Positions 1 to 64,000 of a stretch of 64,000 nucleotides of DNA are shown in pieces. Every line of letters starts with the position of its first letter. Position 1 is the stretch's first letter. The DNA comes from Blastocladiella emersonii ATCC 22665 (lineage: Eukaryota; Fungi; Blastocladiomycota): assembly GCA_025594325.1 (NCBI GenBank), contig JANHCV010000008.1, positions 558,001-622,000 of the forward strand, in the 5' to 3' direction. The notes under the pieces are model-generated. The model was not told where the DNA came from. It saw nothing but the letters and a program-made list of their open reading frames with translations, and did no database searches. Position numbers and translations under genes: made by a program.

Positions 1-76
1 CCTCGGTATTGCCAGCTCGAGCGTCTACATCAAGCTCAGCTACGCGTGATACAGTGTTTTCTTTCGCAGCTCAAGC

Positions 77-571
77 TTGTTCCTCCTTCCTTATTTGAGA
101 GCAAAAGTCTTCGACTACCCGCCCGTGGAAGGCTCAGCGCTAAGCTCAGCTCAAGTCGCCCCAGGCGACGCACCAGCTCGATCGCAAGCACGCCCCCAGC
201 CCATCAAGCACAAAAGGCCCGAAGCCCATGACCCAATATGCGCGCTTTGCCGGTTCCTCGTACCATTCGATCACAAGGTCATGGTGCCGCACCATCTCAA
301 AGACTGCAAGCGGGTGCGTGACCCTGGCCCAGCGATCCTGGCCATCAATCACGGTCTTCGCGTCGCGCGTATTCGGCTCTACCACGCCGATGGGATGCTC
401 GCTGCCGGAAACAGACTTGAGGCCCGTATTCGCTTCCTTTTGGGCGACCTTCGAACGAAGAAACACATCCACGAGTCGATTTCGCTCGCCGTTGCGTTCT
501 TCGAAGCGATCCTAATCCTCGACCCCAAGGTCATTGAGCGGATCTGGCGGAGGCTCTGTGACATGGTCTAA
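77..571 (+). pseudogene. C-terminal part of a Gag-like/expanded-knuckle family gene (5' end unclear or outside window)
   Basis: CALC-x13-H-x4-C motif followed by RV..P......H..RVARIRL and a RIW.RLC tail, shared with the 849-3077, 5008 and 6310 paralogs. There is an in-frame TGA at 47-49 upstream. Confidence 0.55.
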
Positions 572-848
572 CGTGTCGAGGACGAGAATCGCCACTTGTG
601 CTGTGTCTAAGGAATAAAGGCATCGTTTGTGATGATTCAAGGACCTTCGCTACACGCACGGACGTCAGAACTTTAATGGATAGCAGGAAGCCTACAAAGG
701 TACAGCGAGATCCGACTCGAGCCGCGAAAATCGACGCGCTCGCGATGTGTGGCTGCGCCACACACGTGCATAGAAGTGGTGTCGTTGGAGGGCAGGCGTG
801 GCGAACCTATCGGCCGTCAATCCGACCTCGCTTCCCCGTCGAGATTCA

Positions 849-3077
849 ATGAATAGCTCCCATGTAAATCAACCTCCACTTGCTGCATATTGCTCGCCGA
901 CGGTCATGGATCAGCCAGACGTGCCCGCTTTGATCTCTAGCCAAACTACCGCGCTCCTCCTCCAACTGTGCAACGCGCAGAATGAGCACATCCTCCAAGG
1001 TCTCGGCCACCGTGTTTCCGGCGCACCGTTTCTGGAGACACCGGGTTATCTCCAATCGGTCGCAATCGGTCGCCCCTATCCAAGCGCTTGCGCATGACCT
1101 CGAAGGGCTGGAGCGAGAGCAAGCCCGACTTGCTGTAAGCTCGCACTTGGCACCCGCACACTCGCCGTCCCGAGGCAGGTCTTTGACCTTGTTCCCTTCT
1201 ACTATGCATAAACGGGCCAAAGAGAGTCCTCGATCGCGCAGCCCACCCCGCTCACTGTGCAAGTCACGCGCCCCTTCGCGTTCGCGCTCGCACTCGCACT
1301 CTCGTGAACGCAGTAAACGCACATATTTATCCCGATCTCGTTCCCGTTCGCGCTCTTATTCTCGCTCGCGCTCTCGCTCTCGCTCTCGCTCTTGTAAACG
1401 CAACAAGCGCAGATCGTTACAGCGGCCACGCTCTCGTTCTCGTTCTCGTTCTCGTTCTCGTTCTCGTACTTACTCAAACTCGCGGCTTAGGCCACGATCA
1501 TTGAGCCGCTCGCCGACTCGTGCGACTCGAGCTGCACTACACTTGAGCACAGTAACGCCGGGTTTACACCGTTTGCAACCCTCAAACTTGGAACCCCCAT
1601 CGGCTATCAAGCCGCAAGCTGCACCGGACCGTCCTGGTCACGTCGAACCAAAGTGCGCCTTCTGCCAGCGCATCGTCCCTTTTGAGCGCCTACGCTTTGC
1701 GCCACACGTGTTTTCCAGGCGCCCTCGAGTGCGCGATCCGGTGAAAGCGGCAGAAGTCATCCACCTAGCTGCCCGTGTTGCGCGCCTTCGGTTGACTAAG
1801 GACGACATCGTCCCCTCCGCCAACTTGATTGAGGGCCCGTTTGGTCCAAAATCGCGTCAGAACGCCACGTCAGAACAGAACCGTGAGAATGACCTCATTC
1901 CGCTCCAGCCCGTTCTGCTCATAACCGTGACCCAAACGTCATCGCCTCATTTCATTCTCACACTCGCTGAGAACGCTCGCTGCGACCCGACGAAAGCGCG
2001 CTCGAGCTGCACACTGCCCCAGTAACCATCGCTCACCTTCATACACTCGTTTTTCGTTCACCATCAGCACTCGCATCAGCGAATGGAGCGCGTTCCGCTC
2101 AGACACGGTCCTTGCGCTAGGTCTCGCTTCTATTCTCCACCTCCTCGCCAGGATGGACTCGTGCGCTCCTAGATTAACCTTTTAACTACGTTGAGGACTA
2201 GCTAGACGACGCCTTGAGGGTGTACGTGGCCGTTTCGTGGTCAGTGCTCGCATGAACGACGCGACGCGGTCAGCAGTTTCACTCAACGTCTCTCAGCACT
2301 TGCAACATCGCGCGGGGAGCAGAAGGTCTTTCTTTCACTTGTGACGGACTCAACAAGGATATGCGTCTTCTACGCATGTCAGAGCGCACTGTCGTCGCCA
2401 GGGACGCTAACTTTCTTGAGCTTGGGAGACGCATCAGGCGTGCCATCAAACAGCTGCTGAGGGCCATGGCGCGCGCTCCGCCTCGAAAGGAAACGTAGCG
2501 AACGATGTATCTCGACGTTGGTCATTTCGTACGCGAACGAGTGGTGCGCGGCCTGACGGACGAAGGGGAGCGAGAGAAGCGCGACGGAGTAGAAGCTTAT
2601 GCACGGCAGTTCTCATACAAACGCGAGGGCACCTCGCATTTTCTTTCAGGGACTGCTTAGAGGCACAGCAACCGTTGAGGAACCCGCTGGTGGGGCGAGT
2701 ATACTTTTTTGGCGTGAGGGGAAGCAGGTATTGAGGGGAGAAGTGAACGACAGAACGGTTCAGGCGAAAATGAGCAGAACCGGTCAGCCACGCGAGAATG
2801 GACCAAACACTCACTCAGCCTCAGAACGAGTTCTGACGTCAGCCCCGTTCCGTCAGAATGAGAAAATGCGTGGCTGAATCGTCAGAACGCCGTGGACCAA
2901 ACGGGCCCTGAGCACGTTCGAATCTTCCGCGACTTGGTCCACGCCTCGAAACGCCAAAGTGATGCGAATTCGCACGCGTTTCTGTACCTCAATGCGTGGC
3001 TTACACTCGAGCTTGCCGATCTCCGGCGAATCTGGGTCAAGCTGTGTGAAACGGTGTTGTACTGTCGGACGGGTTGA
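849..3077 (+). pseudogene. SR-rich Gag-like family gene disrupted by a 10-bp duplication and a Harbinger-type insertion
   Basis: ATG at 849. Removing one copy of CAATCGGTCG (1053-1072) joins ORF 798 to ORF 982. Removing 1833-2911 joins ..ANLIE to HVRIFRDL..RRIWVKLCETV, which matches the C-terminus of the 77-571 paralog. Confidence 0.75.
1833..2908. mobile_element. Non-autonomous PIF/Harbinger-type element (1076 bp)
   Basis: Perfect 16-bp TIR GGGCCCGTTTGGTCCA, 3-bp TSD TGA (1830-1832 and 2909-2911), subterminal TCAGAAC repeats and no convincing transposase ORF. Confidence 0.9.
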
Positions 3078-3608
3078 GAAGAGGGCAGAGACTCATTGTG
3101 TCCACGTTTTTGGTTGCCCCACTCTGAACAAGAAATTCTTGGTTTTCACTGCATTAATTCGAGGTCTGAAATATGAAGCCACCAAAGTCCAAGTCCTAGG
3201 AAACGAGAGTGCTCCTTGGACTCACAGCGACCTCGAGCAACTTTCGAGACGCGTCGCGAAATCACGTTTCAATCGCGTGACAGGCGCGAGACGCGTTTTA
3301 AGTTCGGGCCCGCAAAAGCTCTTGGTTCGAGCATTCCACCAGCTAGTGCTTTCCGAGTTACACCAGATTGACGGGGAAGTTGATTGCCGCTTCATCCAAC
3401 GAAAATATCATCGCGTCAGGATTTACGTGTCATGTTCGCCGCGTGTCTCCCGCTGCGGACGTACGCATGCATCGGTCCACGCGCATCTCGCGCACGGATA
3501 GCTGCTTCTACTGACGCAAATTAGCTCCCATCACCCCCGTATAGATACCATCATTCCCTGCAACCCCGCGCAATCTCACAGCTGCCCGGGAAACCGAAAC
3601 CACCGACG

Positions 3609-4994
3609 ATGCATCAACAAACCGCTGCGCCCCAGTCCGCCGCCTCGGCACCTCCTGCCGTCCCGTCGCCCGTCTCGGAGAAGGAGCGCCTCGATGGCCT
3701 GCTGCAGCAACTCATGAACCTGCGGCTCGGTGCCGTCCGCAAGTCGGCCTCATCCGCAGCCGCCGTCCGTCCCGATCATGCCTCGCAACCGCGCCCGAGC
3801 ACGCCTCTGTGCACGCCGCGCACCGGGCTCACCCGCCTCGACTCCACCGTCGAGCAGGTGTGCGGGGTGTACGCACGGCTGTCGCCCCGGTCGCCCACGC
3901 CCACGCCCACGCGCGACGCGCGGTCCCGTTCCCGCTCGCCCGTCCGCTCGCCATCGCGCTCGCGGCCGAGCACGCCCCACTTCGGGTTCGACATCCCGCA
4001 CTCGTGCCCGTTTCCACAGCCGCAGTCGCGGTCCCGGTCTCGCTCGCGCTCGCGGTCCCCGCCGCCCGCCCGTTCGCCGCGACCTCCGAGCGTCGCTGCC
4101 TCGCCGCCCAAGTCGTCGCCGTCGAAGTCGCCGCTCACCCGCCGCCTCTCCGCGTCGACCTTCGCCTTCCCGCCCGAGCCCACGCTCACGTCGGTCACGG
4201 GCCGCCTCGCGCTGATCACGTTCCTCGACGCGGTCGCGCAAGACTCGGGTCCGGGCAATCTGGCCCGCGGCCTGCTTGGCGCGCGGTCGCGCATGCCGTT
4301 CCGCGCGTACTCTAACGTGGCCCTGTTTCTGCGCGACGGCATGGACGACATGGCGGCGCGCGTCACGTCGCTCAACGTGCTCACGTCGCTGCGCCAGCCC
4401 GTGTGGTTCGAGGCGTGGCACACGCTCTCGCGCGACGTCGGCAAGTCGGTGCGCGCGTTCGCCGCACGGTTCCTGACCGCCGCGGTGCCGGTCGTTGGCG
4501 AGGCTGAGATCGCGCACCTGCCGCAGGTCAAGCGCGTGTTTGTCGAGATGTCGCTGCGCGAGGTCAAGGCGTGCCGCGCGGTCATGTTCGCTGCCGAGCA
4601 CGCCGTGTGCGGGTTCGCCCGGCTCGTCGAGCTCGTTGAGATGCAGGCGGCGGGCGACACCGAGTGCCAGTTCTGCGCGCGGATCACGCACATCTCGGCA
4701 GCCCATCGCACGCACCGCGCCGAGGGGTGTGGGCGGTCGGCCAACCTGCTCGGGATCGCGAACCGCATCAAGAAGGGCATGGCCGCCGCATCGGTCGTCG
4801 TCGCGGGCCGCGTCGTGGGCGACGATGAGCGGCGTGCCGACGTTGAGCGCGTCCTGTGGGAGCTCCGCGCGTGGTGCGTGCTGCACGGCGCGCTCGCGGC
4901 CAACCCGGCGTGCGTCGCGGCCCAGTACCTTGACGGGTGTGTGATGTTCGAGGACGCGAAGCTGCGCGCCGTCTGGGACCACGTGTGCATGTAA
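3609..4994 (+). CDS. SR/P-rich protein with Gag capsid-like segment and expanded CCHC knuckle
   Basis: 461-aa ORF. WHTLSRDVGKSVRAFAARF resembles the retrotransposon Gag CA signature; CQFC-x12-H-x4-C follows. Confidence 0.75.
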   Translation: MHQQTAAPQSAASAPPAVPSPVSEKERLDGLLQQLMNLRLGAVRKSASSAAAVRPDHASQPRPSTPLCTPRTGLTRLDSTVEQVCGVYARLSPRSPTPTPTRDARSRSRSPVRSPSRSRPSTPHFGFDIPHSCPFPQPQSRSRSRSRSRSPPPARSPRPPSVAASPPKSSPSKSPLTRRLSASTFAFPPEPTLTSVTGRLALITFLDAVAQDSGPGNLARGLLGARSRMPFRAYSNVALFLRDGMDDMAARVTSLNVLTSLRQPVWFEAWHTLSRDVGKSVRAFAARFLTAAVPVVGEAEIAHLPQVKRVFVEMSLREVKACRAVMFAAEHAVCGFARLVELVEMQAAGDTECQFCARITHISAAHRTHRAEGCGRSANLLGIANRIKKGMAAASVVVAGRVVGDDERRADVERVLWELRAWCVLHGALAANPACVAAQYLDGCVMFEDAKLRAVWDHVCM

Positions 4995-5007
4995 AGGGTG
5001 CGGTATT

Positions 5008-5748
5008 ATGTTCAGTAGAGTAAATAAAGGCGGCTTCGAGCAAAGTTCGAGACATGAGGCCATCAGGGGAAGAAGACATCAGCGGTCCAGCAGTCACGGT
5101 CGGCGACACAGGACGCGCCGCGGGCACGGCATCGCCCTCGCTCTCCATAAACACATGCCCGACGAGCTCGCCCGCAAAACCGTATTTGAGGTGGTTGACC
5201 CGGATCGCCGCAGGAGCGATATCAACGACTGGATTAATCTCACACGTGATCCCAACGAGTCAATCGACGATTTCGCAACGCGGTTCGAGAAGTGCCTCGA
5301 CCGCGTGGCTTTGAAAGCTCTCCTCGCCGAGCGGCTGCACGTGCGGTTCGCGTTCGTTGAAAAGGCCCTTACAGGCCGCGTGAACGAGGCTGCTATCATG
5401 TCGGTCCGCAACGAAGCGGGCCAGGTCAACGTCACGCTGGCGAGCCTGGTCGAGTACGTTCGGCAAGCGGAACGTGACCCCGTCCAGGTAATGCCGCACG
5501 AGTCCTCGCTCGTGTCTTCTTCGTCAGCGCACTTTCCCGCAGCGGCTCAATCCGGACAGGGCAAAATTGAAGGCGAGAAGTGCGAGTTTTGCTCCCACAT
5601 CGAACGCTTCCACCGCCGCCGTCGTATTCTCGCGCACCGCACGCCCGACTGCGACCGCGTCCGCTGGCCGCGCGAAATCGTCGAGGTGATTGATCACGCA
5701 CTTTGCCTCGCGCGGATCCAGCTTGCGCCGGCAGACGTGGATCGTTGA
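5008..5748 (+). CDS. Short Gag-like protein with expanded CCHC knuckle (start uncertain)
   Basis: WINLTRDPNESIDDFATRFEKCL is a Gag CA-like motif; CEFC-x14-H-x4-C-DRV follows. Confidence 0.7.
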   Translation: MFSRVNKGGFEQSSRHEAIRGRRHQRSSSHGRRHRTRRGHGIALALHKHMPDELARKTVFEVVDPDRRRSDINDWINLTRDPNESIDDFATRFEKCLDRVALKALLAERLHVRFAFVEKALTGRVNEAAIMSVRNEAGQVNVTLASLVEYVRQAERDPVQVMPHESSLVSSSSAHFPAAAQSGQGKIEGEKCEFCSHIERFHRRRRILAHRTPDCDRVRWPREIVEVIDHALCLARIQLAPADVDR

Positions 5749-6309
5749 ACTGACTTGCATGTACGCGTTCGAAACGTCTACGATAAGCTTTGCGCTTCGA
5801 AACAGTCCCACAGGGGGGTCCAGCGCGCGGTCGCAAACCTCGAGGCGTGCCTCGTTCTTGGGCCCAGTGAGCTCGCGCGGGTTTGGGATTGGGTGTGTGA
5901 CGTGGTTCCGATATCGAGGATTTGAATGGATTGTAACAAATGACTAGTGTTGTTGTAGCATGATGGGTTTGGCCGCGGGCGCTCACGGGCTGACGTCCGG
6001 GGGAACCACGAATACTCTTGGACAACGGGGCCCGTAAGAGCCAGGCGGGCGCGGCATCGACTCGTACGTCTGATGCGCGACTGGTGGCCTCACAACGTGA
6101 CTCGACGAGATGGCCGGCGACGCGACGCGACGCGAAATCATGTGTGCGTCACGTGTTGCGGTCCGAGACATTCTGCGGCGAGGCTTTCGCGTTGGTCGCT
6201 CCAGCCGCCTCGCCAGGGGTCCTGCCCTCGCCGCGCCCTCGGCCCCTCCCCCTCATCCGCTCCTCTGACCCACTCGCGGAGGTCATGCCAACGACCCAGA
6301 CTCGCTGCA

Positions 6310-8481
6310 ATGCATCACTACACGAACCTGGCGCCGAACGCCGGGTGCCCGAGCGTGCCGACCGAACCGCTGCTCCCGCCCGCGCCGCCGCAATCGGAGC
6401 ACGACGCGCTCCTGTCGCTGCTCAACGCCCGCGTCAGCTGTATCCGGGGCGGCATCGCGCTCCGGTTCGCCGCAGCAAAGGGCGTCGAGCCGCCCGCTTG
6501 GGGCCAGTTTGACCATGGGCCCAGCCTGCCGGAACCACCACATGTTCCATCGACGGCCGAGGAGGTGGACGCGAAGCCTGCGCGCCGGCAAGCTTCGCTT
6601 TGTGTTGTATCGGACTCGGAGGACGATGTCGACGAGGACGTGCACGAACAGCCGGTGCTGACCCGCGCCGAGTTCGATGCGCCATGTCTCAACCGCCAAT
6701 CCCGCTCGAGAACGCGCTCCCGCTCTCCACCGACTGGCCGCAATCCGTCCCCGTCTCGGTCTCGGAAACGCACACGCTCGCCCGATGCGCGCGCCCATCG
6801 CGCCCGTTCTCGGTCCCACTCTCCCGTCGCCACCCGCTCGTCGTCGCAATCGCTATCACGGGCATGGGAGCGTCGGGCGCGCCCCACTCGAGCGCGTCCT
6901 CGTGTGTCCGGTCGGTCTTGCTCGCGCTCCGCGTCGAGGTCGCGCTCCGTTTCCGTCTCGGTATCTCCCTCCCCCGAAACCGCACCCCGCGTTCTCGTCT
7001 CGTCGAGCAGGCCTTCCTCGCCGGCACCTGTCGCCGTGCAACCCGCACTAGATCCGGTTCCCGTGTCGCCCGTCCGCGCCGAATCGCCAGTCGCGCCGGT
7101 GTTTTCGCCCTTGCAGCCCGCGCTCGACGAACATGCACCGTGGATGTCCTCGGATCCCCTCGCGTCATTGCCGCCCGCGGTGCAGCAGCAGCAGCAGTCG
7201 CAAAACCCGTGGCTCACGTTTTCACACCGCCCACCTGCTCCGCCACCCGCTGCGTCGCACCCTCACCCCCAACACCCTCACCCGCCGCCCGCCGCATCGT
7301 ACCCGCACCACTCACACGCGCACGCGCACGTGCACGCGCACCGCCCAGTGCCCGTGCCGTGGTCGCACGCGCACCGCCCAGCGCCCGTGCCGTGGTCGCA
7401 CGCGACGCGCTCCGAGCCGTCCGCGGACCCATACCGCTTCCCGAGCAACAGCGACATCATCAAGCTGACCATGACCGCGTCCTTCACGCTGCCCAACATC
7501 GTGCTCAACACGGCCGCGGGACAGGCGACGCTCGTCGCGTATCTCGACGCCGTCGTGGCGCTGCTCGGCGCGGGCAACCTCGCGCGCGGGATCATCCTGG
7601 GCCGCCGCCGCATCGCCCCGCAGATTTACTTTGACCTGGTCCTCTTCCTGCGCATGGACATGCCCGACGACGTGGCGCGCGCCGCGGTGCTCGGGATCCT
7701 CGACCCGGCACGCCGGCCCGCGTGGCTCGCTGACTGGCGCGCGCTCGCGCGGGTCCCCGGCGAGCCGATCCAGGCGTTCGCGCAGCGGTTTCTCGCGACC
7801 ATCGCGCCCGCCGTCACCGAGGACGAGGCGGGGCGGTTCCCGCAGATCAAGCAGGTCTTCATCGAGCGCGCGCTCCTGCTCCCGCAGCACCGCGACACCA
7901 TCTCGCGCGTCGGCAAGAACACGACGCGGTTCTTTGCCGAGCTCGTCGATATCATCGCCCAGTACGAGACCGCCTTCGGCCCGTCGCCCGCGCCACCGCC
8001 GCTCCCGCCCGTAAACCTCGCGCACGTCGTCGCCGACCCGATCCCACGCGCCGCGAGTCCACCACCACCACCGACTGCACCATCCCCGCCCCCGCCGCCG
8101 TCCGAGCTCGCAGAGTCCGTGATCGTGTGCCGGTTCTGCGCGCACCTGACGCACCTCCCCGCGAGCGACTGGTTGCACGCCGCGGGCGCGGCGTGCCCGC
8201 GGTCGCGCAACGTTCGGGTGCTGGTGCACTTTCTCGAGCACGGGATCCGCGCCACGCGCATGCGGCTCAACCCGTACGACGACCGCGCGAGCGACAGCGA
8301 GGTCGCGCGCCGGCTCGCGGGGATCGCAAGGAAGTTGCGTGGTGTGCCGAGGCAGCGACAGAACGACGCGGTCCGGCTCGCGGGGGATTACTTTGCTGCG
8401 TGCGCTGAGCTCCCGGCGGAGGTCAAGCGCACTGTGTTGAGGATGGTGACCAAGGTCGAGATTGGGAAGGAGGAGACGTGA
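6310..8481 (+). CDS. SR/P/H-rich Gag-like protein with expanded CCHC knuckle
   Basis: Probable ATG at 6310. Clear paralog of 3609 (LVAYLDAV...GNLARG...WRALARVPGEPIQAFAQRF...IKQVFIE); CRFC-x12-H-x5-C. Confidence 0.75.
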   Translation: MHHYTNLAPNAGCPSVPTEPLLPPAPPQSEHDALLSLLNARVSCIRGGIALRFAAAKGVEPPAWGQFDHGPSLPEPPHVPSTAEEVDAKPARRQASLCVVSDSEDDVDEDVHEQPVLTRAEFDAPCLNRQSRSRTRSRSPPTGRNPSPSRSRKRTRSPDARAHRARSRSHSPVATRSSSQSLSRAWERRARPTRARPRVSGRSCSRSASRSRSVSVSVSPSPETAPRVLVSSSRPSSPAPVAVQPALDPVPVSPVRAESPVAPVFSPLQPALDEHAPWMSSDPLASLPPAVQQQQQSQNPWLTFSHRPPAPPPAASHPHPQHPHPPPAASYPHHSHAHAHVHAHRPVPVPWSHAHRPAPVPWSHATRSEPSADPYRFPSNSDIIKLTMTASFTLPNIVLNTAAGQATLVAYLDAVVALLGAGNLARGIILGRRRIAPQIYFDLVLFLRMDMPDDVARAAVLGILDPARRPAWLADWRALARVPGEPIQAFAQRFLATIAPAVTEDEAGRFPQIKQVFIERALLLPQHRDTISRVGKNTTRFFAELVDIIAQYETAFGPSPAPPPLPPVNLAHVVADPIPRAASPPPPPTAPSPPPPPSELAESVIVCRFCAHLTHLPASDWLHAAGAACPRSRNVRVLVHFLEHGIRATRMRLNPYDDRASDSEVARRLAGIARKLRGVPRQRQNDAVRLAGDYFAACAELPAEVKRTVLRMVTKVEIGKEET

Positions 8482-8842
8482 CTCGCGATGTGGGTTGTAT
8501 ATACACTTCGACCGTTTACGGCAGTCTCTCGGCAACGGCGGTGACGCGGTGGCGAAAAGTGTCTCGCACCGCCACGTGATGTCTCGCGTTCCGCGCGACG
8601 CGTGTGGCCAGAACGCCCGACGCTGTACAGAGGGGTGCCGTTGGTCGGGAGTGCCGTGGTGCGAACATCGCGAGGCGGCCAGTGAGAAGCCGATCCGGTG
8701 CGTTGAGCGGGCAAGTTCAGCCCAGAGGAATGCGATCGCAGCGAGGGTCACAAAATCAATGCCTCCCACTGAACCTGCCGTCAACGTCTGCTTCAACGCT
8801 TGACCTGAACGCGCACATTCCTAAGATATTTCGATACTCGCC

Positions 8843-10117
8843 ATGAATCTCCCCGACTTGCTGCAAACCTCGCCGTTCTGTGACTGGGCCGCGACAGCGC
8901 ACGCGTTTGATGCGAATACGGCCAAGCTGTTGCAGGTCTTCCACCTCGTGGCCCTCATCGCCGCTGCTGCAACGCTTCCCTTCGCGTACTACACTTGCTA
9001 CAGTTACTTTATCCGTCAACGCCGCCGCTTCTTCGCACCACGAACCGCCGATTCGGCGCGCCTCAAGCCGATGCCAAATGAGTGCTTCATTGCTGGGTTC
9101 ACCGCGGTAATGCACACATTTGTCGTTTGGCATTTGCTCATGTACTTTAACGCGGGCTCGCCGCTCCTGCGCCACTTCGTCCAAAACTTGCGCTACTCGG
9201 TGGCCGTGGTCGGGTGCATCCTGTACCTCGTCGGGTTCCTGTCGAGCATCCCGTCTGGCGCCGCGACGATCGCTTCTGGGTTCGCTCAGGACCGACTGCC
9301 CAGCTGGAAGCGGCTTCTGCTCGCAGTCCCGGTGCCAAAGCCCAAGGCCATGAACCTAATCTTGCTGTACTCCCTCGTCGTACACCTGATCACGGCCAAC
9401 GGGATCGCGATCGGACTGGGGCTTGCAACGACGTGGGCGGAAGCGCGGATCTGGCGGGCTGCACTCTGGACGGTATGGAGCGTTTTCACCGGCTTTCTCG
9501 CGCTATCCCTCGCCTTGTTTGGCGTGCAGCTCCTTGTCATCGTGGACGCTAACGAGCGGCACCGCATCACGACCAAGGTCTCGTCTCGCCCAGAAAGCCT
9601 CATTGCGATCAAAGAGGAGAAAGCCGCGGCGACCCCCGACCCTCCAATCCAGAAAACGGCGGCCATGTCGCAGTCTCCAAGCATCGGCGCCGCCGCGAGC
9701 TCTCTGATCCGCTCCTTGCGGTCCAACAGCCAGGATCAGTCGGCCAGCCGCTCAAACCCAGACGATTCGCCTGATGCCCAGTCCCTCCGACGCGCTCGCT
9801 CGTTCAGCCTCAAGCAACTGCGCGCAGTGATTGCTGCGACGGTGATGCTCTGTAGCTGCTACGTGCTAATCAACGTCATGACCATGGTCGCGCTCGAGCT
9901 GATGCATACCTACGCACCGACCTTGAAAACGCTTTCCAGCGACATGCTGTTCATGATTCCCGCCTTGTACCACATCGTCATGGGCCCGGTCGCAGGATTC
10001 TTCGTCTTTGTCGGGTTTACGGTCGTGATTGTGTTTACGAGGCCGGCGTTGCCCAGCTCGGCGTCTCTAGCGAGCTCCGCTAGTGCTGTGCGATCGCGGT
10101 CGAATTCGAACCAGTAA
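8843..10117 (+). CDS. Seven-transmembrane (GPCR-like topology) protein, paralog 1
   Basis: 424 aa with seven hydrophobic segments and a long S-rich loop between segments 5 and 6; obvious paralog of 13681 and 32154. Confidence 0.75.
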   Translation: MNLPDLLQTSPFCDWAATAHAFDANTAKLLQVFHLVALIAAAATLPFAYYTCYSYFIRQRRRFFAPRTADSARLKPMPNECFIAGFTAVMHTFVVWHLLMYFNAGSPLLRHFVQNLRYSVAVVGCILYLVGFLSSIPSGAATIASGFAQDRLPSWKRLLLAVPVPKPKAMNLILLYSLVVHLITANGIAIGLGLATTWAEARIWRAALWTVWSVFTGFLALSLALFGVQLLVIVDANERHRITTKVSSRPESLIAIKEEKAAATPDPPIQKTAAMSQSPSIGAAASSLIRSLRSNSQDQSASRSNPDDSPDAQSLRRARSFSLKQLRAVIAATVMLCSCYVLINVMTMVALELMHTYAPTLKTLSSDMLFMIPALYHIVMGPVAGFFVFVGFTVVIVFTRPALPSSASLASSASAVRSRSNSNQ

Positions 10118-11344
10118 TAGCTCGACCAACAGCACTTCAATGGTTAGGGCGTGACACCGCAACGCAGTGAAGGTAATCGCGCGCGAGGGTGTGACCGTAA
10201 GAATGGCCTAACGTGCCGCGTCGCAGCACGCGCCGCGGCACATGCTCTGGGCTCGCGTCCGCGTGCAGCTGTTGCACGCGCCGCGACCCCATGTGGGCCT
10301 CGCGACCTCGCGCCTTTGGTCGCCCCCACATATATGCGCTTGATCACCTGCCACGGGGTCAATGCTTCTCGCTCTGCCTCCTGCTCTGCTTCCCGCTTGG
10401 GTGGTCGGGAGAAAAGTCGGGTGATGCGCAGTATATGGGGCTAGCCACCTCAACGGTGCACCAGCGCAGGAACCTTAGCTGAGGCCTCTTCCGCCGCCCG
10501 CCTCGCGTCGGCGGCCTATAAAGGTGCGGGTGCGCCGCCCCGGTCTTGATCGTCGCTCGATCAAGCTCCGCGCGCGGCTCCTCCCTCTCGCTCAAGGCCT
10601 CCCAACCCACCACAACCCAGGGGCCTCTCGTTCGGGCCGCAGCCTCGGTGACATAGTCGCGTCGCCGATGCTCGCGCGCCCACGATCGGGTCCCTCCGCT
10701 GCGCCTCGGCCACGCGCCGATTCCGTCTGACCAACGCGTGGTCATTCAGGCCCACGTGCCGCGCACGTGGGTATCCCCGTCCCGCTGTAAGCTTCTACTT
10801 TATGTCTCGGTTATATGCTGCTGCTGAAACCTCTCTCCGCGGTGAGCGAAGAGAGAACGCGTCCGCGTCTCGTCTCGCGGGTGAGACATCACGTGAAAGG
10901 CACGTGAACTACTCTCACGCGATGCATGCCGATCCCTGCGGGCGAGCGGGGTCGGACGGCCACCGCGAGGTCACTGAATGAAGCTGATTTATCATAGTAT
11001 CTGATACACGTTGAGTTCGGAAAAGTGGAGAGAGCTCGGGCTGACTTGTCAGTGTAAATGCTCAACGAGTCTTGTCTGGCTGAGAGCCCGTCCCGACCAT
11101 TTTCATTCGCGTCACTCGTGCACCCGATGCAGGAAGCAGTGCGCGCAGTCCCGCAAGGCCAGTGTAGTTCCTTTTATAAAGTCTCCGGTCGTGGACGAGT
11201 CCCCGTCGGGTGAGACGCGTCGCGATATCATGTGTTTGATCAGGTGACGTCCAGCATGCATGCGCGTGCAGGTCGGCTCTTCTCGCCGCTTCGCCTCGCT
11301 CTCCTTCGCTCTCTGCCTTTAACGCACATTTTTGAGGCAGAAAT

Positions 11345-13417
11345 GGAGTAACTTGATGCAACGAATGAACCTGCGCCGTCCTACAAGGACACGCTCGCCA
11401 TCGAGTGCGCGTGCGCGGTCGACTCCCCGCCGTTCGTCCGCCACTTCCAGAAGCTGGCCGTCTCGGGCGACCGGTCCGACATCACCATCTCGCTTCACGG
11501 ACGCACTTATCCGCTTCATTCCGACGTGCTCGTGCAAAGCCCCTTCTTCGCCGCCTTGCTCAACGATGCCTGGCACGCGCCGCGTGAGGGCTTCGCACTC
11601 GGGCTCGATTTTACCTTGTCCGACGACGAAGATGACGAAGATGAGGCCGATGACGGCGAGGATGTCGAGATGAGCGAAGCGGGACGTGACGAAGAAGACG
11701 TCGTGAACCGTTCCGTGTATGCGTGGGAGTCGGTCATCGTTGCGCTTTACGGCGGGTGTGCCAAGGTCATTGCTTCCCGCATCACGCCCGTCAATTTCTT
11801 CGACTCGGTTTGCGCGGCGACTTACTTCAGTACGTCGGCTCGTTTCCTGTTCACGTTATTTCTGCTGACTTGAGACACACTCCTTGTTGTAGACGCTCCG
11901 CAACTTACCAGCGCTTGCAACAAGTACTACGCCTCCGGTCTTGCGAATATGCACTCGATTGAGGATCCTGAGCACAGCCCTTTCGTCGCGCTCGCTGCTC
12001 AGCTGATGGTCACCTGCTGGGAGACCGACCTTCCCGCAGCGACATCTTCTCTCCTCGATTCAACCATGAGCCAGCTCAAGTTCCTCGGCCCACACACGGT
12101 TTCTGAAGCAATTCTCGATCAGTGCCCCACGAGCTCGTTCGCCGCGTGGTCCTTTCGCCGACCTTTTGGGCTCCGTCAGAATTCTCGCGGTTCGGGTTTC
12201 TCGCTGGACTTGGCATTGCCGCCGCCGACACCTTGCGCGTCGTCCTGTTCACGAACATGTCCGAGACGGAACTTGCGCAAATTTTTGCTTCTCCTGTCGT
12301 TGCCGAAGATCCCGTGCTCACGATTGGCATCCGCTCAGCCGCTTTCGACGCGCTCGCACTCCGCTCCACTGTGCTCGCCGCCAAGCCCCACGAACAGCGA
12401 CTGACTACAGCTCGCTACCCGGAGCTGCCCACGGATTCAGAGCCTGTCGTGGACTGCAGCGATGTTGATCCTGGCGCCGAGGATCTTGAATCCGACGAGA
12501 CCATGAGCAACGGCGGCAGTGGAAGCGAGGAATCCGACGACGAGACGAGCGAAAACTCCGAGGATGGTGATGATGATGATGACGAGGGTCAATCCCAGCA
12601 ATCGGACCGCGTGAGTGGACTTCTCGAACTTGCACCAACGCTTGACGCGATGACGGCTGTTCGTCGTCACTCTATGCGCTTCCCATTCAACATCTCGGTC
12701 GAGCGCGGCACTTTCCCTCAATGTGTGCTCCCCCCTGTCTTCTTTGGCGGGCATCTTTGGGCGCTTCGATTTGGCACGCTGACCAAGGGCAACGGCCAGC
12801 GGGAGCCCAAGATTAACCTGTACGTACCGTCAGCTCTCAGCCACGCCGTTATGATCCCTCACGTCGTATGAATTCTCGTTTAGCAATATGCTCGCCCACG
12901 ACCCAACGTCCGTCGCTGCAGCAGGTGGACCACTCGCTGTCTACAGTGACTCGCGTGCGGCTGTCCTGCAACGAGTCCACTCTGTCGTTTTTGTGGAGCA
13001 AGCAGGCTCGGACTCGTCAACTCGCTGCGCCCTCAACGCCGAGATCTCGTGCTTGGCAAGTGCGGAAACTCCCGAATGGCGGAAGCCTTCCGCGCTTCGC
13101 CCGGGCATGACGTGGGGATCAGCCACTGTTCGTGACCTTCCATCAGTGGACGGTGTTGATGCCGACAGAAGGAGGCAGGAGACAAGTAATCAGGGACGTC
13201 TATTTCCTGCCTTCGGCCTCGAACCCAAGACGGGGAGAGGGGAGAATGGATAACAAAGCAGGGCGCGCTGCAGCGGGGTGCGGCGGCGCGGGAGCGAGGG
13301 TTGCGGGCGGCTCACGCGAGATCAGATGATTGATCCCCGCGGTCACGGCCGCATGAACGACACGCAACAGACGGTAAGTCGGTGGTGCGCGGAATGGTGG
13401 TCCTCGAGCTCCTCTGA
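11345..13417 (+). CDS. Multi-exon BTB/POZ (germ-cell-less-like) protein; last exon interrupted by solo LTR; apparent 1-nt frameshift near 12120
   Basis: SDITISLHGRTYPLHSDVLVQSPFFAALLNDAW is a BTB motif and VVLSPTFWAPSEFSRF is BACK-like. GT..AG introns are present. The frame LPSVDG continues after the LTR as KSVVRGMVVLELL-stop (13415-13417). The exact start is uncertain. Confidence 0.6.
13154..13369 (-). mobile_element. Solo LTR (216 bp) of the Ty3/Gypsy family found at 36700-42023
   Basis: TG...CA ends, 5-bp TSD GACGG (13149-13153 and 13370-13374), and sequence closely matching the LTRs at 36700 and 41808. Confidence 0.95.
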
Positions 13418-13680
13418 AGTCAAGGCGGTTGATAAATTTCACAATTAAGAGGCAAGAAAGAGATAGTCACCGAGCCTGTATATAAATGTGTTGTTAGTTC
13501 GAGTACTCATTTGTGCCCAGCTGTCCCTCAGCGTTGGCAAATGCCCGTGTCTCGCACCACGTGATGTCTCGCGGTTTTTCGCGACGCGTGAATCCACCCG
13601 AGCGCGTGGACATCGTGCGACCACCAAGCTCAATCGCGGTGAGCTTTACACCTGCTGCAAAAACCTCCTGTAATCGCACC

Positions 13681-14723
13681 ATGAAGCTCAAGGACATCCC
13701 GCAGACCCCTCCCTTCGGCGATTGGGCAGCAACTGCGCGCGGCTTCGACGCGGTCACCGCCGACCTTGTTCAGCGCTTGCACCTAGTGGCGTTCGCCGGA
13801 GTCCTTGCGAGTTTTCCCTTTGCATTCTATACCCTTCACCACGTCTTCATCCGCCAACGTCGCCGCTTCTTTGCCCCACGGACTTCAGAGTCAGCTTTAA
13901 TCAAACCCATGCCCAATGAATGCTTCACCGCAGCAGTATTCGCTTCTGCGCCGGCGTTTATAATCTGGCAGCTGCTGTTGTATTTTGACGTGGGTCCGCC
14001 CGCCCTTCGACACTTTTTCCAAAACTTGCGCTATACGATGGCCGAGATCGGTAGCATTTTGTACCTTGTTGGGATCCAGTCGACGATTCCGCCAGGCGCT
14101 GCGACCCTCGCTAGCGGCTTTGCCCAGGACTCGTTGCCCTTATGGAAGCGACTCGTGCTTGCTGTTCCCGTCCCCCGGCCCAAAACCATGAACATCGTCA
14201 TGCTCTACTTTCTCATCATTCATGTAATCGCCACCAGTTCCATCACAATTGGTCTGGGGCTCGCCTCAACATGGGACGAAGCTCGAATCTGGCGCGCCGC
14301 CCTGTGGACCGTCTGGATCACCTTCACTGGATTCATCTCGCTCTTCCTTGCCCTCTTCGGCATCCAGCTGCTCGTGATCATTGATGCGAACGAGAGACAT
14401 CGCATGGCTACCGTGGTTCCGTCTCGGCCAGAGAGCTTCATGCTGGTCGAGAAGGAGAGCGCGTCCGCCAGCTCTGCACCCCCAAGCCCGGCAGCCATCA
14501 AGAAGTCGGCCTTCGTGTCGAGATCACTGGGTCTCGATCCTGCGACTCCATCCCGCTTGACACGGTCAAACCAAGGCCATTCCAGCAAAAGGTCTAGCCA
14601 CAGCGACGGAACAGACGCTCCCTCCTTGCGCCGAGCGCGCTCCATCAACCTCAAGCACTTGCGCAGCGTGATCCTGGCCGTCAGCGTTCTGTGCGGCAAC
14701 TACTCAATTATCAACGTACTTAC
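13681..14723 (+). pseudogene. 7TM paralog 2, 5' part, split by the viral insertion
   Basis: Aligns with paralogs 1 and 3 up to NYSIINVLT, where viral sequence begins. Confidence 0.9.
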
Positions 14724-15868
14724 TGTCGTATCCCTTAAGGGATACAACATGGGCTGACCCACTGCCACTCGGGCTGACCAATTGCTTACCCCGAGCGGTC
14801 GGCGACAGTCACTCGGGGTAACCACGTGAGACCCCGTTGCTTACCCCGGGTGGTTAATAAAATGTCGGATTCAAATGTTGTGTTCCCTTAGGGAACACGA
14901 CACGCGGACGGAGGCCAAAGGCCGAAGCAGGTAGGCGGGAGGGTGGGTGGAAGGGAGGGGCAAGCAGTCCAGGAGTGAGTCCCTGACCTGACCCCCGAGC
15001 CCGTCCCTAACCAACCCCTTGGGCTGACCATTGCTTACCCCGAGCGGTTGGCGGCGGCCGGCGAGCGCAGCGAGACGAAGAGCAGCGCAGCTGCGGCTAC
15101 CCACTGACAGAGTTCCCTGGTCTGGTCCCTGAGCACGGCTGCGAGTCGATCTGCGAGTTGATCTGCGAGACAAGTCCAAGAGCAGATCCCTGAGCCTGTC
15201 CCTGACCAACCACTCAGACTGACCATTGCTTACCCCGAGCGGTCGGCGGCGGCCGGCGAGCGCAGCGAGACGAAGAGCAGCGCAGCTGCGGCTACCCACT
15301 GACAGAGTTCCCTGGTCTGGTCCCTGAGCACGGCTGCGAGTCGATCTGCGAGTTGATCTGCGAGACAAGTCCGAGAGCAGATCCCTGAGCCCGTCCCTGA
15401 CCAACCACTCAGACTGACCATTGCTTACCCCGAGCGGTCGGCGGCGGCCTGCAAGCGCAGCGAGACGAAGAGCAGCGCAGCTGCGGCTACCCACTGACAG
15501 AGTTCCCTGGTCTGGTCCCTGAGCACAGCTGCAAGTCGATCTGTGAGCAGTCCCCGAGCCAGTCCCCGAGCCAGTCCCTGACCACCTGCCGCAAGCAGCT
15601 GCTATGAAGCCACTCACCGTAAAGGTCCCAAATTCATGGCAAAAAACAGCAGAGTATATATATACACTACCCTTTTTTGCCATGAATTTGGGACTTTCAA
15701 AGACAAGAGGTCAGGGTACGGGGGGAGGTCAAGGATGGGGGAGCGTCCTTAGCAGCATCAATGTATTGGGCAGGACAGGGGTCAAGGTACAAGGTCAAGG
15801 CAGGGGAGCGTCTTAGCAGGCAGCGTCTTAGCAGGCAGGAAGGCAGCGTGGCAGGTCATGGAGTGTCT
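14724..15868. repeat. Left terminal inverted repeat (1145 bp), containing 195-bp tandem units starting at 15024, 15219 and 15414
   Basis: Reverse complement of 30509-31458 with one extra 195-bp unit; it ends exactly at the helicase stop codon. Confidence 0.92.
15625..15694. other. Perfect 22-bp inverted repeat around a TATATATATA-containing loop; candidate replication origin (mirrored at 30683-30752)
   Basis: GTCCCAAATTCATGGCAAAAAA, a 26-nt spacer, then TTTTTTGCCATGAATTTGGGAC. Confidence 0.6.
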
Positions 15869-18800
15869 TAGAGCTCGTTGTTGTCCTCGTTGTTGTCCTC
15901 GTCCTCGTCCATCTCCAGGACAAACGGCGCCGAATTGGCTGGGGGTCGGTTCCAGGTCTTGTACATGACAAAGTACAGAATGTCGTCTGTCCACTTCAGG
16001 TTACTGTACTTCTTGCCGCGTACTGAGACCCGGGGTTCGTCCTTGTCTGGCACAGCAAGGCACTTGTTAAAGTAGGTGCCAAGAAGCCTGTTTAGGACTG
16101 TTGCTGTGTCACACTTGTAATACCCAAGCTTCTTGAAGTACTTGTGGATGTCCGCTTCAAACTTGGCGGGGATGGTGGCCTGGATGTTGAACTCCTCGGA
16201 CGTGCAGAGGTCCACGTCGTTGTGTTCCAGGAGCTTGTGCAGGACGTGGCCCTTGTCCTTGGTGTAAAAGTGCTGGATACGCTCCATGAAGCTCTCCGCG
16301 TTGTCGTCCCAGATGATCTTCATGTTGTCCATGCTCAGACCATTGAACTTGCGGATGAAGAAGGCCTTGCGGACAGAGAGGGAGATGGTCCAGTCCGGGT
16401 CCTTGATGGTACCTTTGCAGTAGGCACGCATGAGCTCCTTGGATGGTGGCTGGACGTTTGCCCATTCAAAAGACCAGCCCAACGTCATGACATCCTTAAT
16501 CTCGGGGTGCGCCTTGTAGTAGTACTCGGGGGAGTCGTCCATGACAATGTTGGCGACCTTGCAGAAGGCGTCAAAGACCTTGAGGCAGAAGGTCACAGCG
16601 GCCATCTCGTTCTCAAGATCTGTGTTCTTGACAATAGCCCGGTGAAGTTTGCCGACCGAGTCCAAGTCAATGACCTGTAACTTGTTCATGTACGCGCCGT
16701 GGCAACCATTGCTGATCATGAACACGATCTCGTTGTCATTGGGGTAGCGCACGCGGTAGATTGCCTGGAAGAAGTCGCGGGCAGGGACCCAGGACTCGTA
16801 GCGCGCGTACACCTTGTGGAAGACGTCTGGCTTTGAAAAGTTGACCCCCACAGTGATCTTGAGGTTGGCGATGACTATACGGACCGTATCGTCGCCCCAC
16901 ACAGAGTCAGGGTCAATGAGTTCCTTGTCCTCGTGGTTGGGGCGGTCGCCGTGGTAGAGCTTGATCTGCTTGCCAATCTTCCACGTCTCCTCGGCAAAGA
17001 CCCGCTCGAGGTACTCGCCAAAGGTCTGCACCGACCACTTGGTTGACTTCTTGCATGGTCGTGGGAGGAAGAGGTAGAGCTTCTTGTTGGCCTTGAGGTC
17101 GGCAATGATGTTGCTCTCCATGATGTCTTCAGCGGACTTCTCCTTGTCCTTGTCGTCGGTGATGAGGCTCATCTTGCGCGGCTCAAACTCCTTGCCAAGC
17201 GTGTTCGTGATCACCTTGATCTTACCATGGAGTATGGTCTTGATGTTGTGCTCAACAGTAAAGGAGTGGAGGACGTCCATGGTCAGGTTCGTGACAAACG
17301 CGTCCATGAAGATACCCTTGCTGCCCTTGTGCTCGCACAGCGTCTTGAAGGCCTTGAGGTTGGCCTCGAGGTTGTTGCGAATGGTGGTTGTGTGCAACTT
17401 GGCGTCCTGGAACATCTTGAGGACTGTCTTGGACTCGTCCACCACAACAATGTTGTAGGGCTCAGTCAAGTAGTGCAGCGAGCACGGCGAGACAATGAGT
17501 CGCTTGTGATCCCCCAGTGTCTTCTTGTCCTTGATGCTGCGGTAGTTGACAAAGCCAAGCTTCTGTTCGCGGGCTCGACCCTCGGTGTTGTGGGCCAGGG
17601 TGATGCGAGGTGTGATCCAGACCACTCGCGCGTCTGGGTACTTGGCAATGTAGTTGCAAACAGCGCCCGTCTTGTTGGAGCCCATGCCCGTGGCCAGCAC
17701 GTTGAACTTGGCCAGGGTAATGTTGTCGCAGGACAGGAACTGGTTGGGGCTGGTCACGTCCACTGGTACCTCAAGCGACTGCTCAAACTTGGCCATGGCC
17801 TTGGACTTGAACGCGGCTGGGAACCGCTTGTAGAAGATGGCCTTGACAAACGTGTCCAGCACCTGGTAGTTGTTGTTGCTGGCAATCTCGTTCCATCGGC
17901 CCCAGTACTTTTGCATGCGCTGAGCCGAGTTGTCCTGCTGCGACGTCCACGCCCAGAACTGGTCAAATGTGACCCCTTTGCGCATGGCCCATGTCATGAT
18001 CCGCCAGGTCACGTTGTTGTGGAATGCGTTCTCGGGGCTGATGGGGATGTTGTGGAGGATCTCGAGTGGCGTGGCGTTGTAGTAGAAGAAGTCGGGGTCG
18101 ATCTGCACGTCCTTGAACTCGGGGATGTCAAGGTCGTAGTCAAGGCAACCCGCGTGGCGCTTGGTCCGCGCTTCCTTGGCCTTGGCAGACACAAACTCTT
18201 CAAAGGACAGGTCCGAGACCGACACGCAGTTGGGGTCAAAGTCGCACTGGATCAAGTGCTTGGACAGGCAGTCCTTGTTGCCCGAGATCCACACACCGGG
18301 CGTCTTCTTGGGCTTGGACTGGTTGATGCACTTCATGAAGCGGTGCTTGCTGTACACGCTGGAGTCAAAGCCAAGCTTGACGTGGTCAGGGTGGCTGCAG
18401 AACAGCTTCAGGAACGGCATGTCCTTGAGCGTGACCGTGTAGTTGCTGATGACAATGTGCCACGACTTTTTGAGGTCCGTCTCGTAGCCGCAGACCTGGA
18501 GGTTGGCGCCGGGGAACTGGGTCAGGATGACCTTCTTGATGACGTCCAGGGTCACGTCCTTGCGGTTGCCTGGGCAGTCAATGTCAAAGTAGACCTTGGA
18601 CAGGCGATTGGGGTGGACCATCTCCTGGATGCAGCGGTTCTTGTCGAGGAGCCTGGCCAGGTCGGCTGTCTTGACCTTGGCAAAGTAGTGTGCTGCGATG
18701 GGCTGGCCATTTTTGTCAACGCCCTTGTCAACGAGGCGCTTGATGACCGTCTCGTCGTCTTGCAGCTCAGACAAGAGCGTGCGCTGAGGGCCCATGTCGC

Positions 18801-18879
18801 TGTCGCCACCATCCTTGCCATGGAACCACTTGAGACCAAAGGCGGTGCCATATTTACCGGGAACCTGCTTGCAAGGCAT
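15868..18879 (-). CDS. AEP primase + PriCT-2-like + SF2 origin-binding (UL9-like) helicase fusion, about 1003 aa
   Basis: AEP motifs KVYFDID, KKSWHIVI and FDSSVYSKHRFMKCINQSK; a W-rich PriCT-2-like block; helicase motifs TGMGSNKT, VVVDES, FMDAF, ITVGVNF and FQAIYRVR. Start placed at MPCKQ using the promoter motif. Confidence 0.8.
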   Translation of the reverse strand: MPCKQVPGKYGTAFGLKWFHGKDGGDSDMGPQRTLLSELQDDETVIKRLVDKGVDKNGQPIAAHYFAKVKTADLARLLDKNRCIQEMVHPNRLSKVYFDIDCPGNRKDVTLDVIKKVILTQFPGANLQVCGYETDLKKSWHIVISNYTVTLKDMPFLKLFCSHPDHVKLGFDSSVYSKHRFMKCINQSKPKKTPGVWISGNKDCLSKHLIQCDFDPNCVSVSDLSFEEFVSAKAKEARTKRHAGCLDYDLDIPEFKDVQIDPDFFYYNATPLEILHNIPISPENAFHNNVTWRIMTWAMRKGVTFDQFWAWTSQQDNSAQRMQKYWGRWNEIASNNNYQVLDTFVKAIFYKRFPAAFKSKAMAKFEQSLEVPVDVTSPNQFLSCDNITLAKFNVLATGMGSNKTGAVCNYIAKYPDARVVWITPRITLAHNTEGRAREQKLGFVNYRSIKDKKTLGDHKRLIVSPCSLHYLTEPYNIVVVDESKTVLKMFQDAKLHTTTIRNNLEANLKAFKTLCEHKGSKGIFMDAFVTNLTMDVLHSFTVEHNIKTILHGKIKVITNTLGKEFEPRKMSLITDDKDKEKSAEDIMESNIIADLKANKKLYLFLPRPCKKSTKWSVQTFGEYLERVFAEETWKIGKQIKLYHGDRPNHEDKELIDPDSVWGDDTVRIVIANLKITVGVNFSKPDVFHKVYARYESWVPARDFFQAIYRVRYPNDNEIVFMISNGCHGAYMNKLQVIDLDSVGKLHRAIVKNTDLENEMAAVTFCLKVFDAFCKVANIVMDDSPEYYYKAHPEIKDVMTLGWSFEWANVQPPSKELMRAYCKGTIKDPDWTISLSVRKAFFIRKFNGLSMDNMKIIWDDNAESFMERIQHFYTKDKGHVLHKLLEHNDVDLCTSEEFNIQATIPAKFEADIHKYFKKLGYYKCDTATVLNRLLGTYFNKCLAVPDKDEPRVSVRGKKYSNLKWTDDILYFVMYKTWNRPPANSAPFVLEMDEDEDNNEDNNEL

Positions 18880-19054
18880 GTTGTTATGATGAGGTAACAG
18901 AAATGGTGACAGGGCAGGTGCGTTTAAACGCGCAGGATTTAGCGCTAATGGCTGTGACCCGGGAGCCCTTGTTGGCATGGCCCATGACTTGCCACTGTCC
19001 TGACCCAGACCCGGCTGCCCTTGCGTGACCTGACCCTGACCCAGACACAACCTC

Positions 19055-19371
19055 CCCCATGAGCCCAACTTGGGAGCCAGTCGAGGCCGAGGTCACAATC
19101 CGCTCAAACCGTGACCTGGGACGCGACTGAGGGCGAAGAACCGGACCTCCACCCCCCATGACCCCGACTTGGGCGCCAGCAGAGGCCGAGGTCACAAACC
19201 CCCCATGAGCTCAACTTGGGAGCCAGTTGAGGCTGAGGTCACAATCCGCTCAAACCGTGACCTGGGACATGACTGAGGGCGAAGAACCGGACCTCCACCC
19301 CCCCCCCCCATGACCCCGACTTGGGCGCCAGCAGAGGCCGAGGTCACGAACCTCTCAAACCGTGACCTGGG
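19055..19371. repeat. Two copies of a ~146-150 bp unit with internal sub-repeats in the divergent helicase/recombinase intergenic region
   Basis: CCCCATGAGC(C/T)CAACTTGGGAGCCAG...CAAACCGTGACCTGGG recurs at about 19055 and 19201. Confidence 0.85.
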
Positions 19372-19496
19372 CCCTCCCACGGTCCATGACTTGCCACCAC
19401 CCTGACCCTGACCCAGGCCCAGCTACCCAGAAAAAAGAACGTTGCGTTCAAACGCACTTGAGCCCATGGAGCCTTTTTGTTGACAGTCAGTAAACC

Positions 19497-20624
19497 ATGT
19501 TGCTCGAGTCTCTTGCCTCTCAGGTCGCTGTTGCCCTCGCTCAGCATGTTGCCGCAGACGTGGTGCAGCAAGTCATGGACAAGCTCCAGCCCGTGTTTGG
19601 GTCAATCGACAAGCGCTTCAAGGACTTGGACGCGCGACTCAAGGCCATCAAGTCACACGACCCAGATCATGGCGCTGATCAGCAAGTCACTCCCATGGAA
19701 GTCGACACCCCCAAGGTCAAGTTTGCCGAGCTGACCGAGGATGCCATCAAGGCATGTGTCAACGCGCCTGTGGTGGACAAGAACAGGGAGCAGGCCGAGC
19801 TGGACGCCGACGACAAGGCCAAGACGGCTCGTGTACTCCTTGCCTTTGCCGCGTCAGGTCTGGACATCCAGGATGTCGAGGCTGTGTCCAAGGCCGTGGC
19901 CACCTACCGTGCGACCAAGGGGTCCAAGAACGTCCAGGGTCTGCAGGTCGAGACGCTCAAGGCCCTGGCCAAGTACTGCACCTGGAACGGGTGGACCGAA
20001 CTCGGGGCCAAGTACACAGAGGCCAAGAAGCAGGACGCTGCCAACTTCCGCAACGCGCGCAAGGAACTCGAGTCTGGTGCGCTCCCAAGCCGTGACGCCA
20101 TTTGCGCCGCTATTGTTGATGCAAAGGGCTCGGGCACGGGGCTCCTGCGTCTGTACCTCCAAGTTGTGAGTGCGGTGCGCTCTGACCCTGCGTTCCTGAC
20201 CACGAAGCCAACCACTGGGTACCCGTACTACGACCCAGAGACCCAGATTCTGGCTGGCGATGTCATTGTCAAGACAGAGGGCTGTGGCTACAACTTCTTG
20301 CACACAGTTAGTGAGCCCAAGGTCGCCGCCGCTCTCAAGCGTATCCTCGCCCAGCGTCTCGCCAAAGGTCATGACTTTGTCTTCAACAACTACACCCTCA
20401 AGGAGCTCAAGGACACCACGCTCCGCAAGAGGGTTAGCAGCACCTGGTGTACGTCAATTAGTCGGGCTGCAAAGACGGTCGGCTTTGAGGATGGCGGCGT
20501 GGCAGTGATCCGCCGTATCTCCACCAGTGAGAACTTTGCTGCGCAGCAAGCTATTGCCAAACGCGCGCACGAGATGGGTCACAGCGTCCCCGTTGCGCTG
20601 ACCTACTACATGACGCCTCAGTAA
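19497..20624 (+). CDS. Tyrosine recombinase-like protein (375 aa)
   Basis: Catalytic-type residues in order: R (VSAVRSD), K (VKT), xxRR (VAVIRR) and AHEMGHS-x6-YY at the C-terminus. Confidence 0.75.
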   Translation: MLLESLASQVAVALAQHVAADVVQQVMDKLQPVFGSIDKRFKDLDARLKAIKSHDPDHGADQQVTPMEVDTPKVKFAELTEDAIKACVNAPVVDKNREQAELDADDKAKTARVLLAFAASGLDIQDVEAVSKAVATYRATKGSKNVQGLQVETLKALAKYCTWNGWTELGAKYTEAKKQDAANFRNARKELESGALPSRDAICAAIVDAKGSGTGLLRLYLQVVSAVRSDPAFLTTKPTTGYPYYDPETQILAGDVIVKTEGCGYNFLHTVSEPKVAAALKRILAQRLAKGHDFVFNNYTLKELKDTTLRKRVSSTWCTSISRAAKTVGFEDGGVAVIRRISTSENFAAQQAIAKRAHEMGHSVPVALTYYMTPQ

Positions 20625-20652
20625 TCCTTTTGTCTCCGCCTTTGTTGATACA

Positions 20653-21765
20653 ATGTATGCCCACAAAGAGCCGCTCACAGACGCACAGCAAGCATTCCTG
20701 ACAGACTTGTACTACAAGCGCGGCCACGTAGGTGTTGGCATCCGTCAGCTCTTTGACATTGTGTCCAGAGAGAACACAGGGAAGCACATCTACTGCGCCC
20801 AGCTTGAGAGATGGCTCGGCGAACAGTCCGTGTGGCAGCAGTACAAGCGCGCACCTCAGAAGCGCCGAGACATTCGAAGCATCAACTCAACGAGCCCCGG
20901 TCGCAACTTCCAGCTTGACCTCATTGACATGGGCGAAAACGGTACGTACAAGGGCTTCCGTTACATTCTTACGTGTGTCGACCTGGCGAGCCGCCGCGTC
21001 TACCTCCAACCCATCAAGACCAAGGACAAGACGCGGGAAGCATGGTCCAGCGTGGTCGCCAAGCACAGCCTTGCACCTGCCACAATCCAGACGGACAATG
21101 GGACCGAGTTCTTTGGCATAGAGGCCGGGACTGAGGCCAAGCACATCAAGGGCAAGGCAGGAGTGCCATATGGTCAAGGTGTCGTTGAGCATATGAACGG
21201 GACCATCCGCCGGATGCTCACACCGTGGCTGTCCATCCCGGGCAACAACGACTGGCCCAAGCACCTCGAGACCATTGAATCTGTGATCAACAGCAGCAAG
21301 TCGAGGGCCGCGGGCAGGGCGCCCAACGAGTTCTATGACATGCCCCGCGAAACGGCCAAGGAAGAGCTCAAGGCAATCCGAGCTGCCAAAGGCAAGCCCG
21401 AGGGCGACCCTCTGAGCGCGTTGCTGGAGGTAGGGACCCAGGTCCGAGTCCGCGAGCCGTACAAGACTGCCATGGAGGCCAAGGGGAAGCCAGTCTGGTC
21501 GCCAACCGTGAGCCAGGTCCAGGTTGTGCGCAAGGGGTTGGGCGTGAGCAATCCAAGCTACAAGGTCCAAGGCCTCAAGGGCTTCTACCCTCGAAGCGAC
21601 GTCCAGCCAGTCACAGCGACCCAGGACCCGCCAACAAGGCAGCGCGTAGGTCCAAGTCTTCCAAGGCTCCCTGCTGCGCGCACCCCAGTCACGCCAAGGG
21701 AGCCCTCGACCCGGGTCAGGCGCGTCCCAGTCCGAGTCCAAGAAAAGTGGGACCGCGGGCTTTAG
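20653..21765 (+). CDS. Retroviral-like (rve, DDE) integrase of Polinton type (370 aa)
   Basis: FQLDLIDM, YILTCVD..SR, IQTDNGTEF and GVVEHMNGTIR (D-D-E triad), plus a C-terminal VGTQVRV...WS...YKV SH3-like region. Confidence 0.92.
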   Translation: MYAHKEPLTDAQQAFLTDLYYKRGHVGVGIRQLFDIVSRENTGKHIYCAQLERWLGEQSVWQQYKRAPQKRRDIRSINSTSPGRNFQLDLIDMGENGTYKGFRYILTCVDLASRRVYLQPIKTKDKTREAWSSVVAKHSLAPATIQTDNGTEFFGIEAGTEAKHIKGKAGVPYGQGVVEHMNGTIRRMLTPWLSIPGNNDWPKHLETIESVINSSKSRAAGRAPNEFYDMPRETAKEELKAIRAAKGKPEGDPLSALLEVGTQVRVREPYKTAMEAKGKPVWSPTVSQVQVVRKGLGVSNPSYKVQGLKGFYPRSDVQPVTATQDPPTRQRVGPSLPRLPAARTPVTPREPSTRVRRVPVRVQEKWDRGL

Positions 21766-23705
21766 AGCAGGGTCCAGTGGCTTTGAATGATGACCTGGCA
21801 GTCGTTGGCAACTGCGACCGACGGGATCCAGATGAAAGAGTAGTTCTTGGCCGCGTCAAGGTACTCAATGCTCAAGAACTGAAGGAACTGGACATTGCCT
21901 TCAGCGCGGCACCCGGTGACAAGCAACACTGCAATCATGTCCGTCATATTGTACAGCGCAAAGTTCACAGTGTGGGCTCCAGGGAGCGCGCCGTTTGCGT
22001 AGTAGCCCTTTGCATGGACGAGGTAGTAGCCACTGACAGGGGGTTTGACGCATCCATTGATCACAGACGTGAACGCGCCTGCCGTGGACTGGAACGCAAA
22101 GGTGGCCGGGCCCGTTGATGCTGTGCCGCCAATGATCTTGCCGCCCGTGGTCACTCTGTTTGTAGAGCGGTGCTTGGCCTGAGCGACGTACCGGGTCGTG
22201 CCAGACCGCGAGTCAACATACGCCTTGTTTGCTGCGTCGGTGCCTGCCACTGGAGCGAGGTCAAGGGTGAGCTGCCCTGTGAAGCGACCAGTGCCATTGA
22301 CGCGGAGCCTTTCTGTGCCAAGCGTCGCCGAGCCCACGACCACATTGCCACCACCTGCCACAAGGGAGACCCCGCCCGTGGTCGCAGACGCAATCTCAAT
22401 GTTACCCGCCGCTGTGCATGCCAGGTTGCTTCGCAGTACGCCTGCCTGCTTAAAGTCGACGTACGTCAATGTATTGGCAGCCGAGTCAAAGACAAGGTTT
22501 GCACTTGTGGCATTCCGGACCAGGACGTTGGGCACAGTCAGTTGCTTGCCAACTCCAAGACCACCAGCAATGGTGACTGCTCCAGTGCTTGATGTCAAAC
22601 TGTCCGTCGTATTTGCAAAGGCAAAGGCAGCGCCGAGTCCAAGGGTGGACTGGGGGAGCGTGCCAATGACCGAGGCTGCGCTCACGGCCGTGACCTTGGC
22701 TGAGACGTCGGGGAGTCGTGCCAGGTCAATGGTCCCTGCAAGCTTGGCCGAGTCAATGCCAGATGCCAGCTTGGCGCTGGTCAGGGTCCCGTCGGCGATG
22801 CGGGCAGGGTCAAGGATCCCAGTGAGCTTGACTGCCGACACGTCCGCGACCTTGGCGTCCATGACTGCGCCTGCTGCCAGGTGGGCTGTTCCAATGGACC
22901 CAACGTTGAGCTTGCCCCCATCAATGCCAGTTGCCAGCTTGGCGTTGGTCACGGCCGCGTCTGCCAGGACCAGGGAGCCGACCGTGCCCGCTGCCAGCTT
23001 GGACCCGTCGATGCCAGCTGCCACCTTGGCGTTGGATACGGCACCGTCTGCCAGGGCTCCCATCCCAATAGTCCCTGCAACGAGCTTGGACCCAGACACG
23101 GACGCGACCTTGGCATCTGTGACTGCCAGGTCGATGAGAGCCGCTGTGCCAACCGTGCCTGCCACAAGCTTGGACCCGGACATGGACGCGACCTTGGCAT
23201 CAGTCACTGAGCCGTCTGCCAGGACCGAGGTCCCGACCGTGCCTGCCACAAGCTTGGACCCGGACACAGACGCAACCTTGGCATCAGTCACTGAGCCGTC
23301 TGCCAGGACCGAGGTCCCAACGGCTGGGAGGTTGGACGCACTGAGCACGCCCACAAGCTTGGACGCAGACACAGTGTCCAGCTGAGCATTGACGAGCTTG
23401 CCTGTGACCTGCCCTGCTGTAATCGTGGCGACCTTGTCAGCCGTGACGCTGGCCGGGAGCAGCTGTGCCGTGCCAACTGACTTGACATAGAGCCCTGCTG
23501 CGCCCACGCCAAGGGTCTGGTTGTCGACCTTGGCCGAGACAGTGGTCCCTGAGACTGCCACGCCAGGGCCAGCAACAGGTGCGCCAACCGTGGCATACAC
23601 GGCACTGATGGCCGCGTCAACGTAGGCCTTGGACACGTCCGGGACCCCCGTGGTAGACACGGTCGGAGACGCAGTACTTGAGACGTTAAAGATATTCTTG
23701 ACCAT
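21762..23705 (-). CDS. Putative fibre/spike protein with 25-aa repeats (647 aa)
   Basis: Tandem LADGSVTDAKVASVSGSKLVAGTVGT-type repeats (75-bp period), a TSSTGAVTIAGGLGVGKQL fibre-like motif and a beta-rich C-terminal head (KPPVSGYYLV). ATG at 23705 is preceded by the viral promoter motif. Confidence 0.7.
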   Translation of the reverse strand: MVKNIFNVSSTASPTVSTTGVPDVSKAYVDAAISAVYATVGAPVAGPGVAVSGTTVSAKVDNQTLGVGAAGLYVKSVGTAQLLPASVTADKVATITAGQVTGKLVNAQLDTVSASKLVGVLSASNLPAVGTSVLADGSVTDAKVASVSGSKLVAGTVGTSVLADGSVTDAKVASMSGSKLVAGTVGTAALIDLAVTDAKVASVSGSKLVAGTIGMGALADGAVSNAKVAAGIDGSKLAAGTVGSLVLADAAVTNAKLATGIDGGKLNVGSIGTAHLAAGAVMDAKVADVSAVKLTGILDPARIADGTLTSAKLASGIDSAKLAGTIDLARLPDVSAKVTAVSAASVIGTLPQSTLGLGAAFAFANTTDSLTSSTGAVTIAGGLGVGKQLTVPNVLVRNATSANLVFDSAANTLTYVDFKQAGVLRSNLACTAAGNIEIASATTGGVSLVAGGGNVVVGSATLGTERLRVNGTGRFTGQLTLDLAPVAGTDAANKAYVDSRSGTTRYVAQAKHRSTNRVTTGGKIIGGTASTGPATFAFQSTAGAFTSVINGCVKPPVSGYYLVHAKGYYANGALPGAHTVNFALYNMTDMIAVLLVTGCRAEGNVQFLQFLSIEYLDAAKNYSFIWIPSVAVANDCQVIIQSHWTLL

Positions 23706-23725
23706 GTTTAACCTTAAGCAACAGA

Positions 23726-23977
23726 ATGATTTCCAGCGACCATGACCTGAGCCTGGATGAGTGGCGGGAGCACCTCGCCGGGACCATGCCCGTGCCAAGC
23801 AGCTGGTACAGCAAGAGCGACGAGGACAAGGCCAAGTGGCTACAGAAGCGCGACTGCAAGGCCAACCGGTACACGCACGTCGACAACGAGGCAGCGCGGG
23901 CAGAGCGGGTTAAGATCCGGATCTACAAGGCACTCAACGCCAAGCGCCGGGACCAGGGGGCAAATAGCACCGTCTGA
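23726..23977 (+). CDS. Small charged viral hypothetical protein (83 aa)
   Basis: Viral-like codon usage, divergent from the fibre gene, with TTCTTG-N8-TAAC at 23695-23712 upstream. Confidence 0.5.
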   Translation: MISSDHDLSLDEWREHLAGTMPVPSSWYSKSDEDKAKWLQKRDCKANRYTHVDNEAARAERVKIRIYKALNAKRRDQGANSTV

Positions 23978-24054
23978 GGGACAAAAGGCACCTGCCACGG
24001 GGAAAAAGGTACCAACAGGGGGACGTTTTATTTTTGGTCCATACAGTAACCATC

Positions 24055-25770
24055 ATGGGCCGAAGAACAGTACCAGATCTACTTGCAAGAGTGACCAAGG
24101 CAACCGGCGGGCGCATCATGGCCGAGCGCCTTGCAGGGCAGAAGATCAAGGCAACCATTGACGGCTGCGAGTACACGTTCCCCAATGCCAAAGAGCTCCT
24201 CGACGTCTGGGTGCCTTACATCCTTGCCTTTGACTACAAGGTGACGCCCGAGAGCTATGCCAACGACTTTGGCTGCAAACGAGGCGACTCGCTGTTCTAC
24301 CTCAAGCACCAGGACAGCGTCACTGGGTACGAGGTCAAGGACCTCCAGGAGCACGTCCAAGACACGCTTAAAGCGTGGGAAGAGCACCAGGCAACGGGCA
24401 AGGTCACTTGAGTCCCAGTCGCTCCACCAGCGGCAAGCCCCAGACCAGAGGCCCCCGAGTCAGCCACGGACAGCGACAGGGGCAGCAGCGAAGAGGAGCG
24501 CGACGAGCTGGCAGAAGAGATCTCGCGAGCCCTGGACGTCATTGACGAGGACGCTGTACCGGACCACTTGCTCCCCGTGCCTGTCCGGCCAGTCATGCCC
24601 GAGCAGTACCCGGTCGAGGCCGGCGACTATGTTGGTCAAGACATTGACGAGTACGGCGCCATGATCCCCGGCCAGTACCTGATCCAGAATGACAATGACG
24701 GCGGCAACGACCCGCCCCCAAGGCTTGACGACGGCACCCGCGACCTCGTGGTCATGCCACCAAGCTACGGCCCGGACGTGGCACAGCGGCAAGGCGTGTA
24801 CAACGAGGGTCACGTCCACCCGGCCATGGACGAGGCACGCATGATCAAGGGCTCCAAGGACTTGCAGGTCTACAACCCCGAGCGGGCGCTGACAACCACG
24901 GACGACATGGAGGTCGATGTTGTCCAGAACTTTCAACAGTTTAACCAGTTCGTGTACAACAGCTACACGCAGCAGAACACGCAGAACGTCAACATGCGGC
25001 AGTTCATCACCCAGTACGAGAACAACTACTACGAGCAGAACGTGGACATGCGGCAGCAGATCCTGGTCCAGTACAACAATGACCCGAACGTCATGGCCGC
25101 GCTCGAGCTCATTGCCTTGCAGTTTGCCGGGTCCCAGGTCATGCAGTACCAGGCGTACCAGGCGCTCATCGAGCAGTCGGCGGCCGCTCAGGGACTGGCC
25201 ATGGACGCATTTGCCAACCTCGCGTCCGGGATTGTGGACACGCTCCGAGCCAAACGCAACAACTTTGCCCGCCAGATTGACGCTGGCAACCGCGCGCTTG
25301 TGTCTGAGATTGCCACGGGCATGTCCTCTGCGCTCAGCAACCAGCAGGTGCTCATGAACCAGCTCGCAAGCGGCGTCCAGGGCGCGATCCAAGGGCAGAC
25401 CCAGAGCAACGAGGCCATGACCAAGACGCTCCAAGACCTTGGGTCCAAGCTGGACACGATCCCTGCACCCCAAGTCATTGTCCAGCCTGCCAACACAAGC
25501 GGCCTTGAGGCCATGATCAGGGAGCTGGCCGCGCAAAACAATTCCGGCGGTAGTTCTAAGAAGACCGACATGCTCCTCGAACAGATCCTCAAGCAACTGG
25601 GCTACAAGAAGCCGACCGACGCGAAGCTGTTCACAGACAAGCGGGCAGCGGGTAGCGGGCTGACAGCGCCCAAGATCCAGCGTCACCAGAAGATCCCTGA
25701 GCGGCCCGTCAAGCAGGTCCGCGAGACCCCAAGGCGCAGCGGCATTGTGCTTGACCTCGGCTGGGACTGA
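24055..25770 (+). pseudogene. Viral hypothetical protein (~571 codons) with a single in-frame TGA at 24409-24411
   Basis: ORFs 24034-24411 and 24568-25770 are in the same frame. The 52 intervening codons are open and protein-like (VPVAPP...SSEEERDELAEEISRALDVIDED). Confidence 0.7.
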
Positions 25771-25779
25771 CGCCCTTTT

Positions 25780-25799
25780 TTGTTGGCAGTCTTTAAATG
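25780..25799 (+). promoter_or_regulatory. Example of the viral bipartite promoter TTGTTG-N8-TAAATG (ATPase gene)
   Basis: The same spacing recurs at 19477, 26610, 27873, 28166, 28939, 23724(-), 29491(-) and 18900(-). Confidence 0.75.
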
Positions 25800-26594
25800 T
25801 ACGACATTGTTGCCATTGACAACGGCTTTACGCGCAACGACGACGGCGAGCCGCTGCCGATCCCCAAGCACCCGTTCACCATGAACGTCATTGGCGCCAA
25901 GGGTCAGGGCAAGTCGACGCTGATCGCAAACATGGTCTGCTTCCCGCACTTTTACAAGGGCCAGTTCGACAACATCTGGGTCTTTAACCCGACGTTCCAC
26001 GCCGACGACAAGTACGAGTACATTGCCAGTCAACCGATCCTGCGACCGCCCAAGAAGGAGCGCAACGTGCTGGACCCCCAGGAGCGCGACCCGGACCGGC
26101 TCAAGATCAAGCCAGGGTGCATTGTCACGGACCCCGAGCAGTTCATCCCGACCCTGCTCAAGATGCGCCAGGACCTGACCAAGACATTCGAAGAGTCTGG
26201 CAAGAAGGCGCTCCAGGACCAGCTGCTGATCATTGACGACGTGCTCGGGCTCAAGCTGCTGAGCCACAGAACGCTGACCAACTTTCTGTGCAACTCGCGG
26301 CACTTGAAGATCAGCTGCATCATTGGCGTCCAGCGGTGGTGTGCCCTGCCCAAGACTCTGCGCATCAATTGCAGCTACAGCGTTGTCTACCCAATCTATG
26401 ACAAGACCGAGGTCCAGACGCTGCACAAGGAGATTGGGTCGCAGTTCGACCTCAAGGAGTTTGAGGCCATCATTGAACAGCTCTTTGACACGCGTACTGG
26501 CAACACGAAGCGACGCTTCCTGGGCGTCAACAACCAGAACCCGCCCAAGTACCGGCTCGTAGACAGCTTCAGCGAGTGGATCGTGAAGCAGTAG
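25797..26594 (+). CDS. A32/FtsK-like genome packaging ATPase
   Basis: Walker A GAKGQGKS, Walker B LLIIDD, and the SRHLKISCIIGVQ...LPKTLRIN signature of the A32 family. Confidence 0.93.
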   Translation: MYDIVAIDNGFTRNDDGEPLPIPKHPFTMNVIGAKGQGKSTLIANMVCFPHFYKGQFDNIWVFNPTFHADDKYEYIASQPILRPPKKERNVLDPQERDPDRLKIKPGCIVTDPEQFIPTLLKMRQDLTKTFEESGKKALQDQLLIIDDVLGLKLLSHRTLTNFLCNSRHLKISCIIGVQRWCALPKTLRINCSYSVVYPIYDKTEVQTLHKEIGSQFDLKEFEAIIEQLFDTRTGNTKRRFLGVNNQNPPKYRLVDSFSEWIVKQ

Positions 26595-26634
26595 ACTCTT
26601 GACTTTTTTTTGTTGCCGAGTCCTAAACTAAACC

Positions 26635-27855
26635 ATGTCCAGTACCAACGCCCAGTTCTCGCAGGTCCTGTCCAAGACTCTCCCTCCCAAGATGTTGTTC
26701 AACCTGCCCAAGGAGTCCGTCTATGCCGAGCGCCAGACCGTCCAGTTCACGGCTCAGGGCGGCCCTGAGTTTGCTCCTGGCAACAGCATCAGCGTCCTGC
26801 TCCCGCCGCGCGATGACATGATGGACACGCACTGTACTTTCCTGCAGTTCTCGGCCAAGACCACGGACGCCAACGTTGCTTTCTGCAATGGTATCTTCAG
26901 CGTCATTGACCGTGTCCGCATCTACAGCGCGTCCGGTGCCCTACTCGAAGAGCTCCCGTACTACAACCTGCGTCAGCGCATCGAGGCCGACGTGACGGTC
27001 CCCCAGTACCTCAAGGACTTGTGTCTCGGCGTGGCACAGGGCTACTTTGCGTCCGGCGCAGACAAGTTCGCTGTCTCATCTGGGCTGCACCGGTACATGC
27101 TGCCCATCAAGTCGGCCCTGCTGGCAAACCAGAAGCACCTCCCAATGAAGTACACGGGCGGCATCCGCGTCGAGTTCACCCTTGCACCTGGCAGTGACGC
27201 CTGCGTGGTCAAGAACAATGCCATCCCGGGCTACACAGTCAAGGACGTCTGCATCGTCTCGGACCTGATCAAGCTCAACGACCAGCAGATCGCGGTCATG
27301 GACGCGGCCTTCAAGAAGCAGGGCCTCAAGCTCTTTGGCACGACCTACAACCACCACTTCCTGAACTACTCGGTGCCCAACTCGACGCTCAACATCTCGG
27401 ACCGCTCGGCCTCACAGAAAGACATCCTGCTGTCGTTCCGCAACAATGCCGTGCTCAATGACAATGCCAAGGACTCGTTCCTTTGTGCCAAGACCATTAC
27501 ATCGTACCAGTTCAGCGTGGCCGGCCGACTCTTCCCTCAGCGACCCATCCGCTGTGACGACTACGCGTCTGAGGCGTTCGTTGAGCTGACCAATGCCTTC
27601 CATGGCCACGTCATTGGCGCTGGCCTCACAGTTGACAAGTTCAACGCGCCGGCCAAGGGTACCTTTGTCGTTGGCCGTGACCTCAAGTCGAGTCGCACCG
27701 TGGTCAGCGGCGACAAGTCTTGCAAGAGCCAGGCCGTGGACATGCAGGTGATCCTGACTTCAAGCGTGGCCCCGAACCAGCGCGTGGACGCCTTCATTGG
27801 CATCGACGTGGTCTACGAGTTCCTGCCAACCGGCGAGATCAACATCTACAAGTAA
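26635..27855 (+). CDS. Major capsid protein, double jelly-roll, PLV type (406 aa)
   Basis: Size, beta-strand pattern, motifs SVIDRVRIYSASGALLEELPYYN, HLPMKYTGGIRVEFTL, SYQFSVAGRLFP and a C-terminal SG, and position next to the ATPase and penton genes. Confidence 0.85.
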   Translation: MSSTNAQFSQVLSKTLPPKMLFNLPKESVYAERQTVQFTAQGGPEFAPGNSISVLLPPRDDMMDTHCTFLQFSAKTTDANVAFCNGIFSVIDRVRIYSASGALLEELPYYNLRQRIEADVTVPQYLKDLCLGVAQGYFASGADKFAVSSGLHRYMLPIKSALLANQKHLPMKYTGGIRVEFTLAPGSDACVVKNNAIPGYTVKDVCIVSDLIKLNDQQIAVMDAAFKKQGLKLFGTTYNHHFLNYSVPNSTLNISDRSASQKDILLSFRNNAVLNDNAKDSFLCAKTITSYQFSVAGRLFPQRPIRCDDYASEAFVELTNAFHGHVIGAGLTVDKFNAPAKGTFVVGRDLKSSRTVVSGDKSCKSQAVDMQVILTSSVAPNQRVDAFIGIDVVYEFLPTGEINIYK

Positions 27856-27897
27856 CAGCCCTGTCCTTTCTTTTCTTGCGTAGAGTTAAACCCCGCC

Positions 27898-28164
27898 ATG
27901 ATCTTCCGTAACCTCTGGACCAACTTTAGCAATGTGCTCGGCCAGGTCGGGTCCTTTGTCAACAAACACATGCCGACCGTCCTCAAAGGCGTCAAGACCG
28001 TGTCCAAGTTCTTTGAGCAGTCGCACAACCCCGCCGTGAGCTCCATTGCGCAGATGGTGTCCAAGGGCGCCAACCTCGCCCAAGACATTCACACCTGGTA
28101 CAACCGACCAACGAGCGAGATCTTTGAGGCAGACGCTGACGACACGGGGACAGCTGTACAATAA
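27898..28164 (+). CDS. Small amphipathic-helix protein, candidate core/membrane-penetration protein (88 aa)
   Basis: N-terminus FRNLWTNFSNVLGQVGSFVNK; it lies between the MCP and mCP genes and has its own promoter motif. Confidence 0.65.
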   Translation: MIFRNLWTNFSNVLGQVGSFVNKHMPTVLKGVKTVSKFFEQSHNPAVSSIAQMVSKGANLAQDIHTWYNRPTSEIFEADADDTGTAVQ

Positions 28165-28182
28165 ATTGTTGTCTTTGTTTAA

Positions 28183-28926
28183 ATGTCCGAGTACAAGACG
28201 CTGACCATCTGCAGCCGCGACCTCAAGAATGGCATCCTGTACCTGCCACGACCCCTGTCCGTGCGCGGCGTCAAGGTCAACTCGGCGTACCTCTGCAACA
28301 GCTGGCACACGGTCAACTCCAAGGCCAACAAAGTGTACCTGACCCAGAGCCGTGGCGCGCTGACGTTCCCGGGTACCATCACTGTCCCTGACAGCAACTA
28401 CACAGTCAAGACGTTCACGGCCACGCTCAAGAGCCTGCTCAACAACGCGCCGTCGTCGTACCTCTGGCAGGGCTCCTGGGACGTCCAGGTCGACTCGACT
28501 ACCCAGAAGATGCGCCTGGCCAACGACACGGTTGACTTTACAATTGGAACAGGGACGGCGTTGCTGAACGTCCACATGGGCTTTGTTGGAGCGTATGGCT
28601 ACAGCAAGGTCCAGTACGGGTCGGCGCTGGTCAACATCTCGCCCATCAACCTGCTTCACGTCTACTTGCGCAACCTTGGCACCCGGCTCGCGGACAACAT
28701 GTTCTTGGCGTACCCACAAGACAACGGCGTACTTTGTAGCATCCACGTCACGCAACCCTTTGGCAGCTGGTTCGAGCATCGACCACACATGGGCGACTAC
28801 TTTCGCTTTGACGCGCAGGGACAGGCCCAGCAGATTGACTGTATTGACATTGACGTGGTAGACAAGAACCTGCGCTCTGTCGACTTTCTTGGCCAACCCT
28901 TCTACGTCGAGCTCGCGTTCATCTGA
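28183..28926 (+). CDS. Minor capsid (penton) protein, single jelly-roll (247 aa)
   Basis: ITVPDSNYT and C-terminal IDIDVVDKNLRSVDFLGQPFYVELAF, typical of PLV/Polinton minor capsid proteins. Confidence 0.85.
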   Translation: MSEYKTLTICSRDLKNGILYLPRPLSVRGVKVNSAYLCNSWHTVNSKANKVYLTQSRGALTFPGTITVPDSNYTVKTFTATLKSLLNNAPSSYLWQGSWDVQVDSTTQKMRLANDTVDFTIGTGTALLNVHMGFVGAYGYSKVQYGSALVNISPINLLHVYLRNLGTRLADNMFLAYPQDNGVLCSIHVTQPFGSWFEHRPHMGDYFRFDAQGQAQQIDCIDIDVVDKNLRSVDFLGQPFYVELAFI

Positions 28927-28957
28927 CGTTGACTTTAATTGTTGTTCTACTGTAAAC

Positions 28958-29059
28958 ATGATCCTCGAGACGCTCCTTGTTGCCACCAACGCCCTGATCC
29001 TTGTAGCCAACCTGGCCATTGTCGGGTACACAAGCAAAGTATTCCGCGCCGTAGAGTAA
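28958..29059 (+). CDS. 33-aa single-pass hydrophobic peptide (not in the ORF track)
   Basis: MILETLLVATNALILVANLAIVGYTSKVFRAVE, directly preceded by TTGTTG-N8-TAAAC. Confidence 0.6.
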   Translation: MILETLLVATNALILVANLAIVGYTSKVFRAVE

Positions 29060-29319
29060 GCAACAACATGTGCTTTAAATTCTTTCTGCGAAGGCATAGT
29101 AAGACACAGGACAATGAATACTGGCTCTACTGCATCAACGCCCCGCGCACCTTCCACAAGCATCCCTTGGACTGGCCGTCCGGGCCCCCAGACAACAGCC
29201 AACTACACAGCCATCCGCAACGTGGCCCTGCCAGGTGTCAAGGTTGTGTACACTGTCTGCTTTGAATAGATCCTTCAAGTTAACTTGGTTAGCTACCTTG
29301 AAGCCTTTACTGGTCGCTC

Positions 29320-29472
29320 TCAGACTACCCGCCGGTATGTGTACTTGTGCCCACAGCATGGGTACACGACTTGGACCCACAGCAGCTCATTGTCATGGAC
29401 CCAGCTGGGAGCATCATAGTGATCGCATGGCGGCTTGGGCAGGGGGACGATCTCTTTGATACAGCCTCGCAT
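29320..29472 (-). CDS. 50-aa Cys/His-rich viral peptide
   Basis: MRGCIKEIVPLPKPPCDHYDAPSWVHDNELLWVQVVYPCCGHKYTYRRVV, with TTGTTG-N8-TAAC one base before the ATG. Confidence 0.5.
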   Translation of the reverse strand: MRGCIKEIVPLPKPPCDHYDAPSWVHDNELLWVQVVYPCCGHKYTYRRVV

Positions 29473-29703
29473 AGTTACAGTAGTCCAACAAAGTTTAAAT
29501 TGACAAACGCATTCAACGCACTTGGCATGACGTAGCAACGGGACACACTACGACATTGACATAAAGTAGAAATAAGGGGTGCTCCGCCCTGTCCAGGAAG
29601 CGTTGGCCAAGCGCCTCCCAGACTGCTCCATCCTGGAGGTCTCCTTTCATGGTGGCCAGCCACTAATCAGAGTTCCAACATGGAGCAGGCATCATTGCTA
29701 ATA

Positions 29704-29811
29704 CTCATTGAACCACACAGCGCCAACACACCCAAAAGACTCATCAAACCACACAGCGCCAACACACCCAAAAGACTCATCGAACCACACAGCGCCAACA
29801 CACCCAAAAAG
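29704..29811. repeat. 36-bp tandem repeat, three copies
   Basis: CTCAT(TG/CA/CG)AACCACACAGCGCCAACACACCCAAAAGA repeated head-to-tail without spacers. Confidence 0.9.
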
Positions 29812-30179
29812 AGAGAGATAGGAATGGATCAAAGAGCACTGCATGAGTAGCTAATCCAAGCAGCGCCCACAATCCAGACCAAGACAGGGGTTAACCAAGT
29901 CATTGCCGTGCACATACAGATGACTCAGCAGATCCCAAGCCAAAGGAATAGGGAAGTGGCCACCCGCAATGTCGGCCATGCACCCATACCAGAAGCCTAC
30001 TGTGAGCGTTGGGCGCATTGCAAAGATGGCCTATACAATCAGAGTAGGGCTTGAGGCAGTGAATCTGTGACATGGCTTTCATGGTGAGTGGCAAAGAGCA
30101 GCTCTCAGGGCAGGGGGAGTGGGGGGTTCTTATAGGGCCAGGGTTAGCGCTAAATCCTCAGGCACAGGGCCCTGATCTG

Positions 30180-30508
30180 GCACCCCCAACGTGACCCCCC
30201 GCCTGACCCCCCGCCTGACCCCCCGCCTGACCCCCCGCCTGACCCCCCGCGTGACCCCCCGCCTGACCCCAGACCTGGCACCCCAGACCCTCCATGACCC
30301 GGCACCCCCGACCTGGCACCCCCGACCTGGCACCCCAGACCTGGCACCCTGACCTGGCACCCCAGACCCTCCATGACCCGGCACCCCCGACCTGGCACCC
30401 CAGACCCGGCACCCCCAACCTGGCACCCCAGACCCGGCACCCCAGACCTGGCACCCTGACCTGGCACCCCAGACCCTCCATGACCCGGCACCCCAGACCT
30501 GGCACCCC
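30180..30508. repeat. C-rich short tandem repeats abutting the right TIR
   Basis: CCTGACCCCCCG 12-mers followed by GACCTGGCACCCCA-type 13-14-mers. Confidence 0.85.
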
Positions 30509-31458
30509 AGACACTCCATGACCTGCCACGCTGCCTTCCTGCCTGCTAAGACGCTGCCTGCTAAGACGCTCCCCTGCCTTGACCTTGTACCTTGACCCCT
30601 GTCCTGCCCAATACATTGATGCTGCTAAGGACGCTCCCCCATCCTTGACCTCCCCCCGTACCCTGACCTCTTGTCTTTGAAAGTCCCAAATTCATGGCAA
30701 AAAAGGGTAGTGTATATATATACTCTGCTGTTTTTTGCCATGAATTTGGGACCTTTACGGTGAGTGGCTTCATAGCAGCTGCTTGCGGCAGGTGGTCAGG
30801 GACTGGCTCGGGGACTGGCTCGGGGACTGCTCACAGATCGACTTGCAGCTGTGCTCAGGGACCAGACCAGGGAACTCTGTCAGTGGGTAGCCGCAGCTGC
30901 GCTGCTCTTCGTCTCGCTGCGCTTGCAGGCCGCCGCCGACCGCTCGGGGTAAGCAATGGTCAGTCTGAGTGGTTGGTCAGGGACGGGCTCAGGGATCTGC
31001 TCTTGGACTTGTCTCGCAGATCAACTCGCAGATCGACTCGCAGCCGTGCTCAGGGACCAGACCAGGGAACTCTGTCAGTGGGTAGCCGCAGCTGCGCTGC
31101 TCTTCGTCTCGCTGCGCTCGCCGGCCGCCGCCAACCGCTCGGGGTAAGCAATGGTCAGCCCAAGGGGTTGGTTAGGGACGGGCTCGGGGGTCAGGTCAGG
31201 GACTCACTCCTGGACTGCTTGCCCCTCCCTTCCACCCACCCTCCCGCCTACCTGCTTCGGCCTTCGGCCTCCGTCCGCGTGTCGTGTTCCCTAAGGGAAC
31301 ACAACATTTGAATCCGACATTTTATTAACCACCCGGGGTAAGCAACGGGGTCTCACGTGGTTACCCCGAGTGACTGTCGCCGACCGCTCGGGGTAAGCAA
31401 TTGGTCAGCCCGAGTGGCAGTGGGTCAGCCCATGTCGTATCCCTTAAGGGATACGACA
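30509..31458. repeat. Right terminal inverted repeat (950 bp)
   Basis: Reverse complement of the left TIR minus one 195-bp unit; ends in the perfect palindrome TGTCGTATCCCTTAAGGGATACGACA. Confidence 0.92.
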
Positions 31459-31463
31459 CTTAC

Positions 31464-31710
31464 AATTGTCGCGTTCGAAGCAACGCACGCCAGCGTCACC
31501 ACGGACTCGACTACGCTGTCGAGCGACCTGATCTTTCTACTCCCGACAGCTTACCACATTCTCGCCGGCTCGGTTTTTGTGCTGGCTTATTTTGTTGGAT
31601 TCACGGTCGTGATCGTCTTCACCAAGCCCCCGTCGCCCTCCCCAAACGAGACTGAATCTCTGGCCCGTTCTCAATGGGCGCGGTCGCGAGCAAGCTCCGT
31701 TAAAGCGTAA
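31464..31710 (+). pseudogene. 7TM paralog 2, 3' part
   Basis: IVAFEATHASVTTDSTTLSSDLIFLLP...YFVGFTVVIVFTKPP matches the C-termini of paralogs 1 and 3. Confidence 0.9.
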
Positions 31711-32153
31711 GCCCAGAATGCGAGCGTGGATGATGTTGAACCCGATCAGTAGTAAATGCATAAGTGTGGACTAGAGATCTCAGTTGAGAAGCAGAAAACG
31801 TGATACGGTGAGCGCTGCCAGTCGAGTTGCGTCGTTCTCCATGCTCTCGACTGTGAGCGTGCGCGAAAGCTGGGGAACGCGACGCGTGTCTCATAACACG
31901 TGATGTCTCGCAGATTGCGCGACGCGTGCGGACACGCATCCGTGCGGACACCGATGGGCGCGATATCGCCGGGCAGATCGAAAAGACGACTGAATTGGCG
32001 GTTTCGATCCGTGCCAGGCGAGCACTATTCCTGGATCAGTGAACGCGAGAACCCGTCTCCCATAGCTCCCCCGCCTATGATCATGCTTGCAACAGAAATT
32101 GCTGAGGCCCGGATCACACAATACCCTTGTACTCCGCAATCCCTGAACCCGCC

Positions 32154-33428
32154 ATGAAGCTAAATGACATACTGCAACAAAGCCCGTTCGGTGACTGGGC
32201 AGCGACCGCGCACGGACTCGATAACAAGACGGCCTTGATCATCCAACAGTTCCACCTGATTGGACTTGCCGCGGCCTGCTTGGCGATCCCGTTTGCGAGC
32301 TACACGGCGTATCATCACTTCTACCGGCAGCGCCGCCGACTCTTTGCGCCGCGAACGTCCGAGTCAGCTCGCTTGAAGCCCATGCCCAACGAGTGCTTCA
32401 CGACTTCATTCCTCGCCTTTGTTCCGACTGTGATCGTTTGGCATCTCCTGCTCTACTTCGATGCGGGATCGCCCCTCTTGCGCCACTTTGTTCAAAACAT
32501 GCGCTATACGGTTTCGGAAATTGGGTGCATCCTGTACATCGTCGGGATCCTGTCAAGCATTCCGTCGGGCGCTGCGACCATTGCCAGTGGCTTTTCCCAG
32601 GAAACGCTGCCGCTTTGGAAGCGGCTCGTGCTCGCTGTGCCCGTTCCGAAACCCAAGATTATCAACCTGATCATGGTCTACTTCCTGGTGGTCCATGTCA
32701 TCGCAACCAACGGCATCACAATCGGCCTCGGGCTTGCTACAACCTGGGCCAAAGCACGGATCTGGCGCTCCGCGCTTTGGACGGTGTGGATCGTGTTCAC
32801 TGCGTTTCTTGCGGTTTCTCTCGCGCTGTTTGGCGTTCAGCTTCTCGTCATCATTGATGCGAACGAGCGTCATCGTCTGAAAACCGTAGTCCCGTCACGG
32901 CCCGAAAGCCTCTTGTCAGTCAAGGACGAGAACGTCGCCGCGCCAGCAGCCAATCCTCCGATCAAAAAGACGGCCCCTCTGCAGAGTCAGCCGGGCACTG
33001 GCGCGGCCAAGAAAAGCTTCTTCCGGTCCTCGCACTCAAGCCAAGGCGAGTCGAGTAGCTTGACGAAGCAAGGCGAATCCCCCGACGCCCGATCTCTGCG
33101 CCGCTCGCGTTCTTTGAGCCTCAAACAGTTGCGTGGAGTAATCCTGCTAGTCTCCTTGTTCGCCAGCGTTTACGTGATCGTGGACGTGTCGACGATGGTC
33201 GCGTTCGAACTCATCCACGCGAATCTGTCAAGCTCAGCGACAACGCTTTCTGGTGACATGCTGTTCGTTATTCCTGCGGCCTACCAGATCATGATGCCTC
33301 CGACAGCCGCCCTGGTTTACTTCATCGGCTTCACGGTTGTCATCGTGTTCTCCAAGCCGCCCTCGAGTACCGGTTCGCTCGCACGGTCGAGTTCATCACG
33401 GTCGCGATCGAACTCGCGGCAGTCGTAG
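32154..33428 (+). CDS. 7TM (GPCR-like topology) protein, paralog 3
   Basis: Intact ORF; ATG at 32154 aligns with the paralog starts. Confidence 0.8.
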   Translation: MKLNDILQQSPFGDWAATAHGLDNKTALIIQQFHLIGLAAACLAIPFASYTAYHHFYRQRRRLFAPRTSESARLKPMPNECFTTSFLAFVPTVIVWHLLLYFDAGSPLLRHFVQNMRYTVSEIGCILYIVGILSSIPSGAATIASGFSQETLPLWKRLVLAVPVPKPKIINLIMVYFLVVHVIATNGITIGLGLATTWAKARIWRSALWTVWIVFTAFLAVSLALFGVQLLVIIDANERHRLKTVVPSRPESLLSVKDENVAAPAANPPIKKTAPLQSQPGTGAAKKSFFRSSHSSQGESSSLTKQGESPDARSLRRSRSLSLKQLRGVILLVSLFASVYVIVDVSTMVAFELIHANLSSSATTLSGDMLFVIPAAYQIMMPPTAALVYFIGFTVVIVFSKPPSSTGSLARSSSSRSRSNSRQS

Positions 33429-33687
33429 CTCAAGATGTCGAAATATATGCGGTGCTAATCACAGACGCCTCGTCCTGTCGCGTGCCTCACACCACGTGCT
33501 GTCTCAAAGTGTGGCGCAGCGCGTCATCGCGCAAACCTCGAAGTGACGGCCCCAGCTGATCACGAATGTTCCCAGCCGCCGGTTGTTACGAACTGGCATG
33601 ATTCAAATATTGGGATACTCTCATCTCAACAACCTTTCTCTGCAAAGACCAGCGATTCCGCTTTGCCATGCACCCATTGTGCATGAG

Positions 33688-35427
33688 CTAGTGTTCGAGA
33701 TGACATAGCGGAAACCGCTCACGGAACGCTGCGAGGCGACCGTCGTCCCTCTGCGAAGCACGAAAGTCCCGCAGCCTGACGTAGGTAAGGTTTTCAAGAC
33801 GGCAAGCCGCGAGCGTGTCAAAAACCGTACGGGTGAGCAGAGAACCAGCGAACGAGAGCTTGCGAAGCGATTGAGGCAGTTCGCCGAGGATCGTAGCTGT
33901 TAATCCATCGGTCACATTGAATGTGTTGAGAGAGAACTCCTCGAGAGTCGGTGGAAGCTGCTTGACAAACGGCTGCACCGCACTCGGAAGAATGAGAGTG
34001 GCCGACATATTGAGAGTCCGCAGACCGCGTGGAAGGCGCTGAACGAGCGCAAGGAGGTCTGCTGAGCTGCCTCGACTCCGTGGAAAGTCAACAGTGACGC
34101 TGCGCAAGGTGGACGAAAAGGTATCGCCGATGAGACTGAGGCTCGCGCCGAACAGCGGGCAAAGCTCGGACGAGAAGGTCTCGAGGTTTGGCGGGAAGCG
34201 TTGGGCCAGATGGGTCCAATCGCCCTCGGGAATCAAGTCTAGACCAGGGGCCGGTGCTGTTTTGAGTGAAAGGGTCTTGAGCGATGTCGGGAGGCGCGGA
34301 GCAAAGATGGCCCCGAGATCCCCCAAGACAACGCTTGCATCGACAGAGAGACTCTCGACGCTCGCCGGAAGCCGCTGCGCAAAAGCCTCCACTAAAGCAA
34401 CATCGTCCCAGTGAATCGAGCGCAGATCAAGTGTCGTGAGCGTCGTCGGAAGGCCATGTACGAGGTCGAGCACGCAGGCAGCGCTTATCGCGTGGCCACC
34501 AGAGTCACCGATGATACTGAGAGATGTGAGCGAGGGTGGCAGATGGCGGAACGGCCACGACTCTCCGACGAGTCGGACGTTCCGTACCTTGAGCAGCGTG
34601 ACGGTATCAGGAAGCCGGGGACCTTCGGCCGCCTCGCTCACCCGGTAGAATATGGCGTGGTCAAACTCGAGCGATGTTACGTGAGACGGGATTCGAAGAC
34701 GAGTCAAGGCTGGCAGCGCCGCGCAACACCGTTCAAACGACAAGCTCGGGCCCACGCGGCCGTAGTCCACAAGATCAACCGAAAGCATGACTGCGCTCGT
34801 CGGCACGATGCGAAAGTTGTGGTAGGTTCGTGACGGAAGCTGGGACCCAGCACCTCCAGGTCGGTTTGAAATTTCGCGGATTTTTCGGTTGATCAGATCA
34901 CTAGTCGAAGGCGCAGTTTTCTGGCGGGGGAAAAGTCAGTCATTCCGTGATTTGGGAGTAATAGATTCACGAAATCGACGTACCGCGTCCAGGAGCACCC
35001 GGAACGTCCCCGCGGGAAGCGATTCGATAAGTACGGGAAGGCCGAGGTCGCGCCAGTTGTCGAGAAACTCGAACTGGTCCCGCTCAAAAGCTTCTTTCAG
35101 GAAGGTCATGTAGTTCGAGGGGAACTCGCGACCGCTTGCCTGCCAAAGTTTCAGCGGTGCGAGTTTCCCACGCTTGATGACTTCGCGTAGGTCCAGATTG
35201 GCGAGTGCGCGTTCAACTATCGCATCGAAGACGCGAGGCGCATCTCGGCGTGTCATGACGCGGGCATAAGGTGCAAGAAGCGCCGGGTTCTCGCCGGCAG
35301 GATGCAGGCGGACGGCGTGCACGAGGACCGACTCGAAGACGGCCGTCACGTTGAGCCGGAAGACGGGCCCCGGGCTGTCCTGAGTGCGTTGCATCAAGTT
35401 TTGTTCCATCTTGGGAGCTGCACGCAT
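33688..35427 (-). CDS. Two-exon LRR protein with conserved N-terminal helical domain (family copy 1, apparently intact)
   Basis: A phase-0 intron 34983-34921 (GTACGT...CCGCCAG) joins ORF 34936-35427 in frame to the LPxxLxxL-repeat ORF 33688-34806. Confidence 0.75.
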
Positions 35428-37185
35428 GGGTGGTAGGCACGAAACGGGAGAGAGCGTTCATCGGGGCGGCGGCGGTGGGAACGCGCAAGCCGCACCGCGT
35501 GCCGCGTGTCTCACACAACGTGATTGATCGACGCGTCTCCAAATGCGGTCCGTCACCCATTCAGCAAGCACGAAAAAGTGCTCAACGCCTCAACGTTTAT
35601 ACTTTATTAGTTCAAGTACACGTGACCGCGTTGCGCCACAGTCACCGGACGCGTGCGACCCCGCCCGCGTCACGCGCGTCACGCGCACCGCGCCGATCTC
35701 CTTTGTCATCGCCGCGGACCGCCTCACCTCACCGAGCGACGCGTCGGCCCGCTCACATCGGACGACGCGCCTCCGCATCCCCTCTCTCTCTTGTTCCTTT
35801 GACCAGTTGCTAGTATTAGCCACCACATACAGCCTGTTGTCCTCTCGTGAACCTCCTCACCGTCTCCTCTTGTGAACCTCTTCACCGTCCCCTCTTGTGA
35901 ACCTCTTCACCGCCTCGATCTTCATCTCCGCCAAGATCGCACGTCCATCGTGCCGAGCTTCCTCCCAGTCGAGTACGCTTCAACTTTATTATGAAAACCG
36001 TCCCCGAAAGGTGACTTTACAGAACGGATACCGGGTGCGGAAAGCAGCCAAGCGCGTATCTTGACTGTCGATGGTAAAAGTGTAGATATCCAGCTGACAA
36101 GCTCCGGTTAGATGTGGGCTGCGAATCAGTTCAAATACGGCTGCCGTAATCCCTCGCGATCGGAACGATATCTTCTTGAGCGGATTTGTGAGAGCGTTGA
36201 TGACAGCAGCTGCACTCGGGTCATCAAATTCTCGGGCACAAAGATCGAATACCTCGAGCGAAGAAGGCAAATTGGCGGCAAGTACATCCAAGCCATGCCG
36301 TTCCATCGAGGGATCGGTGATATCGAAGCGCTTCAGGTCTTTTGGAAGCTGCGGGCCGAGTCGGGCGAGATTGGCCACTGTGAACCCGTTGCAATGGAAA
36401 ATAAGTTGGCGGATGGTCTGCGGAAATGAGCCAGGGATAATATCAAGCATATCTCCCGTGAGGCCACAATAACTCGTCTGAAACGTTGATAGAGTTGATG
36501 GGAGAATCCCGCAAAGGCGTGTCCAGTTGGAAGCGCTGGGAGAGTCCGTGTGCCGAACGAGCGTCAACTGCCGCAGAGACGAATGGAGGCCGGGAGCAAA
36601 GTAATCGCCCGAATCCCCAATGATAATACTCGCGTCAACGATCAGACGCTCGAGTTTGCGCGGAATGTTGGCGGTAACACGGCTGTCATTGCAGCGTTCT
36701 GTTGATGCCGACAGAAGGAGGCGGGAGACAAGTAGTCAGGGATGTCTGTTCCTGCCTTCGGCCCCGAACCCAAGACGGGGAGAGGGGAGAATGGATAACA
36801 AAGCAGGGCGCGCCGCAGCGGGGTGCGGCGGCGCGGGAGCGAGGGATTGCGGGCGGCTCACGCGAGATCAGATGATTGATCACCGCGGTCGTGGCCACAT
36901 GAACGACACGCAACATCACCTCCCCCCAGACCGTGACCTGAGCGACTTGACGAACCCTTGGTACACCGCGTTCTTGAGCTGGCGACCGGACCGGCTGCGC
37001 GTGATGGACGACGGCGGGTCGGGCGAGGGTGAGCGCGCGCGCTTCGGGTTGGCGCGGGCGGGCGATGAGGCGGCCGAGGACTGCGTGACCGAGAACTGCG
37101 ACTTGTCGGCCGAGACTTGGCGAGGAGCAGGATCTTGGCGTGGAGCGGGCGCAGGGGAAGACGCGGCGACCTTGGAGGCGAGACG

Positions 37186-39760
37186 CTACAGCGAACGCTG
37201 GCGCTCGAGCCGGGTGTCGGCCGAGATCTTCTTGTGGTAGTCGTTGATGGCGCCGGCGGTGTCGAAGCCGCTGGCGGGGATCCACGAGTTCTCGGCGGAG
37301 CGATCGGACCAGCGGACCAGGTACTCGCGCTCGCCGTTCGCGCCGTCGCGATGACGGAGGATGTCGCGCACGGTGTCCGATTCGCCCAAAGGCGCCGACT
37401 CGGGCTGGATGAGGCGCAGGTGGTGCGCGGGGATTTTCTCAACGAGTGCGCCAGTGGCGTCGCGGAGCACGTACGCGCCGCCACGGTTGCGGCGGACCAC
37501 CGTGTACGGGCCCTCGTAGCGTGGGTCGAGGCGGGAGGCGCGGTCGGTGGTCATGCGCATGACGATGGCGCCCGCGGGGAAGTCGGTGGCGATGATCTTG
37601 CGGTGCTGATCGGCGCGCGCCTGCACGACGGCGTTGCGGTCGGCGGTGCGCTGCGCAATGGCGGGGTAGATGGACTCGGTCATGAGCTTGAGGCGAGCGA
37701 GCTGCTCCTGCTCGGTCATGTCGCGGAGGGGCGGCTGCGCGCGGTAGTCGCGGAGCGCGTTGGCGGGACGCGCGAACATGAGCGAGAAGGGCGTCAAGCC
37801 GTGGCGCGCGTGCGCGCGCATGTTGTAGGCGTACTGGATGGCCGGGACCATGGCGGGCCAGCGGTTGAGCTGCCCGTTGAGCGAGGGGAGCAGCATCTCC
37901 TTGACCGAGCGAACGAGACGCTCCGAGGCGCTGTTGGCCTGCGGGTGGTACGGCGACACGAGGCGGCGGTCGATGCCGGCCATGTCAGCGAGCGAGGCGA
38001 TGATCTGGTTGGCGAACTTGGGGCCGTTGTCGGACTGGATGGTACGCGGGAAGCCGAACTGGAAGCACGTGGCCAGGAAGCAGGTGGCGACCTCGCCGGC
38101 AGACGTGGAGCGGATTGGGTGGAGCCACGCAAACTGGGTGCAGATGTTGATGATCACGAGCACGTGCGTGCATCTGTCGGGCGAGATGGGCAGCTGCATG
38201 CAGTCCATGGACAGGTGGTCGAGCGGCAGCAGCGCCTCGATCGAGCGCATCGGGTGGAAACCCTGCCGCGTGGCCGAGAACCGCACACACGGGATGCAAC
38301 CGGCAATGACGCGCCGGCAGTTGGCGAGCATGCCGGACCATTCGTGGCCGAGGACGACGAGCTGCTGCTGTGTGGCCGCGGGACCCAAGTGGCCCCAGTT
38401 GTGCACGTTGCGGATGATCTGGTCGCGCTGGTCACGCGGAACGGGCGCCGTGTCGAGGCGCTGTGCGGGCGGGACAGTGCTGATGGGCGAGAACTTGGGC
38501 CGCGGCGCGCTACCCTTGGGGGCGGGTGCAGCGGCGACGACGCGGGCGTGCACGGCGGGCGCGGGTGTTGAGGAAGAGCTGCCCCCATGGGTGGGTGCGG
38601 CAGCGAAAGCGTGGGCCCGCTCTGCGGGCGGGAGCGAGGCCGGCGCAAGGAAGAAGTGTTGAGCACAATTCTCCGCGAGGGAGAGATCGTGCGTCATGAG
38701 CTGCTTGAGCTCGCCGTCGCCGAGGGCACACTTGGGGAGAGATGGCGCGGGAGAGGATCTGGAGGGACCCCCCCCCACCAGCGGGCGCCCACGGGGGGAA
38801 CGCAATACAGGACGACGGCCAGCGCGGTTGATGGCGACGAGACGGGCACGGGCGTCAGTATTATACAGGCGCGGCAGGATGTCGGGCAGCACGTTCAGGA
38901 CGCCGGGGAGGTGCGTGACTGAGAACGAGAGGGAGAGCAGCGTGTCAAGCCAGTTTTTGAGGATGGGCGACAGGCGCTTCTGCATGAACATGTGGGTGAG
39001 CGCCGTGTGGTCTGTGAACAACGCGAAACGGCGGCCGTGGAGGTAGTAGAAGAAGCGAGTGAGCGCGAAGACGATGCCGAGGAGCTCGCGCTTGGTGGCC
39101 AAGTAGTTCTGCTCGGCGGGCTGCAGAGAGCGAGAGGCAAATGAGATGTAGCGCGGGGACTTGCGGCTACCCTGGAACAGGACGGCGCCGAGACCAACGT
39201 TCGAGGCGTTGGTAGCGACGAAGAACGGCTTGGAGAAATCAGGCGGCGCGAGACACGGGGCGGCGGCGGCGGCGACGGCGGCCTTTAAGGCGAGGAACGC
39301 CTGCTCGCACTCGTCGGTCCACACGTTGCAGACGTCGAGGTCAATGCGCTTGAGGTTTGCGCAGCGCGTTGAGCGGGTGCATGAGGACCGCGGCGAGCGG
39401 GATGTAGGCGCGCAGGTAGTTGACAAGGCCGAGGAACTTCTGGACCTGGTTGCTGGACGTTGGACGCGGCCAGTCGCGGATCGAGACGACCTTGGCCTTG
39501 GCGGGCTGCACGCCCTTGGCCAAGACGACGTGGCCGAGCAGGTGCACGCATGCGTAGTAGAAGAAGCACTTGGCGGGGTTGAGGCGGAGGTTCCACCGCG
39601 TGAGATGGTAGACGACGAGGACAAGGTGCTGCGTGTGCTCCTCGATCGAGGCCGAGAAGATGACAAGATTGTTGATGAAGACGCGCACGAACGGCATGTT
39701 GTGGAAGATGTTGGACATGACGGCCTGGAACTGCGCCAAGAGGGTCTTGATGGCAAACAG
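37186..39760 (-). pseudogene. pol: pol remnant: RT C-terminal half, RNase H, integrase and chromodomain; frameshifted
   Basis: FFVATNASNVGLGAVL (RNase H), an HHCC finger, LSMDC/QSDNGPKF/SASER (integrase DDE) and REYLVRWSD...NSW (chromodomain). The RT YxDD motif reads FINN. Confidence 0.9.
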
Positions 39761-40360
39761 GCCGTGCGAAGACGACATCGAGCTGGATAGAGCCGGAATA
39801 ATGTTGTTGGGGAACAGGTCTGCACGCACGGTCAGGAACGCCGGGTAGCACCAAGAAGGCTCGCTGCGAACAGGCGTGTGGTTCGCTGCAGCCAAACGAG
39901 CGCGCGAAGACGACATCGGGCTGGATAGAGCCGGAATGATGAGGTCAGAGATATTATTATTGTGAGCGACAAGCGCCACGTACAGGTCGCGGATGGACGC
40001 GCGTGCCCAGGTCACAAAAATGCGGGCGTGCCCAGCCAGTCGGGGTCGACTGCACCGGCGCCGTCGTGCTCACGGCGCGCACCAGAGCGGGCGGGGGCAG
40101 CGAAATGCGCGACGGGACCGAGGCGGCCGCAAAGGGGATCGTTGTGGGTGACAGTGGCAGCGCGGGCCGAGGTGGGGCCAAGGCGGGAGCCAACAATGAT
40201 GTGGTAGAACTTGTTGAGCAGGTGCGCGAACAGGCTGGTGGCGGACGCCGGCAGGAGGGCGAGGACACGGAGGTGGTGGGCAAGCAGGGGCTGGGAGCGG
40301 GGAATGCCGTTGACCGCGCGGGCAGGCAAGGAGACGAACTCGGAGCGGGAGCGCTCGAGG

Positions 40361-41785
40361 TCATCCGCCAAACTTGGTCTCGAGACCCGCGGGCCAGACG
40401 GGCGCCACAGCCGCGTGGTAGTTGCGCGGGGCGCGCTCGCGCACAGCGGAGCAGGAGCGCGAGCAGGACCGGGGACGCAAGCGGGACCGGGAGCGCAAGC
40501 GCTGACGCTGGTCGCGGCCGCCACGATCACGATTGTGGCGGTCGTCGGGCACGGCGAGAAGCGCGCGCGGGGCGTTGCAGGACGCGCGGTTGTCACGGCC
40601 AGCCTTGCCCTTGTTGTAGTGGCCGTTCTTGTTGTGGGCGCCGCCGCCGCGGTGGTTGTTGTAGATGTTGTTGTTCTTGTTGTTGTAGTTGTTGTTGTAG
40701 TAGTAGTTGTTGTTGTTGTTGTTGTTGTAGTTGTTGTTGTTCTTGTTCTTGTCCTTGTCCTTGTTGCCCAACTTGGTGCGCGCAGCTGGCATGGCGGACG
40801 AGGCGTCGCCAGCGTCGCCGGCGGGCGCCTTGCTGCGCGAGGCGATCTGGACGTAGCCGTGGGGGCTGATGAGGTCGACAAGCGTGAGCGGGGTGTACTT
40901 GGAGGTGGCGGTGCCAAGCGTGTGGCAGAGGGCGTTGTAGACGTCGTCCTTGATGCCCTTGACTGAGTTGAGGAACAAGGAGAGGAGCGCAGGAGGCAGG
41001 TGGCCGGTGGGATCCAGGCAACCCCCCTCGCAGAGGCGCCGGACAAACACGACGCAGTGGCGCTCGAGGGTGAGGCCCAGAGTGGCGGGGAAGGAGAGGT
41101 CGAGGTAGCGGACAATGGCGGCGCGCTCCATGTGGTCGAAGAAGTGGGCGATCAGCTGGTGCTCCTTGAGACCGGCGCCCTTGCGGACCATCGACTTGTA
41201 CACAACCTGGGCGTCGTGGCCGACGGTGGTGGTGGCGGCGTCAAGCAGCTTGTACAGGTCGTGCAGCAGGTAGAGGTCGCGGAGGTTGCGGAGGAAGGTG
41301 GCTGGGTCTCAGCAGTTGCCGCGGGTCGGGTGGCGGAAGTTGATGCGGGTGCTCTCAATGTTGGCGCGCAGCTGCTTGTTGACGCTGGTGGTTGACGCGG
41401 CGGGAGCGGCTGGCGAGGCGGCGGCCGGCGCGGCTGGGGGCGCCCCAGCGGGCAGCATGTCAACGGCGAGGTTGATCATGTTGTTGTAGCGCGAGTGCGC
41501 GGCGATGAGCGCGTCCAGCGCCTTGGCGGCCTGAGCCTGCAGCTTGGGCGGGTGGGTGGCTGACGTGCCGTTGCCCTGGGACGGCGCGGGTTGCGCGGCG
41601 GCGTAGATGGCGGCCGAGCAGGCAGCGAACTGCTCAGCGAGTAGCTGGCGCAGCTCGGCGGCGCGCGCGCGTGTGGCGGGCACGGCCTGGGGGTCCTTGG
41701 CCGCGGTGCTGCATGTGCCGGGGAGCGCGGAGATGTTGCTGCAGAGCGCCGGCGAGATGGTGAAGGTGGTGGGGTTCGAGGCCAT
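40361..41785 (-). pseudogene. gag: gag remnant with Asn-rich low-complexity tract
   Basis: Lies between the 5' LTR and pol, is broken across frames, and contains KNKNNNNYNNNNNNNYYYNNNYNNK. Confidence 0.6.
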
Positions 41786-43985
41786 GCAGAAAACTACTTG
41801 AAGAAAATGTTGATGCCAACAGAAGGAGGCGGGAGACAAGTAGTCAGGGATGTCTGTTCCTGCCTTCAGCCCTGAACCCAAGACGGGGAGAGGGGAGAAT
41901 GGATAACAAAGCAGGGCGCGCCGCAGCGGGGTGCGGCGGCGCGGGAGCGAGGGATTGCGGGCGGCTCACGCGAGATCAGATGATTGATCACTGCGGTCGT
42001 GGCCACATGAACAACACGCAACACGTTCCACTGAAACTTGCCAATATTCAGGGATTTGAGCCCATGCGGAAGTCCAAGGGCTAGATCGGTGAGCCATTTG
42101 GGAGACTTCGGCAAATACGAGGGGCTCAAGAAGAGTTGAAGCGAGCGCAACAAGGTCGGGAGGTAGCGTAGCGGCCAAGACTCCTTGTTGCCGAAAGGAA
42201 TGTTCGAGATGAAGAGGTTCACTACGCTGCTAGGCAGCCATGGGCCCGGCTCAGCGCCTTCCATGTGATATAGAACGCAAGACGCCATGTTAACCGTAAG
42301 TGAACTGAAAGCTGGACCAAGAAAGAGTTGATAGAGCGCGGGAAAGGCCATGCACGATTTGGAAAACGAGATTGTCTCAGCCGAGTCTCGATGCTGCTCA
42401 AGCAAAACTTTGAACAGTGGGGCACCCGATTTTTTGATCCGTCGCCGATCGATCCAAATTCTGCGCATGTTGTCGATGCCACTTCGAATCATCCAAGACG
42501 GGACGCTCTTGGTTCCGTCAAATAAGGCGCCCTACCTCAGCTGCTCCGTTAGGAATATGTCAAAGTTATACATGTGCTGGAACGTACCTCGTCCATGAAT
42601 GCGCGGACCGCGCCCATGCGATCAAAAGCGTCCACTGGAACTGGAAGACCCGTGGTTCGCCAAGCGTCTAGAAAGGTAAAATGACCTGCGTCGAAAGCCT
42701 GCGTCAGAGGCTCGACAAGCTGAAAGGAGAAATCGCGACCCAGCTCCCGCCATAGCTGTACGGCTGCCCAGTTTCCTTGGGCGATGGCGCTGCTCAAGCC
42801 GGGCCCACCAAGTGCGTGGTTGACGATTGCTCGGATGACCCGAGGAGCAGTACGTCGAGGCATTACTCGCGCATAAGGTGCAAGAACAACCACATTCTCG
42901 CCCTTGGGGTGAAGGATGACGGCTTCAACAAGAATCAGCTCGAAAACGGCCGTCAAGTTGAGCGAGAATACAGGCTCGCCGCCTGTTCGCCGTTGCATCA
43001 AGTGTTGATTCATGGTTTTCAATAGGCTGCTGTGCGTCGAGTTGAAGGAGGGAGGCAAGAGCGTAGCTGAGCGACGAGCGAGCCTCGATGCATGCATACA
43101 TGTTTGGCACGTGATGCCTTGGGGCCTAGTGCTTGCCTTGTGCTTGGCGCATCCGAGTACGAGCTTGCTTTCCGTTGAAAACACGCCACACTGAGTTTCG
43201 TGCCCCCATGCGTTTGGTAAGCCAAAAGTTGAGAGGCAGCTTTGCGGCATCTGTCAATGACGCCCGCCTGGGCTTTGAGCTGGCAGGATTGGTGGAATCG
43301 GGAGCTCGAGTCGAGAAAAAGCCGGGAGCAAGGAGTCCAGAGCAAATGGTTGAGGGTGGGCTCTATGGAAAGAAGCGCTGGAGGGCGAGGCCGATAAACG
43401 GGAGCGTCAACTAGAAGCGGTGTTCGGGCTTCACACCCGCACGCAAGCACAGGTCAAGATCGAGAACGGGACCCAGTACATCAAGAGCAAGATGGACGGT
43501 GACTCGAGTGATGCGGGGTGTTGAAAAATCGGGTCATAAGTTGCAAGGAGCCCGCCTGCGCGAACCAACGAGGCTCAACCCGTCAGGACGGCAGCCAAGT
43601 CATCTAAGGACAAAGGTAAACTTCCCATAAAGCAGTTGCAGCAAGTGCTATATCATCCATTTGGTTCCATGTTGCGTGAAATGAGTGAGCGAGGGCGCGC
43701 TGATGTGGCGCGCAAATCGCTTCGCGCCTCGCCCGTTAGTCTCACGCCACGTGATTGCTCGTCGCGTCTCAAATATGCGAGATCCCCGGTTGGTCGCTCA
43801 GCGTGGGCGATCGGGCTATACTGAGTTATGAGGCATTCAAGCGCCAACTCGAACGCGTAAGGGCATTAATCAATCCTCCCTTGGACTTGCTCTGTTTCAA
43901 ACAAGTTGTCGCCGTCAACACAACCCCAACGAGCACCACGCACGGAATTTTCCGAGTGTACTCACCACATATATTAATGCTAAGA

Positions 43986-46339
43986 CTAAGCTCCCACCAC
44001 GACCTCGCACCTCGAGTACTGGGCCCGGAACGACGCGACGCGTGGATCGTTCTGTTTGATGCCGTGACCATTGACGCTCAGCTTACGAAGGTTTCTCAGG
44101 CCAGAGCCAGTAAGCCACTCAAAAAAATCTGCCGTGATATCGCTCAAGCGGAGCGGGTTCCGTGCAACCAGATGCGCCAGTGAGTCAAGGAAAGCTGCGG
44201 CGCCCTGATCTCCCACCCCGTGGGTGCGGATCGCAAGCCGTTCAAGCGACGGTGGCAGGTGTGCCGCGAGGGAGGCCGCCTAAGCTGGGTTCAATTCATG
44301 AGCAAAAATAGTGAGGCGCTTGAGGCCGCGAGGCAGCTGGGGAACGAGGTGGGCGAGATCGACCACGCTGGACGAGGTGTAGTTTACATTATAGACTTGA
44401 AGCGTGGGCGGGAGCATTTTGAGTGTGATCGCATTGCCGTGATCGGCCGGGACTCAGCCTGCCACGCTGAGAACCGTGAGACCCGATGGAAGGTGCTCCA
44501 CCAACCGCGCCCAATCCGTGGGGCTTGGCGTCGTGATCCCCGTCGGCCGCGTGAGATTGAGCGATTTCAAGGACTGCAGCAAGCACGGGACGAAGAGGCG
44601 ACCGCACTCGCCGAAGATGATGCTGCCGTCGATTTCTAGCGACTTGAGCGTGGGCGGAATGTGGGCAGTAAGCGCAGCCGCCGTCTCCGCATTCCAATGA
44701 TGTGAGAGAAGGCAGAGTCGGGTCAGCGTCTGCGGAAGCCCGTGCAAGAGATCGAGCAAGTGCGCGGAGTTGGTTGTCAGTAAGCAGTTCAAGGACGTTC
44801 GGTGTGATATCGCTCAGCTTGAGCGTAATCTGCTTGATCGGGTGCGACAGCGCGTGGATTACGTCCGCTGCGCCCTGGTCACCTAGACCGCCAGTAGAGA
44901 GCAGCAGGCGTTCGAGCGGCGGCGGCAAGTGCGCGGCGAAGTACAATGCCGAGACTGGGTCGACTTGGCTTGCGTAAAGGTAGAGGCGCTTGAGGCCGCG
45001 GGGCAGCTGGGGCGCGAGATGCGTGAGATCGACCCTGTTAAGCGGGGTTTACTCCACTTTGAGGACTGTAAGGTTCGTCGGAAGCGTCTGTGGAACAAAT
45101 TCGGGGCCAGGATTAGCGGGGATACAACTGGTTACGTGAAGAAAAGTGAGGCTGCCCGGAAGATGGGCCACGAGCCGAGCCCAGTCCGCGGCACTTGGCG
45201 TCGCGTTTAATGCCGGCTGTGTGAGCTTGAGCGATCTCAAGCGCCGCGGCAAGCACGGGACGAAAATGCGACCGCACTCGCCGGAAATCACGCCCGCATC
45301 AACCTGAAGAATCCCAAGTGTGGGCGGAAGGTTTGCTGCAAGGGCGGCCGTCGTGTCGAGGTCCCAGTGAGCCAGGGAAATGCGGAGGTCGGCGAGCTTT
45401 TGGGGCAGTGCATTCAGCAGATCCACTGTGTAAGACGGGACGGCCCACATGCGGCTCGGAACGAACCCAAATGTGAGACATCGAAGCGAGGAGGGCAGAT
45501 AGCGAAACGGTCTCGTTGCGTTGCTGCTAAAGCGAACATTGACGATGGTGGGGCGCTCGAGTCCATTCGGAAGCCAGTTGCCAACCTCTACCTCGGCCGT
45601 GCAGTCCACGATATAGTCGATCAAGTCGAACCAGTTGATGTAAGGAAAGAAGATGTTTAGCTGCCGGAAGACAGGTAAATCGATCAAAAACCCATTGAAT
45701 AAGAATTGCCGAGCGGCGCCGCGATACTGGGCAAATGGTTGATGGAGGAGGGGTGCATGCGAAGTCTTGACGCGCTGGCCATGGATAGCGAGCTGGGCTC
45801 CCGATACAGAGCAAGGCCGGCTCAACACATTGGCCTGTTTGTTTGTATTTTTGTCGAAGGTAGCATTCTAGCACACCGATCGCGTCAGTAGAGCCTCACC
45901 CACCATTTGCTTTGGAACGGACCTCATTCAAGTAGACGTGGAACAGGCTCCCGGGCACTAGTTCATCAATCGACAAAGGAAGCCCTGCCGCTCGCCACTT
46001 GTCAAGAAAGCTGAGGTGGCCAGCGTCAAAAGCATCGTTGAGCTGTTCCCTGCAATCGTCCAGGAGTTCTCGACCCGCCTCGAGCCAAAGCTTCACCGAA
46101 ACCCAGCAGCCCTTGGCGATGGCGCCGCGCAAACCCAACACGCCGACGGCTCGGTCGACAATCGCGTGGATGACGTGCGGAGCGTCCCGGCGCAGCATGA
46201 CTCGCGCATACGGTGCAAGAAGTGTTGGGTTCTCGCCCGCGGGGTGAAGTCGCACGGCTTTGACGAGAATCGACTCGAAAATGGCCGTCAAATGGAGCGC
46301 GAACGCGGGTGCGCGTTGCTGCGGCAAGTGTAGATCCAT
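43986..46339 (-). pseudogene. LRR family copy 3, with internal duplication and several frame breaks
   Basis: N-terminal exon MDLHLPQQ..TAIFESILVKAVRLHPAGEN, LRR fragments in several frames, and a C-terminus RVASFRAQYSRC matching copies 1 and 2. Confidence 0.7.
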
Positions 46340-46896
46340 GGCTTACAAGTAGACGTGTGGGGGATATGAGGGAGAGCGAAAGCTCGGTGGTCACCGGGCT
46401 CGCTCGGCGGCCAAGGACCAACGAGGAATGCATGCATATCCGCGCGCTTCGAGCGGCTCAAGCCCCGCCGCCCAACACGGCGATACGCTGAAGTGCTCGT
46501 GTATGCGGAGCTGCACGATCAGGCCCTGCGGAAGCACTCGTACGACCGCGGAAGCGCAATGGTGCAAGCGAGATTCAACTGGCCAGCACGCCGTGACGTT
46601 CTTGACCAAGTCACCACGACGCGATGCTGTTGCAGCAAGTGAATTTCTCTCCATTCGCTTCCATGTCACGATATGTGAGTCCGCGTCTTCGCGCTCTGCC
46701 GCCGCAGGCGCCGGCCGCTCGACTTGCCTCCCTCGCACGCGTGTCTCACGACACGTGATGTCTCTAACGCGCTTTCGCCGACGCGTCTCTGTCCTTCGTC
46801 TTCCGCTGTCCTCGTCCCGCACCCGCTCGCTCTCTCCTCGCTACTAGACTACTCATAGACTACTGCACCCACTACGCATCAACACCTACTGCAAGA

Positions 46897-47642
46897 ATGG
46901 GCGCCTCCAGCAAGACCCCGCGCAAGAAGCTCGTGCTCGTCGGCGACGGGGGCACGGGCAAGTCGGCTCTGCTCATGACGTACATCAAGCGCACGTTCCC
47001 CGTGGTACGCCTCGCCCTTCCCCTCCCGCTCTCCCCGCACCCACTCACCCCCTCGCGCCGCGCGTGTAGGAGTACATCCCGACCGTCTTCGAGAACTACG
47101 TGGCGTCGCCGACGTACAAGCCGGGCAAGCGCGTCGAGCTGTCGCTGTGGGACACGGCGGGGCAGGAGGAGTACGACCGCCTTCGCCCGCTGTCGTACCC
47201 GGACGCGGACCTGGTGGCCATCACGTTCATGGCGGCGTCCTCGCCCAGCGCGCACGAAGGCGACGTGCACACGAAATCGGTGTCGGCGCGCGCCTCGTTC
47301 AACAGCGTCCCCGCGAAATGGTACCCGGAGGTGGCGCACTTCTGCCCGGGCGTGCCCGTCGTGCTCGTCGCCACGAAGACGGACCTGCGCGACGAGATGG
47401 CGGCTGCGGGCACGTGTCCCGGCGCCAACTACGTGACGACGGGCGAGGGCCACGAGATGGCGAGCCGGATCAAGGCGGCCGGGTATTTCGAGACGTCGGC
47501 CAAGACGTGGACGCCCGACGACATGGACGGCTTCTTCAACCAGCTCGCCGCCATTGCCATGCGCGACAAGCGCCGCGGGTCGTCCGGGTCCAGCTCGTCG
47601 CTCGGCGCGCGTGCGGCCGCGCGCCAGTGCCTGCAGATGTGA
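46897..47642 (+). CDS. Rho-family small GTPase (Rho4-like), intron 47005-47069
   Basis: [46 protein letters not shown] and a CAAX box CLQM; the GT..AG intron restores the frame. Confidence 0.93.
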
Positions 47643-47751
47643 TGCTCGCTGCTGCTGTGTGATAGATAGAAGAAGAAGAAGATACACGAAACTGATATGT
47701 ACACAAGACATCGCTCGATCACTCTCGCGCGCACCATCGCGCTCACTCTGC

Positions 47752-50700
47752 TTACACAACCTTCTGCACGACGCCCGGGTCGAGGTACGTGGCGAGCGTG
47801 AAGGCCACCTTCTCCTTGGACGGCTCGCCAAACAGCTCGTGCACGTCGAGCATGCCGACGATCGCGAAGAACTCGGGCGGCGACACTAGGTCCCACAGCG
47901 TGGCCACGAGGGTCCCCGCGAGCCGCGCCGCGGCCGTCGCGTCGGCCGCGTGGTACTGCGCGAACAGCCACTCGACCTCGATGGGCGACACGACGCCGTC
48001 CTTGAGCATGGCCGCCACCACGTACGCGACGGCCGCGACCGTGCTGCCGTTGATCATGTCGAGGATCCCGACGTCCATGCCGGCGAGCGTCTCCATGACG
48101 TCGCGCACCGCGTAGAAGGCGCCGCGCAGGCCCAGGTACAGCGCGGCCACGAGCATCTCGCGCGCCTTGAGCTTGATGCCGAGCGACAGCAGCGACTTGA
48201 TGTACGACCGCATCGCCACCGGGTGCAGGTACGCGAGCCACGCCAGGTACGCCTCGAGCGGCGCCTCGTCGCCGTCGCGCAGGTAGTTCTCGAGCACGCG
48301 CTTCAGGTCGGGGAGGTCGTGCGTCATGAGCCCCGCGGACGTCGCCGCCGCGGCCGCGGCCATGGCCGCCACGGGAAAGGCGGCGGATGTCGGCGTCGTG
48401 CTCGCCGCGGTGCCCGTCGCCGGGAACGTGCCCGTGGGCGACATCGGCGACATGGGCGCGCTGCCCGCACCGCCGTACATGGCGGCGGCCGCTGCAGCCG
48501 CTGCGGCGGCGTACGGGTCGGCGACACCGCCCGGGGGCGAGCCCGAGGCAGCCGCCGCGGCCGCGGCCGCGAGGTAGTGCTGCAGGTACGCCGCGTCGGC
48601 CGCCACGTTCTGCTGCTGGTTCTGCTGCTGGTAGTCCTCATACCCGCCGGTGCCCGGGACCGCGTACGCGTCGCCGTACGCCTGCTGGGCCTGCTGCGCG
48701 AGGAGCTGCTGATAGTAGTAGTCGAACCCGGGGGCCGCGGCACCAGCCGCCGCCGACCCGCGCCCGAAATACTCGGCCGCTGCGGCCGCCGCTGCAGCAG
48801 CCGCCGCCGCCTCGGCCGCGTACTGCTGCTTCTGCTGCTGCTGCTGCTGGTACGCCGCGTACTTGGGGTCGACGGGGGCGCCGCCGACGCGGCCCGACCC
48901 GCTGCCCGAGCTGCCGCCGGTGCGGTCGACCTGGGCGGGGAAGAACCCGGCGGCAGCGGTGGCCGAGACGGGCGACGGGGCCGCGGACGCGCGGCGCATG
49001 GGCGAGATGGACACCTCGGTCTGCGCGCCGGTCCCGCCACTACCAACAGGCGAGTACCGGCGCGGCGTCGCCGACGACAGGTTGGGCGGGGTCCCGCGGC
49101 GCTGCATCCCGAGCACGGTCGGCGCGACGGGCGCCGTGGGCGTGGTCGGCGAGTCGAACGCGGCGCCGCTGCGGTACCCCTCGCGGGCGCCGAAATCGAC
49201 GGGCACCGTGAGGTTGCGCGACCGGTTAGGCCGCACGGCTGCGGGGGCGAACTCGCCCGTCGGCGAGCCGGGGGACCCGAACACGGCGATGCGCGACAGC
49301 GCCTCGAGGTTGGCCTCGACCTCGGCCTGCGCGAGCTGCTGCTGCTGCACGCGGTGCGTGTTGGTGCCGGCGGGCTCGCGCGGGAACAGCTGCTCGACGG
49401 GGCTCTCGACGTGGCGCGGCGACGTCGACGAGGACGCGGGCGCCTGCACCGACAGCGTGCGGGCCGCCTCGCGGAGCAGGTGTTCGGGTAGCAGGCCCTC
49501 GTACCCGGCCAGCGGGTTGTGCTGCTGTTGCTGCTGCATCTGCGCGTGGTGGTGCGCGGTCGTGTCCCACGGCGCGCGCGGCGCCGAGAGACCGCGGAGG
49601 TGCGCCGTCGACGTGGGCTCGGCGGGCGCGCGCGACAGGCCGACGAACCCGGCGCCCGACGACGACGCCGGGTCGCGCGACCGCGGGCCGCCGCTGCGCA
49701 GCGGCTCAAACCCGTTGCGGTCGGACGCGCTGCTGCGGCGCTGCGCGTACTGCGAGCCGGGCGGCGCGTGCACGTTGCCGAGCAGCTCGTGCGGGACCGT
49801 GGTGCGGCCCGACGGGAACCCGGTGCCGTTGCCCGACCGCGTCGCGGGCTGCGTCATGGTGCGCGAGCGGGGCGCGGCCGACGTCGGGCCCGTGTCGCCG
49901 CGCCAGTGCGTGTGCGTGGTGGCGGCGGCCGGCGCGTGGTGCTGCTGCTGCTTGGGGCCGAGGCCGAACTGGCTGAAGGCCTCGTCGATCGACCACATGG
50001 ACGGGAACCCGGACCCGGACCCCGACGACGTGGGCGCGACCGTCGCGGCGCGCTGGCGGCGACCACCGGGCGCGGACCCGTGATGATGGTGGTTGTTGAA
50101 GTTGGCCGCGTGGTGGTGCATCTCCTGGTAGTGGTGCGGCATGGCGAGGAAGATGGGCACGCCGTTGACCTTGCGCGTCTTGGTCGTGCGGTTGTTGCTG
50201 TTGCCCGACGGGTCGGCGCCGTTGCCGCGCGTGGCCCACGAGCTCGAGCTCGTGTTGGCGAAGGTGGCCGAGGCGGGTGTGGTCGGCGACAGCGGCCAGT
50301 CGGCGTGCTCGGTCGTCTCGGCGGGCTCGACGGCGAGCCCCGCGACCGCGTGGTCGGCCGGCAGCGACTGCGCGATCGCGAGCAGCTCGTCGCGCGCGTA
50401 CCGCGTCACGCCGTCGGGGCCGGGTACGCGCACAGGGACGGCCGGCGCCGCACTCGTCGCGGCGGCTGCGCTGGTCGGGCGTGGCGTCGTCGACGGCGAC
50501 CGCGGAATGTCCTCGGGCTCGCGCGGGTCCTCGTCGTCGTCGAGCGCCGCCGCCGTCACCACCGCCGACACGTCGGCGAGCTGGCCCTCGGCCGCGGGCG
50601 CCGCCGCCACGGGCGAGTAGGGCGTCGGGGTGACCGAGAGGTTGGGCGGCGGGTTGCGCTTGCGGCGGCGGGCCGAGGTGCGCTGCTTGATGAGCGCGAT

Positions 50701-51136
50701 GGGCTCGAGCGCCGTCGACGTGGCCGACGGCGGCGTGTCGTTGCCCGACGTGGACGCGGGCGGGCTCGCGTGCAGGTGCTTGGGCGCGTCGTCTGGTTCG
50801 CGGGGATCGGTCGAGTGATTAGCATCACGGACGCGATCAGGGTCAGCGCGCGGGTCGGAGACGCGTACCGTGCGACGACGCTGAGTTCTTGAGGCGGCGC
50901 GCGTCCTGGATCGGCAGCGGCGCCGAGGCCGCGTGCTTGGCCTGCGTCACAGCGGGCTTGGACGCGCCGTTGGCCGAGGCGGTGCGCGAGCGGGCCGACG
51001 ACGACGCGCCGCCGCCGCGCTGCTGCTGGGCCTTGGCCGTGGCGGCGGCGGCCGCGGCGCCGGGCGGGAGGAGCGCGGCGCCCGACTTGGTGGTGGCGGT
51101 CGCGGGCGACGGCTGGTGGTTGGGCGGCGGGGCCAT
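47752..51136 (-). CDS. Large low-complexity protein with a YxxxxL-hydrophobic (eIF4E-binding) motif and a helical MA3-like C-terminus; intron 50868-50793
   Basis: RYARDELLAI fits the canonical 4E-binding motif. The intron has a GTACGC donor, a GCTAAT branch-like site and a CAG acceptor and preserves the frame. Confidence 0.6.
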
Positions 51137-52347
51137 GGTGGCGAGGAGGAGAGGGTGATGATCTCGGGGGTGATGATGGTTTGCGGGTGTATGGCCGAGT
51201 CGGAGAGACGCTCGCGGGGTGCACGCACGCGAGTCGGGAAGGGTGGAGGGAGGGCAGGTACGGGTGAGGAGAGGGTGGAGGAGAGCGCGCCGTTTGCGAG
51301 GCAGCAAGGAGGCGTGTGGTGGTGGTGGTGCGGGTAGTAGTGCTGTATCAGAGAGTAGGCGATGCGGGTGCGTCCGTGCGGTGGGGCGGGCCGGCGGCGA
51401 CGAGAGGGCGGAGGGGGGAGAGAGAGGACAGAGACGATGATGGCGCGCGGTGATGAGGCCGAGCGCGTCGGAGGGGGGAGGGAGGGGGAGAGCGGGGACC
51501 GGACGCGCGCGGGCAGGGCGGGCGAGCAGGCCGACTGAGACGCGTGTGCGTGGGAGCGCGGTTCCAGGGTGATGGGCGGGCGGCGGGCGGTGGGAGCGCG
51601 CGGTGGGAGCGGTCGCGGGCGCGGCGCGTCCCGGAAAACGCGCGTGGCTGATGGCGGTGAGAACCGTGTGCAACCTGGCCGGGCAGCTAAAAATCAAGTG
51701 CGAGACACGCGCGTCAGAGCGGGCGGGCGGGTCGCGACTCGCTGTCTCGCAGGAGCGGTCCCGAGATGCGTCCGAGCCCTCGCGCTCGCGCCTCTCGTCA
51801 CACCGAATGCGGGCGCGTACGTGTGCCGCGGCGGCGGGGTCGCGCGTGGCGGAGCGAGGGGCCGAGTCGGAGGGGTGGCCTGGTCGCCGTGCTCTACGGC
51901 CGTTGCATGCGCTCTTCCGGGACGGGGAGAGGGAGAGGAGCGAGGAGAGAGGCGGCACCGCTCGCCCGACCATCGCGATGCCGATGGCCGCGCATGTTCG
52001 ACTCGGCACAGAGCTGACTCAGAGCTCGGCGCGGCCCCCGATGCACACGCTCGTGGTGGCCCCACGCTCTTGGAAACGTGGGCGCGCTGCGCAGCGCTCG
52101 CGCGATTCCGCGCGTGGGAGCGACCGTGAGAGCGCCCGACGCGATCGCGTCACCTGACCCGCCACCGCCACCGCCACGCCGCCGCCGCTCACGTGCGCCT
52201 GTCTCGCGCGTCGCGCCTCGTCTCACGTCCGGTGAGAGACGCGTTAAGCCGAGCGCTCCGCCTTGTCTGGAAGGGTCAACGGATCAGGCCGCGCACTCGT
52301 TCACTCCCCGCGATCACGACCATGCAGTTCCACCAAATCTGGCCCCC

Positions 52348-53595
52348 ATGGAGCAACCCCACGCAACCGCCGGGTCGCCGCACGGCACTCCGGCGCACCC
52401 GCTGATCTCTGATGCCAGGGCAATCAACTCGCTCATCTGCCTGGCCGTCGCCGCGTGCATCAACTTGGTCGCGCTGGCTGTCCTGTTTCCGCGCACGTTT
52501 CCGGGACTCGCTGCGCGCCTCATCTCGCCCGAGTGGGGCTACCGCCGCCCTAACCTGCGCGTGCGTCTTCTCTCTCTCAATGCTCTATTCCTCCTCATCG
52601 ACGACATCAACCAGTTTGCCTTCATTTACTCGGTCTGGCAAACGGGCCACGCCGCCTTTCTCGCCTCAAAGCTGATTCTCATCCTCTTCTACCTGCCCTC
52701 GGGCCCAATCATCCTCGCCGCCTTCGCCCTCCGCACTTCGGTCATTCTCGTCGAGGACCCGACGTGGCGCCGCCGCTACCTCGCTGCCATGTTTACCTTC
52801 TCGACCTCGTTCACCGGCTTCTTCTGGTACCTCGGCTTCTCGACGCTCGCCCGCATACTCGAGCGCAACGACCCAAACTTCTGGTTCAACAGCCTGATCG
52901 TGCCGCCGTGGTCGATACCCTTCTTATTCATCCAGCCGGCGGCCCTCCTCGTCGCCTCAGTCACCACTCTGCGCGTCGCCTTTGGGAACACGTCCGTCGT
53001 CGTGCGCGTCTCTGATGACTCGGGCGGGGACAGCGGCTCGAGCGGACCGCCGCCCCCGTCGTCGCCGCCGCCCGAACGCATCGCGCTCAACGATATCGCG
53101 TCGCCTGGAGCGAGCTCGGCGCTTCAACCTCCGTCTCCGACAGCAAGCTTGTCCCTCCACCCGCCGCCGCCGCACCGCGTATCGCGCGTCTCGCTCAGCC
53201 AAGTCTTCGACTTCTTCCCCTCGCATCGCGCGCGCCGCCACGCGCTGAGCCCAACACACCCGTCGCCGTCGGGCCAGCCCCGCGCGCGCGGTGTACAGGT
53301 CCCGCTCACGGTCACGTTCAAGCTCCTCACTGTGGCCCTGATCCTCCTGTGGTGCCTGCACCTGATCCAGCTCGCGGCACCGCCGCTGCCGTGGCTCGAT
53401 GTGCGCGCCGGCGCCGCGTCCGCGGTCTCGTCAGCTCTGGGAACGCTCGTCGAGGTCTCGTTCGAGTGGGTGTTCCGCACCGCGCAGGCCCGCGTTACGG
53501 CCGCGCGACGGCGCAAGTCGAGCAACGCGATCGCGTCGCCGATTCCGCATGTTTCTGTCGCTTTCACAATGGCGGAGTACGCTGAACCGATATAG
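52348..53595 (+). CDS. Multi-pass (about 7TM) membrane protein, unrelated in sequence to the paralog trio
   Basis: About seven hydrophobic segments with a long P/S-rich loop before the last two; probable ATG at 52348. Confidence 0.6.
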   Translation: MEQPHATAGSPHGTPAHPLISDARAINSLICLAVAACINLVALAVLFPRTFPGLAARLISPEWGYRRPNLRVRLLSLNALFLLIDDINQFAFIYSVWQTGHAAFLASKLILILFYLPSGPIILAAFALRTSVILVEDPTWRRRYLAAMFTFSTSFTGFFWYLGFSTLARILERNDPNFWFNSLIVPPWSIPFLFIQPAALLVASVTTLRVAFGNTSVVVRVSDDSGGDSGSSGPPPPSSPPPERIALNDIASPGASSALQPPSPTASLSLHPPPPHRVSRVSLSQVFDFFPSHRARRHALSPTHPSPSGQPRARGVQVPLTVTFKLLTVALILLWCLHLIQLAAPPLPWLDVRAGAASAVSSALGTLVEVSFEWVFRTAQARVTAARRRKSSNAIASPIPHVSVAFTMAEYAEPI

Positions 53596-53809
53596 CGGTC
53601 GAGCAAGTCTCATGGGGACTCGTGTCCCGGTGAGAGGCCGCTGTTTAGCGGCTATGAGTTCACTGCATTAAGTTAGGGCCCGTTTGGTTCCGGGGTGAAT
53701 CAGGTGGATCAATCGATTTTACACGGTCCGGTGTTCACCCAGCTGAAACGTGGCATTTTCACCCCGTCGCGTTCATCGCGGCGTTTGGGTCGACCCCCGG
53801 ATGAGCTGA

Positions 53810-54274
53810 ATGGAACCCTCGTCGCTGAATTGCCCGTCTGCTCGCCCCCGAAACCTTCAGGCTGTGCTTCCCGGCCTATATAAACGCTGTTTTCCTTCGT
53901 GGGGCGGCTCGACCACCACCGGCGAGTACTCGCACCTCGAGCAGGACGGCAAGGAGTCTGGTGATGTGGAAGGTGTCGATGGTCAAGACGACGCGGCCCC
54001 CGCCAGCAAGCGCAGCCGCACTTCGGACAGCAGCTCGCGTCGCCTCTCGGACTCGGAATTCCTCATGGGCATCAAGGAGGTGTTCCAGAGCGTCGCGACC
54101 GCCGACTCCAAGCCCGTCCTGACCGCCGCACTTGAATGGGTCCAGGACGCGTACAACGACAATGAAGAGTACCAGATCGACGTCGCCACCCGCCTGACCG
54201 AGGATCAAGCGCTTCGCGTCATGGCCGTGTCCGAATCGAAGCGCAAGCGCATCCTCGAGATTTTCATTCAGTAG
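53810..54274 (+). pseudogene. Probable truncated second (Myb/SANT-partner) ORF of the PIF element
   Basis: Lies convergent with the transposase inside the TIRs; only an acidic/helical C-terminal-like part is visible and no Myb domain. Confidence 0.4.
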
Positions 54275-54587
54275 CTCACTCGCACATGTCCCCCTCCCCT
54301 CGCGTTGCTTCCTGGCCTTGTTCTCGCCCATTTGTGTCCAATACATCTGGCTTTGTGTCCATCGTATCTTCAATCGTTACCCTTCGCTCGAAAATGACGC
54401 GACTCGTTGAGAAACGCGTGGTTCGCAAAGTGTCTCACACGTCACGTGATTGATCGACGCGTCTCCACCGATGCGTTCTGACCTCAGCGACGCGTCAAAT
54501 CATCTAGAATCGCTTATATAACATTATAGTACTTGACAAATCAGTATATTACAGCATGCATGCGGGTACAACAATTATTTCGCGCCT

Positions 54588-55904
54588 TCAAAGACGGGTC
54601 CCACGAGCGGCCATGACGCGCCTGTACTCGGTCCAAAGAACATTTGCGACGCGGTTCCGAAGCGAGATACCGCGCTGACGAGCTCCGTCCAGCGAGGCCT
54701 CGAGGACAGCGGCCTCGTCGTCCTCCTCGTTCTCGTCGTTCAGGGGCTCGCGCCCACGCACACGCGCCTCACGCGCCGCGTCCCGCGCGCGCCGGAGCTC
54801 CGTCTCGGCGTCGCGAAAGAAGGCGTCGCCGCCTTGGTTCCACTTGTTGATCATGTTGTGCAGCGTGCAGAGCGCGTACACAAGCTTGACTTGAGTCTTG
54901 ATTGGGTAGGCCGCGCCAATCGAGAGGACGCGGAACCGCTTCTTGAGCACGCCAAAGATACGCTCAACAGAGTTGCGGAGCGACGCGTGACGCAGATTGA
55001 AAAGCTCCTCGCGGTTCTTAACTCTACGTACGTTGATGAAGCGGATGAGATGGCGCCAACGTGATGGTCATGGCAGTGAGAACGTACCCATCCTTGCCGC
55101 GGGCAAACTCGCGAAGATGATAGCGGGTACCGCGGAAGGGCACGATGATGGACGTGCGGTTTGCGTAGCCGCCGTCGGCGAGGTAGAAGCGGCCGGCGGG
55201 GATCTTGAACCCACGGGCGAAGGCGTCCGAGAGCACGCGCGAGTCGTGCGCCTTGCCCTCCCACCCTGCAAGAACGTAGGTGAAGTTCAAGTCAAAGTCG
55301 CAGGCAGCGAGGACATTTGAGGATATGGTCCCCTTGCGGTTTCGGAACGAGTCGTGAAGCTTAGTGGGCACAACAAACGGGATGTGCGTTCCGTCAAGCG
55401 CGCCGACCGCGTTCTGGAACGGAGCGTATTTCGGGTCGTGGGCGATGCGCTCATGCACGGGCGTAGAATCGGACGGCTGGACAATGAACTCGGGCATCAG
55501 GCGGTACAGAGCGTCGAGCACTTGCTTCAGAACCCTGGACGCGGTCTCGCCAGAGATTTGGAACCGCTCCCTGAGGTTGCGGTTGGTGCTGCCCTCGCCA
55601 GCCATGACAAGAAAAACCATGAAGCGCGCCTCGACGGACAGCTCGCGGCCGTCGGCGAGAAGGCCACGGTCGCGGAACAGGCGGCAGATGGCCTTGAAGG
55701 TCTTGCGGGGCATACGGGCGATTTCCGAAAAACGCGTTTCGCTGTTGCACGTCAGCAGCTCTTGAACCCACGACTCGCCGGAAGCGTGGACGTGCGGATA
55801 GGCTCCCACGAGCGGCGCTCGTTGCGAGCAGCGAGACGTCGCAGGAGAGCGAGGGCGGCTGTGAGCATTAGGCCGCGCAGCTTGCGGTTGTATCCCTTGC
55901 CCAT
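54588..55904 (-). pseudogene. PIF/Harbinger DDE transposase, one intron, 1-nt frameshift near 55780
   Basis: GALDGTHIP, VLAGWEGKAHDSRV, YLADGGY and, after the intron, LFNLRHASLRNSVERIFGVLKKRF. The N-terminal RTSTL/SGESWVQELL junction needs one extra base. Confidence 0.85.
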
Positions 55905-56128
55905 GTTGTTTGAGGGCTCGAGAACACGATGCGTGAGGTTAGGTGTTGATTCGTTGCAATAAGCGCGGCTGCAAAGAGGTGGGAAAGATTTTATTGCGGG
56001 GGGGGGGGGGGCGTTCATCCAGCGGGGCGTTTGGTTCGCACGGCCGCTGAGATGAACGGGGGTGAGGTGAAACGTGGCAACTTTTTCAGCTGATCCACCT
56101 GATCTGAACCAAACGGGCCCTTAATGAC

Positions 56129-57070
56129 ATGTCCGGGGTCAATGCGCGTTACCTTCTCAACGGACTGCCACCGCAGCTCACCTCACTTGTACTCGAAGCC
56201 TGCAAGCTTGGCGACAGAAACTTGCTCACGCTGGTTTGTGCACTTCCAGCCACCGTCGTGGACTTGAGCCTGTACAGCAACAACTTGACGGGATTGGGAT
56301 CTACGGTTGCAAGTCCACACCTTCCACCGCGGCTCCGAGTCATCGATTTATCGTGCAATCAGCTCGGCCTATCGCAAGCCGATGCCGAGCTTGACTGGCG
56401 CTTTCCTGCGGGCCTGCGGAAGCTCTGTATCAACCATTCAGACCTTGGCGAACATGGCACACGCGCGCTGGTGCGTGCACTTCCTCAAAGTCTCGAAGTC
56501 CTAAGGGCGTCTAATGCAAGATTCACGAACAATGGCGTGGCCAGGTTGGCTCAGAAATCCTGCCCGAACCTTAAGACGCTTGTTCTGACTTTTAACCAAA
56601 TCGACGATGAACACCTCCTCGCCCTCTTCCAGCAGCTGCCTGAGGGGCTCGAATCGCTGACGCTTGGCGAGTATGATTGGTCACCAGAAACGATCGTGCT
56701 TGTCGCACCCTATTTTCCGCGCTCGCTCCGTGCTCTCAACCTCAGCGACGGATGCGAGTTGGACTTCCGCAGCGTCCTGGCTCTTGCCGAGAATATGCCG
56801 CCCCGCCTCGAGCAGCTCTCACTCGGCTGGTGCGAGCTCGATGACGCTGCTTTTCGAGCCCTCTTGGCGGTTTTCCCGTCGACCTTGACCCATCTCGACC
56901 TGTGTTACAACGAACGAATCACGGACGCGTCCATCACCAGTCTCGCTGAGCGGTTCCCGCCCAGTTTATCTCATGTTGATTTCGAGGGGACAAGCGTGAC
57001 GGAGGAGGCTATAGCAGCATTGAAAGCAGTTGCGCCGGAGGGCACAACTCTAATCTTCCATTCGTTATGA
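56129..57070 (+). CDS. Leucine-rich repeat protein (RNI-like repeats)
   Basis: Repeated LPxxLxxLxLxxNxL/I units; the PIF element ends 8 bp upstream of the ATG. Confidence 0.8.
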   Translation: MSGVNARYLLNGLPPQLTSLVLEACKLGDRNLLTLVCALPATVVDLSLYSNNLTGLGSTVASPHLPPRLRVIDLSCNQLGLSQADAELDWRFPAGLRKLCINHSDLGEHGTRALVRALPQSLEVLRASNARFTNNGVARLAQKSCPNLKTLVLTFNQIDDEHLLALFQQLPEGLESLTLGEYDWSPETIVLVAPYFPRSLRALNLSDGCELDFRSVLALAENMPPRLEQLSLGWCELDDAAFRALLAVFPSTLTHLDLCYNERITDASITSLAERFPPSLSHVDFEGTSVTEEAIAALKAVAPEGTTLIFHSL

Positions 57071-57125
57071 CGCGTCGCTCACTGATAGCATAACAATATA
57101 AAACTTGCGCCCTCGATCATTTCGC

Positions 57126-58001
57126 TCACAAGAGGCACTGAAACTCTTTTCTCAACCGCTTCATCGCGTACTCGAATGCCAGGTTATTGGAGCTGTTTGG
57201 CGCCCGAGACATCCAGCACACCAACACCAGCGACTTGTACGCGCACAACGACCGAAAATGGGCGGGCATAAGTGTCTGCGGCTCACAGAGCATGGCGTGG
57301 CCGAGGCAAGGCTCGGAGTCTCGGTACAGAGGCTTGAAATCGCGTATAAGCTGGCGGAGGAAGCTGGTCAGCTCGATATCCAGCTTCGAGACGTCGTCCT
57401 TGGAGTGAACATGTGGCGGCAGCGGAACCTTCGGTCGCGCCGACTCCGGTACCGCTTGTAGCGCGATGTAAATGGTCATGGCCGCATTGGCCGGACTGGC
57501 CACGCGATCGCAGTGTCTGAGGGAGTGCGGAACTGGCTTGGTGCGCGGCTTGTCGCGGGACAGGCGCAGAAGGACCCGACAGTACCCGTAGTTCGAGCTC
57601 ATGGTCGCGACTGAACTGGAGCGGCGGTGAGAGTGGCTGGTGTTCGTGTCATTGGGATTCTCCGAAGCGCGATCAAATCGATGAGAGCGAGATTCCGTGG
57701 CGAAGCCGTCAAGCTCAAGGCCGCCTTCGACCACTGGCTGCAGAACGAGACGCTCGGGTGCAACTCCCAGTGATGAGACCGACACCCGCAACGCGGTAGG
57801 TCCATCGAGTAGATATCGCAGCTCGGCATGTACTGCCCTGAGCCGATTCATCAACGCGGTGAGAGTCGCGTCGCGCTCATCCGAGTAAGCGTAGTCACCA
57901 GCTGTGGCGGAACTCAAAGCGGAGCCGCTGGCATTCGCGGAACAGTTTCCAGTAACCCCCTCGAAGAAATTGCAGGAAGTCGCGAAGAGCTTAGTGTCCA
58001 T
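57126..58001 (-). CDS. Short member of the expanded-knuckle family (first Cys replaced, no CA-like segment)
   Basis: YGYC-x17-H-x4-C-DRV; its N- and C-terminal helices are paralogous to 58400-59659. Confidence 0.6.
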   Translation of the reverse strand: MDTKLFATSCNFFEGVTGNCSANASGSALSSATAGDYAYSDERDATLTALMNRLRAVHAELRYLLDGPTALRVSVSSLGVAPERLVLQPVVEGGLELDGFATESRSHRFDRASENPNDTNTSHSHRRSSSVATMSSNYGYCRVLLRLSRDKPRTKPVPHSLRHCDRVASPANAAMTIYIALQAVPESARPKVPLPPHVHSKDDVSKLDIELTSFLRQLIRDFKPLYRDSEPCLGHAMLCEPQTLMPAHFRSLCAYKSLVLVCWMSRAPNSSNNLAFEYAMKRLRKEFQCLL

Positions 58002-58399
58002 TAGTTGTCATGTAGCGTCCTGAAGGAGGGAGCGCGCGCACGCGCTCATCGCGCGGCTGACTCAAAGCGTTCAACGGCGTCACGTGCACATGAACAGCGC
58101 GACGTGAACCATTCAGCTCGCGCAGGTTGGGGCAGTCACAAGAAATAGACCGAGTGGAAACACTCAAGAGTGAGAAAGCCACATGACGAGCGACCTCATG
58201 TAGCCAACGCGTTTTTCCGTCTAGGGCAAACATGTATCAAATTAAAATTCTACGCGAACACCTCCAGCTATGAAAGTACCCTCGTCCCGCACTTCGGAAT
58301 ACACGCGCGTGTGAGTGCCTGAGGACAACCGGCTCAAGGTCACGTTCACGTAGTAGCAGCTGCTCCAAACACTTGGCGACATCACACGGACAGCCCGAT

Positions 58400-59659
58400 T
58401 CAACATAATTCTGCTCTGCGGACGGCAAGCTGCGACTCAAGCTGTCGTAGCTGCCCCAACGCGTAGTCGCGCGCCTGCTCCTTGGAATAATGGGCTGATG
58501 TCTGTTCCATGTGATAAACCAAAGTCAGAACCTTGAAGATGCGATAGGCGCGCGTATCGACAGGTTCCATGAGCTGTAACTCGTTCAGCATCGCCCGAGC
58601 AAGTCGTGTCTCGCGGTTTTTACAAAACGGCTTGAGCCCGTGGGCAAGCTGCGAGAGGCGGCCGACAAGTTGGTCTTCAAGTTGATTAATTTCGGCGAAA
58701 GAATCAACCTGCGGCAATGGCGGGATCGTTGAGCGCAAAGATAGACGTAGTCTTCGTAGCGCAAGCTGGATGGCGACAGCTGCGTTCAATGCGTTGGCAA
58801 CGCGTTTACAGGAGCCATAGCGGTGTGAAAGCCGATTGATGCGTTGTCCGGGCAATGACTCTCGCACGAGGGCAATGCAGTAACTGCACTCTGGAAAATC
58901 GGCCGTTGTTGAGCGAGCCTGGTGGTAAGGTCGAGTGCTGTCCTCGACTTTGGGACTGGCCACCGGTTTTACACGGCGCAGTTCGTTGCGGAGCATTGCT
59001 TCCAGCGAGCAGGTGGGATCCAAAATTTCGAGTTCCAGCTCGCTGCGACTAGTACTTCCAACGATCTGTTCTGCAAAAAGGGCCTTGATGTGGGAGAGAT
59101 ATGTGATTTGAGGCGACCAGCCGCATGCGTTACCAACCAAAGCGAGGGCGTCAGACACAGCGACGTCTGCATCCGCTTGGCTCTCAATGAGGAATCGAAG
59201 CCAAGTTGAGAGCCACCTGGGACGAGGCGACGCGAATGCGGCGCGAACCGCCTTGCGAGCGGCCGAGTCGGTAATTCCTGGGCACAAAGTAATCGCAAAG
59301 ACACGGTAGATGTCGCGCGGTACGCGGTCCCGAGTAGAGAGTAATGCCGCGACAAGCCCGTCATTCGGGATTTCGGCAGCAGCTAGGGCATCAAGCATGC
59401 CCTCGACTTCCAAACTGGCGTCTTCCGAAAAGGGATCTTGCGAAGTAATACTGAAGTCTGCAGCAGCGCTTCCCTGTTTGAGAAGGCGCTCGAGGGGCGT
59501 TTGGCTTGCCGCACCTGCGTCCGGGACGACGGTCTGCTCCTGCGCGCTTTCGTAAGCTTGAAGGCGTTGACGCAAAGCTTCGTGGATCGCTTCTAGCCGA
59601 TTGCTCATGGCGCTCATAATTGCAGCGGAATCGGTTGTGACGCCCCCGTCGGCTGCCAT
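58400..59659 (-). CDS. Gag-like/expanded-knuckle family protein
   Basis: CSYC-x17-H-x4-C-KRV; probable ATG at 59659. Confidence 0.65.
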   Translation of the reverse strand: MAADGGVTTDSAAIMSAMSNRLEAIHEALRQRLQAYESAQEQTVVPDAGAASQTPLERLLKQGSAAADFSITSQDPFSEDASLEVEGMLDALAAAEIPNDGLVAALLSTRDRVPRDIYRVFAITLCPGITDSAARKAVRAAFASPRPRWLSTWLRFLIESQADADVAVSDALALVGNACGWSPQITYLSHIKALFAEQIVGSTSRSELELEILDPTCSLEAMLRNELRRVKPVASPKVEDSTRPYHQARSTTADFPECSYCIALVRESLPGQRINRLSHRYGSCKRVANALNAAVAIQLALRRLRLSLRSTIPPLPQVDSFAEINQLEDQLVGRLSQLAHGLKPFCKNRETRLARAMLNELQLMEPVDTRAYRIFKVLTLVYHMEQTSAHYSKEQARDYALGQLRQLESQLAVRRAELC

Positions 59660-60674
59660 AGCCGAGCTGTCAACGACACCAGTCGAATGGTCTGGACAGC
59701 ACCCGGCGACCGTTGTTGAACAATTGTAGCAAGTTAGACCGCAGGACTTGTTCATTCGATGGCATAGGTTCAGGTTTGGCGGAGCGCAAGCACGAGCATG
59801 CGACGCTGTTCCGAACTCGGATGCGCCACCTTGAGTGCGCCACACCGAATCACAGGCACCACGTGCGCATGAGCCACGCGCTTCGCTGACTTTCCCGCTT
59901 TGCGTTCAATCGACAGCAACTTGATGGGGTCCACGATGCGATGCAACTTTCTTTCCAATGGCGATGCGCAAACTCACGACCAACCGTGAAGTGGAAGGCT
60001 TCAGCGCGAAAGGGCAACCGCGAGCCCACGTGGTTTGATCAAGTCAAATTGCTCAAACACAGCGGCTGAGGATATGAGCGGGCTGGGCGAACGGCGGCGC
60101 GAGGAGGCCTCGGGTGACGGAAGCAGCTACGCGTGCTCGAGCGGTCTCAGCATCGCCTTCCTGCACAACGTTGGTGGTGCACCGCCGCCAGCACGCGATG
60201 ATCCGCTTCCACGGCGTGGAACAGCACAAACGTGTCGGGCATCATGGGCGCCGCCTGGAGCGAGGCGCCGGGCGTGATCCGCGGCTGTAGCACAGTACGC
60301 ATCAGCTGCAGCCGCGTATTCACGACGTTGATCACGGAGGCCGGCTGCTGCTTTCAATGGATAGGATCGCAGTGGATGGCGTCGGCGAGTAGCTCAGCGT
60401 CCCGAATCCCGAGAAGGCGTGAATGCGCTTGCGTTCTGTGACCTGCAGCGAGCGACATCATCCAGCACGCGCAGACGAACACCTCGCTACAGCTGCAAAG
60501 CCGTACTGTTCGATCAGACCAGCATCAAGAATGTGGCGTGATAAATCGTAAGGATGAACTTCGTGATTACATGATTCCGACCACTGTACACACCACACAA
60601 CACAAAACGACATGGAAGCGCGTGCCTTGGAGTGTATTGCTGCACAAGACGCAGTTTGCGGCTTGCTGTGACAA

Positions 60675-62153
60675 TTAGGACCGGGACAACATGTTTGACT
60701 TGACGGACAGGATATGTGCGGCCTGCCAAATGTTCTTCACCGCGTCGACTGCCCAAATCGGAGGCTCGAACGAGATATTCTTGGTGAGGAGCGCAAAGAG
60801 CGCTCCAATTAGCTCGGCGCAGCGCATGACCTTGACTTGGCCGTCACCTGGGGGCATTGAGCGTGCGCGACCGCTGACCTGGAGGTGCAAGTCCATCAAG
60901 GCCTGGATCAAGTCGGGCGTCGGGCAAGCTCCCCTCCAAACATTGCGTGGAGCCGTGACGTTTGCCAGGAACAAACCCTCGGCGAGCATGATGCCAAAGT
61001 GATTCGCGCGGTGCATGTTGTTGCACACCCGAGCGGTGTGAGAGATGGCCTCGGGGCGATGAAGCTCGAGTGCTGCGCAGAACACGCAGCTGCCTTTTGG
61101 GCTGATGAACGAAGCATGGGGAGCGGTCGGGGACTGAACTGGCGTCGCCAAGTGCGGAATCGCGAGGGAAGCGAAACGGGTGGCCGCAGCAGCCATCGTC
61201 GCGGACGGATCATTGGCCATGGCGAAGATCGGATCCGCGCAACTCCCGAGCGCGGTGTACAGCTTGTCAAAGAAAACGTTCTTGATCGCCCGCTCCGAGC
61301 CGATCATGGGGTCGTCAATATCAATCGCCTCGGCAAGCAGCGCGTGGAACTCGGCAAAATACTCCCCGACGGTACTGCCCGGCCACGGCTTGAGCCGGTG
61401 AAGCCGTCTGACCCAGTCGCTGTGCCAGTACGGGTCGGCGGCCCTGAGGAACACGCGGTGCGCCTCCCTGTCGTTCGCCGATTCGCGTAGAAAAACGGCT
61501 AGGACGTGGTAGACGGGTTTGGGAACATTGAAGCGGCAGAGGTAGAGCGCTTGGCCAAGCGGGATGTCGGGCACAAGATCGCACAAGCGTTCAATAAATT
61601 CGTGCGAGTCGGGAACGAACCGAGCTTTGCCTTGGCCGCGGGAGCCAAGCAGCGGCCCTTCTTCGCGAATCAGCTTCTGGTAGCGTGTGTCATACGATCG
61701 CCGGTGCGACGATTCGGGTGCCGCGAGGGTGACGCCAGGTTCGGGGCCGGGGGCTGCCGCTAGTGCTTGCTCGAGGAACGGAAGCGGAAGTGACAGCTTG
61801 GAGAGCGAGGTCAGAGAACCGAGAAGAGAGCGTGTGCGGCAGTGATGCTCAATCGAGGTGCACAGCTTGATGAGGTCTGCGATCGCGATCCCAAGCACCG
61901 TCGCACGCGAGCGAACGGATTTAGCGGACTCGTCCGAATTGCATTGTGACCGAAACTCTAGCGAAAGGCCAACGTGCGTCGCGCGCAGATCCATGCCCTT
62001 GCGGATCACGGCCTGCACGACGAGCAGGAGCTCAGCGGTGTCGGCCGGCAGCTGCTGCGTGGACAAATATTGTGCAAGGTTTTCGCCGAGACTCCCGGTT
62101 GGCAATGGCATAGCTCGCGCGAGTTCGTTGCATGGAGTGCGCGAGGTATTCAT
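60675..62153 (-). CDS. Gag-like protein with clear CA-like segment and expanded knuckle
   Basis: RLHRLKPWPGSTVGEYFAEFHALL...KNVFFDKL...PSATMAAAA, then CVFC-x12-H-x4-C. Confidence 0.75.
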   Translation of the reverse strand: MNTSRTPCNELARAMPLPTGSLGENLAQYLSTQQLPADTAELLLVVQAVIRKGMDLRATHVGLSLEFRSQCNSDESAKSVRSRATVLGIAIADLIKLCTSIEHHCRTRSLLGSLTSLSKLSLPLPFLEQALAAAPGPEPGVTLAAPESSHRRSYDTRYQKLIREEGPLLGSRGQGKARFVPDSHEFIERLCDLVPDIPLGQALYLCRFNVPKPVYHVLAVFLRESANDREAHRVFLRAADPYWHSDWVRRLHRLKPWPGSTVGEYFAEFHALLAEAIDIDDPMIGSERAIKNVFFDKLYTALGSCADPIFAMANDPSATMAAAATRFASLAIPHLATPVQSPTAPHASFISPKGSCVFCAALELHRPEAISHTARVCNNMHRANHFGIMLAEGLFLANVTAPRNVWRGACPTPDLIQALMDLHLQVSGRARSMPPGDGQVKVMRCAELIGALFALLTKNISFEPPIWAVDAVKNIWQAAHILSVKSNMLSRS

Positions 62154-62609
62154 GGCAAGGGTGGTGAGCGTGGTCGCATGTGGTGCGGAGAGCGAAGTTC
62201 GGCGGCAGACGCGTCACGAGAAAATGAGCGCCGCGTCGAACCCATCAAGGCATTGGAGGGTTTGCGGGGTTTAGCAAGCAAATCCTGAGCAAGCGAATCC
62301 AGAGCAAAACGCGTGCAAATCCGGTCACGCGGGGACCGCGTGGGCCTCAGCCACCCCGGTGCGCCTTCGTGTCGAGCGCGCCGGAACACGTCGACTCTCC
62401 CCATCGTGCCTCGACCGAACGTACATCATGGATCATAATTATACTTGAGGCACCTAAACGCTTCGCGTTTGGTTGTCAATCGAGGGCTAAAGCCCCCGCC
62501 ACGTATGGTGCACGACTGATGGAGGTGCTGTCGCGTGCGTCCCGCACAGGAGATTTAGGTGATCGAGCTATGGAAATCGTGCTATCGATGGATTAGATGA
62601 TGGAATACA

Positions 62610-64000
62610 CTACGTTAATACTCTACTGTGTTTTCTGTTTCTTGGCGTTCTGTGAGCCTCCTCGCCTCCAGCACGTTTCTTGGCCAATCGCCGAAACCTT
62701 GCGTTGAGAGCATCAGACGCGCGCTCGGCGACTAGCTTTTCAGCCGCGTGCTGGCGCGAGAAGAGAATCGCGTCGTCGAAGAGTTTAGCGATGCGCGGGT
62801 TGCCTGGTGCGATGGCTGTACCTTGATCGAAAGCGGTCTTGGTCAGCTCGTCGAGCATCTGGAGCCGCTTGTCCTCGGCCACTGCGAGTGGATCCGGCTT
62901 CATGGACTTGAGCACGGCTCTTGGGATCGGCTGAAGCACACACAGGTACTTTGAGCGACGAAGCCGCGATAACGCCACGTACAGGGAAGCGCCGCTGATG
63001 AGACGCTCCATGCCCGCGGGACGCAGATCTACCAGGGCGATGGCGTTCTTGGTCCCGCCTTGAACCCCGTGGACCGTCATGGCGAAGGCTGGCACCATCG
63101 GGTGCTTCTCGATGTGCGCGACGACATGATTAGGATACTTGCTCCTGTTGGTCTTGGTGTTGTTGTTGACACAGAGCGGGAGCGAATCCCCCGTTGTGCT
63201 GACGACCCGCTCTCGCGATGTGGAACCGCCCGCCATGTACAGGAAGTCCTTCCTCTCCACGGCAAGCGGGATGACCGTGTCAGGCCACGCGGCCGGCATG
63301 CCTGGGAAGCGAGGGCCACGAGGAGCGTCGGGCAGGTCGATCCACACGTTGAGTGGAGCGCAGGATGGCCGGTACATGTTGGACGCGGTTCGCGTGAACG
63401 TGGTTTCGGGCTTCCAGTCGATGTGGTGCACGACGCCAACCGCACCGTTCGCGCACCCCTTTGCTACGCACTGGTTGGTCTTGACGCGCATCTCCATTCC
63501 GACAAAGAGCTCGAGGATGGCCGGCAGTTCAGTCGTGGTTTCTGGCTCTCCTCCGAGGCGGAACACGTCCTTGTCGCAGATGGCGACGCGTTCACGCGTG
63601 CGGCGCCTATCACGCGGGCGCGTGATGCTGCCCTTGATCTGGTACACGATGCGGTTCGGGTTTGCTGCTGCGAGCCGCGTGTCGAGCAGGTTGAAGGCGT
63701 GGCGCGTGTGGTTGTCGGGCGCGATAACCGTGAGTCCGGGCTTCTTGAGGATCTCCTTGAGGACGTTGATGCCGTTTTCGTCGACCTGCTGCTGAAGCTG
63801 AGTGGTCGTACGCAAGTTGATCAGGTCGCACAGCGTGTCCGACGCCTTGACGAGGCGGAGCGCGTCCACTTCGTTGCCCCATGGTCGATCGTCAACAAAT
63901 CGGTTGCTCTTCACGAGACGAACAGCGCGTGTAGTGCGCCAGTACGCGACCTGGCCTCGATCCACGTGCTCGGGGACCGTCAATTGATTTGACGTCATGC
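62610..64000 (-). CDS. Pif1-like (SF1B) helicase, C-terminal part; 5' end outside window
   Basis: LELFVGMEMRVKTNQCVAKGCANGAVGVV, PAFAMTVHGVQGGT and LYVALSR motifs. Confidence 0.8.
   Translation of the reverse strand, partial: MTSNQLTVPEHVDRGQVAYWRTTRAVRLVKSNRFVDDRPWGNEVDALRLVKASDTLCDLINLRTTTQLQQQVDENGINVLKEILKKPGLTVIAPDNHTRHAFNLLDTRLAAANPNRIVYQIKGSITRPRDRRRTRERVAICDKDVFRLGGEPETTTELPAILELFVGMEMRVKTNQCVAKGCANGAVGVVHHIDWKPETTFTRTASNMYRPSCAPLNVWIDLPDAPRGPRFPGMPAAWPDTVIPLAVERKDFLYMAGGSTSRERVVSTTGDSLPLCVNNNTKTNRSKYPNHVVAHIEKHPMVPAFAMTVHGVQGGTKNAIALVDLRPAGMERLISGASLYVALSRLRRSKYLCVLQPIPRAVLKSMKPDPLAVAEDKRLQMLDELTKTAFDQGTAIAPGNPRIAKLFDDAILFSRQHAAEKLVAERASDALNARFRRLAKKRAGGEEAHRTPRNRKHSRVLT

What the first reader, a model, noticed from the sequence alone, without database searches (positions are those of the whole stretch)
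14724..14749. 26-bp palindromic tips plus two recombinases: a possible hairpin-telomere or resolution system
Seen: both ends are the palindrome TGTCGTATCCCTTAAGGGATACGACA (perfect at 31433-31458, one mismatch on the left). A related hairpin GTGTTCCC-TTA-GGGAACAC lies at 14880-14898. Known: TG...CA ends with a short TSD are the footprint of DDE integrases; tyrosine recombinases normally leave no such TSD; protelomerases are tyrosine-recombinase relatives acting on palindromes. Inference: the rve enzyme integrated the element, so the tyrosine recombinase (19497-20624) has another job. It may resolve replication intermediates or make hairpin ends, solving end replication without a protein-primed polymerase, or it may drive excision.
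Basis: partly seen in the sequence, partly recalled or inferred. Interest (0 to 1): 0.8.

Follow-up and report, generated by a model that had tools for sequence, protein, structure and literature searches.

The report
Palindrome-tipped fungal virus, two recombinases
A virus-like element inserted in a fungal genome ends in mirror-image 26-base tips and carries two intact-looking DNA cut-and-join enzymes; one likely inserted it, the other is predicted to be Cre-like rather than a hairpin-telomere enzyme, and the tips likely record a fold-back end of the free virus.

Summary
The palindromes at 14724-14749 (one mismatch) and 31433-31458 (perfect) are the exact tips of a 16,735-bp element with about 1.1-kb terminal inverted repeats and a 5-bp CTTAC duplication, splitting a host gene. 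It is a multi-copy Polinton-like virus: primase-helicase, tyrosine recombinase (YR), rve integrase, A32 ATPase, likely capsid genes, no pPolB found. All named relatives are Blastocladiella emersonii. The YR is real: its catalytic residues are conserved in 25 relatives, with few exceptions. Both modelled domains resemble Xer/Cre (Z 8-10) more than TelK, TelA or ResT (Z 2.8-4.9), so it is probably no protelomerase. Terminal palindromes on pPolB-less virophages and PLVs, with a hairpin model, are already in a 2026 preprint, including a PLV subtype with no reported YR. Best reading (0.43): the tips are opened fold-back ends written in by rve plus gap repair, and the YR works elsewhere. Strongest rival (0.30): a symmetric site lets a Cre-like YR excise the inverted-repeat provirus as a circle that rve re-inserts. 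No free form or activity was observed. New variant of a known kind.

The parts
14719..14723 (.). left target-site duplication CTTAC
14724..14749 (.). P1 left: terminal 26-bp palindrome (10+6+10), one CpG-type mismatch at 14746
14724..15868 (+). left terminal inverted repeat, 1145 bp, with GGGCTGACC and GCTTACCCCG subterminal repeats and three 195-bp units
14876..14902 (.). P2 left: internal 27-bp TG...CA near-palindrome, arms related to P1, asymmetric TTA centre
15622..15697 (.). P3 left: 76-bp imperfect palindrome, 22-bp perfect arms, (TA)n centre; candidate replication origin (inferred)
15868..18978 (-). 1036-aa primase-helicase: SF2 helicase domain by profile; N-terminal AEP primase motifs by eye only
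   Evidence: PF02399 E 5.5e-11, CyRepA1 E 3.7e-19, motif positions
19497..20624 (+). 375-aa tyrosine recombinase, Xer/Cre-like fold; predicted catalytic R228 K259 (A336) R339 H362 Y371
20653..21765 (+). 370-aa stand-alone rve (DDE) integrase, D89 D148 E179
   Evidence: PF00665 E 2.7e-6, under the curated cut-off; IS481 model E 2.9e-16
21762..23705 (-). 647-aa fibre-like repeat protein
25797..26594 (+). A32-like packaging ATPase
   Evidence: PF04665 E 1.6e-12
26635..27855 (+). 406-aa likely major capsid protein (inferred from size and position; no profile or structure hit)
28183..28926 (+). 247-aa likely minor capsid protein (inferred from position)
30509..31458 (-). right terminal inverted repeat, 950 bp (two 195-bp units)
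30680..30755 (.). P3 right
31280..31306 (.). P2 right
31433..31458 (.). P1 right: perfect terminal 26-bp palindrome
31459..31463 (.). right target-site duplication CTTAC
13564..14723 (+). 5' part of the interrupted host gene (aligns to residues 1-345 of the paralogue at 32154-33428)
31459..31710 (+). 3' part of the interrupted host gene (aligns to paralogue residues 347-421)

Best explanation
The palindromes are the exact tips of a multi-copy Polinton-like virus, and each is likely the opened form of a fold-back (hairpin or head-to-head junction) end of the free genome, which the rve integrase would nick after CA and insert. Inferred steps: (1) the free genome carries the 26-mer once per hairpin tip or junction; (2) rve cuts 3' of the CA and joins that end to host DNA with a 5-bp stagger; (3) host gap repair copies the 26-nt single strand, which writes a full palindrome and the duplication at each end; (4) the primase-helicase replicates from an internal origin, P3 being the candidate, and the fold-back tips solve end replication. 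The YR is a Xer/Cre-type enzyme that likely does not make the tips. It probably resolves multimers or circles at another site (P2 is a candidate) or inserts the genome into a helper giant virus. Shown: tips, duplication, gene set, copy number, YR fold and residues. Inferred: every reaction.
For: Exact boundaries and duplication. 14 listed contigs of run X2 and 10 of X1 leave the tip into other flanks (3 rows not shown). Intact DDE triad. In cryptophyte PLVs duplications track rve, not YR (PMC12220804, passages). Halocafeteria elements have palindromes next to the duplication, preferentially with non-pPolB replicases and particular RVEs, including PLV subtype 4, while its PLVs are said to lack YR (bioRxiv 10.64898/2026.07.28.741278, section 7). 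P1 folds as a full hairpin, -10.8 kcal/mol. Weak hints from single contigs that symmetry matters more than spacing: a P2 variant with other, shorter arms but the same TGTC..CCC-TTA-GGG frame (runs X1, X4) and one P1 copy with an extra central T (X3) (table 7). The YR is closer to Xer/Cre than to telomere resolvases.
Against: No free, hairpin-ended or junction molecule was seen, and contigs cannot show one. The model needs an unidentified enzyme to regenerate hairpins from replicated junctions, a gap that the YR would fill neatly. P1 has the arm-and-spacer shape of a YR core site. The YR lies 28 bp upstream of rve and stays with the family (19 of 21 listed capsid loci). Published absence of YR is weak evidence, because this YR has no Pfam hit at E 0.1 and would be missed. 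An element with its own primase does not need a hairpin primer.
Confidence: 0.43

Rival explanations
1. YR out, rve in. A palindromic site is direct as well as inverted, so a Cre-like YR can recombine the two P1 tips and excise a provirus bounded by inverted repeats as a circle with one P1 between the repeats, leaving a solo-P1 scar. rve then cuts both CA ends 26 nt apart and gap repair doubles P1 again.
For: Cre/Xer-like fold in both domains. Catalytic residues kept down to 25% identity. P1 is 10+6+10 with a symmetric centre, and symmetric loxPsym sites give deletion as well as inversion (PMC9227491, passages). P1 and P2 are the only near-perfect palindromes with loop up to 8 nt in the element. 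YR and rve are adjacent, also in a copy with a divergent YR (P0026). YRs correlate with AEP or PolA replicases and make circles (bioRxiv 10.64898/2026.10.13.758929, section 11). Retroviral integrases cleave palindromic LTR-LTR junctions (titles in search listing only).
Against: Palindromes without a reported YR in Halocafeteria PLV subtype 4, and 52-nt palindromes in virophage subtype 5, longer than a core site. YR sequences vary widely among copies (57-94%, 38%), while a divergent-repeat copy still matches the first 22 nt of P1 with at most 3 differences over a 31-nt piece (X3 record 17). About 20 symmetric sites would risk translocations (inference). No scar or circle was observed; the laying tool listed no piece under 31 nt, so a 26-nt scar would probably not show.
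Confidence: 0.3
2. One reading: the YR works as a telomere resolvase, cutting a replicated repeat-P1-repeat junction 6 bp apart around CTTAAG and sealing two hairpin ends.
For: Perfect palindrome with a 6-bp symmetric centre, the stagger of all known protelomerases (PMC3558466, section 10). The first catalytic His is replaced (A/Q/R), as in TelA (Y363). R-K and K-X spacings (31, 77) equal TelA's. A long helix (167-192) joins the domains. TelA was the only recognisable member of the superfamily among the Foldseek rows shown for the poor full-length model (E 0.19-0.62). Few mutations convert TelA into a recombinase (PMC12270096, abstract), so fold class does not fix the reaction.
Against: Catalytic domain Z: XerA 9.4 (rmsd 4.4, 152 aligned), TelK 4.9, TelA 4.2-4.4, ResT 2.8. 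N-domain: Cre 7.7 (rmsd 3.9, 101 aligned) against TelA 3.9. In BFVD, giant-virus and virophage proteins and phage integrases rank above the EhV-86 resolvase (rank 40, E 0.085). R-H 23 and H-Y 9 differ from TelA's 28 and 11. Relatives hit Phage_integrase weakly (E 0.005, 0.06; 2 of 7 YRs scanned).
Confidence: 0.12
3. P1 and P2 are only symmetric protein-binding or end-recognition sites of an ordinary linear genome, and the YR is a passenger of a module swap or serves only a helper virus.
For: P2 repeats P1's arms 152 bp inside, where no end is made. Integration and replication modules are swapped often in these viruses. YR plus rve in virophages is usually explained as two hosts, two integrases.
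Against: It does not explain why a full palindrome sits flush with the duplication at both ends here and in unrelated pPolB-less elements. A decaying passenger would not keep its catalytic residues.
Confidence: 0.15

Closest known systems
Halocafeteria seosinensis endogenous virophages (subtypes 1, 2, 5, 6) and PLV subtype 4 (bioRxiv 10.64898/2026.07.28.741278; section 7 and passages read, figures not seen)
   Same: Palindromes at the repeat tips next to the duplication, non-pPolB replicase, RVE integrase; hairpin model proposed; some virophages have RVE plus YR.
   Different: There YR plus RVE is reported for virophages only; the palindrome shown is 52 nt; protist host. Here a PLV-like gene set in a fungus, a 26-bp tip, a second related internal palindrome and an SF2 primase-helicase.
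Mid-GC EMALE virophages of Cafeteria burkhardae (PMC8547959, passages)
   Same: YR plus rve-INT plus a long primase/helicase; duplications mostly 3-5 bp.
   Different: Virophages; the word 'palindrom' does not occur in the main text; YR is assigned to integration into giant viruses.
Polinton-like viruses of chytrids and other protists (Spizellomyces punctatus PLV, PMC7805220; cryptophyte PLVs, PMC12220804; passages)
   Same: Size, terminal repeats, A32 ATPase, capsid module, non-pPolB replicase.
   Different: They normally carry rve or YR. In the cryptophyte study the two co-occurred in 11 PLVs and 1 virophage of 8300, always with rve fused to reverse transcriptase.
Entomopoxvirus-associated PLV 'end module' (PMC11296320, passages)
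   Same: Order inverted repeat, primase-helicase, YR; repeats proposed as origin and YR substrate; dimer resolution suggested.
   Different: The passages read describe no rve in that module; 'palindrom' does not occur in the text.
Protelomerases TelA, TelK, ResT
   Same: YR-superfamily fold, palindromic site with a 6-bp centre, non-His first catalytic position.
   Different: Much lower structural scores than Xer/Cre; different C-terminal catalytic spacing; no activity shown.
Cre with loxPsym; Xer recombinases
   Same: Best structural neighbours; a symmetric site permits excision.
   Different: Only 8-18% identity; loxP arms are 13 bp with an 8-bp spacer (listing), against 10 and 6 here.

Membership tests
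Polinton-like virus | 15-40 kb element with terminal inverted repeats | tested here: met
   16,735 bp; repeats 1145 and 950 bp
Polinton-like virus | A32-like packaging ATPase | tested here: met
   PF04665 E 1.6e-12
Polinton-like virus | double jelly-roll major capsid protein and minor capsid protein | tested here: inconclusive
   406-aa and 247-aa ORFs follow the ATPase, conserved in copies and one 38% relative; no Pfam, PHROG or PDB hit; not folded
Polinton-like virus | virions or free genome | not testable with these tools
   only genomic contigs were available
Polinton/Maverick (strict) | protein-primed DNA polymerase B | tested here: not met
   none among the 11 element ORFs scanned; the remaining 28.9-30.2 kb holds no ATG-ORF over 74 aa
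Polinton/Maverick (strict) | rve integrase with short duplication | tested here: met
Virophage | maturation cysteine protease and virophage-type capsid protein | tested here: inconclusive
   no protease hit among the 11 ORFs scanned; capsid type not determined
Tyrosine recombinase (Xer/Cre/Int) | core-binding helical domain plus catalytic domain fold | tested here: met
   XerA Z 10.1, rmsd 2.5, 91 aligned; XerA Z 9.4, rmsd 4.4, 152 aligned, model pLDDT 75.5
Tyrosine recombinase (Xer/Cre/Int) | R-K-H-x-x-R-H/W-Y catalytic set | tested here: met
   of 26 relatives: R228 22 of 24 covering, K259 25 of 25, R339 23 of 25, H362 25 of 25, Y371 25 of 25; first His replaced by A, Q or R. Roles assigned by motif, not assayed
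Tyrosine recombinase (Xer/Cre/Int) | strand exchange on its site | not testable with these tools
   needs an assay
Protelomerase / telomere resolvase | catalytic domain closer to TelA/TelK/ResT than to recombinases | tested here: not met
   TelK 4.9, TelA 4.2-4.4, ResT 2.8 against XerA 9.4, Cre 7.9 in one run
Protelomerase / telomere resolvase | profile match to the telomere resolvase family | tested here: inconclusive
   not listed for the window protein or 7 relatives; the family is too divergent for any firm profile hit
Protelomerase / telomere resolvase | palindromic target with 6-bp centre | tested here: inconclusive
   P1 has this shape, but it is not shown to be the target
Protelomerase / telomere resolvase | hairpin formation and hairpin-ended replicon | not testable with these tools
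   contigs collapse fold-backs
rve / DDE integrase | D-D-E triad, TG...CA ends, short duplication, varied targets | tested here: met

The most novel reading that the evidence does not exclude
A two-enzyme exit-and-entry cycle: palindromic tips turn inverted termini into a loxPsym-like pair, so a Cre-like viral recombinase excises the provirus as a circle with one shared palindrome, and the retroviral-type integrase re-inserts it by a 26-nt staggered cut that regenerates both tips. This would explain how pPolB-less Polinton-like viruses leave the chromosome and why YR and rve are kept together. A bolder variant (about 0.12) has the same enzyme seal hairpin telomeres.
Probability: 0.3. Interest if true: 0.78.

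Novelty: new variant of a known kind. Interest (0 to 1): 0.52.

Why it matters
How endogenous Polinton-like viruses and virophages leave the host chromosome and replicate their ends without a protein-primed polymerase is unresolved. This family offers about 20 near-identical recent copies in a culturable fungus, a 26-bp candidate site and a 375-aa enzyme, so three models (hairpin tips, Cre-like excision, telomere resolution) can be separated by one genome scan and one plasmid assay. A stand-alone rve plus an intact YR is rare among described PLVs. I found no paper naming both Blastocladiella emersonii and Polinton or protelomerase and polinton in the library searched.

Tried and rejected
No whole genome was held, so other copies' ends, duplications and solo scars could not be read directly. 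Sequence searches of the PDB with the YR, helicase and capsid gave nothing meaningful. The ESM Atlas gave no result. The full-length YR model was poor (pLDDT 48.9); only its residues 80-193 were used. No RNA holder listed. No strand-changing joint in the contigs of four runs of one sample: uninformative, because a fold-back longer than the assembly word collapses. Contig depth was not used as a copy number. The lack of rve relatives in the annotated fungal proteins was rejected as evidence, since one gene model does contain rve behind a YR (P0026) and annotation pipelines often drop such genes (recalled). The 303-aa members of the capsid cluster are minor-capsid gene models, not second capsids. 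Look-ups of earlier findings by place and sequence were empty. The 2024 MMBR review (PMC11426020) was not held.

Full report
Observation. Both tips are as described: 14724-14749 has one mismatch (14746) and 31433-31458 is a perfect 26-bp palindrome, each flanked by CTTAC. The 22-nt core occurs only at these two places in the window, and never in 100 shuffles. The element is 16,735 bp. Its terminal repeats (14724-15868, 30509-31458) differ at 2 of 950 aligned bases and by one 195-bp unit; both substitutions are CpG to CpA. It splits a host gene whose two parts align to residues 1-345 and 347-421 of a nearby paralogue, which fixes the boundaries and points to a recent insertion.

Each repeat holds three palindromes. 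P1 is the tip. P3 has 22-bp perfect arms around a (TA)n centre. It resembles the herpesvirus oriS layout (recalled), and the element's helicase hits the herpes origin-binding profile, so P3 is my origin candidate. This is inference.

What the element is. It encodes a 1036-aa primase-helicase (PF02399 E 5.5e-11, CyRepA1 E 3.7e-19; AEP motifs by eye only), the YR, a stand-alone rve with D89-D148-E179, a fibre-like protein, an A32 ATPase (E 1.6e-12) and two ORFs placed like major and minor capsid genes. No pPolB or protease was found among 11 ORFs scanned. The capsid assignment has no profile or structure support. All named YR and capsid relatives come from Blastocladiella emersonii ATCC 22665, so the host is likely this fungus or a close relative. 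By hand count of locus tags, 19 of 21 listed capsid loci have a YR gene within 7 tags; 11 of 26 members of the largest cluster were not listed. One gene model joins a divergent YR to rve (P0026). Outside this species only three distant relatives appeared: rve 31%, capsid 38%, YR 25%. In four DNA runs of one sample, contigs leave the tip into other flanks: 14 listed in X2 and 10 in X1, 3 rows not shown. One insertion can give two such contigs.

The recombinase. Residues 80-193 match core-binding domains (XerA Z 10.1, XerD 7.5). The catalytic domain, folded alone with 16 sequences (pLDDT 75.5), matches XerA 9.4, XerH 8.4, IntI 8.4, Cre 7.9 and topoisomerase IB up to 8.6, against TelK 4.9, TelA 4.2-4.4 and ResT 2.8. 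Foldseek ranks XerA first (E 0.005) and TelA at rank 27. Among viral models, proteins of giant viruses, a virophage and phage integrases rank above the EhV-86 resolvase. Across 26 relatives, one of them identical to the window's protein, K259, H362 and Y371 are kept in 25 of 25 that cover them, R339 in 23 of 25 and R228 in 22 of 24. Results favouring the protelomerase reading: the first His is replaced, two catalytic spacings equal TelA's, the linker is a long helix, and TelA appeared among the rows for the poor full-length model at E 0.19-0.62. A second look at that model gave Cre 7.7 and TelA 3.9. I conclude it is a YR under selection and probably not a protelomerase family member. That lowers, but does not remove, 'works like one', since TelA converts to a recombinase with few mutations (PMC12270096, abstract and passages).

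What is in print. A 2026 preprint on Halocafeteria (section 7 and passages; figures and supplements not seen) reports palindromes next to the duplication in four virophage subtypes and PLV subtype 4, linked to non-pPolB replicases and particular RVEs, and proposes hairpin priming. It finds RVE plus YR in some virophages but not in PLVs. Cafeteria mid-GC EMALEs also carry both enzymes (PMC8547959, passages). In cryptophyte PLVs duplications follow rve, and the two enzymes co-occur only through nested retrotransposons (PMC12220804, passages). YRs correlate with AEP or PolA replicases for unknown reasons (bioRxiv 10.64898/2026.10.13.758929, passages and section 11). An 'end module' of repeat, primase-helicase and YR was proposed for entomopoxvirus PLVs (PMC11296320, passages). 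Chytrid PLVs are known (PMC7805220 and bioRxiv 10.64898/2026.06.19.733378, passages), and giant viruses infect Blastocladiomycota (PMC13533422, passages), so a helper is plausible. Searches for Blastocladiella emersonii with Polinton, and protelomerase with polinton, returned nothing.

Mechanism. Three of the four models share one inferred step: the free genome holds P1 once per tip or junction, rve cuts after CA, and gap repair writes the palindrome at both ends. They differ in what makes the tip or junction. I favour fold-back tips that do not depend on the YR (0.43), because the same feature appears in an element reported without YR and because variants in single contigs keep symmetry rather than spacing. 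Its weakness is the missing resolving enzyme, and the fact that such YRs escape profiles. The strongest rival (0.30) is geometric: a YR can only invert a segment between inverted sites, unless the sites are palindromic, as with loxPsym (PMC9227491, passages). P1 would then let the YR excise the provirus. Telomere resolution (0.12) and mere binding sites (0.15) follow. No free form, junction, scar or activity was observed; contigs showed no strand-changing joint but cannot show one.

Verdict. Real and well defined; a new variant of Polinton-like viruses in a fungal host with an uncommon YR plus rve pair. The headline idea is partly anticipated in print and the protelomerase kinship is not supported. 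Interest 0.52, because the alternatives are cheaply testable and bear on how such viruses excise.

Noticed in passing
window 15622-15697 and 30680-30755: 76-bp palindrome with 22-bp perfect arms and a (TA)n centre in each repeat; candidate origin for the origin-binding-like helicase.
   Followed up: partly
window 14724-31458: CpG observed/expected is 0.79 in the interior and 0.71 in the repeat against 1.24-1.29 in host flanks, with TpG and CpA excess; suggests methylation of the element.
   Followed up: partly
window 14749-14752 and 31430-31434: The inner edge of P1 reads CA|TG, so the element without P1 also has TG...CA ends.
   Followed up: no
window 31459-31463: Several other flanks match the CTTAC duplication at most positions (one reads CATAC); possible weak target preference.
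   Followed up: no
P0001-P0029, P0049-P0054: YR genes form at least five variants (94% down to 38% identity) while capsid genes stay 83-97% identical; N- and C-terminal halves look shuffled between variants.
   Followed up: partly
window 8973-9272, 13564-14757, 32154-33428: Tandem family of host membrane-protein genes (repeat families D2, D3); the element sits inside one member.
   Followed up: partly
window 19054-19408 and 30170-30523: Short direct-repeat arrays between the divergent helicase and YR genes and just inside the right repeat.
   Followed up: no
window 13547, 33482, 35506, 43737, 54432: Recurrent host motif around CACGTG upstream of several genes (family D19); possible promoter element.
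   Followed up: no
window 24595-25770: 391-aa Gln/Asn-rich ORF before the ATPase with no family hit.
   Followed up: no

Follow-up and report, generated by a model that had tools for sequence, protein, structure and literature searches.

A probable full-length Polinton-like virus genome integrated in the zoosporic fungus Blastocladiella emersonii

The element described here occupies positions 14724-31458 (16,735 bp) of the window, that is, the whole 64,000-nucleotide stretch of Blastocladiella emersonii ATCC 22665 DNA that was analysed, and is most probably (probability about 0.85) the full-length genome, in integrated form, of a Polinton-like virus (PLV; Preplasmiviricota), representing a lineage resident in the Blastocladiomycota. 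A sequence-only reading of the same DNA had claimed a complete, open and integrated element of PLV type, and its ends, its gene module and its open reading frames (ORFs) bear this out. In the working definition, PLVs combine a major capsid protein (MCP), a minor capsid protein (mCP) and an ATPase with variable extra genes, and the protein-primed polymerase pPolB and the rve integrase do not co-occur. The element carries a predicted double jelly-roll MCP, an A32 ATPase and rve without pPolB, and its length lies within 10-40 kb. The presence of rve and a primase-helicase without pPolB, which had been regarded as an unusual gene set, fits this definition and is not unusual among PLVs. Since the element has neither a protein-primed polymerase nor a protease, we classify it among the PLVs, as opposed to the Polintons or the virophages. 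The family it comes from is multi-copy and is represented in Allomyces as well, so that the element adds a member to a known kind, and its novelty is moderate given the earlier reports from fungi.

Results

The element starts with TG, ends with CA and is flanked by a 5-bp target-site duplication, CTTAC, with copies at 14719-14723 and 31459-31463. The left terminal inverted repeat (14724-15868; 1,145 bp) contains a 195-bp unit repeated 2.8 times in tandem and is 98-99% complementary to the right one (30509-31458; 950 bp), the difference in length being one additional copy of this internal unit in the left arm. The outermost 26 nt form a near-perfect palindrome on the left (14724-14749) and a perfect one on the right (31433-31458). 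The insertion has split a host ORF on the plus strand into an upstream piece (13513-14723) and a downstream piece (31464-31710), and two intact paralogues of this ORF lie within the window at 8843-10117 and 32127-33428. When aligned, the left-flank piece matched paralogue residues 1-346 and 10-354, and the piece directly after the second CTTAC matched residues 348-400 and 357-413. Because the paralogues are continuous across the split exactly at the junctions, the boundaries are independently validated and the empty site is proven. Thus the TG...CA ends, the 5-bp duplication and the inverted repeats of about 1 kb noted previously are all borne out, with the paralogues backing both junctions. 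Together these three features make up the footprint of a DDE (rve) integrase, and such an integrase, with an intact triad, is encoded by the element itself. The surroundings are rich in transposons, and the window holds an LTR retrotransposon and a solo LTR.

All ten ORFs of the element are open. The 406-aa protein encoded at 26635-27855 (plus strand) is, as judged from its modelled structure, a double jelly-roll capsid protein and the MCP. Its AF2 model has a pLDDT of 90.2 and a pTM of 0.86, and Foldseek searches against the PDB gave PBCV-1 Vp54 and the MCPs of SGIV, EhV and faustovirus as best matches, with E values of about 1e-17 (best 7.5e-18) and TM scores of 0.6-0.72 for the top matches. 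Sequence identity to these matched capsid structures is 9-13%. Against BFVD the best match had an E value of 2e-22, and TM scores reached up to 0.76 across the Foldseek matches. Together with its relatives the MCP forms a large metagenomic family of 1,262 cluster representatives, which includes endogenous copies in Tetraselmis striata. The profile reaches these copies with an E value of 3.7e-21, and we take them to belong with the Tetraselmis/TVS group of PLVs. Directly upstream, an A32/FtsK-HerA type genome-packaging ATPase of 265 aa (25797-26594, plus strand) matched Pfam Pox_A32 above the cut-off (1.6e-12), and it has Walker A and B motifs that are also conserved in relatives. In comparisons of copies with 78% identity, dN/dS is 0.12 for the MCP and 0.15 for the ATPase.

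Downstream of the MCP lies a conserved 88-aa gene (27898-28164, plus strand; dN/dS 0.09) with its own stop codon, and homologous separate genes occur in L003, L004, L005 and L007. It is followed by a 247-aa protein (28183-28926, plus strand; dN/dS 0.15), which is 34-38% identical to the post-MCP gene in three relatives and which drew a profile match in the element of Phlyctochytrium arcticum (2.7e-8). No Pfam, PHROG or PDB profile matched this protein. A conserved gene of this kind comes after the MCP in every relative, and by this position and its conservation it is a candidate penton (minor capsid) protein. The stretch from there to the right inverted repeat (28927-30508) is non-coding and repeat-rich, with tandem arrays of 36-, 12-, 14-, 79- and 107-bp units. 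On the minus strand, at 21762-23705, a fibre-like protein of 647 aa from the first ATG contains 28-aa repeats, encoded by an 84-bp tandem repeat. It matched Pfam Phage_Tail_Tip (7.1e-9) and PHROG tail-fibre families, and its gene is open in all copies with a dN/dS of 0.24. Taken together, the double jelly-roll MCP, the A32 ATPase and the fibre that had been named from the sequence are supported by the structural model and the AF2-based Foldseek capsid matches, by Pfam, and by the tail-tip and tail-fibre matches, respectively. For the penton, the conserved post-MCP position speaks in favour and the profile searches gave no backing, so that the assignment is not confirmed. The in-frame stop reported for this copy was a misreading, as it is the natural end of the 88-aa gene, and the copy contains no breaks.

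Replication and integration functions are encoded in the left part of the element. The 1,003-aa protein (from the first ATG) encoded at 15868-18879 on the minus strand is a primase-helicase, matching Pfam Herpes_ori_bp (5.8e-11) and NCBIfam CyRepA1 (3.4e-19). It has an N-terminal archaeo-eukaryotic (PrimPol-like) primase domain with DxD and sxH motifs and a central UL9-like superfamily 2 helicase domain. Its family profile matched the herpesvirus origin-binding protein (8.6e-26) and human PrimPol (4.5e-4), and homologues 46-50% identical to it are present in three Allomyces species. The rve-family (DDE) integrase of 370 aa (20653-21765, plus strand) has an invariant D89, D148 and E179. It matched NCBIfam IS481 (2.9e-16) and, under the curated cut-off, Pfam rve (2.7e-6). 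Its identity to the L003 and L004 integrases, which carry a precomputed Pfam rve annotation, is 30-33%, and its Allomyces orthologue scores over the rve cut-off (1.2e-9). The 375-aa protein encoded at 19497-20624 (plus strand; dN/dS 0.41) drew no profile match in Pfam, PHROGs, NCBIfam or PDB. Across the B. emersonii subfamilies and Allomyces its K, second R, H and Y are invariant and its first R is present in three of four sequences. The spacing of these residues (about 31, 70, 22 and 9, counted by eye) presumably resembles that of XerD, and from its motifs we regard this protein as a candidate tyrosine recombinase. Two further plus-strand ORFs encode a small protein of 118 aa from the first ATG (24055-24411; GC3 0.72), which is open in all copies and has a small gene at the same position in relatives, and a Q/N-rich protein of 391 aa (24595-25770; GC3 0.83). 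The latter sits in the slot of the relatives' 632-691-aa proteins, and showed no family matches and no similarity to these slot proteins. No match to pPolB and no polymerase-sized candidate was found, the primase-helicase being the sole ORF above 700 aa. A protease was likewise sought in every ORF at permissive thresholds, which a very divergent one could escape, and none matched. With these results the absence of both pPolB and protease is supported by ORF sizes and profile searches, the primase-helicase and the rve integrase hold as named earlier, and the claimed tyrosine recombinase, which has its conserved motif residues but no counterpart among the profiles, is not confirmed.

The family is multi-copy in B. 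emersonii: at least seven contigs of the assembly carry models of the 406-aa MCP gene, and eleven carry models of genes from the family. The public annotation contains errors, as its gene models either join viral genes together or omit them. One copy, at a distance of 132 kb, encodes an identical MCP and shows 98.9% identity over 10.2 kb, from which the integration looks evolutionarily recent, in agreement with the sequence-only reading. A second full copy, 18,670 bp long and located on contig 13, has the same termini and its own 5-bp duplication, CAGCT, and some copies are truncated and rearranged. In five loci besides the copy studied the capsid block is likewise open. Stop codons interrupt the integrase in three of these five, so that some of the spread may be non-autonomous. 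Between copies that are 78% identical, dN/dS of the virion genes ranges from 0.09 to 0.24 and that of the capsid genes from 0.09 to 0.15, and the capsid genes evolve under purifying selection. Such selection across diverged copies argues for spread as particles and not by intragenomic copying alone. The helicase is 94-96% identical between subfamilies and the rest 78%, and by this pattern the subfamilies evidently exchange modules. The GC3 of the MCP gene is 0.83 here as against 0.46-0.48 in metagenomic relatives, showing that the composition of the element has shifted toward the host.

A syntenic relative was found in Allomyces macrogynus, with an MCP 58% identical to that of B. emersonii, and identity to any non-fungal MCP relative is about 42% at most. 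The element of P. arcticum (Spizellomycetales) shares the helicase, rve, the ATPase and a gene like that for the 247-aa protein. Metagenomic relatives share the block of ATPase, MCP, small gene and gene for a protein of about 250 aa, as well as rve, and those with rve are 10-15-kb contigs. The IMG/VR viral contig set yielded no relatives with the sequence patterns tried, and our literature search found no paper describing the B. emersonii family. A PLV in the chytrid Spizellomyces punctatus and novel MCPs in A. macrogynus have been reported (Bellas and Sommaruga, bioRxiv 10.1101/2019.12.13.875310). The zoosporic-fungal host suggested for the element is correct, B. emersonii being a member of the Blastocladiomycota, but the novelty attached to such a host is reduced by these reports of 2019.

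Discussion

In the life cycle that we propose, the integrase would insert a linear dsDNA genome with inverted-repeat ends into nuclear DNA. The integrated genome may or may not be inducible, a possibility that the sequence-only reading had raised. Once the genes are expressed, the primase-helicase would initiate replication; as the element has no polymerase, it would use one from the host or from a helper virus. The ATPase would then pack the DNA into icosahedral capsids built of MCP trimers, with the 247-aa protein possibly at the vertices, and the fibre would mediate attachment.

The rve integrase, the inverted repeats, the short target duplication and the capsid module would equally be expected of a genuine Polinton/Maverick, a transposon of the self-synthesising kind that encodes both a protein-primed polymerase and a maturation protease. 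We consider this most improbable, as the only ORF above 700 aa is accounted for by the primase-helicase and not by pPolB, no ORF matched an adenovirus-type cysteine protease, and the duplication is 5 bp in two insertions as against the 6 bp of Polintons. For this copy, Polinton identity is refuted by gene content. The structural matches of the MCP to PBCV-1, iridovirus, EhV and faustovirus capsids could instead suggest a fragment of an endogenous giant virus (Nucleocytoviricota), to which we assign a negligible chance. The element stands as a separate unit of 16.7 kb, bounded by ends and a duplication of its own, and contains no other giant-virus hallmark or core genes (such as PolB, RNA polymerase and VLTF3), and its rve-bearing relatives are short contigs of their own. 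Moreover, the 9-13% identity to giant-virus capsid structures is low, neither the 406-aa MCP nor ten longer relatives gave a Pfam NCLDV capsid match, and only one of 56 MCP family members had a weak Capsid_N match (0.0062).

Two other readings concern the way of life of the PLV. It may be a transposon-like parasite by now, copied by its integrase and carrying capsid genes as relics without particles, as its multiple copies, its transposon-rich neighbourhood and the truncated and rearranged copies would allow. Yet in none of the six loci examined is a capsid gene disrupted, and these genes show low dN/dS while the integrase decays. Module exchange, too, is as expected of co-replicating genomes, and we hold this reading to be quite unlikely. 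The other, compatible with PLV classification, is a virophage-like or defence provirus that would stay silent until a giant virus infects the fungus and would then rely on the machinery of that virus for transcription and replication. Blastocladiomycota are now known to harbour giant viruses (Mycodnaviridae); in Allomyces such viruses persist, and PLV-like integrases occur on some of their contigs. In line with this reading, the element lacks a DNA or RNA polymerase of its own, and almost all genes are preceded by a T-tract and then, 5-15 nt ahead of the ATG, a GTAA(A/C)-like box, a signal common to B. emersonii, Allomyces and metagenomic relatives. However, this box was defined post hoc and its P values are therefore optimistic, giant-virus genes are absent from the window and from the other loci examined, the searches gave no cysteine protease, and Blastocladiella is absent from the giant-virus survey text. 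Nor is the MCP of virophage type, as its family profile matches no solved virophage capsid and the only virophage capsids among the Foldseek matches in BFVD rank 39th and 48th. On balance we hold a virophage-like lifestyle to be unlikely. The same tentative weight applies to the proposal that the Blastocladiella/Allomyces lineage could be the small-virus partner of zoosporic-fungal giant viruses, as a resident provirus whose compact shared promoter would be read by the giant virus, and which would act as virophage-like parasite or host defence. If true, PLV, giant virus and fungus would form a three-way system that is the first of its kind among fungi.

Fungi rarely harbour double-stranded DNA viruses, and giant viruses of zoosporic fungi have been established only recently. 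B. emersonii serves as a laboratory model and its genome is contiguous, and an intact multi-copy PLV family with selected capsid genes and an Allomyces relative offers a concrete system, in which virophage-like or PLV-based virus interactions in fungi can be asked through sequence, expression and distribution data.

Among known systems, Polintons/Mavericks (Orthopolintovirales) resemble the element in being integrated and in having rve, inverted repeats, a double jelly-roll MCP, an ATPase and a penton (a candidate here), but differ in having pPolB and a protease and in making 6-bp instead of 5-bp target duplications. Mavirus, the integrating Cafeteria virophage, has an rve integrase, long inverted repeats, a short target duplication, a multi-copy integrated state and a capsid module with an A32-type ATPase, all of which the element shares, whereas the pPolB, cysteine protease and virophage-type MCP of mavirus have no counterpart in it. 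The PLVs (Aquintoviricetes) agree with the element in a length of 10-40 kb, terminal inverted repeats, an MCP with a double jelly roll and about 400 aa, an A32 ATPase, an MCP-adjacent minor capsid gene (again a candidate here), a primase-helicase replacing pPolB, and no protease. The element differs from them in its fungal host and in its UL9-like superfamily 2 helicase fused to PrimPol. The PLVs of S. punctatus are integrated in large contigs, and about half of that group carry a chitinase gene (bioRxiv 10.1101/2019.12.13.875310), which the B. emersonii element does not; like it, they are PLVs integrated in the genome of a zoosporic fungus.

Ends of the element and its insertion site

The element begins with TG at 14724 and ends with CA at 31458, with CTTAC on either flank, and its inverted repeats (14724-15868 and 30509-31458) are 98-99% complementary, the left arm having one copy more of a 195-bp tandem unit than the right. 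The boundaries of the element could be checked without an empty allele, since the ORF that it interrupts has paralogues. These ORFs form a small family with about 60% amino-acid identity and without Pfam match, which may belong either to the host or to a further mobile element. The split target ORF lies at 13513-14723 to the left and 31464-31710 to the right of the element, and its paralogues at 8843-10117 and 32127-33428. We aligned the two pieces to the paralogues separately. The left piece aligned with residues 1-346 and 10-354 of the two paralogues, while the right piece, which starts directly after the second CTTAC, aligned with residues 348-400 and 357-413. As both pieces match adjoining paralogue residues, the host sequence is continuous across the element once one copy of the duplication is discounted. 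This confirmed the boundaries and bore out the TG...CA ends, the 5-bp target site duplication and the terminal inverted repeats of about 1 kb proposed in the sequence-only reading. A second full-length copy of 18,670 bp, on contig 13 (loci L011 plus L013), has the same kind of termini and its own 5-bp duplication, CAGCT.

Furthermore, the outermost 26 nt of both termini (14724-14749 and 31433-31458) are palindromic, the right one perfectly and the left one with a single mismatch, and as single-stranded DNA they are predicted to form hairpins of -10.8 to -12.1 kcal/mol. The palindrome of the contig-13 subfamily (L011:2915-2940 and L013:14605-14630) carries two mirrored differences from that of the window and is still perfect. 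Such compensatory change suggests that the terminal palindrome is functional, for example as a symmetric site for the integrase or as a hairpin end.

Elsewhere in the window we noticed an LTR retrotransposon at 36700-42023, whose 216-bp LTRs are 97.7% identical and whose minus-strand pol (37186-39825) encodes RT-RNase H and rve. Its family is also represented by a solo LTR (13154-13369), 1.4 kb upstream of the element. The region 48000-52000 has 74-75% GC and long ORFs overlapping on both strands, without Pfam matches. No tRNA or Rfam family was found in the window.

Gene content of the element

Long antisense ORFs are common in this genome because it is GC-rich, and third-position GC was therefore used to tell genuine genes from them. 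Ten genuine ORFs were recognized in the element, all of them open in the window copy, and the 1.6 kb preceding the right repeat is non-coding and rich in repeats. Among the ORFs there was no match to a protease, and none to a protein-primed polymerase, for which no unassigned ORF is big enough either. What had been taken for an in-frame stop proved to be no damage: the 88-aa (27898-28164) and 247-aa (28183-28926) ORFs also occur as separate genes in three distant relatives and in another B. emersonii copy, 78% identical, and each protein aligns lengthwise with its own homologues. The public gene models (L002, the window locus, and L006) merge these two genes (27898-28926) into a 303-aa product, and the pair of ORFs preceding the ATPase gene (23726-25770) into a 619-aa product. 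Also, the public model of the fibre gene (21762-23798) gives a 372-aa product, far shorter than the 647-aa open frame, which we assume to be due to predicted introns, and the integrase (20653-21765) is missing. These public models of the element look artefactual.

We also considered whether the 391-aa gene is a frameshifted form of a larger gene, as the proteins upstream of the ATPase in the relatives have 632-691 aa. The window region showed no similarity to these proteins and the frameshift reading was dropped. The layout upstream of the ATPase, a small and then a large gene, is the same in the window as in the relatives.

The packaging ATPase is clearly, by sequence, an A32-type enzyme. The integrase of the window copy falls below the Pfam rve cut-off and matches NCBIfam IS481 (2.9e-16). 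With the integrases of relatives in which the Pfam rve domain is annotated it shares 30-33% identity and the invariant residues D89, D148 and E179, and its Allomyces orthologue is above the rve cut-off. The large gene on the minus strand fuses a primase with a helicase. With a 27-sequence profile, its helicase core matched the herpesvirus origin-binding protein UL9 (8.6e-26) and its N-terminal domain human PrimPol (4.5e-4), and the primase motifs DxD and sxH are conserved. Pfam Herpes_ori_bp matches this ORF in its 1,066-aa reading, yet an alignment scan with the 1,003-aa reading did not list it. The fibre-like protein has 28-aa repeats and matches phage tail-tip and tail-fibre families.

Two assignments of the earlier reading are kept as candidates. 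The 247-aa protein fits a penton in position, size and conservation, but gave no profile match in Pfam, PHROGs or PDB, and it is thus a candidate penton. The 375-aa protein had been called a tyrosine recombinase. Its Lys, Arg, His and Tyr residues are invariant, with an upstream Arg in three of four sequences, and their spacing is reminiscent of XerD; however, profile searches of Pfam, PHROGs, NCBIfam and PDB were blank even with a 24%-identical Allomyces homologue in the profile. On these motif residues the 375-aa protein is a fairly likely candidate for a tyrosine recombinase.

The major capsid protein

Sequence searches of Pfam, PHROGs and PDB gave no match to the 406-aa major capsid protein (MCP), and the matches of a word-based protein search were almost all B. 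emersonii paralogues, as they were for the 375-aa protein. A full HMMER search with the MCP recovered 1,262 cluster representatives, of which 347 had E values below 1e-10. An AlphaFold2 model built on a 56-sequence alignment from this search reached a pLDDT of 90.2 and a pTM of 0.86; with six sequences the pLDDT was only 40.6. Foldseek against PDB matched the model to PBCV-1 Vp54 and to capsid proteins of Singapore grouper iridovirus, EhV-201 and faustovirus and to vaccinia D13, with E values down to 7.5e-18 and TM scores of 0.6-0.72. Against BFVD, an unnamed viral protein (2e-22) and many giant-virus MCPs were matched, and adomavirus, adintovirus and virophage capsids ranked lower. Thus, the model together with its matches to double jelly-roll capsids upheld the claim made for this protein, whose predicted fold is a double jelly-roll. 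By sequence, the MCP family is distinct from the giant-virus capsid family, and the MCP is not of virophage type. One cluster in the family is made up of endogenous genes present in several copies in Tetraselmis striata, an alga that hosts a recognized group of polinton-like viruses (PLVs).

A multi-copy family in B. emersonii

At least seven contigs carry MCP gene models with 83-97% identity, and 11 carry gene models of the family. One copy, L001, lies on the same contig 132 kb from the window copy and is 98.9% identical to it over 10,160 nt ungapped, with an identical MCP; no helicase arm was found in the 21-kb locus around L001. In the contig-12 (L007) and contig-13 copies the helicase gene is 94-96% identical to that of the window but the remainder only about 78%, so that the subfamilies are mosaic, which indicates an exchange of modules between them. 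Between the window and contig-12 copies, dN/dS was 0.09 for the 88-aa gene, 0.12 for the MCP, 0.15 for both the ATPase and the 247-aa gene, 0.24 for the fibre and 0.41 for the 375-aa gene.

Stops were noticed in the integrase of L001 (one), L007 (two, with a further one in the 391-aa gene) and L012 (one). Three of the five other loci thus have stops in the integrase, whereas the capsid block is unbroken in every locus examined. Such a pattern is consistent with selection on the lineage for particle-making, and some copies may no longer integrate on their own. The contig-13 copy is free of stops, but in its 375-aa gene about 3.3 kb of unrelated sequence has taken the place of the N-terminal part. 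This stretch, between the helicase and the 375-aa gene (L011:6736-10013), has no window counterpart and holds two candidate ORFs without Pfam match.

Relatives outside B. emersonii

Three metagenomic relatives, L003, L004 and the 2.9-kb L005, share a block of ATPase, MCP, a small gene and a gene of about 250 aa, and rve is also present in L003 and L004. These last two have no terminal repeats and are therefore probably incomplete. An ATPase-based scan of IMG/VR found no relatives. Helicase homologues are present in Allomyces arbusculus, A. javanicus and A. macrogynus (46-50% identity) and in the chytrid Phlyctochytrium arcticum (28%); the Allomyces contigs L008 and L009 have the helicase homologue alone. 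Genes in the A. macrogynus locus L014 (GG745338.1, 846037-868208) stand in the order seen in the window element. They include the primase-helicase, a 375-aa-like ORF, an rve integrase, an ATPase and an MCP with 58% identity, and assembly gaps obscure the ends of the A. macrogynus element. The MCP of this locus apparently lacks a protein annotation. In the P. arcticum element (L010, JAHLKI010000045.1) an ATPase, rve and a related primase-helicase are accompanied by a 247-aa-like ORF, a fibre-like gene and two methyltransferase genes, and the MCP lies outside the examined locus.

The MCP gene of the window has a third-position GC of 0.83, against 0.55 for that of Allomyces and 0.46-0.48 for those of the metagenomic relatives, and the GC of the element equals that of its flanks, which indicates long-standing adaptation of the lineage to its GC-rich host.

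An upstream box and a possible giant-virus link

Within 25 nt of their start codons, most element genes have a T-tract and, after it, a box resembling GTAA(A/C) or GTTAAAC. Of the ten upstream stretches of 25-30 nt in the window, TTTTG occurs in five (0.14 expected) and TAAAC in four (0.09 expected), comparisons whose P values are optimistic as the box was defined post hoc, after inspection. A similar box was seen in the contig-12 copy and in A. macrogynus L014, and as TGTAA in the three metagenomic relatives. The shared box may be a virus-type promoter. As Blastocladiomycota are now known to have giant viruses (Mycodnaviridae), a virophage-like role of the element is worth testing, with the upstream box as a lead.

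Comparison with known polinton-like viruses

Under working definitions, and judged from its sequence, the element is a complete endogenous PLV and not a Polinton. The sequence-only reading was thus right about its kind but overstated its novelty and the unusual nature of its gene set. B. emersonii, in the phylum Blastocladiomycota, is a zoosporic fungus, and a PLV in such a host is not new in kind. Bellas and Sommaruga (bioRxiv 10.1101/2019.12.13.875310) reported a 27-member group, half of it with chitinase, anchored by a PLV integrated in Spizellomyces punctatus, a chytrid, and noted "novel MCP members" in Allomyces macrogynus. A survey from 2026, covering 7,103 assemblies of eukaryotes, found dsDNA viral regions in 153 fungal assemblies. 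The B. emersonii genome paper (PMC9730499) does not mention the element, and our literature search found no paper combining Blastocladiella with polinton. What is new here is the characterization in B. emersonii of an intact, multi-copy and selected family, together with its synteny with Allomyces and the structure of its ends.

Follow-up and report, generated by a model that had tools for sequence, protein, structure and literature searches.

A polinton-like virus integrated in Blastocladiella emersonii

The window (the whole 64-kb stretch of DNA analysed) comes from the genome of the water mould Blastocladiella emersonii ATCC 22665 (GCA_025594325.1, JANHCV010000008.1) and contains an integrated polinton-like virus (PLV) of 16,735 bp at 14724–31458, whose termini and target-site duplication were read directly in the sequence. 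The terminal inverted repeats (TIRs) are ~1.1 kb long with arms 98–99% alike; the left TIR (14724–15868) comprises a 195-nt unit repeated three times in tandem, with a 76-nt palindrome at 15622–15697, and the right TIR (30509–31458) holds two 195-nt units and a palindrome at 30680–30755. The 5-bp target-site duplication (TSD), CTTAC, lies on both sides of the element at 14719–14723 and 31459–31463. Copies spanning 57–97% identity are found on at least 11 contigs of the genome, and the element is an endogenous PLV belonging to a multi-copy family. Decay of the integrated copies is CpG-specific, suggesting that the host has reason to silence them. Our literature search found no publication naming a Blastocladiella element of the PLV type.

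The genes are tightly packed, with intergenic gaps of only 18–45 nt. The largest protein is a UL9-like origin-binding SF2 helicase or replication initiator of 1003 aa (15868–18879, minus strand), recognised through PF02399 (in five of ten family members, best E 1.1e-20), the PDB entry 'Replication origin-binding protein' (E 3e-9) and the NCBIfam family CyRepA1 (E 3.4e-19); homologues are present in Allomyces and Thoreauomyces. It is followed on the plus strand by an unassigned 375-aa gene (19497–20624), which the initial annotation had called a recombinase, a label that no family or PDB match supports. The next gene encodes an rve-type integrase of 370 aa (20653–21765, plus strand), which matches PF00665 (E 2.7e-6, under the gathering score) and PHROG transposases; the relative P0172 has PF00665. 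A fibre-like protein of 647 aa with 84-nt repeats is encoded on the minus strand (21762–23705; PF09327, E 3.7e-9; PHROG tail fibre). On the plus strand there follows a conserved 83-aa gene (23726–23977), 72–96% identical to its counterparts in other copies, whose product is 38% identical (E 1.4e-10) to that of an 87-aa gene at the same position in the distant relative L008. The adjoining 571-aa gene (24055–25770, plus strand) is conserved in L008 and L010; it carries one in-frame stop and no frameshift in this copy, and is intact in copies L001 and L004. Its Q/N-rich product is probably structural.

The remaining genes form a capsid region. An A32-like packaging ATPase of 265 aa (25797–26594, plus strand; PF04665, E 1.6e-12, above the gathering score) precedes the major capsid protein of 406 aa (26635–27855, plus strand), for which structure prediction gave a double-jelly-roll fold (pLDDT 89.9). 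Foldseek aligned this model with capsid proteins of giant viruses (E 5.9e-23) and with Vp54 of PBCV-1 (E 5e-18). Close relatives of the capsid protein were found only within the B. emersonii genome, with identity elsewhere no higher than ~42%, and a search among 1.84 billion representatives returned only 15 matches below E 1e-30. Downstream on the same strand lie an 88-aa gene (27898–28164) and a gene for a putative penton protein of 247 aa (28183–28926), named from position and size only and unmatched in the family search; the former is conserved, and the latter kept 3' of the capsid gene, in L007, L008 and L010. A 33-aa hydrophobic peptide gene (28958–29059, plus strand) is 59–64% identical in subfamily B, and a 36-aa ORF resembling it occupies the same place in L007. 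The last gene encodes 50 aa (29320–29472, minus strand) and is 60–94% identical to its counterparts in other copies.

The matches for the capsid fold, A32 ATPase, integrase, fibre and origin-binding helicase bear out the viral nature of the genes claimed in the initial annotation. The double-jelly-roll capsid protein, the A32/FtsK-type ATPase adjoining the capsid genes, and the integrase with TIRs and TSD identify the element as a PLV. It resembles the PLVs of early-diverging fungi (Spizellomyces and other chytrids) and protists, which are endogenous, multi-copy elements of 15–40 kb with a double-jelly-roll capsid, A32 ATPase, rve integrase and TIRs. With Polintons/Mavericks it shares TIRs, an rve integrase, a capsid module and a 5–6 bp TSD, but it is not a Polinton/Maverick proper, since no ORF matched a protein-primed family B DNA polymerase or an adenain-type protease. 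Nor did any ORF match a family of the cysteine (adenain-like) proteases, the maturation protease that serves as a criterion for virophages (Maveriviricetes), although a very divergent one could be present among the unannotated proteins. The family searches detected neither an RNA polymerase nor a DNA polymerase among the ORFs of the element, in agreement with the earlier statement that it encodes no RNA polymerase.

A bipartite box at the gene starts

Directly before nearly every gene of the element, and always pointing toward it, lies a short box made up of a T-rich part ending in (G/C)TTG, an 8-nt spacer of free sequence and the element TAA(A/C), followed by the ATG. The TAA(A/C) element is situated 0–11 nt upstream of the start codon or, in two cases, overlaps it. 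Across the nine strong sites, T occurs in 9/9 at three columns of the core and G in 9/9 at its last column; eight free columns then separate the core from a T-A-A that is again present in 9/9.

On the plus strand, strong boxes precede the 375-aa gene (19476–19495, 22.7 bits), the 83-aa gene (23694–23713, 22.3 bits), the ATPase gene (25779–25798, 25.0 bits, its last bases overlapping the ATG), the major capsid gene (26609–26628, 20.2 bits), the 88-aa gene (27872–27891, 20.3 bits), the putative penton gene (28165–28184, 26.3 bits, also overlapping the ATG) and the 33-aa gene (28938–28957, 23.8 bits). On the minus strand they precede the fibre gene (23706–23725, 23.1 bits) and the 50-aa gene (29473–29492, 21.5 bits). 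The fibre and 83-aa boxes stand back to back, and coding constraint accounts for part of the conservation of the latter, which extends over the fibre start on the opposite strand. A looser box (a T-rich run, ~9 nt and GTAAC) read in the sequence before the 571-aa gene (24026–24050, plus strand) is kept in L005. The integrase start has only the upstream half of a box in this copy (20641–20660, plus strand, 13.3 bits) against a complete box in copy L004. The nine sites quoted in the initial annotation are all present with the letters, coordinates and strands given there, but it had missed the strong 83-aa site and the looser 571-aa site. Its helicase site (18882–18901, minus strand) has the quoted letters in the quoted place, before an ATG at 18879, but is weak at 14.8 bits, falling to 5.7 on leave-one-out.

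The box is far more frequent than expected by chance and is specific to the element. The strict pattern TTGTTG-N8-TAAA occurs five times on the two strands of the 64 kb against 0.03 expected, a count that 0/100 shuffles reach; all five matches are on the plus strand and within the element, each abutting an ATG. The relaxed pattern proposed in the initial annotation gives 11 matches, all within 18881–29491, and none in 47 kb of host DNA. A motif search of the upstream regions, which had been suggested as a check, had as its sole input the 45 nt preceding every gene start and recovered the same box in 10/11 element genes, with a log-likelihood of 111.8 against 79.9 ± 2.1 for shuffles. Scanning with a weight matrix placed nine sites at or above 20 bits, all within the element, in the sense orientation and with a conserved start codon 0–12 nt downstream; host DNA reached no more than 12.6 bits in the window and 14.9 bits in 92.5 kb of flanks (six loci). 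On leave-one-out, each of the nine was equalled or exceeded by at most 10 of ~128,000 positions. Of the ~33,500 strand-positions in the element, ~156 are eligible given its 12 gene starts, a chance of ~0.005 per site. No box was found upstream of the ATG of any of 15 annotated host genes, nor had the initial annotation noted one before host genes.

The box is also maintained in copies and relatives. Between this subfamily and a diverged one of the same genome (capsid proteins ~85% identical), 8/8 orthologous predicted promoters retain both the TAA and the 8-nt spacing; the T-box reaches 69% identity, compared with 39% for sequence farther upstream, and several spacers have been wholly replaced. 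The distant capsid relatives L007–L010, with 30–42% protein identity and a GC content of 44–48%, display a T-rich box, ~9 nt and (G)TAA(A) in front of almost every gene (motif log-likelihood 169 versus 132 ± 3 for shuffles). The same layout of T-rich box, spacer and TAA precedes the helicase homologue of A. arbusculus. Within a GC-rich genome, the stretches between the genes of the element are richer in AT than the genes themselves, and could in principle yield such a pattern by chance or as a by-product. This explanation has a negligible probability: it is refuted by the excess of strict matches, by log-likelihood z-scores of 12–15 and by the exact spacing, the orientation and the conservation, which extend across subfamilies and distant relatives. 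We conclude that the box is a real, element-specific and evolutionarily conserved signal at gene starts.

Such a signal might instead mark gene boundaries, with the T-run acting as a 3'-end or termination signal for the preceding gene and the TAA marking a translation context or an RNA-processing site within longer transcripts. T-runs are common terminators, and here they mostly begin 3–15 nt 3' of the upstream stop codon. However, the box is also found before the fibre, 83-aa, 375-aa, 50-aa and helicase genes, at divergent junctions where no gene precedes them on their own strand. The gap between box and ATG ranges over 0–11 nt and so provides no fixed translation context; the fixed 8-nt spacing of its halves points to a single DNA-binding protein complex. 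We regard the boundary reading as improbable.

Probable promoter function and candidate readers of the box

We consider it highly probable, from position and conservation in the sequence, that the box acts as a per-gene core promoter or initiator in the B. emersonii PLV family. Transcription would start in or beside the TAA element and produce almost leaderless mRNAs, one per gene. This layout resembles the bipartite core-spacer-initiator organisation of poxvirus post-replicative (intermediate and late) promoters and asfarvirus late promoters, in which a T-containing core, a set short spacer and an A-rich initiator overlapping or abutting the start codon give mRNA with almost no templated leader (PMC5294985). 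The poxvirus likeness noted in the initial annotation is upheld for the layout, although the details differ: the core here is ~10 nt with a fixed (G/C)TTG end rather than ~20 nt, the spacer is 8 nt rather than 5–7 (PMC5294985), the A-run is followed mostly by C, and the context is 58% GC.

A conventional TATA box for RNA polymerase II was rejected. Such a box sits 25–30 bp upstream of the transcription start and is followed by a 5' UTR (PMC5294985), whereas the TAA element lies 0–11 nt from start codons whose first residues are conserved down to 42% identity. Residues 1–10 of the capsid protein are conserved to that level and the start codons are genuine, which precludes a TATA-like role 25–30 nt before the transcription start. 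Because the element encodes no polymerase itself and the box is too near conserved start codons for a TATA box, its reader would most likely be virus-type transcription machinery supplied in trans. One possible supplier is a giant virus of Blastocladiomycota, Mycodnaviridae-like, in whose absence the integrated copies would stay silent. Giant viruses infecting these zoosporic fungi have recently been described (PMC13533422). It is an established principle that virophage and PLV promoters match those of the helper virus. A helper giant virus that reads the box is the leading interpretation, with chances that appear to us evenly balanced. No giant-virus sequence with the box was found in two IMG/VR pattern scans, which were saturated by chance single matches, and its letters differ from the published helper-matched motifs compared.

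Some PLVs replicate autonomously, without a helper, and the element might likewise be a nuclear virus in which host RNA polymerase II reads the box as an initiator-type core promoter, possibly with help from a factor that the element itself encodes, for instance the 375-aa protein, while the origin-binding helicase recruits host DNA polymerase for replication. A 12-nt palindrome, GCGTTTAAACGC, lies upstream of the predicted helicase promoter (18920–18931) and is a candidate operator or origin box kept in L003 and in A. arbusculus L128; a second, GCGTTCAAACGC, lies upstream of the box of the 375-aa gene (19444–19455). Paired palindromes in a divergent control region, together with a UL9-like helicase, are the arrangement of a small nuclear DNA replicon. 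The rve integrase, TIRs and TSD, the many copies in several sublineages of a single long-cultured strain, and the CpG-directed decay are further points in favour of autonomy, and the helicase, integrase and spread over at least 11 contigs are equally compatible with use of the host polymerase. Against this, the TAA element, which twice overlaps the start codon, leaves no TATA distance and would make the mRNAs nearly leaderless; the 18–45 nt gaps would have to hold both promoter and terminator; and nothing similar is present in the 92.5 kb of host DNA or before the 15 host genes. Moreover, the box is kept across relatives that differ strongly in base composition and therefore probably in host. 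Autonomy through the host polymerase is a real possibility, but on balance we doubt it.

The unannotated proteins provide another candidate reader. Since all are unannotated, the 375-aa, 83-aa or 88-aa protein could be a transcription factor. A bolder proposal is that one of these, or the 571-aa protein, is a novel polymerase or the specificity factor for the box: no family could be assigned to any of them, and conservation throughout the clade extends to the 83-aa and 571-aa genes as well as to the box. We think this improbable. All are small proteins by the standard of known DNA-dependent RNA polymerases; in the 571-aa family, which is rich in Q, N and A, invariance is limited to scattered P, Q, L and R, with no conserved acidic catalytic cluster; and no homologue of the 375-aa gene was detected in distant relatives that still carry the box.

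Returning to a helper, the fullest version of this reading is that B. emersonii keeps dozens of methylation-silenced, virophage-like PLV copies whose box copies the late promoter of an undescribed Blastocladiella giant virus of the Mycodnaviridae or a relative. We offer this tentatively, with appreciably less than even confidence. The antiviral defence role raised in the initial annotation is speculation.

Relation to known systems and significance

As in the Sputnik/mimivirus, mavirus/EMALE04/CroV and PgVV-14T/PgV systems, a single short conserved motif stands directly before most genes of a small element that encodes a capsid and lacks an RNA polymerase. Also as in virophage/PLV-helper systems, integrated copies occupy many host loci and element types differ in motif. 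Unlike those pairs, the system here has a fungal host, and the IMG/VR scans found no helper genome carrying the box; the letters of its box depart from the published motifs, its replication gene is a UL9-like origin-binding helicase, and no cysteine protease was found. The conserved predicted promoter also distinguishes it from other fungal PLVs, for which none is described in the literature examined on fungal elements.

The box hints at helper-virus dependence without showing it. We know of no virophage or helper-dependent PLV in fungi. A helper, if real, would complete the first triangle of fungus, giant virus and hyperparasite, extending the virophage-type relationship, and perhaps virophage-based defence, to the fungal kingdom; from the box one could then predict which promoter an as yet unseen virus uses, and a laboratory model organism would be available for studying the helper question. 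If the box is a giant-virus-style late promoter, it would provide a concrete signature with which to search fungal giant-virus genomes. Even without a helper, the analysis defines a compact predicted promoter architecture conserved across a PLV clade, documents CpG-targeted decay of integrated copies and corrects several gene models in the public B. emersonii annotation.

A bipartite start signal before the element's genes

Nearly all genes of the integrated element are preceded by a bipartite start signal (the box), which consists of a T-box core, an 8-nt spacer and a TAA initiator and can be summarised as TTGTTG-N8-TAAA-like. The initial annotation had quoted nine such sites, all of which are present with the letters, coordinates and strand given for them. 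The strict pattern TTGTTG-N8-TAAA matches five times across both strands of the 64 kb, compared with an expectation of 0.03, and a chance origin was rejected; no shuffle attained five matches. All five lie on the plus strand of the element, each abutting an ATG, and a window scan with the relaxed pattern of the initial annotation gave 11 matches, all of them within 18881–29491. The same box was found by a motif sampler in 10 of 11 genes when the input was restricted to 45 nt upstream of each gene start (log-likelihood 111.8 versus 79.9 ± 2.1 in shuffles).

A weight matrix made from the box sites scores at least 20 bits at nine positions, and the top host scores are 12.6 bits in the window and 14.9 bits in 92.5 kb of flanking sequence from six loci. 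When each of these nine strong sites was left out of the matrix in turn, no more than 10 of ~128,000 positions scored as high as the omitted site or higher. The box is found before the ATG in none of 15 annotated host genes. Across the nine strong sites, the core columns are T (8/9), T (9/9), G (7, with C in 2), T (9/9), T (9/9) and G (9/9). None of the eight spacer columns displays a base preference, while the initiator reads T, A and A (9/9 each), followed by A (7) or C (2) and then C (6) or T (3).

The list of sites could be both corrected and extended. The site assigned to the helicase gene is present as quoted but is weak (14.8 bits; 5.7 in the leave-one-out analysis), and the ATG of this gene is at 18879. 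A strong box at 23694–23713, ahead of an 83-aa gene, and a looser variant ahead of a 571-aa gene had both been missed. At the integrase start, the window copy has no more than the upstream part of the box, and the full box is found in another copy from the same genome (L004).

Gene content, copies and insertion site

In Blastocladiella emersonii ATCC 22665 (assembly GCA_025594325.1, contig JANHCV010000008.1), the element spans 14724–31458 of the window (16,735 bp) and is bounded by ~1.1-kb terminal inverted repeats (TIRs), which are 98–99% alike, and by the 5-bp target-site duplication CTTAC. It contains twelve genes. For the capsid protein, a confident model (pLDDT 89.9, using a 56-sequence alignment; a 4-sequence input gave pLDDT 39) shows a double-jelly-roll fold and matches giant-virus and virophage capsid proteins. 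The ATPase is A32-like, the integrase is of the rve type, and the fibre gene combines a phage tail-tip domain with 84-nt repeats. The helicase is UL9-like and of the origin-binding SF2 type: five of ten family members carry PF02399, the family profile matches replication origin-binding proteins in the PDB (E 3e-9), and the NCBIfam family CyRepA1 is matched at E 3.4e-19. Searching the PDB by sequence yielded no match for the capsid profile, for the 375-aa protein or for the 571-aa family. The 375-aa gene, initially labelled a recombinase, has no detectable family, and the 247-aa gene downstream of the capsid gene is a putative penton named by position alone. The 83-aa gene is kept in all copies and in L008, a distant capsid relative from outside this genome. 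The 571-aa protein was considered as a polymerase and rejected, being Q/N-rich and without catalytic-looking invariants; its gene has one in-frame stop in the window copy, is unbroken in two other copies, and aligns in two frames in copy L003.

Searches of the element genes detected neither a protease nor any polymerase for RNA or DNA, which supports the initial proposal of an element without its own RNA polymerase. Because of this gene content (capsid, A32 ATPase and integrase; no polymerase or protease), the element is a polinton-like virus (PLV) and not a Polinton/Maverick, and it differs from classified virophages in lacking the protease expected there. Tandem units of 195 nt occur in both TIRs, with three copies in the left arm (14978–15562) and two in the right (30830–31204), and each arm also has a 76-nt near-perfect palindrome around a TA run (15622–15697; 30680–30755). 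In the interval separating the last gene from the right TIR there are three 36-nt direct repeats and C-rich arrays of 12-nt and 14-nt units (29700–29809, 30170–30523).

The genome holds 37 annotated capsid protein entries, which form seven 90%-identity clusters on at least 11 contigs. The capsid copies are 83–97% identical to the window protein and the helicase copies 57–93% identical, and the nearest capsid proteins outside this genome reach at most ~42%. A capsid alignment search of IMG/VR and JGI metagenome contigs found no relatives, and an integrase search found a single one. In five further copies (L001 and L003–L006), the public gene models fuse adjacent viral ORFs via predicted introns (a 303-aa model joins the 88-aa and penton genes, and others are of 564–638 aa), and the integrase and several small genes are uncalled. 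L001 is without the helicase side of the element, and what lies to the left of the 375-aa gene in L004–L006 is dissimilar to the window helicase. Between its penton gene and integrase, the distant relative L008 has a gene that joins an HNH endonuclease to an AP2 DNA-binding domain (8188–8733, minus strand); the Blastocladiella element does not have this gene. Homologues of the UL9-like helicase (29–50% identity) occur in Allomyces arbusculus and A. javanicus (L128, L129 and L131) and in Thoreauomyces humboldtii (L130). No capsid genes were found near them, the helicases standing alone or at contig ends; the Thoreauomyces locus also encodes a D5_N protein and a chromodomain protein.

The ORFs flanking the insertion (13564–14757 and 32127–33428) are same-strand paralogues, with 300 nt at 69% identity and no Pfam match, and the element lies within either a small family of repeated genes or a more ancient repeat. 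An ORF 2 kb to the right (33688–34806, minus strand) gives a borderline FNIP-repeat match (E 9.8e-5, 22.8 bits); proteins with this repeat are common to CroV and its virophages. Farther on, within a stretch of 62–70% GC, a Ty3/gypsy-type LTR retrotransposon is represented by its pol region (37186–39825, minus strand), with RT-RNase H and integrase zinc-binding and core domains.

Conservation of the box and decay of the copies

In the diverged subfamily of copies (subfamily B: L003, L005 and L006), nine of nine genes have a T/C-rich box ending in TG, followed by 8 nt and (G/T)TAA. When eight orthologous promoters were anchored on the TAA, the T-box was 69% identical, as opposed to 39% farther upstream, and several spacers proved to be wholly exchanged with their length unchanged. 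The distant capsid relatives L007–L010 (GC 44–48%) display a T-rich run, ~9 nt and (G)TAA(A) at 0–15 nt ahead of nearly all genes (motif log-likelihood 169 versus 132 ± 3). Upstream of the A. arbusculus helicase homologue (50% identity), a 12-nt palindrome shared with the element is followed by a T-run, ~9 nt, TAA, 4 nt and the ATG. Given its retention in the subfamily, the distant relatives and the Allomyces homologue, the box is an old trait of this virus clade rather than of the host genome.

The element is depleted in CpG, with an observed/expected ratio of 0.78–0.83 (14724–31458) compared to 1.24–1.29 in the flanks (1–14723 and 31459–64000). Across 10,160 aligned positions, the window copy and L001 (L001:2765–12924) show 113 differences; 98 of these are transitions, of which 75 are C/T changes adjoining G. 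Seven of the eight differences between the outer TIR arms are likewise at CpG, and none of the 113 falls within the nine promoter boxes, where two would be expected. This pattern has the marks of decay driven by cytosine methylation and directed at the integrated copies. Such decay fits silenced proviruses and is silent on which machinery transcribes them.

Possible readers of the box

Capsid residues 1–10 are conserved down to 42% identity, indicating that the start codons are genuine. Intergenic gaps measure 18–45 nt, and the TAA element lies 0–11 nt from the ATG, with two overlaps. A TATA box is located 25–30 nt upstream of the transcription start (PMC5294985), and a TATA-box role was therefore rejected, the TAA being too near the start codons. 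That two short conserved halves keep a fixed distance fits, as we infer, a single protein complex that would bind the T-box and start RNA synthesis at the A-run.

Late promoters of poxviruses have a T-containing core, then a spacer of 5–7 bp and finally a short, well-kept initiator over the start site, often including the start codon, and those of asfarviruses are likewise bipartite (PMC5294985). Compared with these published descriptions, the box has the same architecture but different letters and lengths. Promoter motifs of a helper giant virus are present in virophages and in at least one PLV, and giant viruses are now known from Blastocladiomycota. On these grounds, we prefer as the best single explanation that the machinery of a co-infecting giant virus would read the box before the element genes, and we give it about an even chance of being right. 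Searches of IMG/VR with two box patterns found no giant-virus sequence with the box among the matches listed, where single matches were chance-like. The sole triple match among those listed, on the 26% GC contig L023, is in tandem paralogues and unconnected to gene starts, and the listed loci richest in relaxed matches are AT-rich and not associated with gene starts.

Against a helper, some PLVs are known to replicate by themselves. Two 12-nt palindromes, GCGTT(T/C)AAACGC, lie ~20–25 nt upstream of the helicase promoter (18920–18931) and of the 375-aa gene promoter (19444–19455), where they flank a 617-nt divergent control region beside the gene for the origin-binding helicase. This layout resembles that of the origins in small nuclear replicons relying on polymerases of their host. 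A small virus with a single promoter motif before every gene, possibly helper-matched, is already known, and PLVs have been reported from chytrid genomes; new here are the host group, this bipartite box and its conservation across the clade, the tie to an origin-binding helicase module that Allomyces has as well, and the CpG decay of element copies.

The palindromes are kept in subfamily B and ahead of the A. arbusculus helicase (L128:1405–1494). They are candidates for the places at which a regulator or the origin-binding helicase binds. A related half-site is found near the 50-aa gene, at about 29500–29525. Between the two palindromes, the divergent region is filled by four copies of a ~100-nt repeat (19054–19408), a stretch that is possibly an origin or control region.
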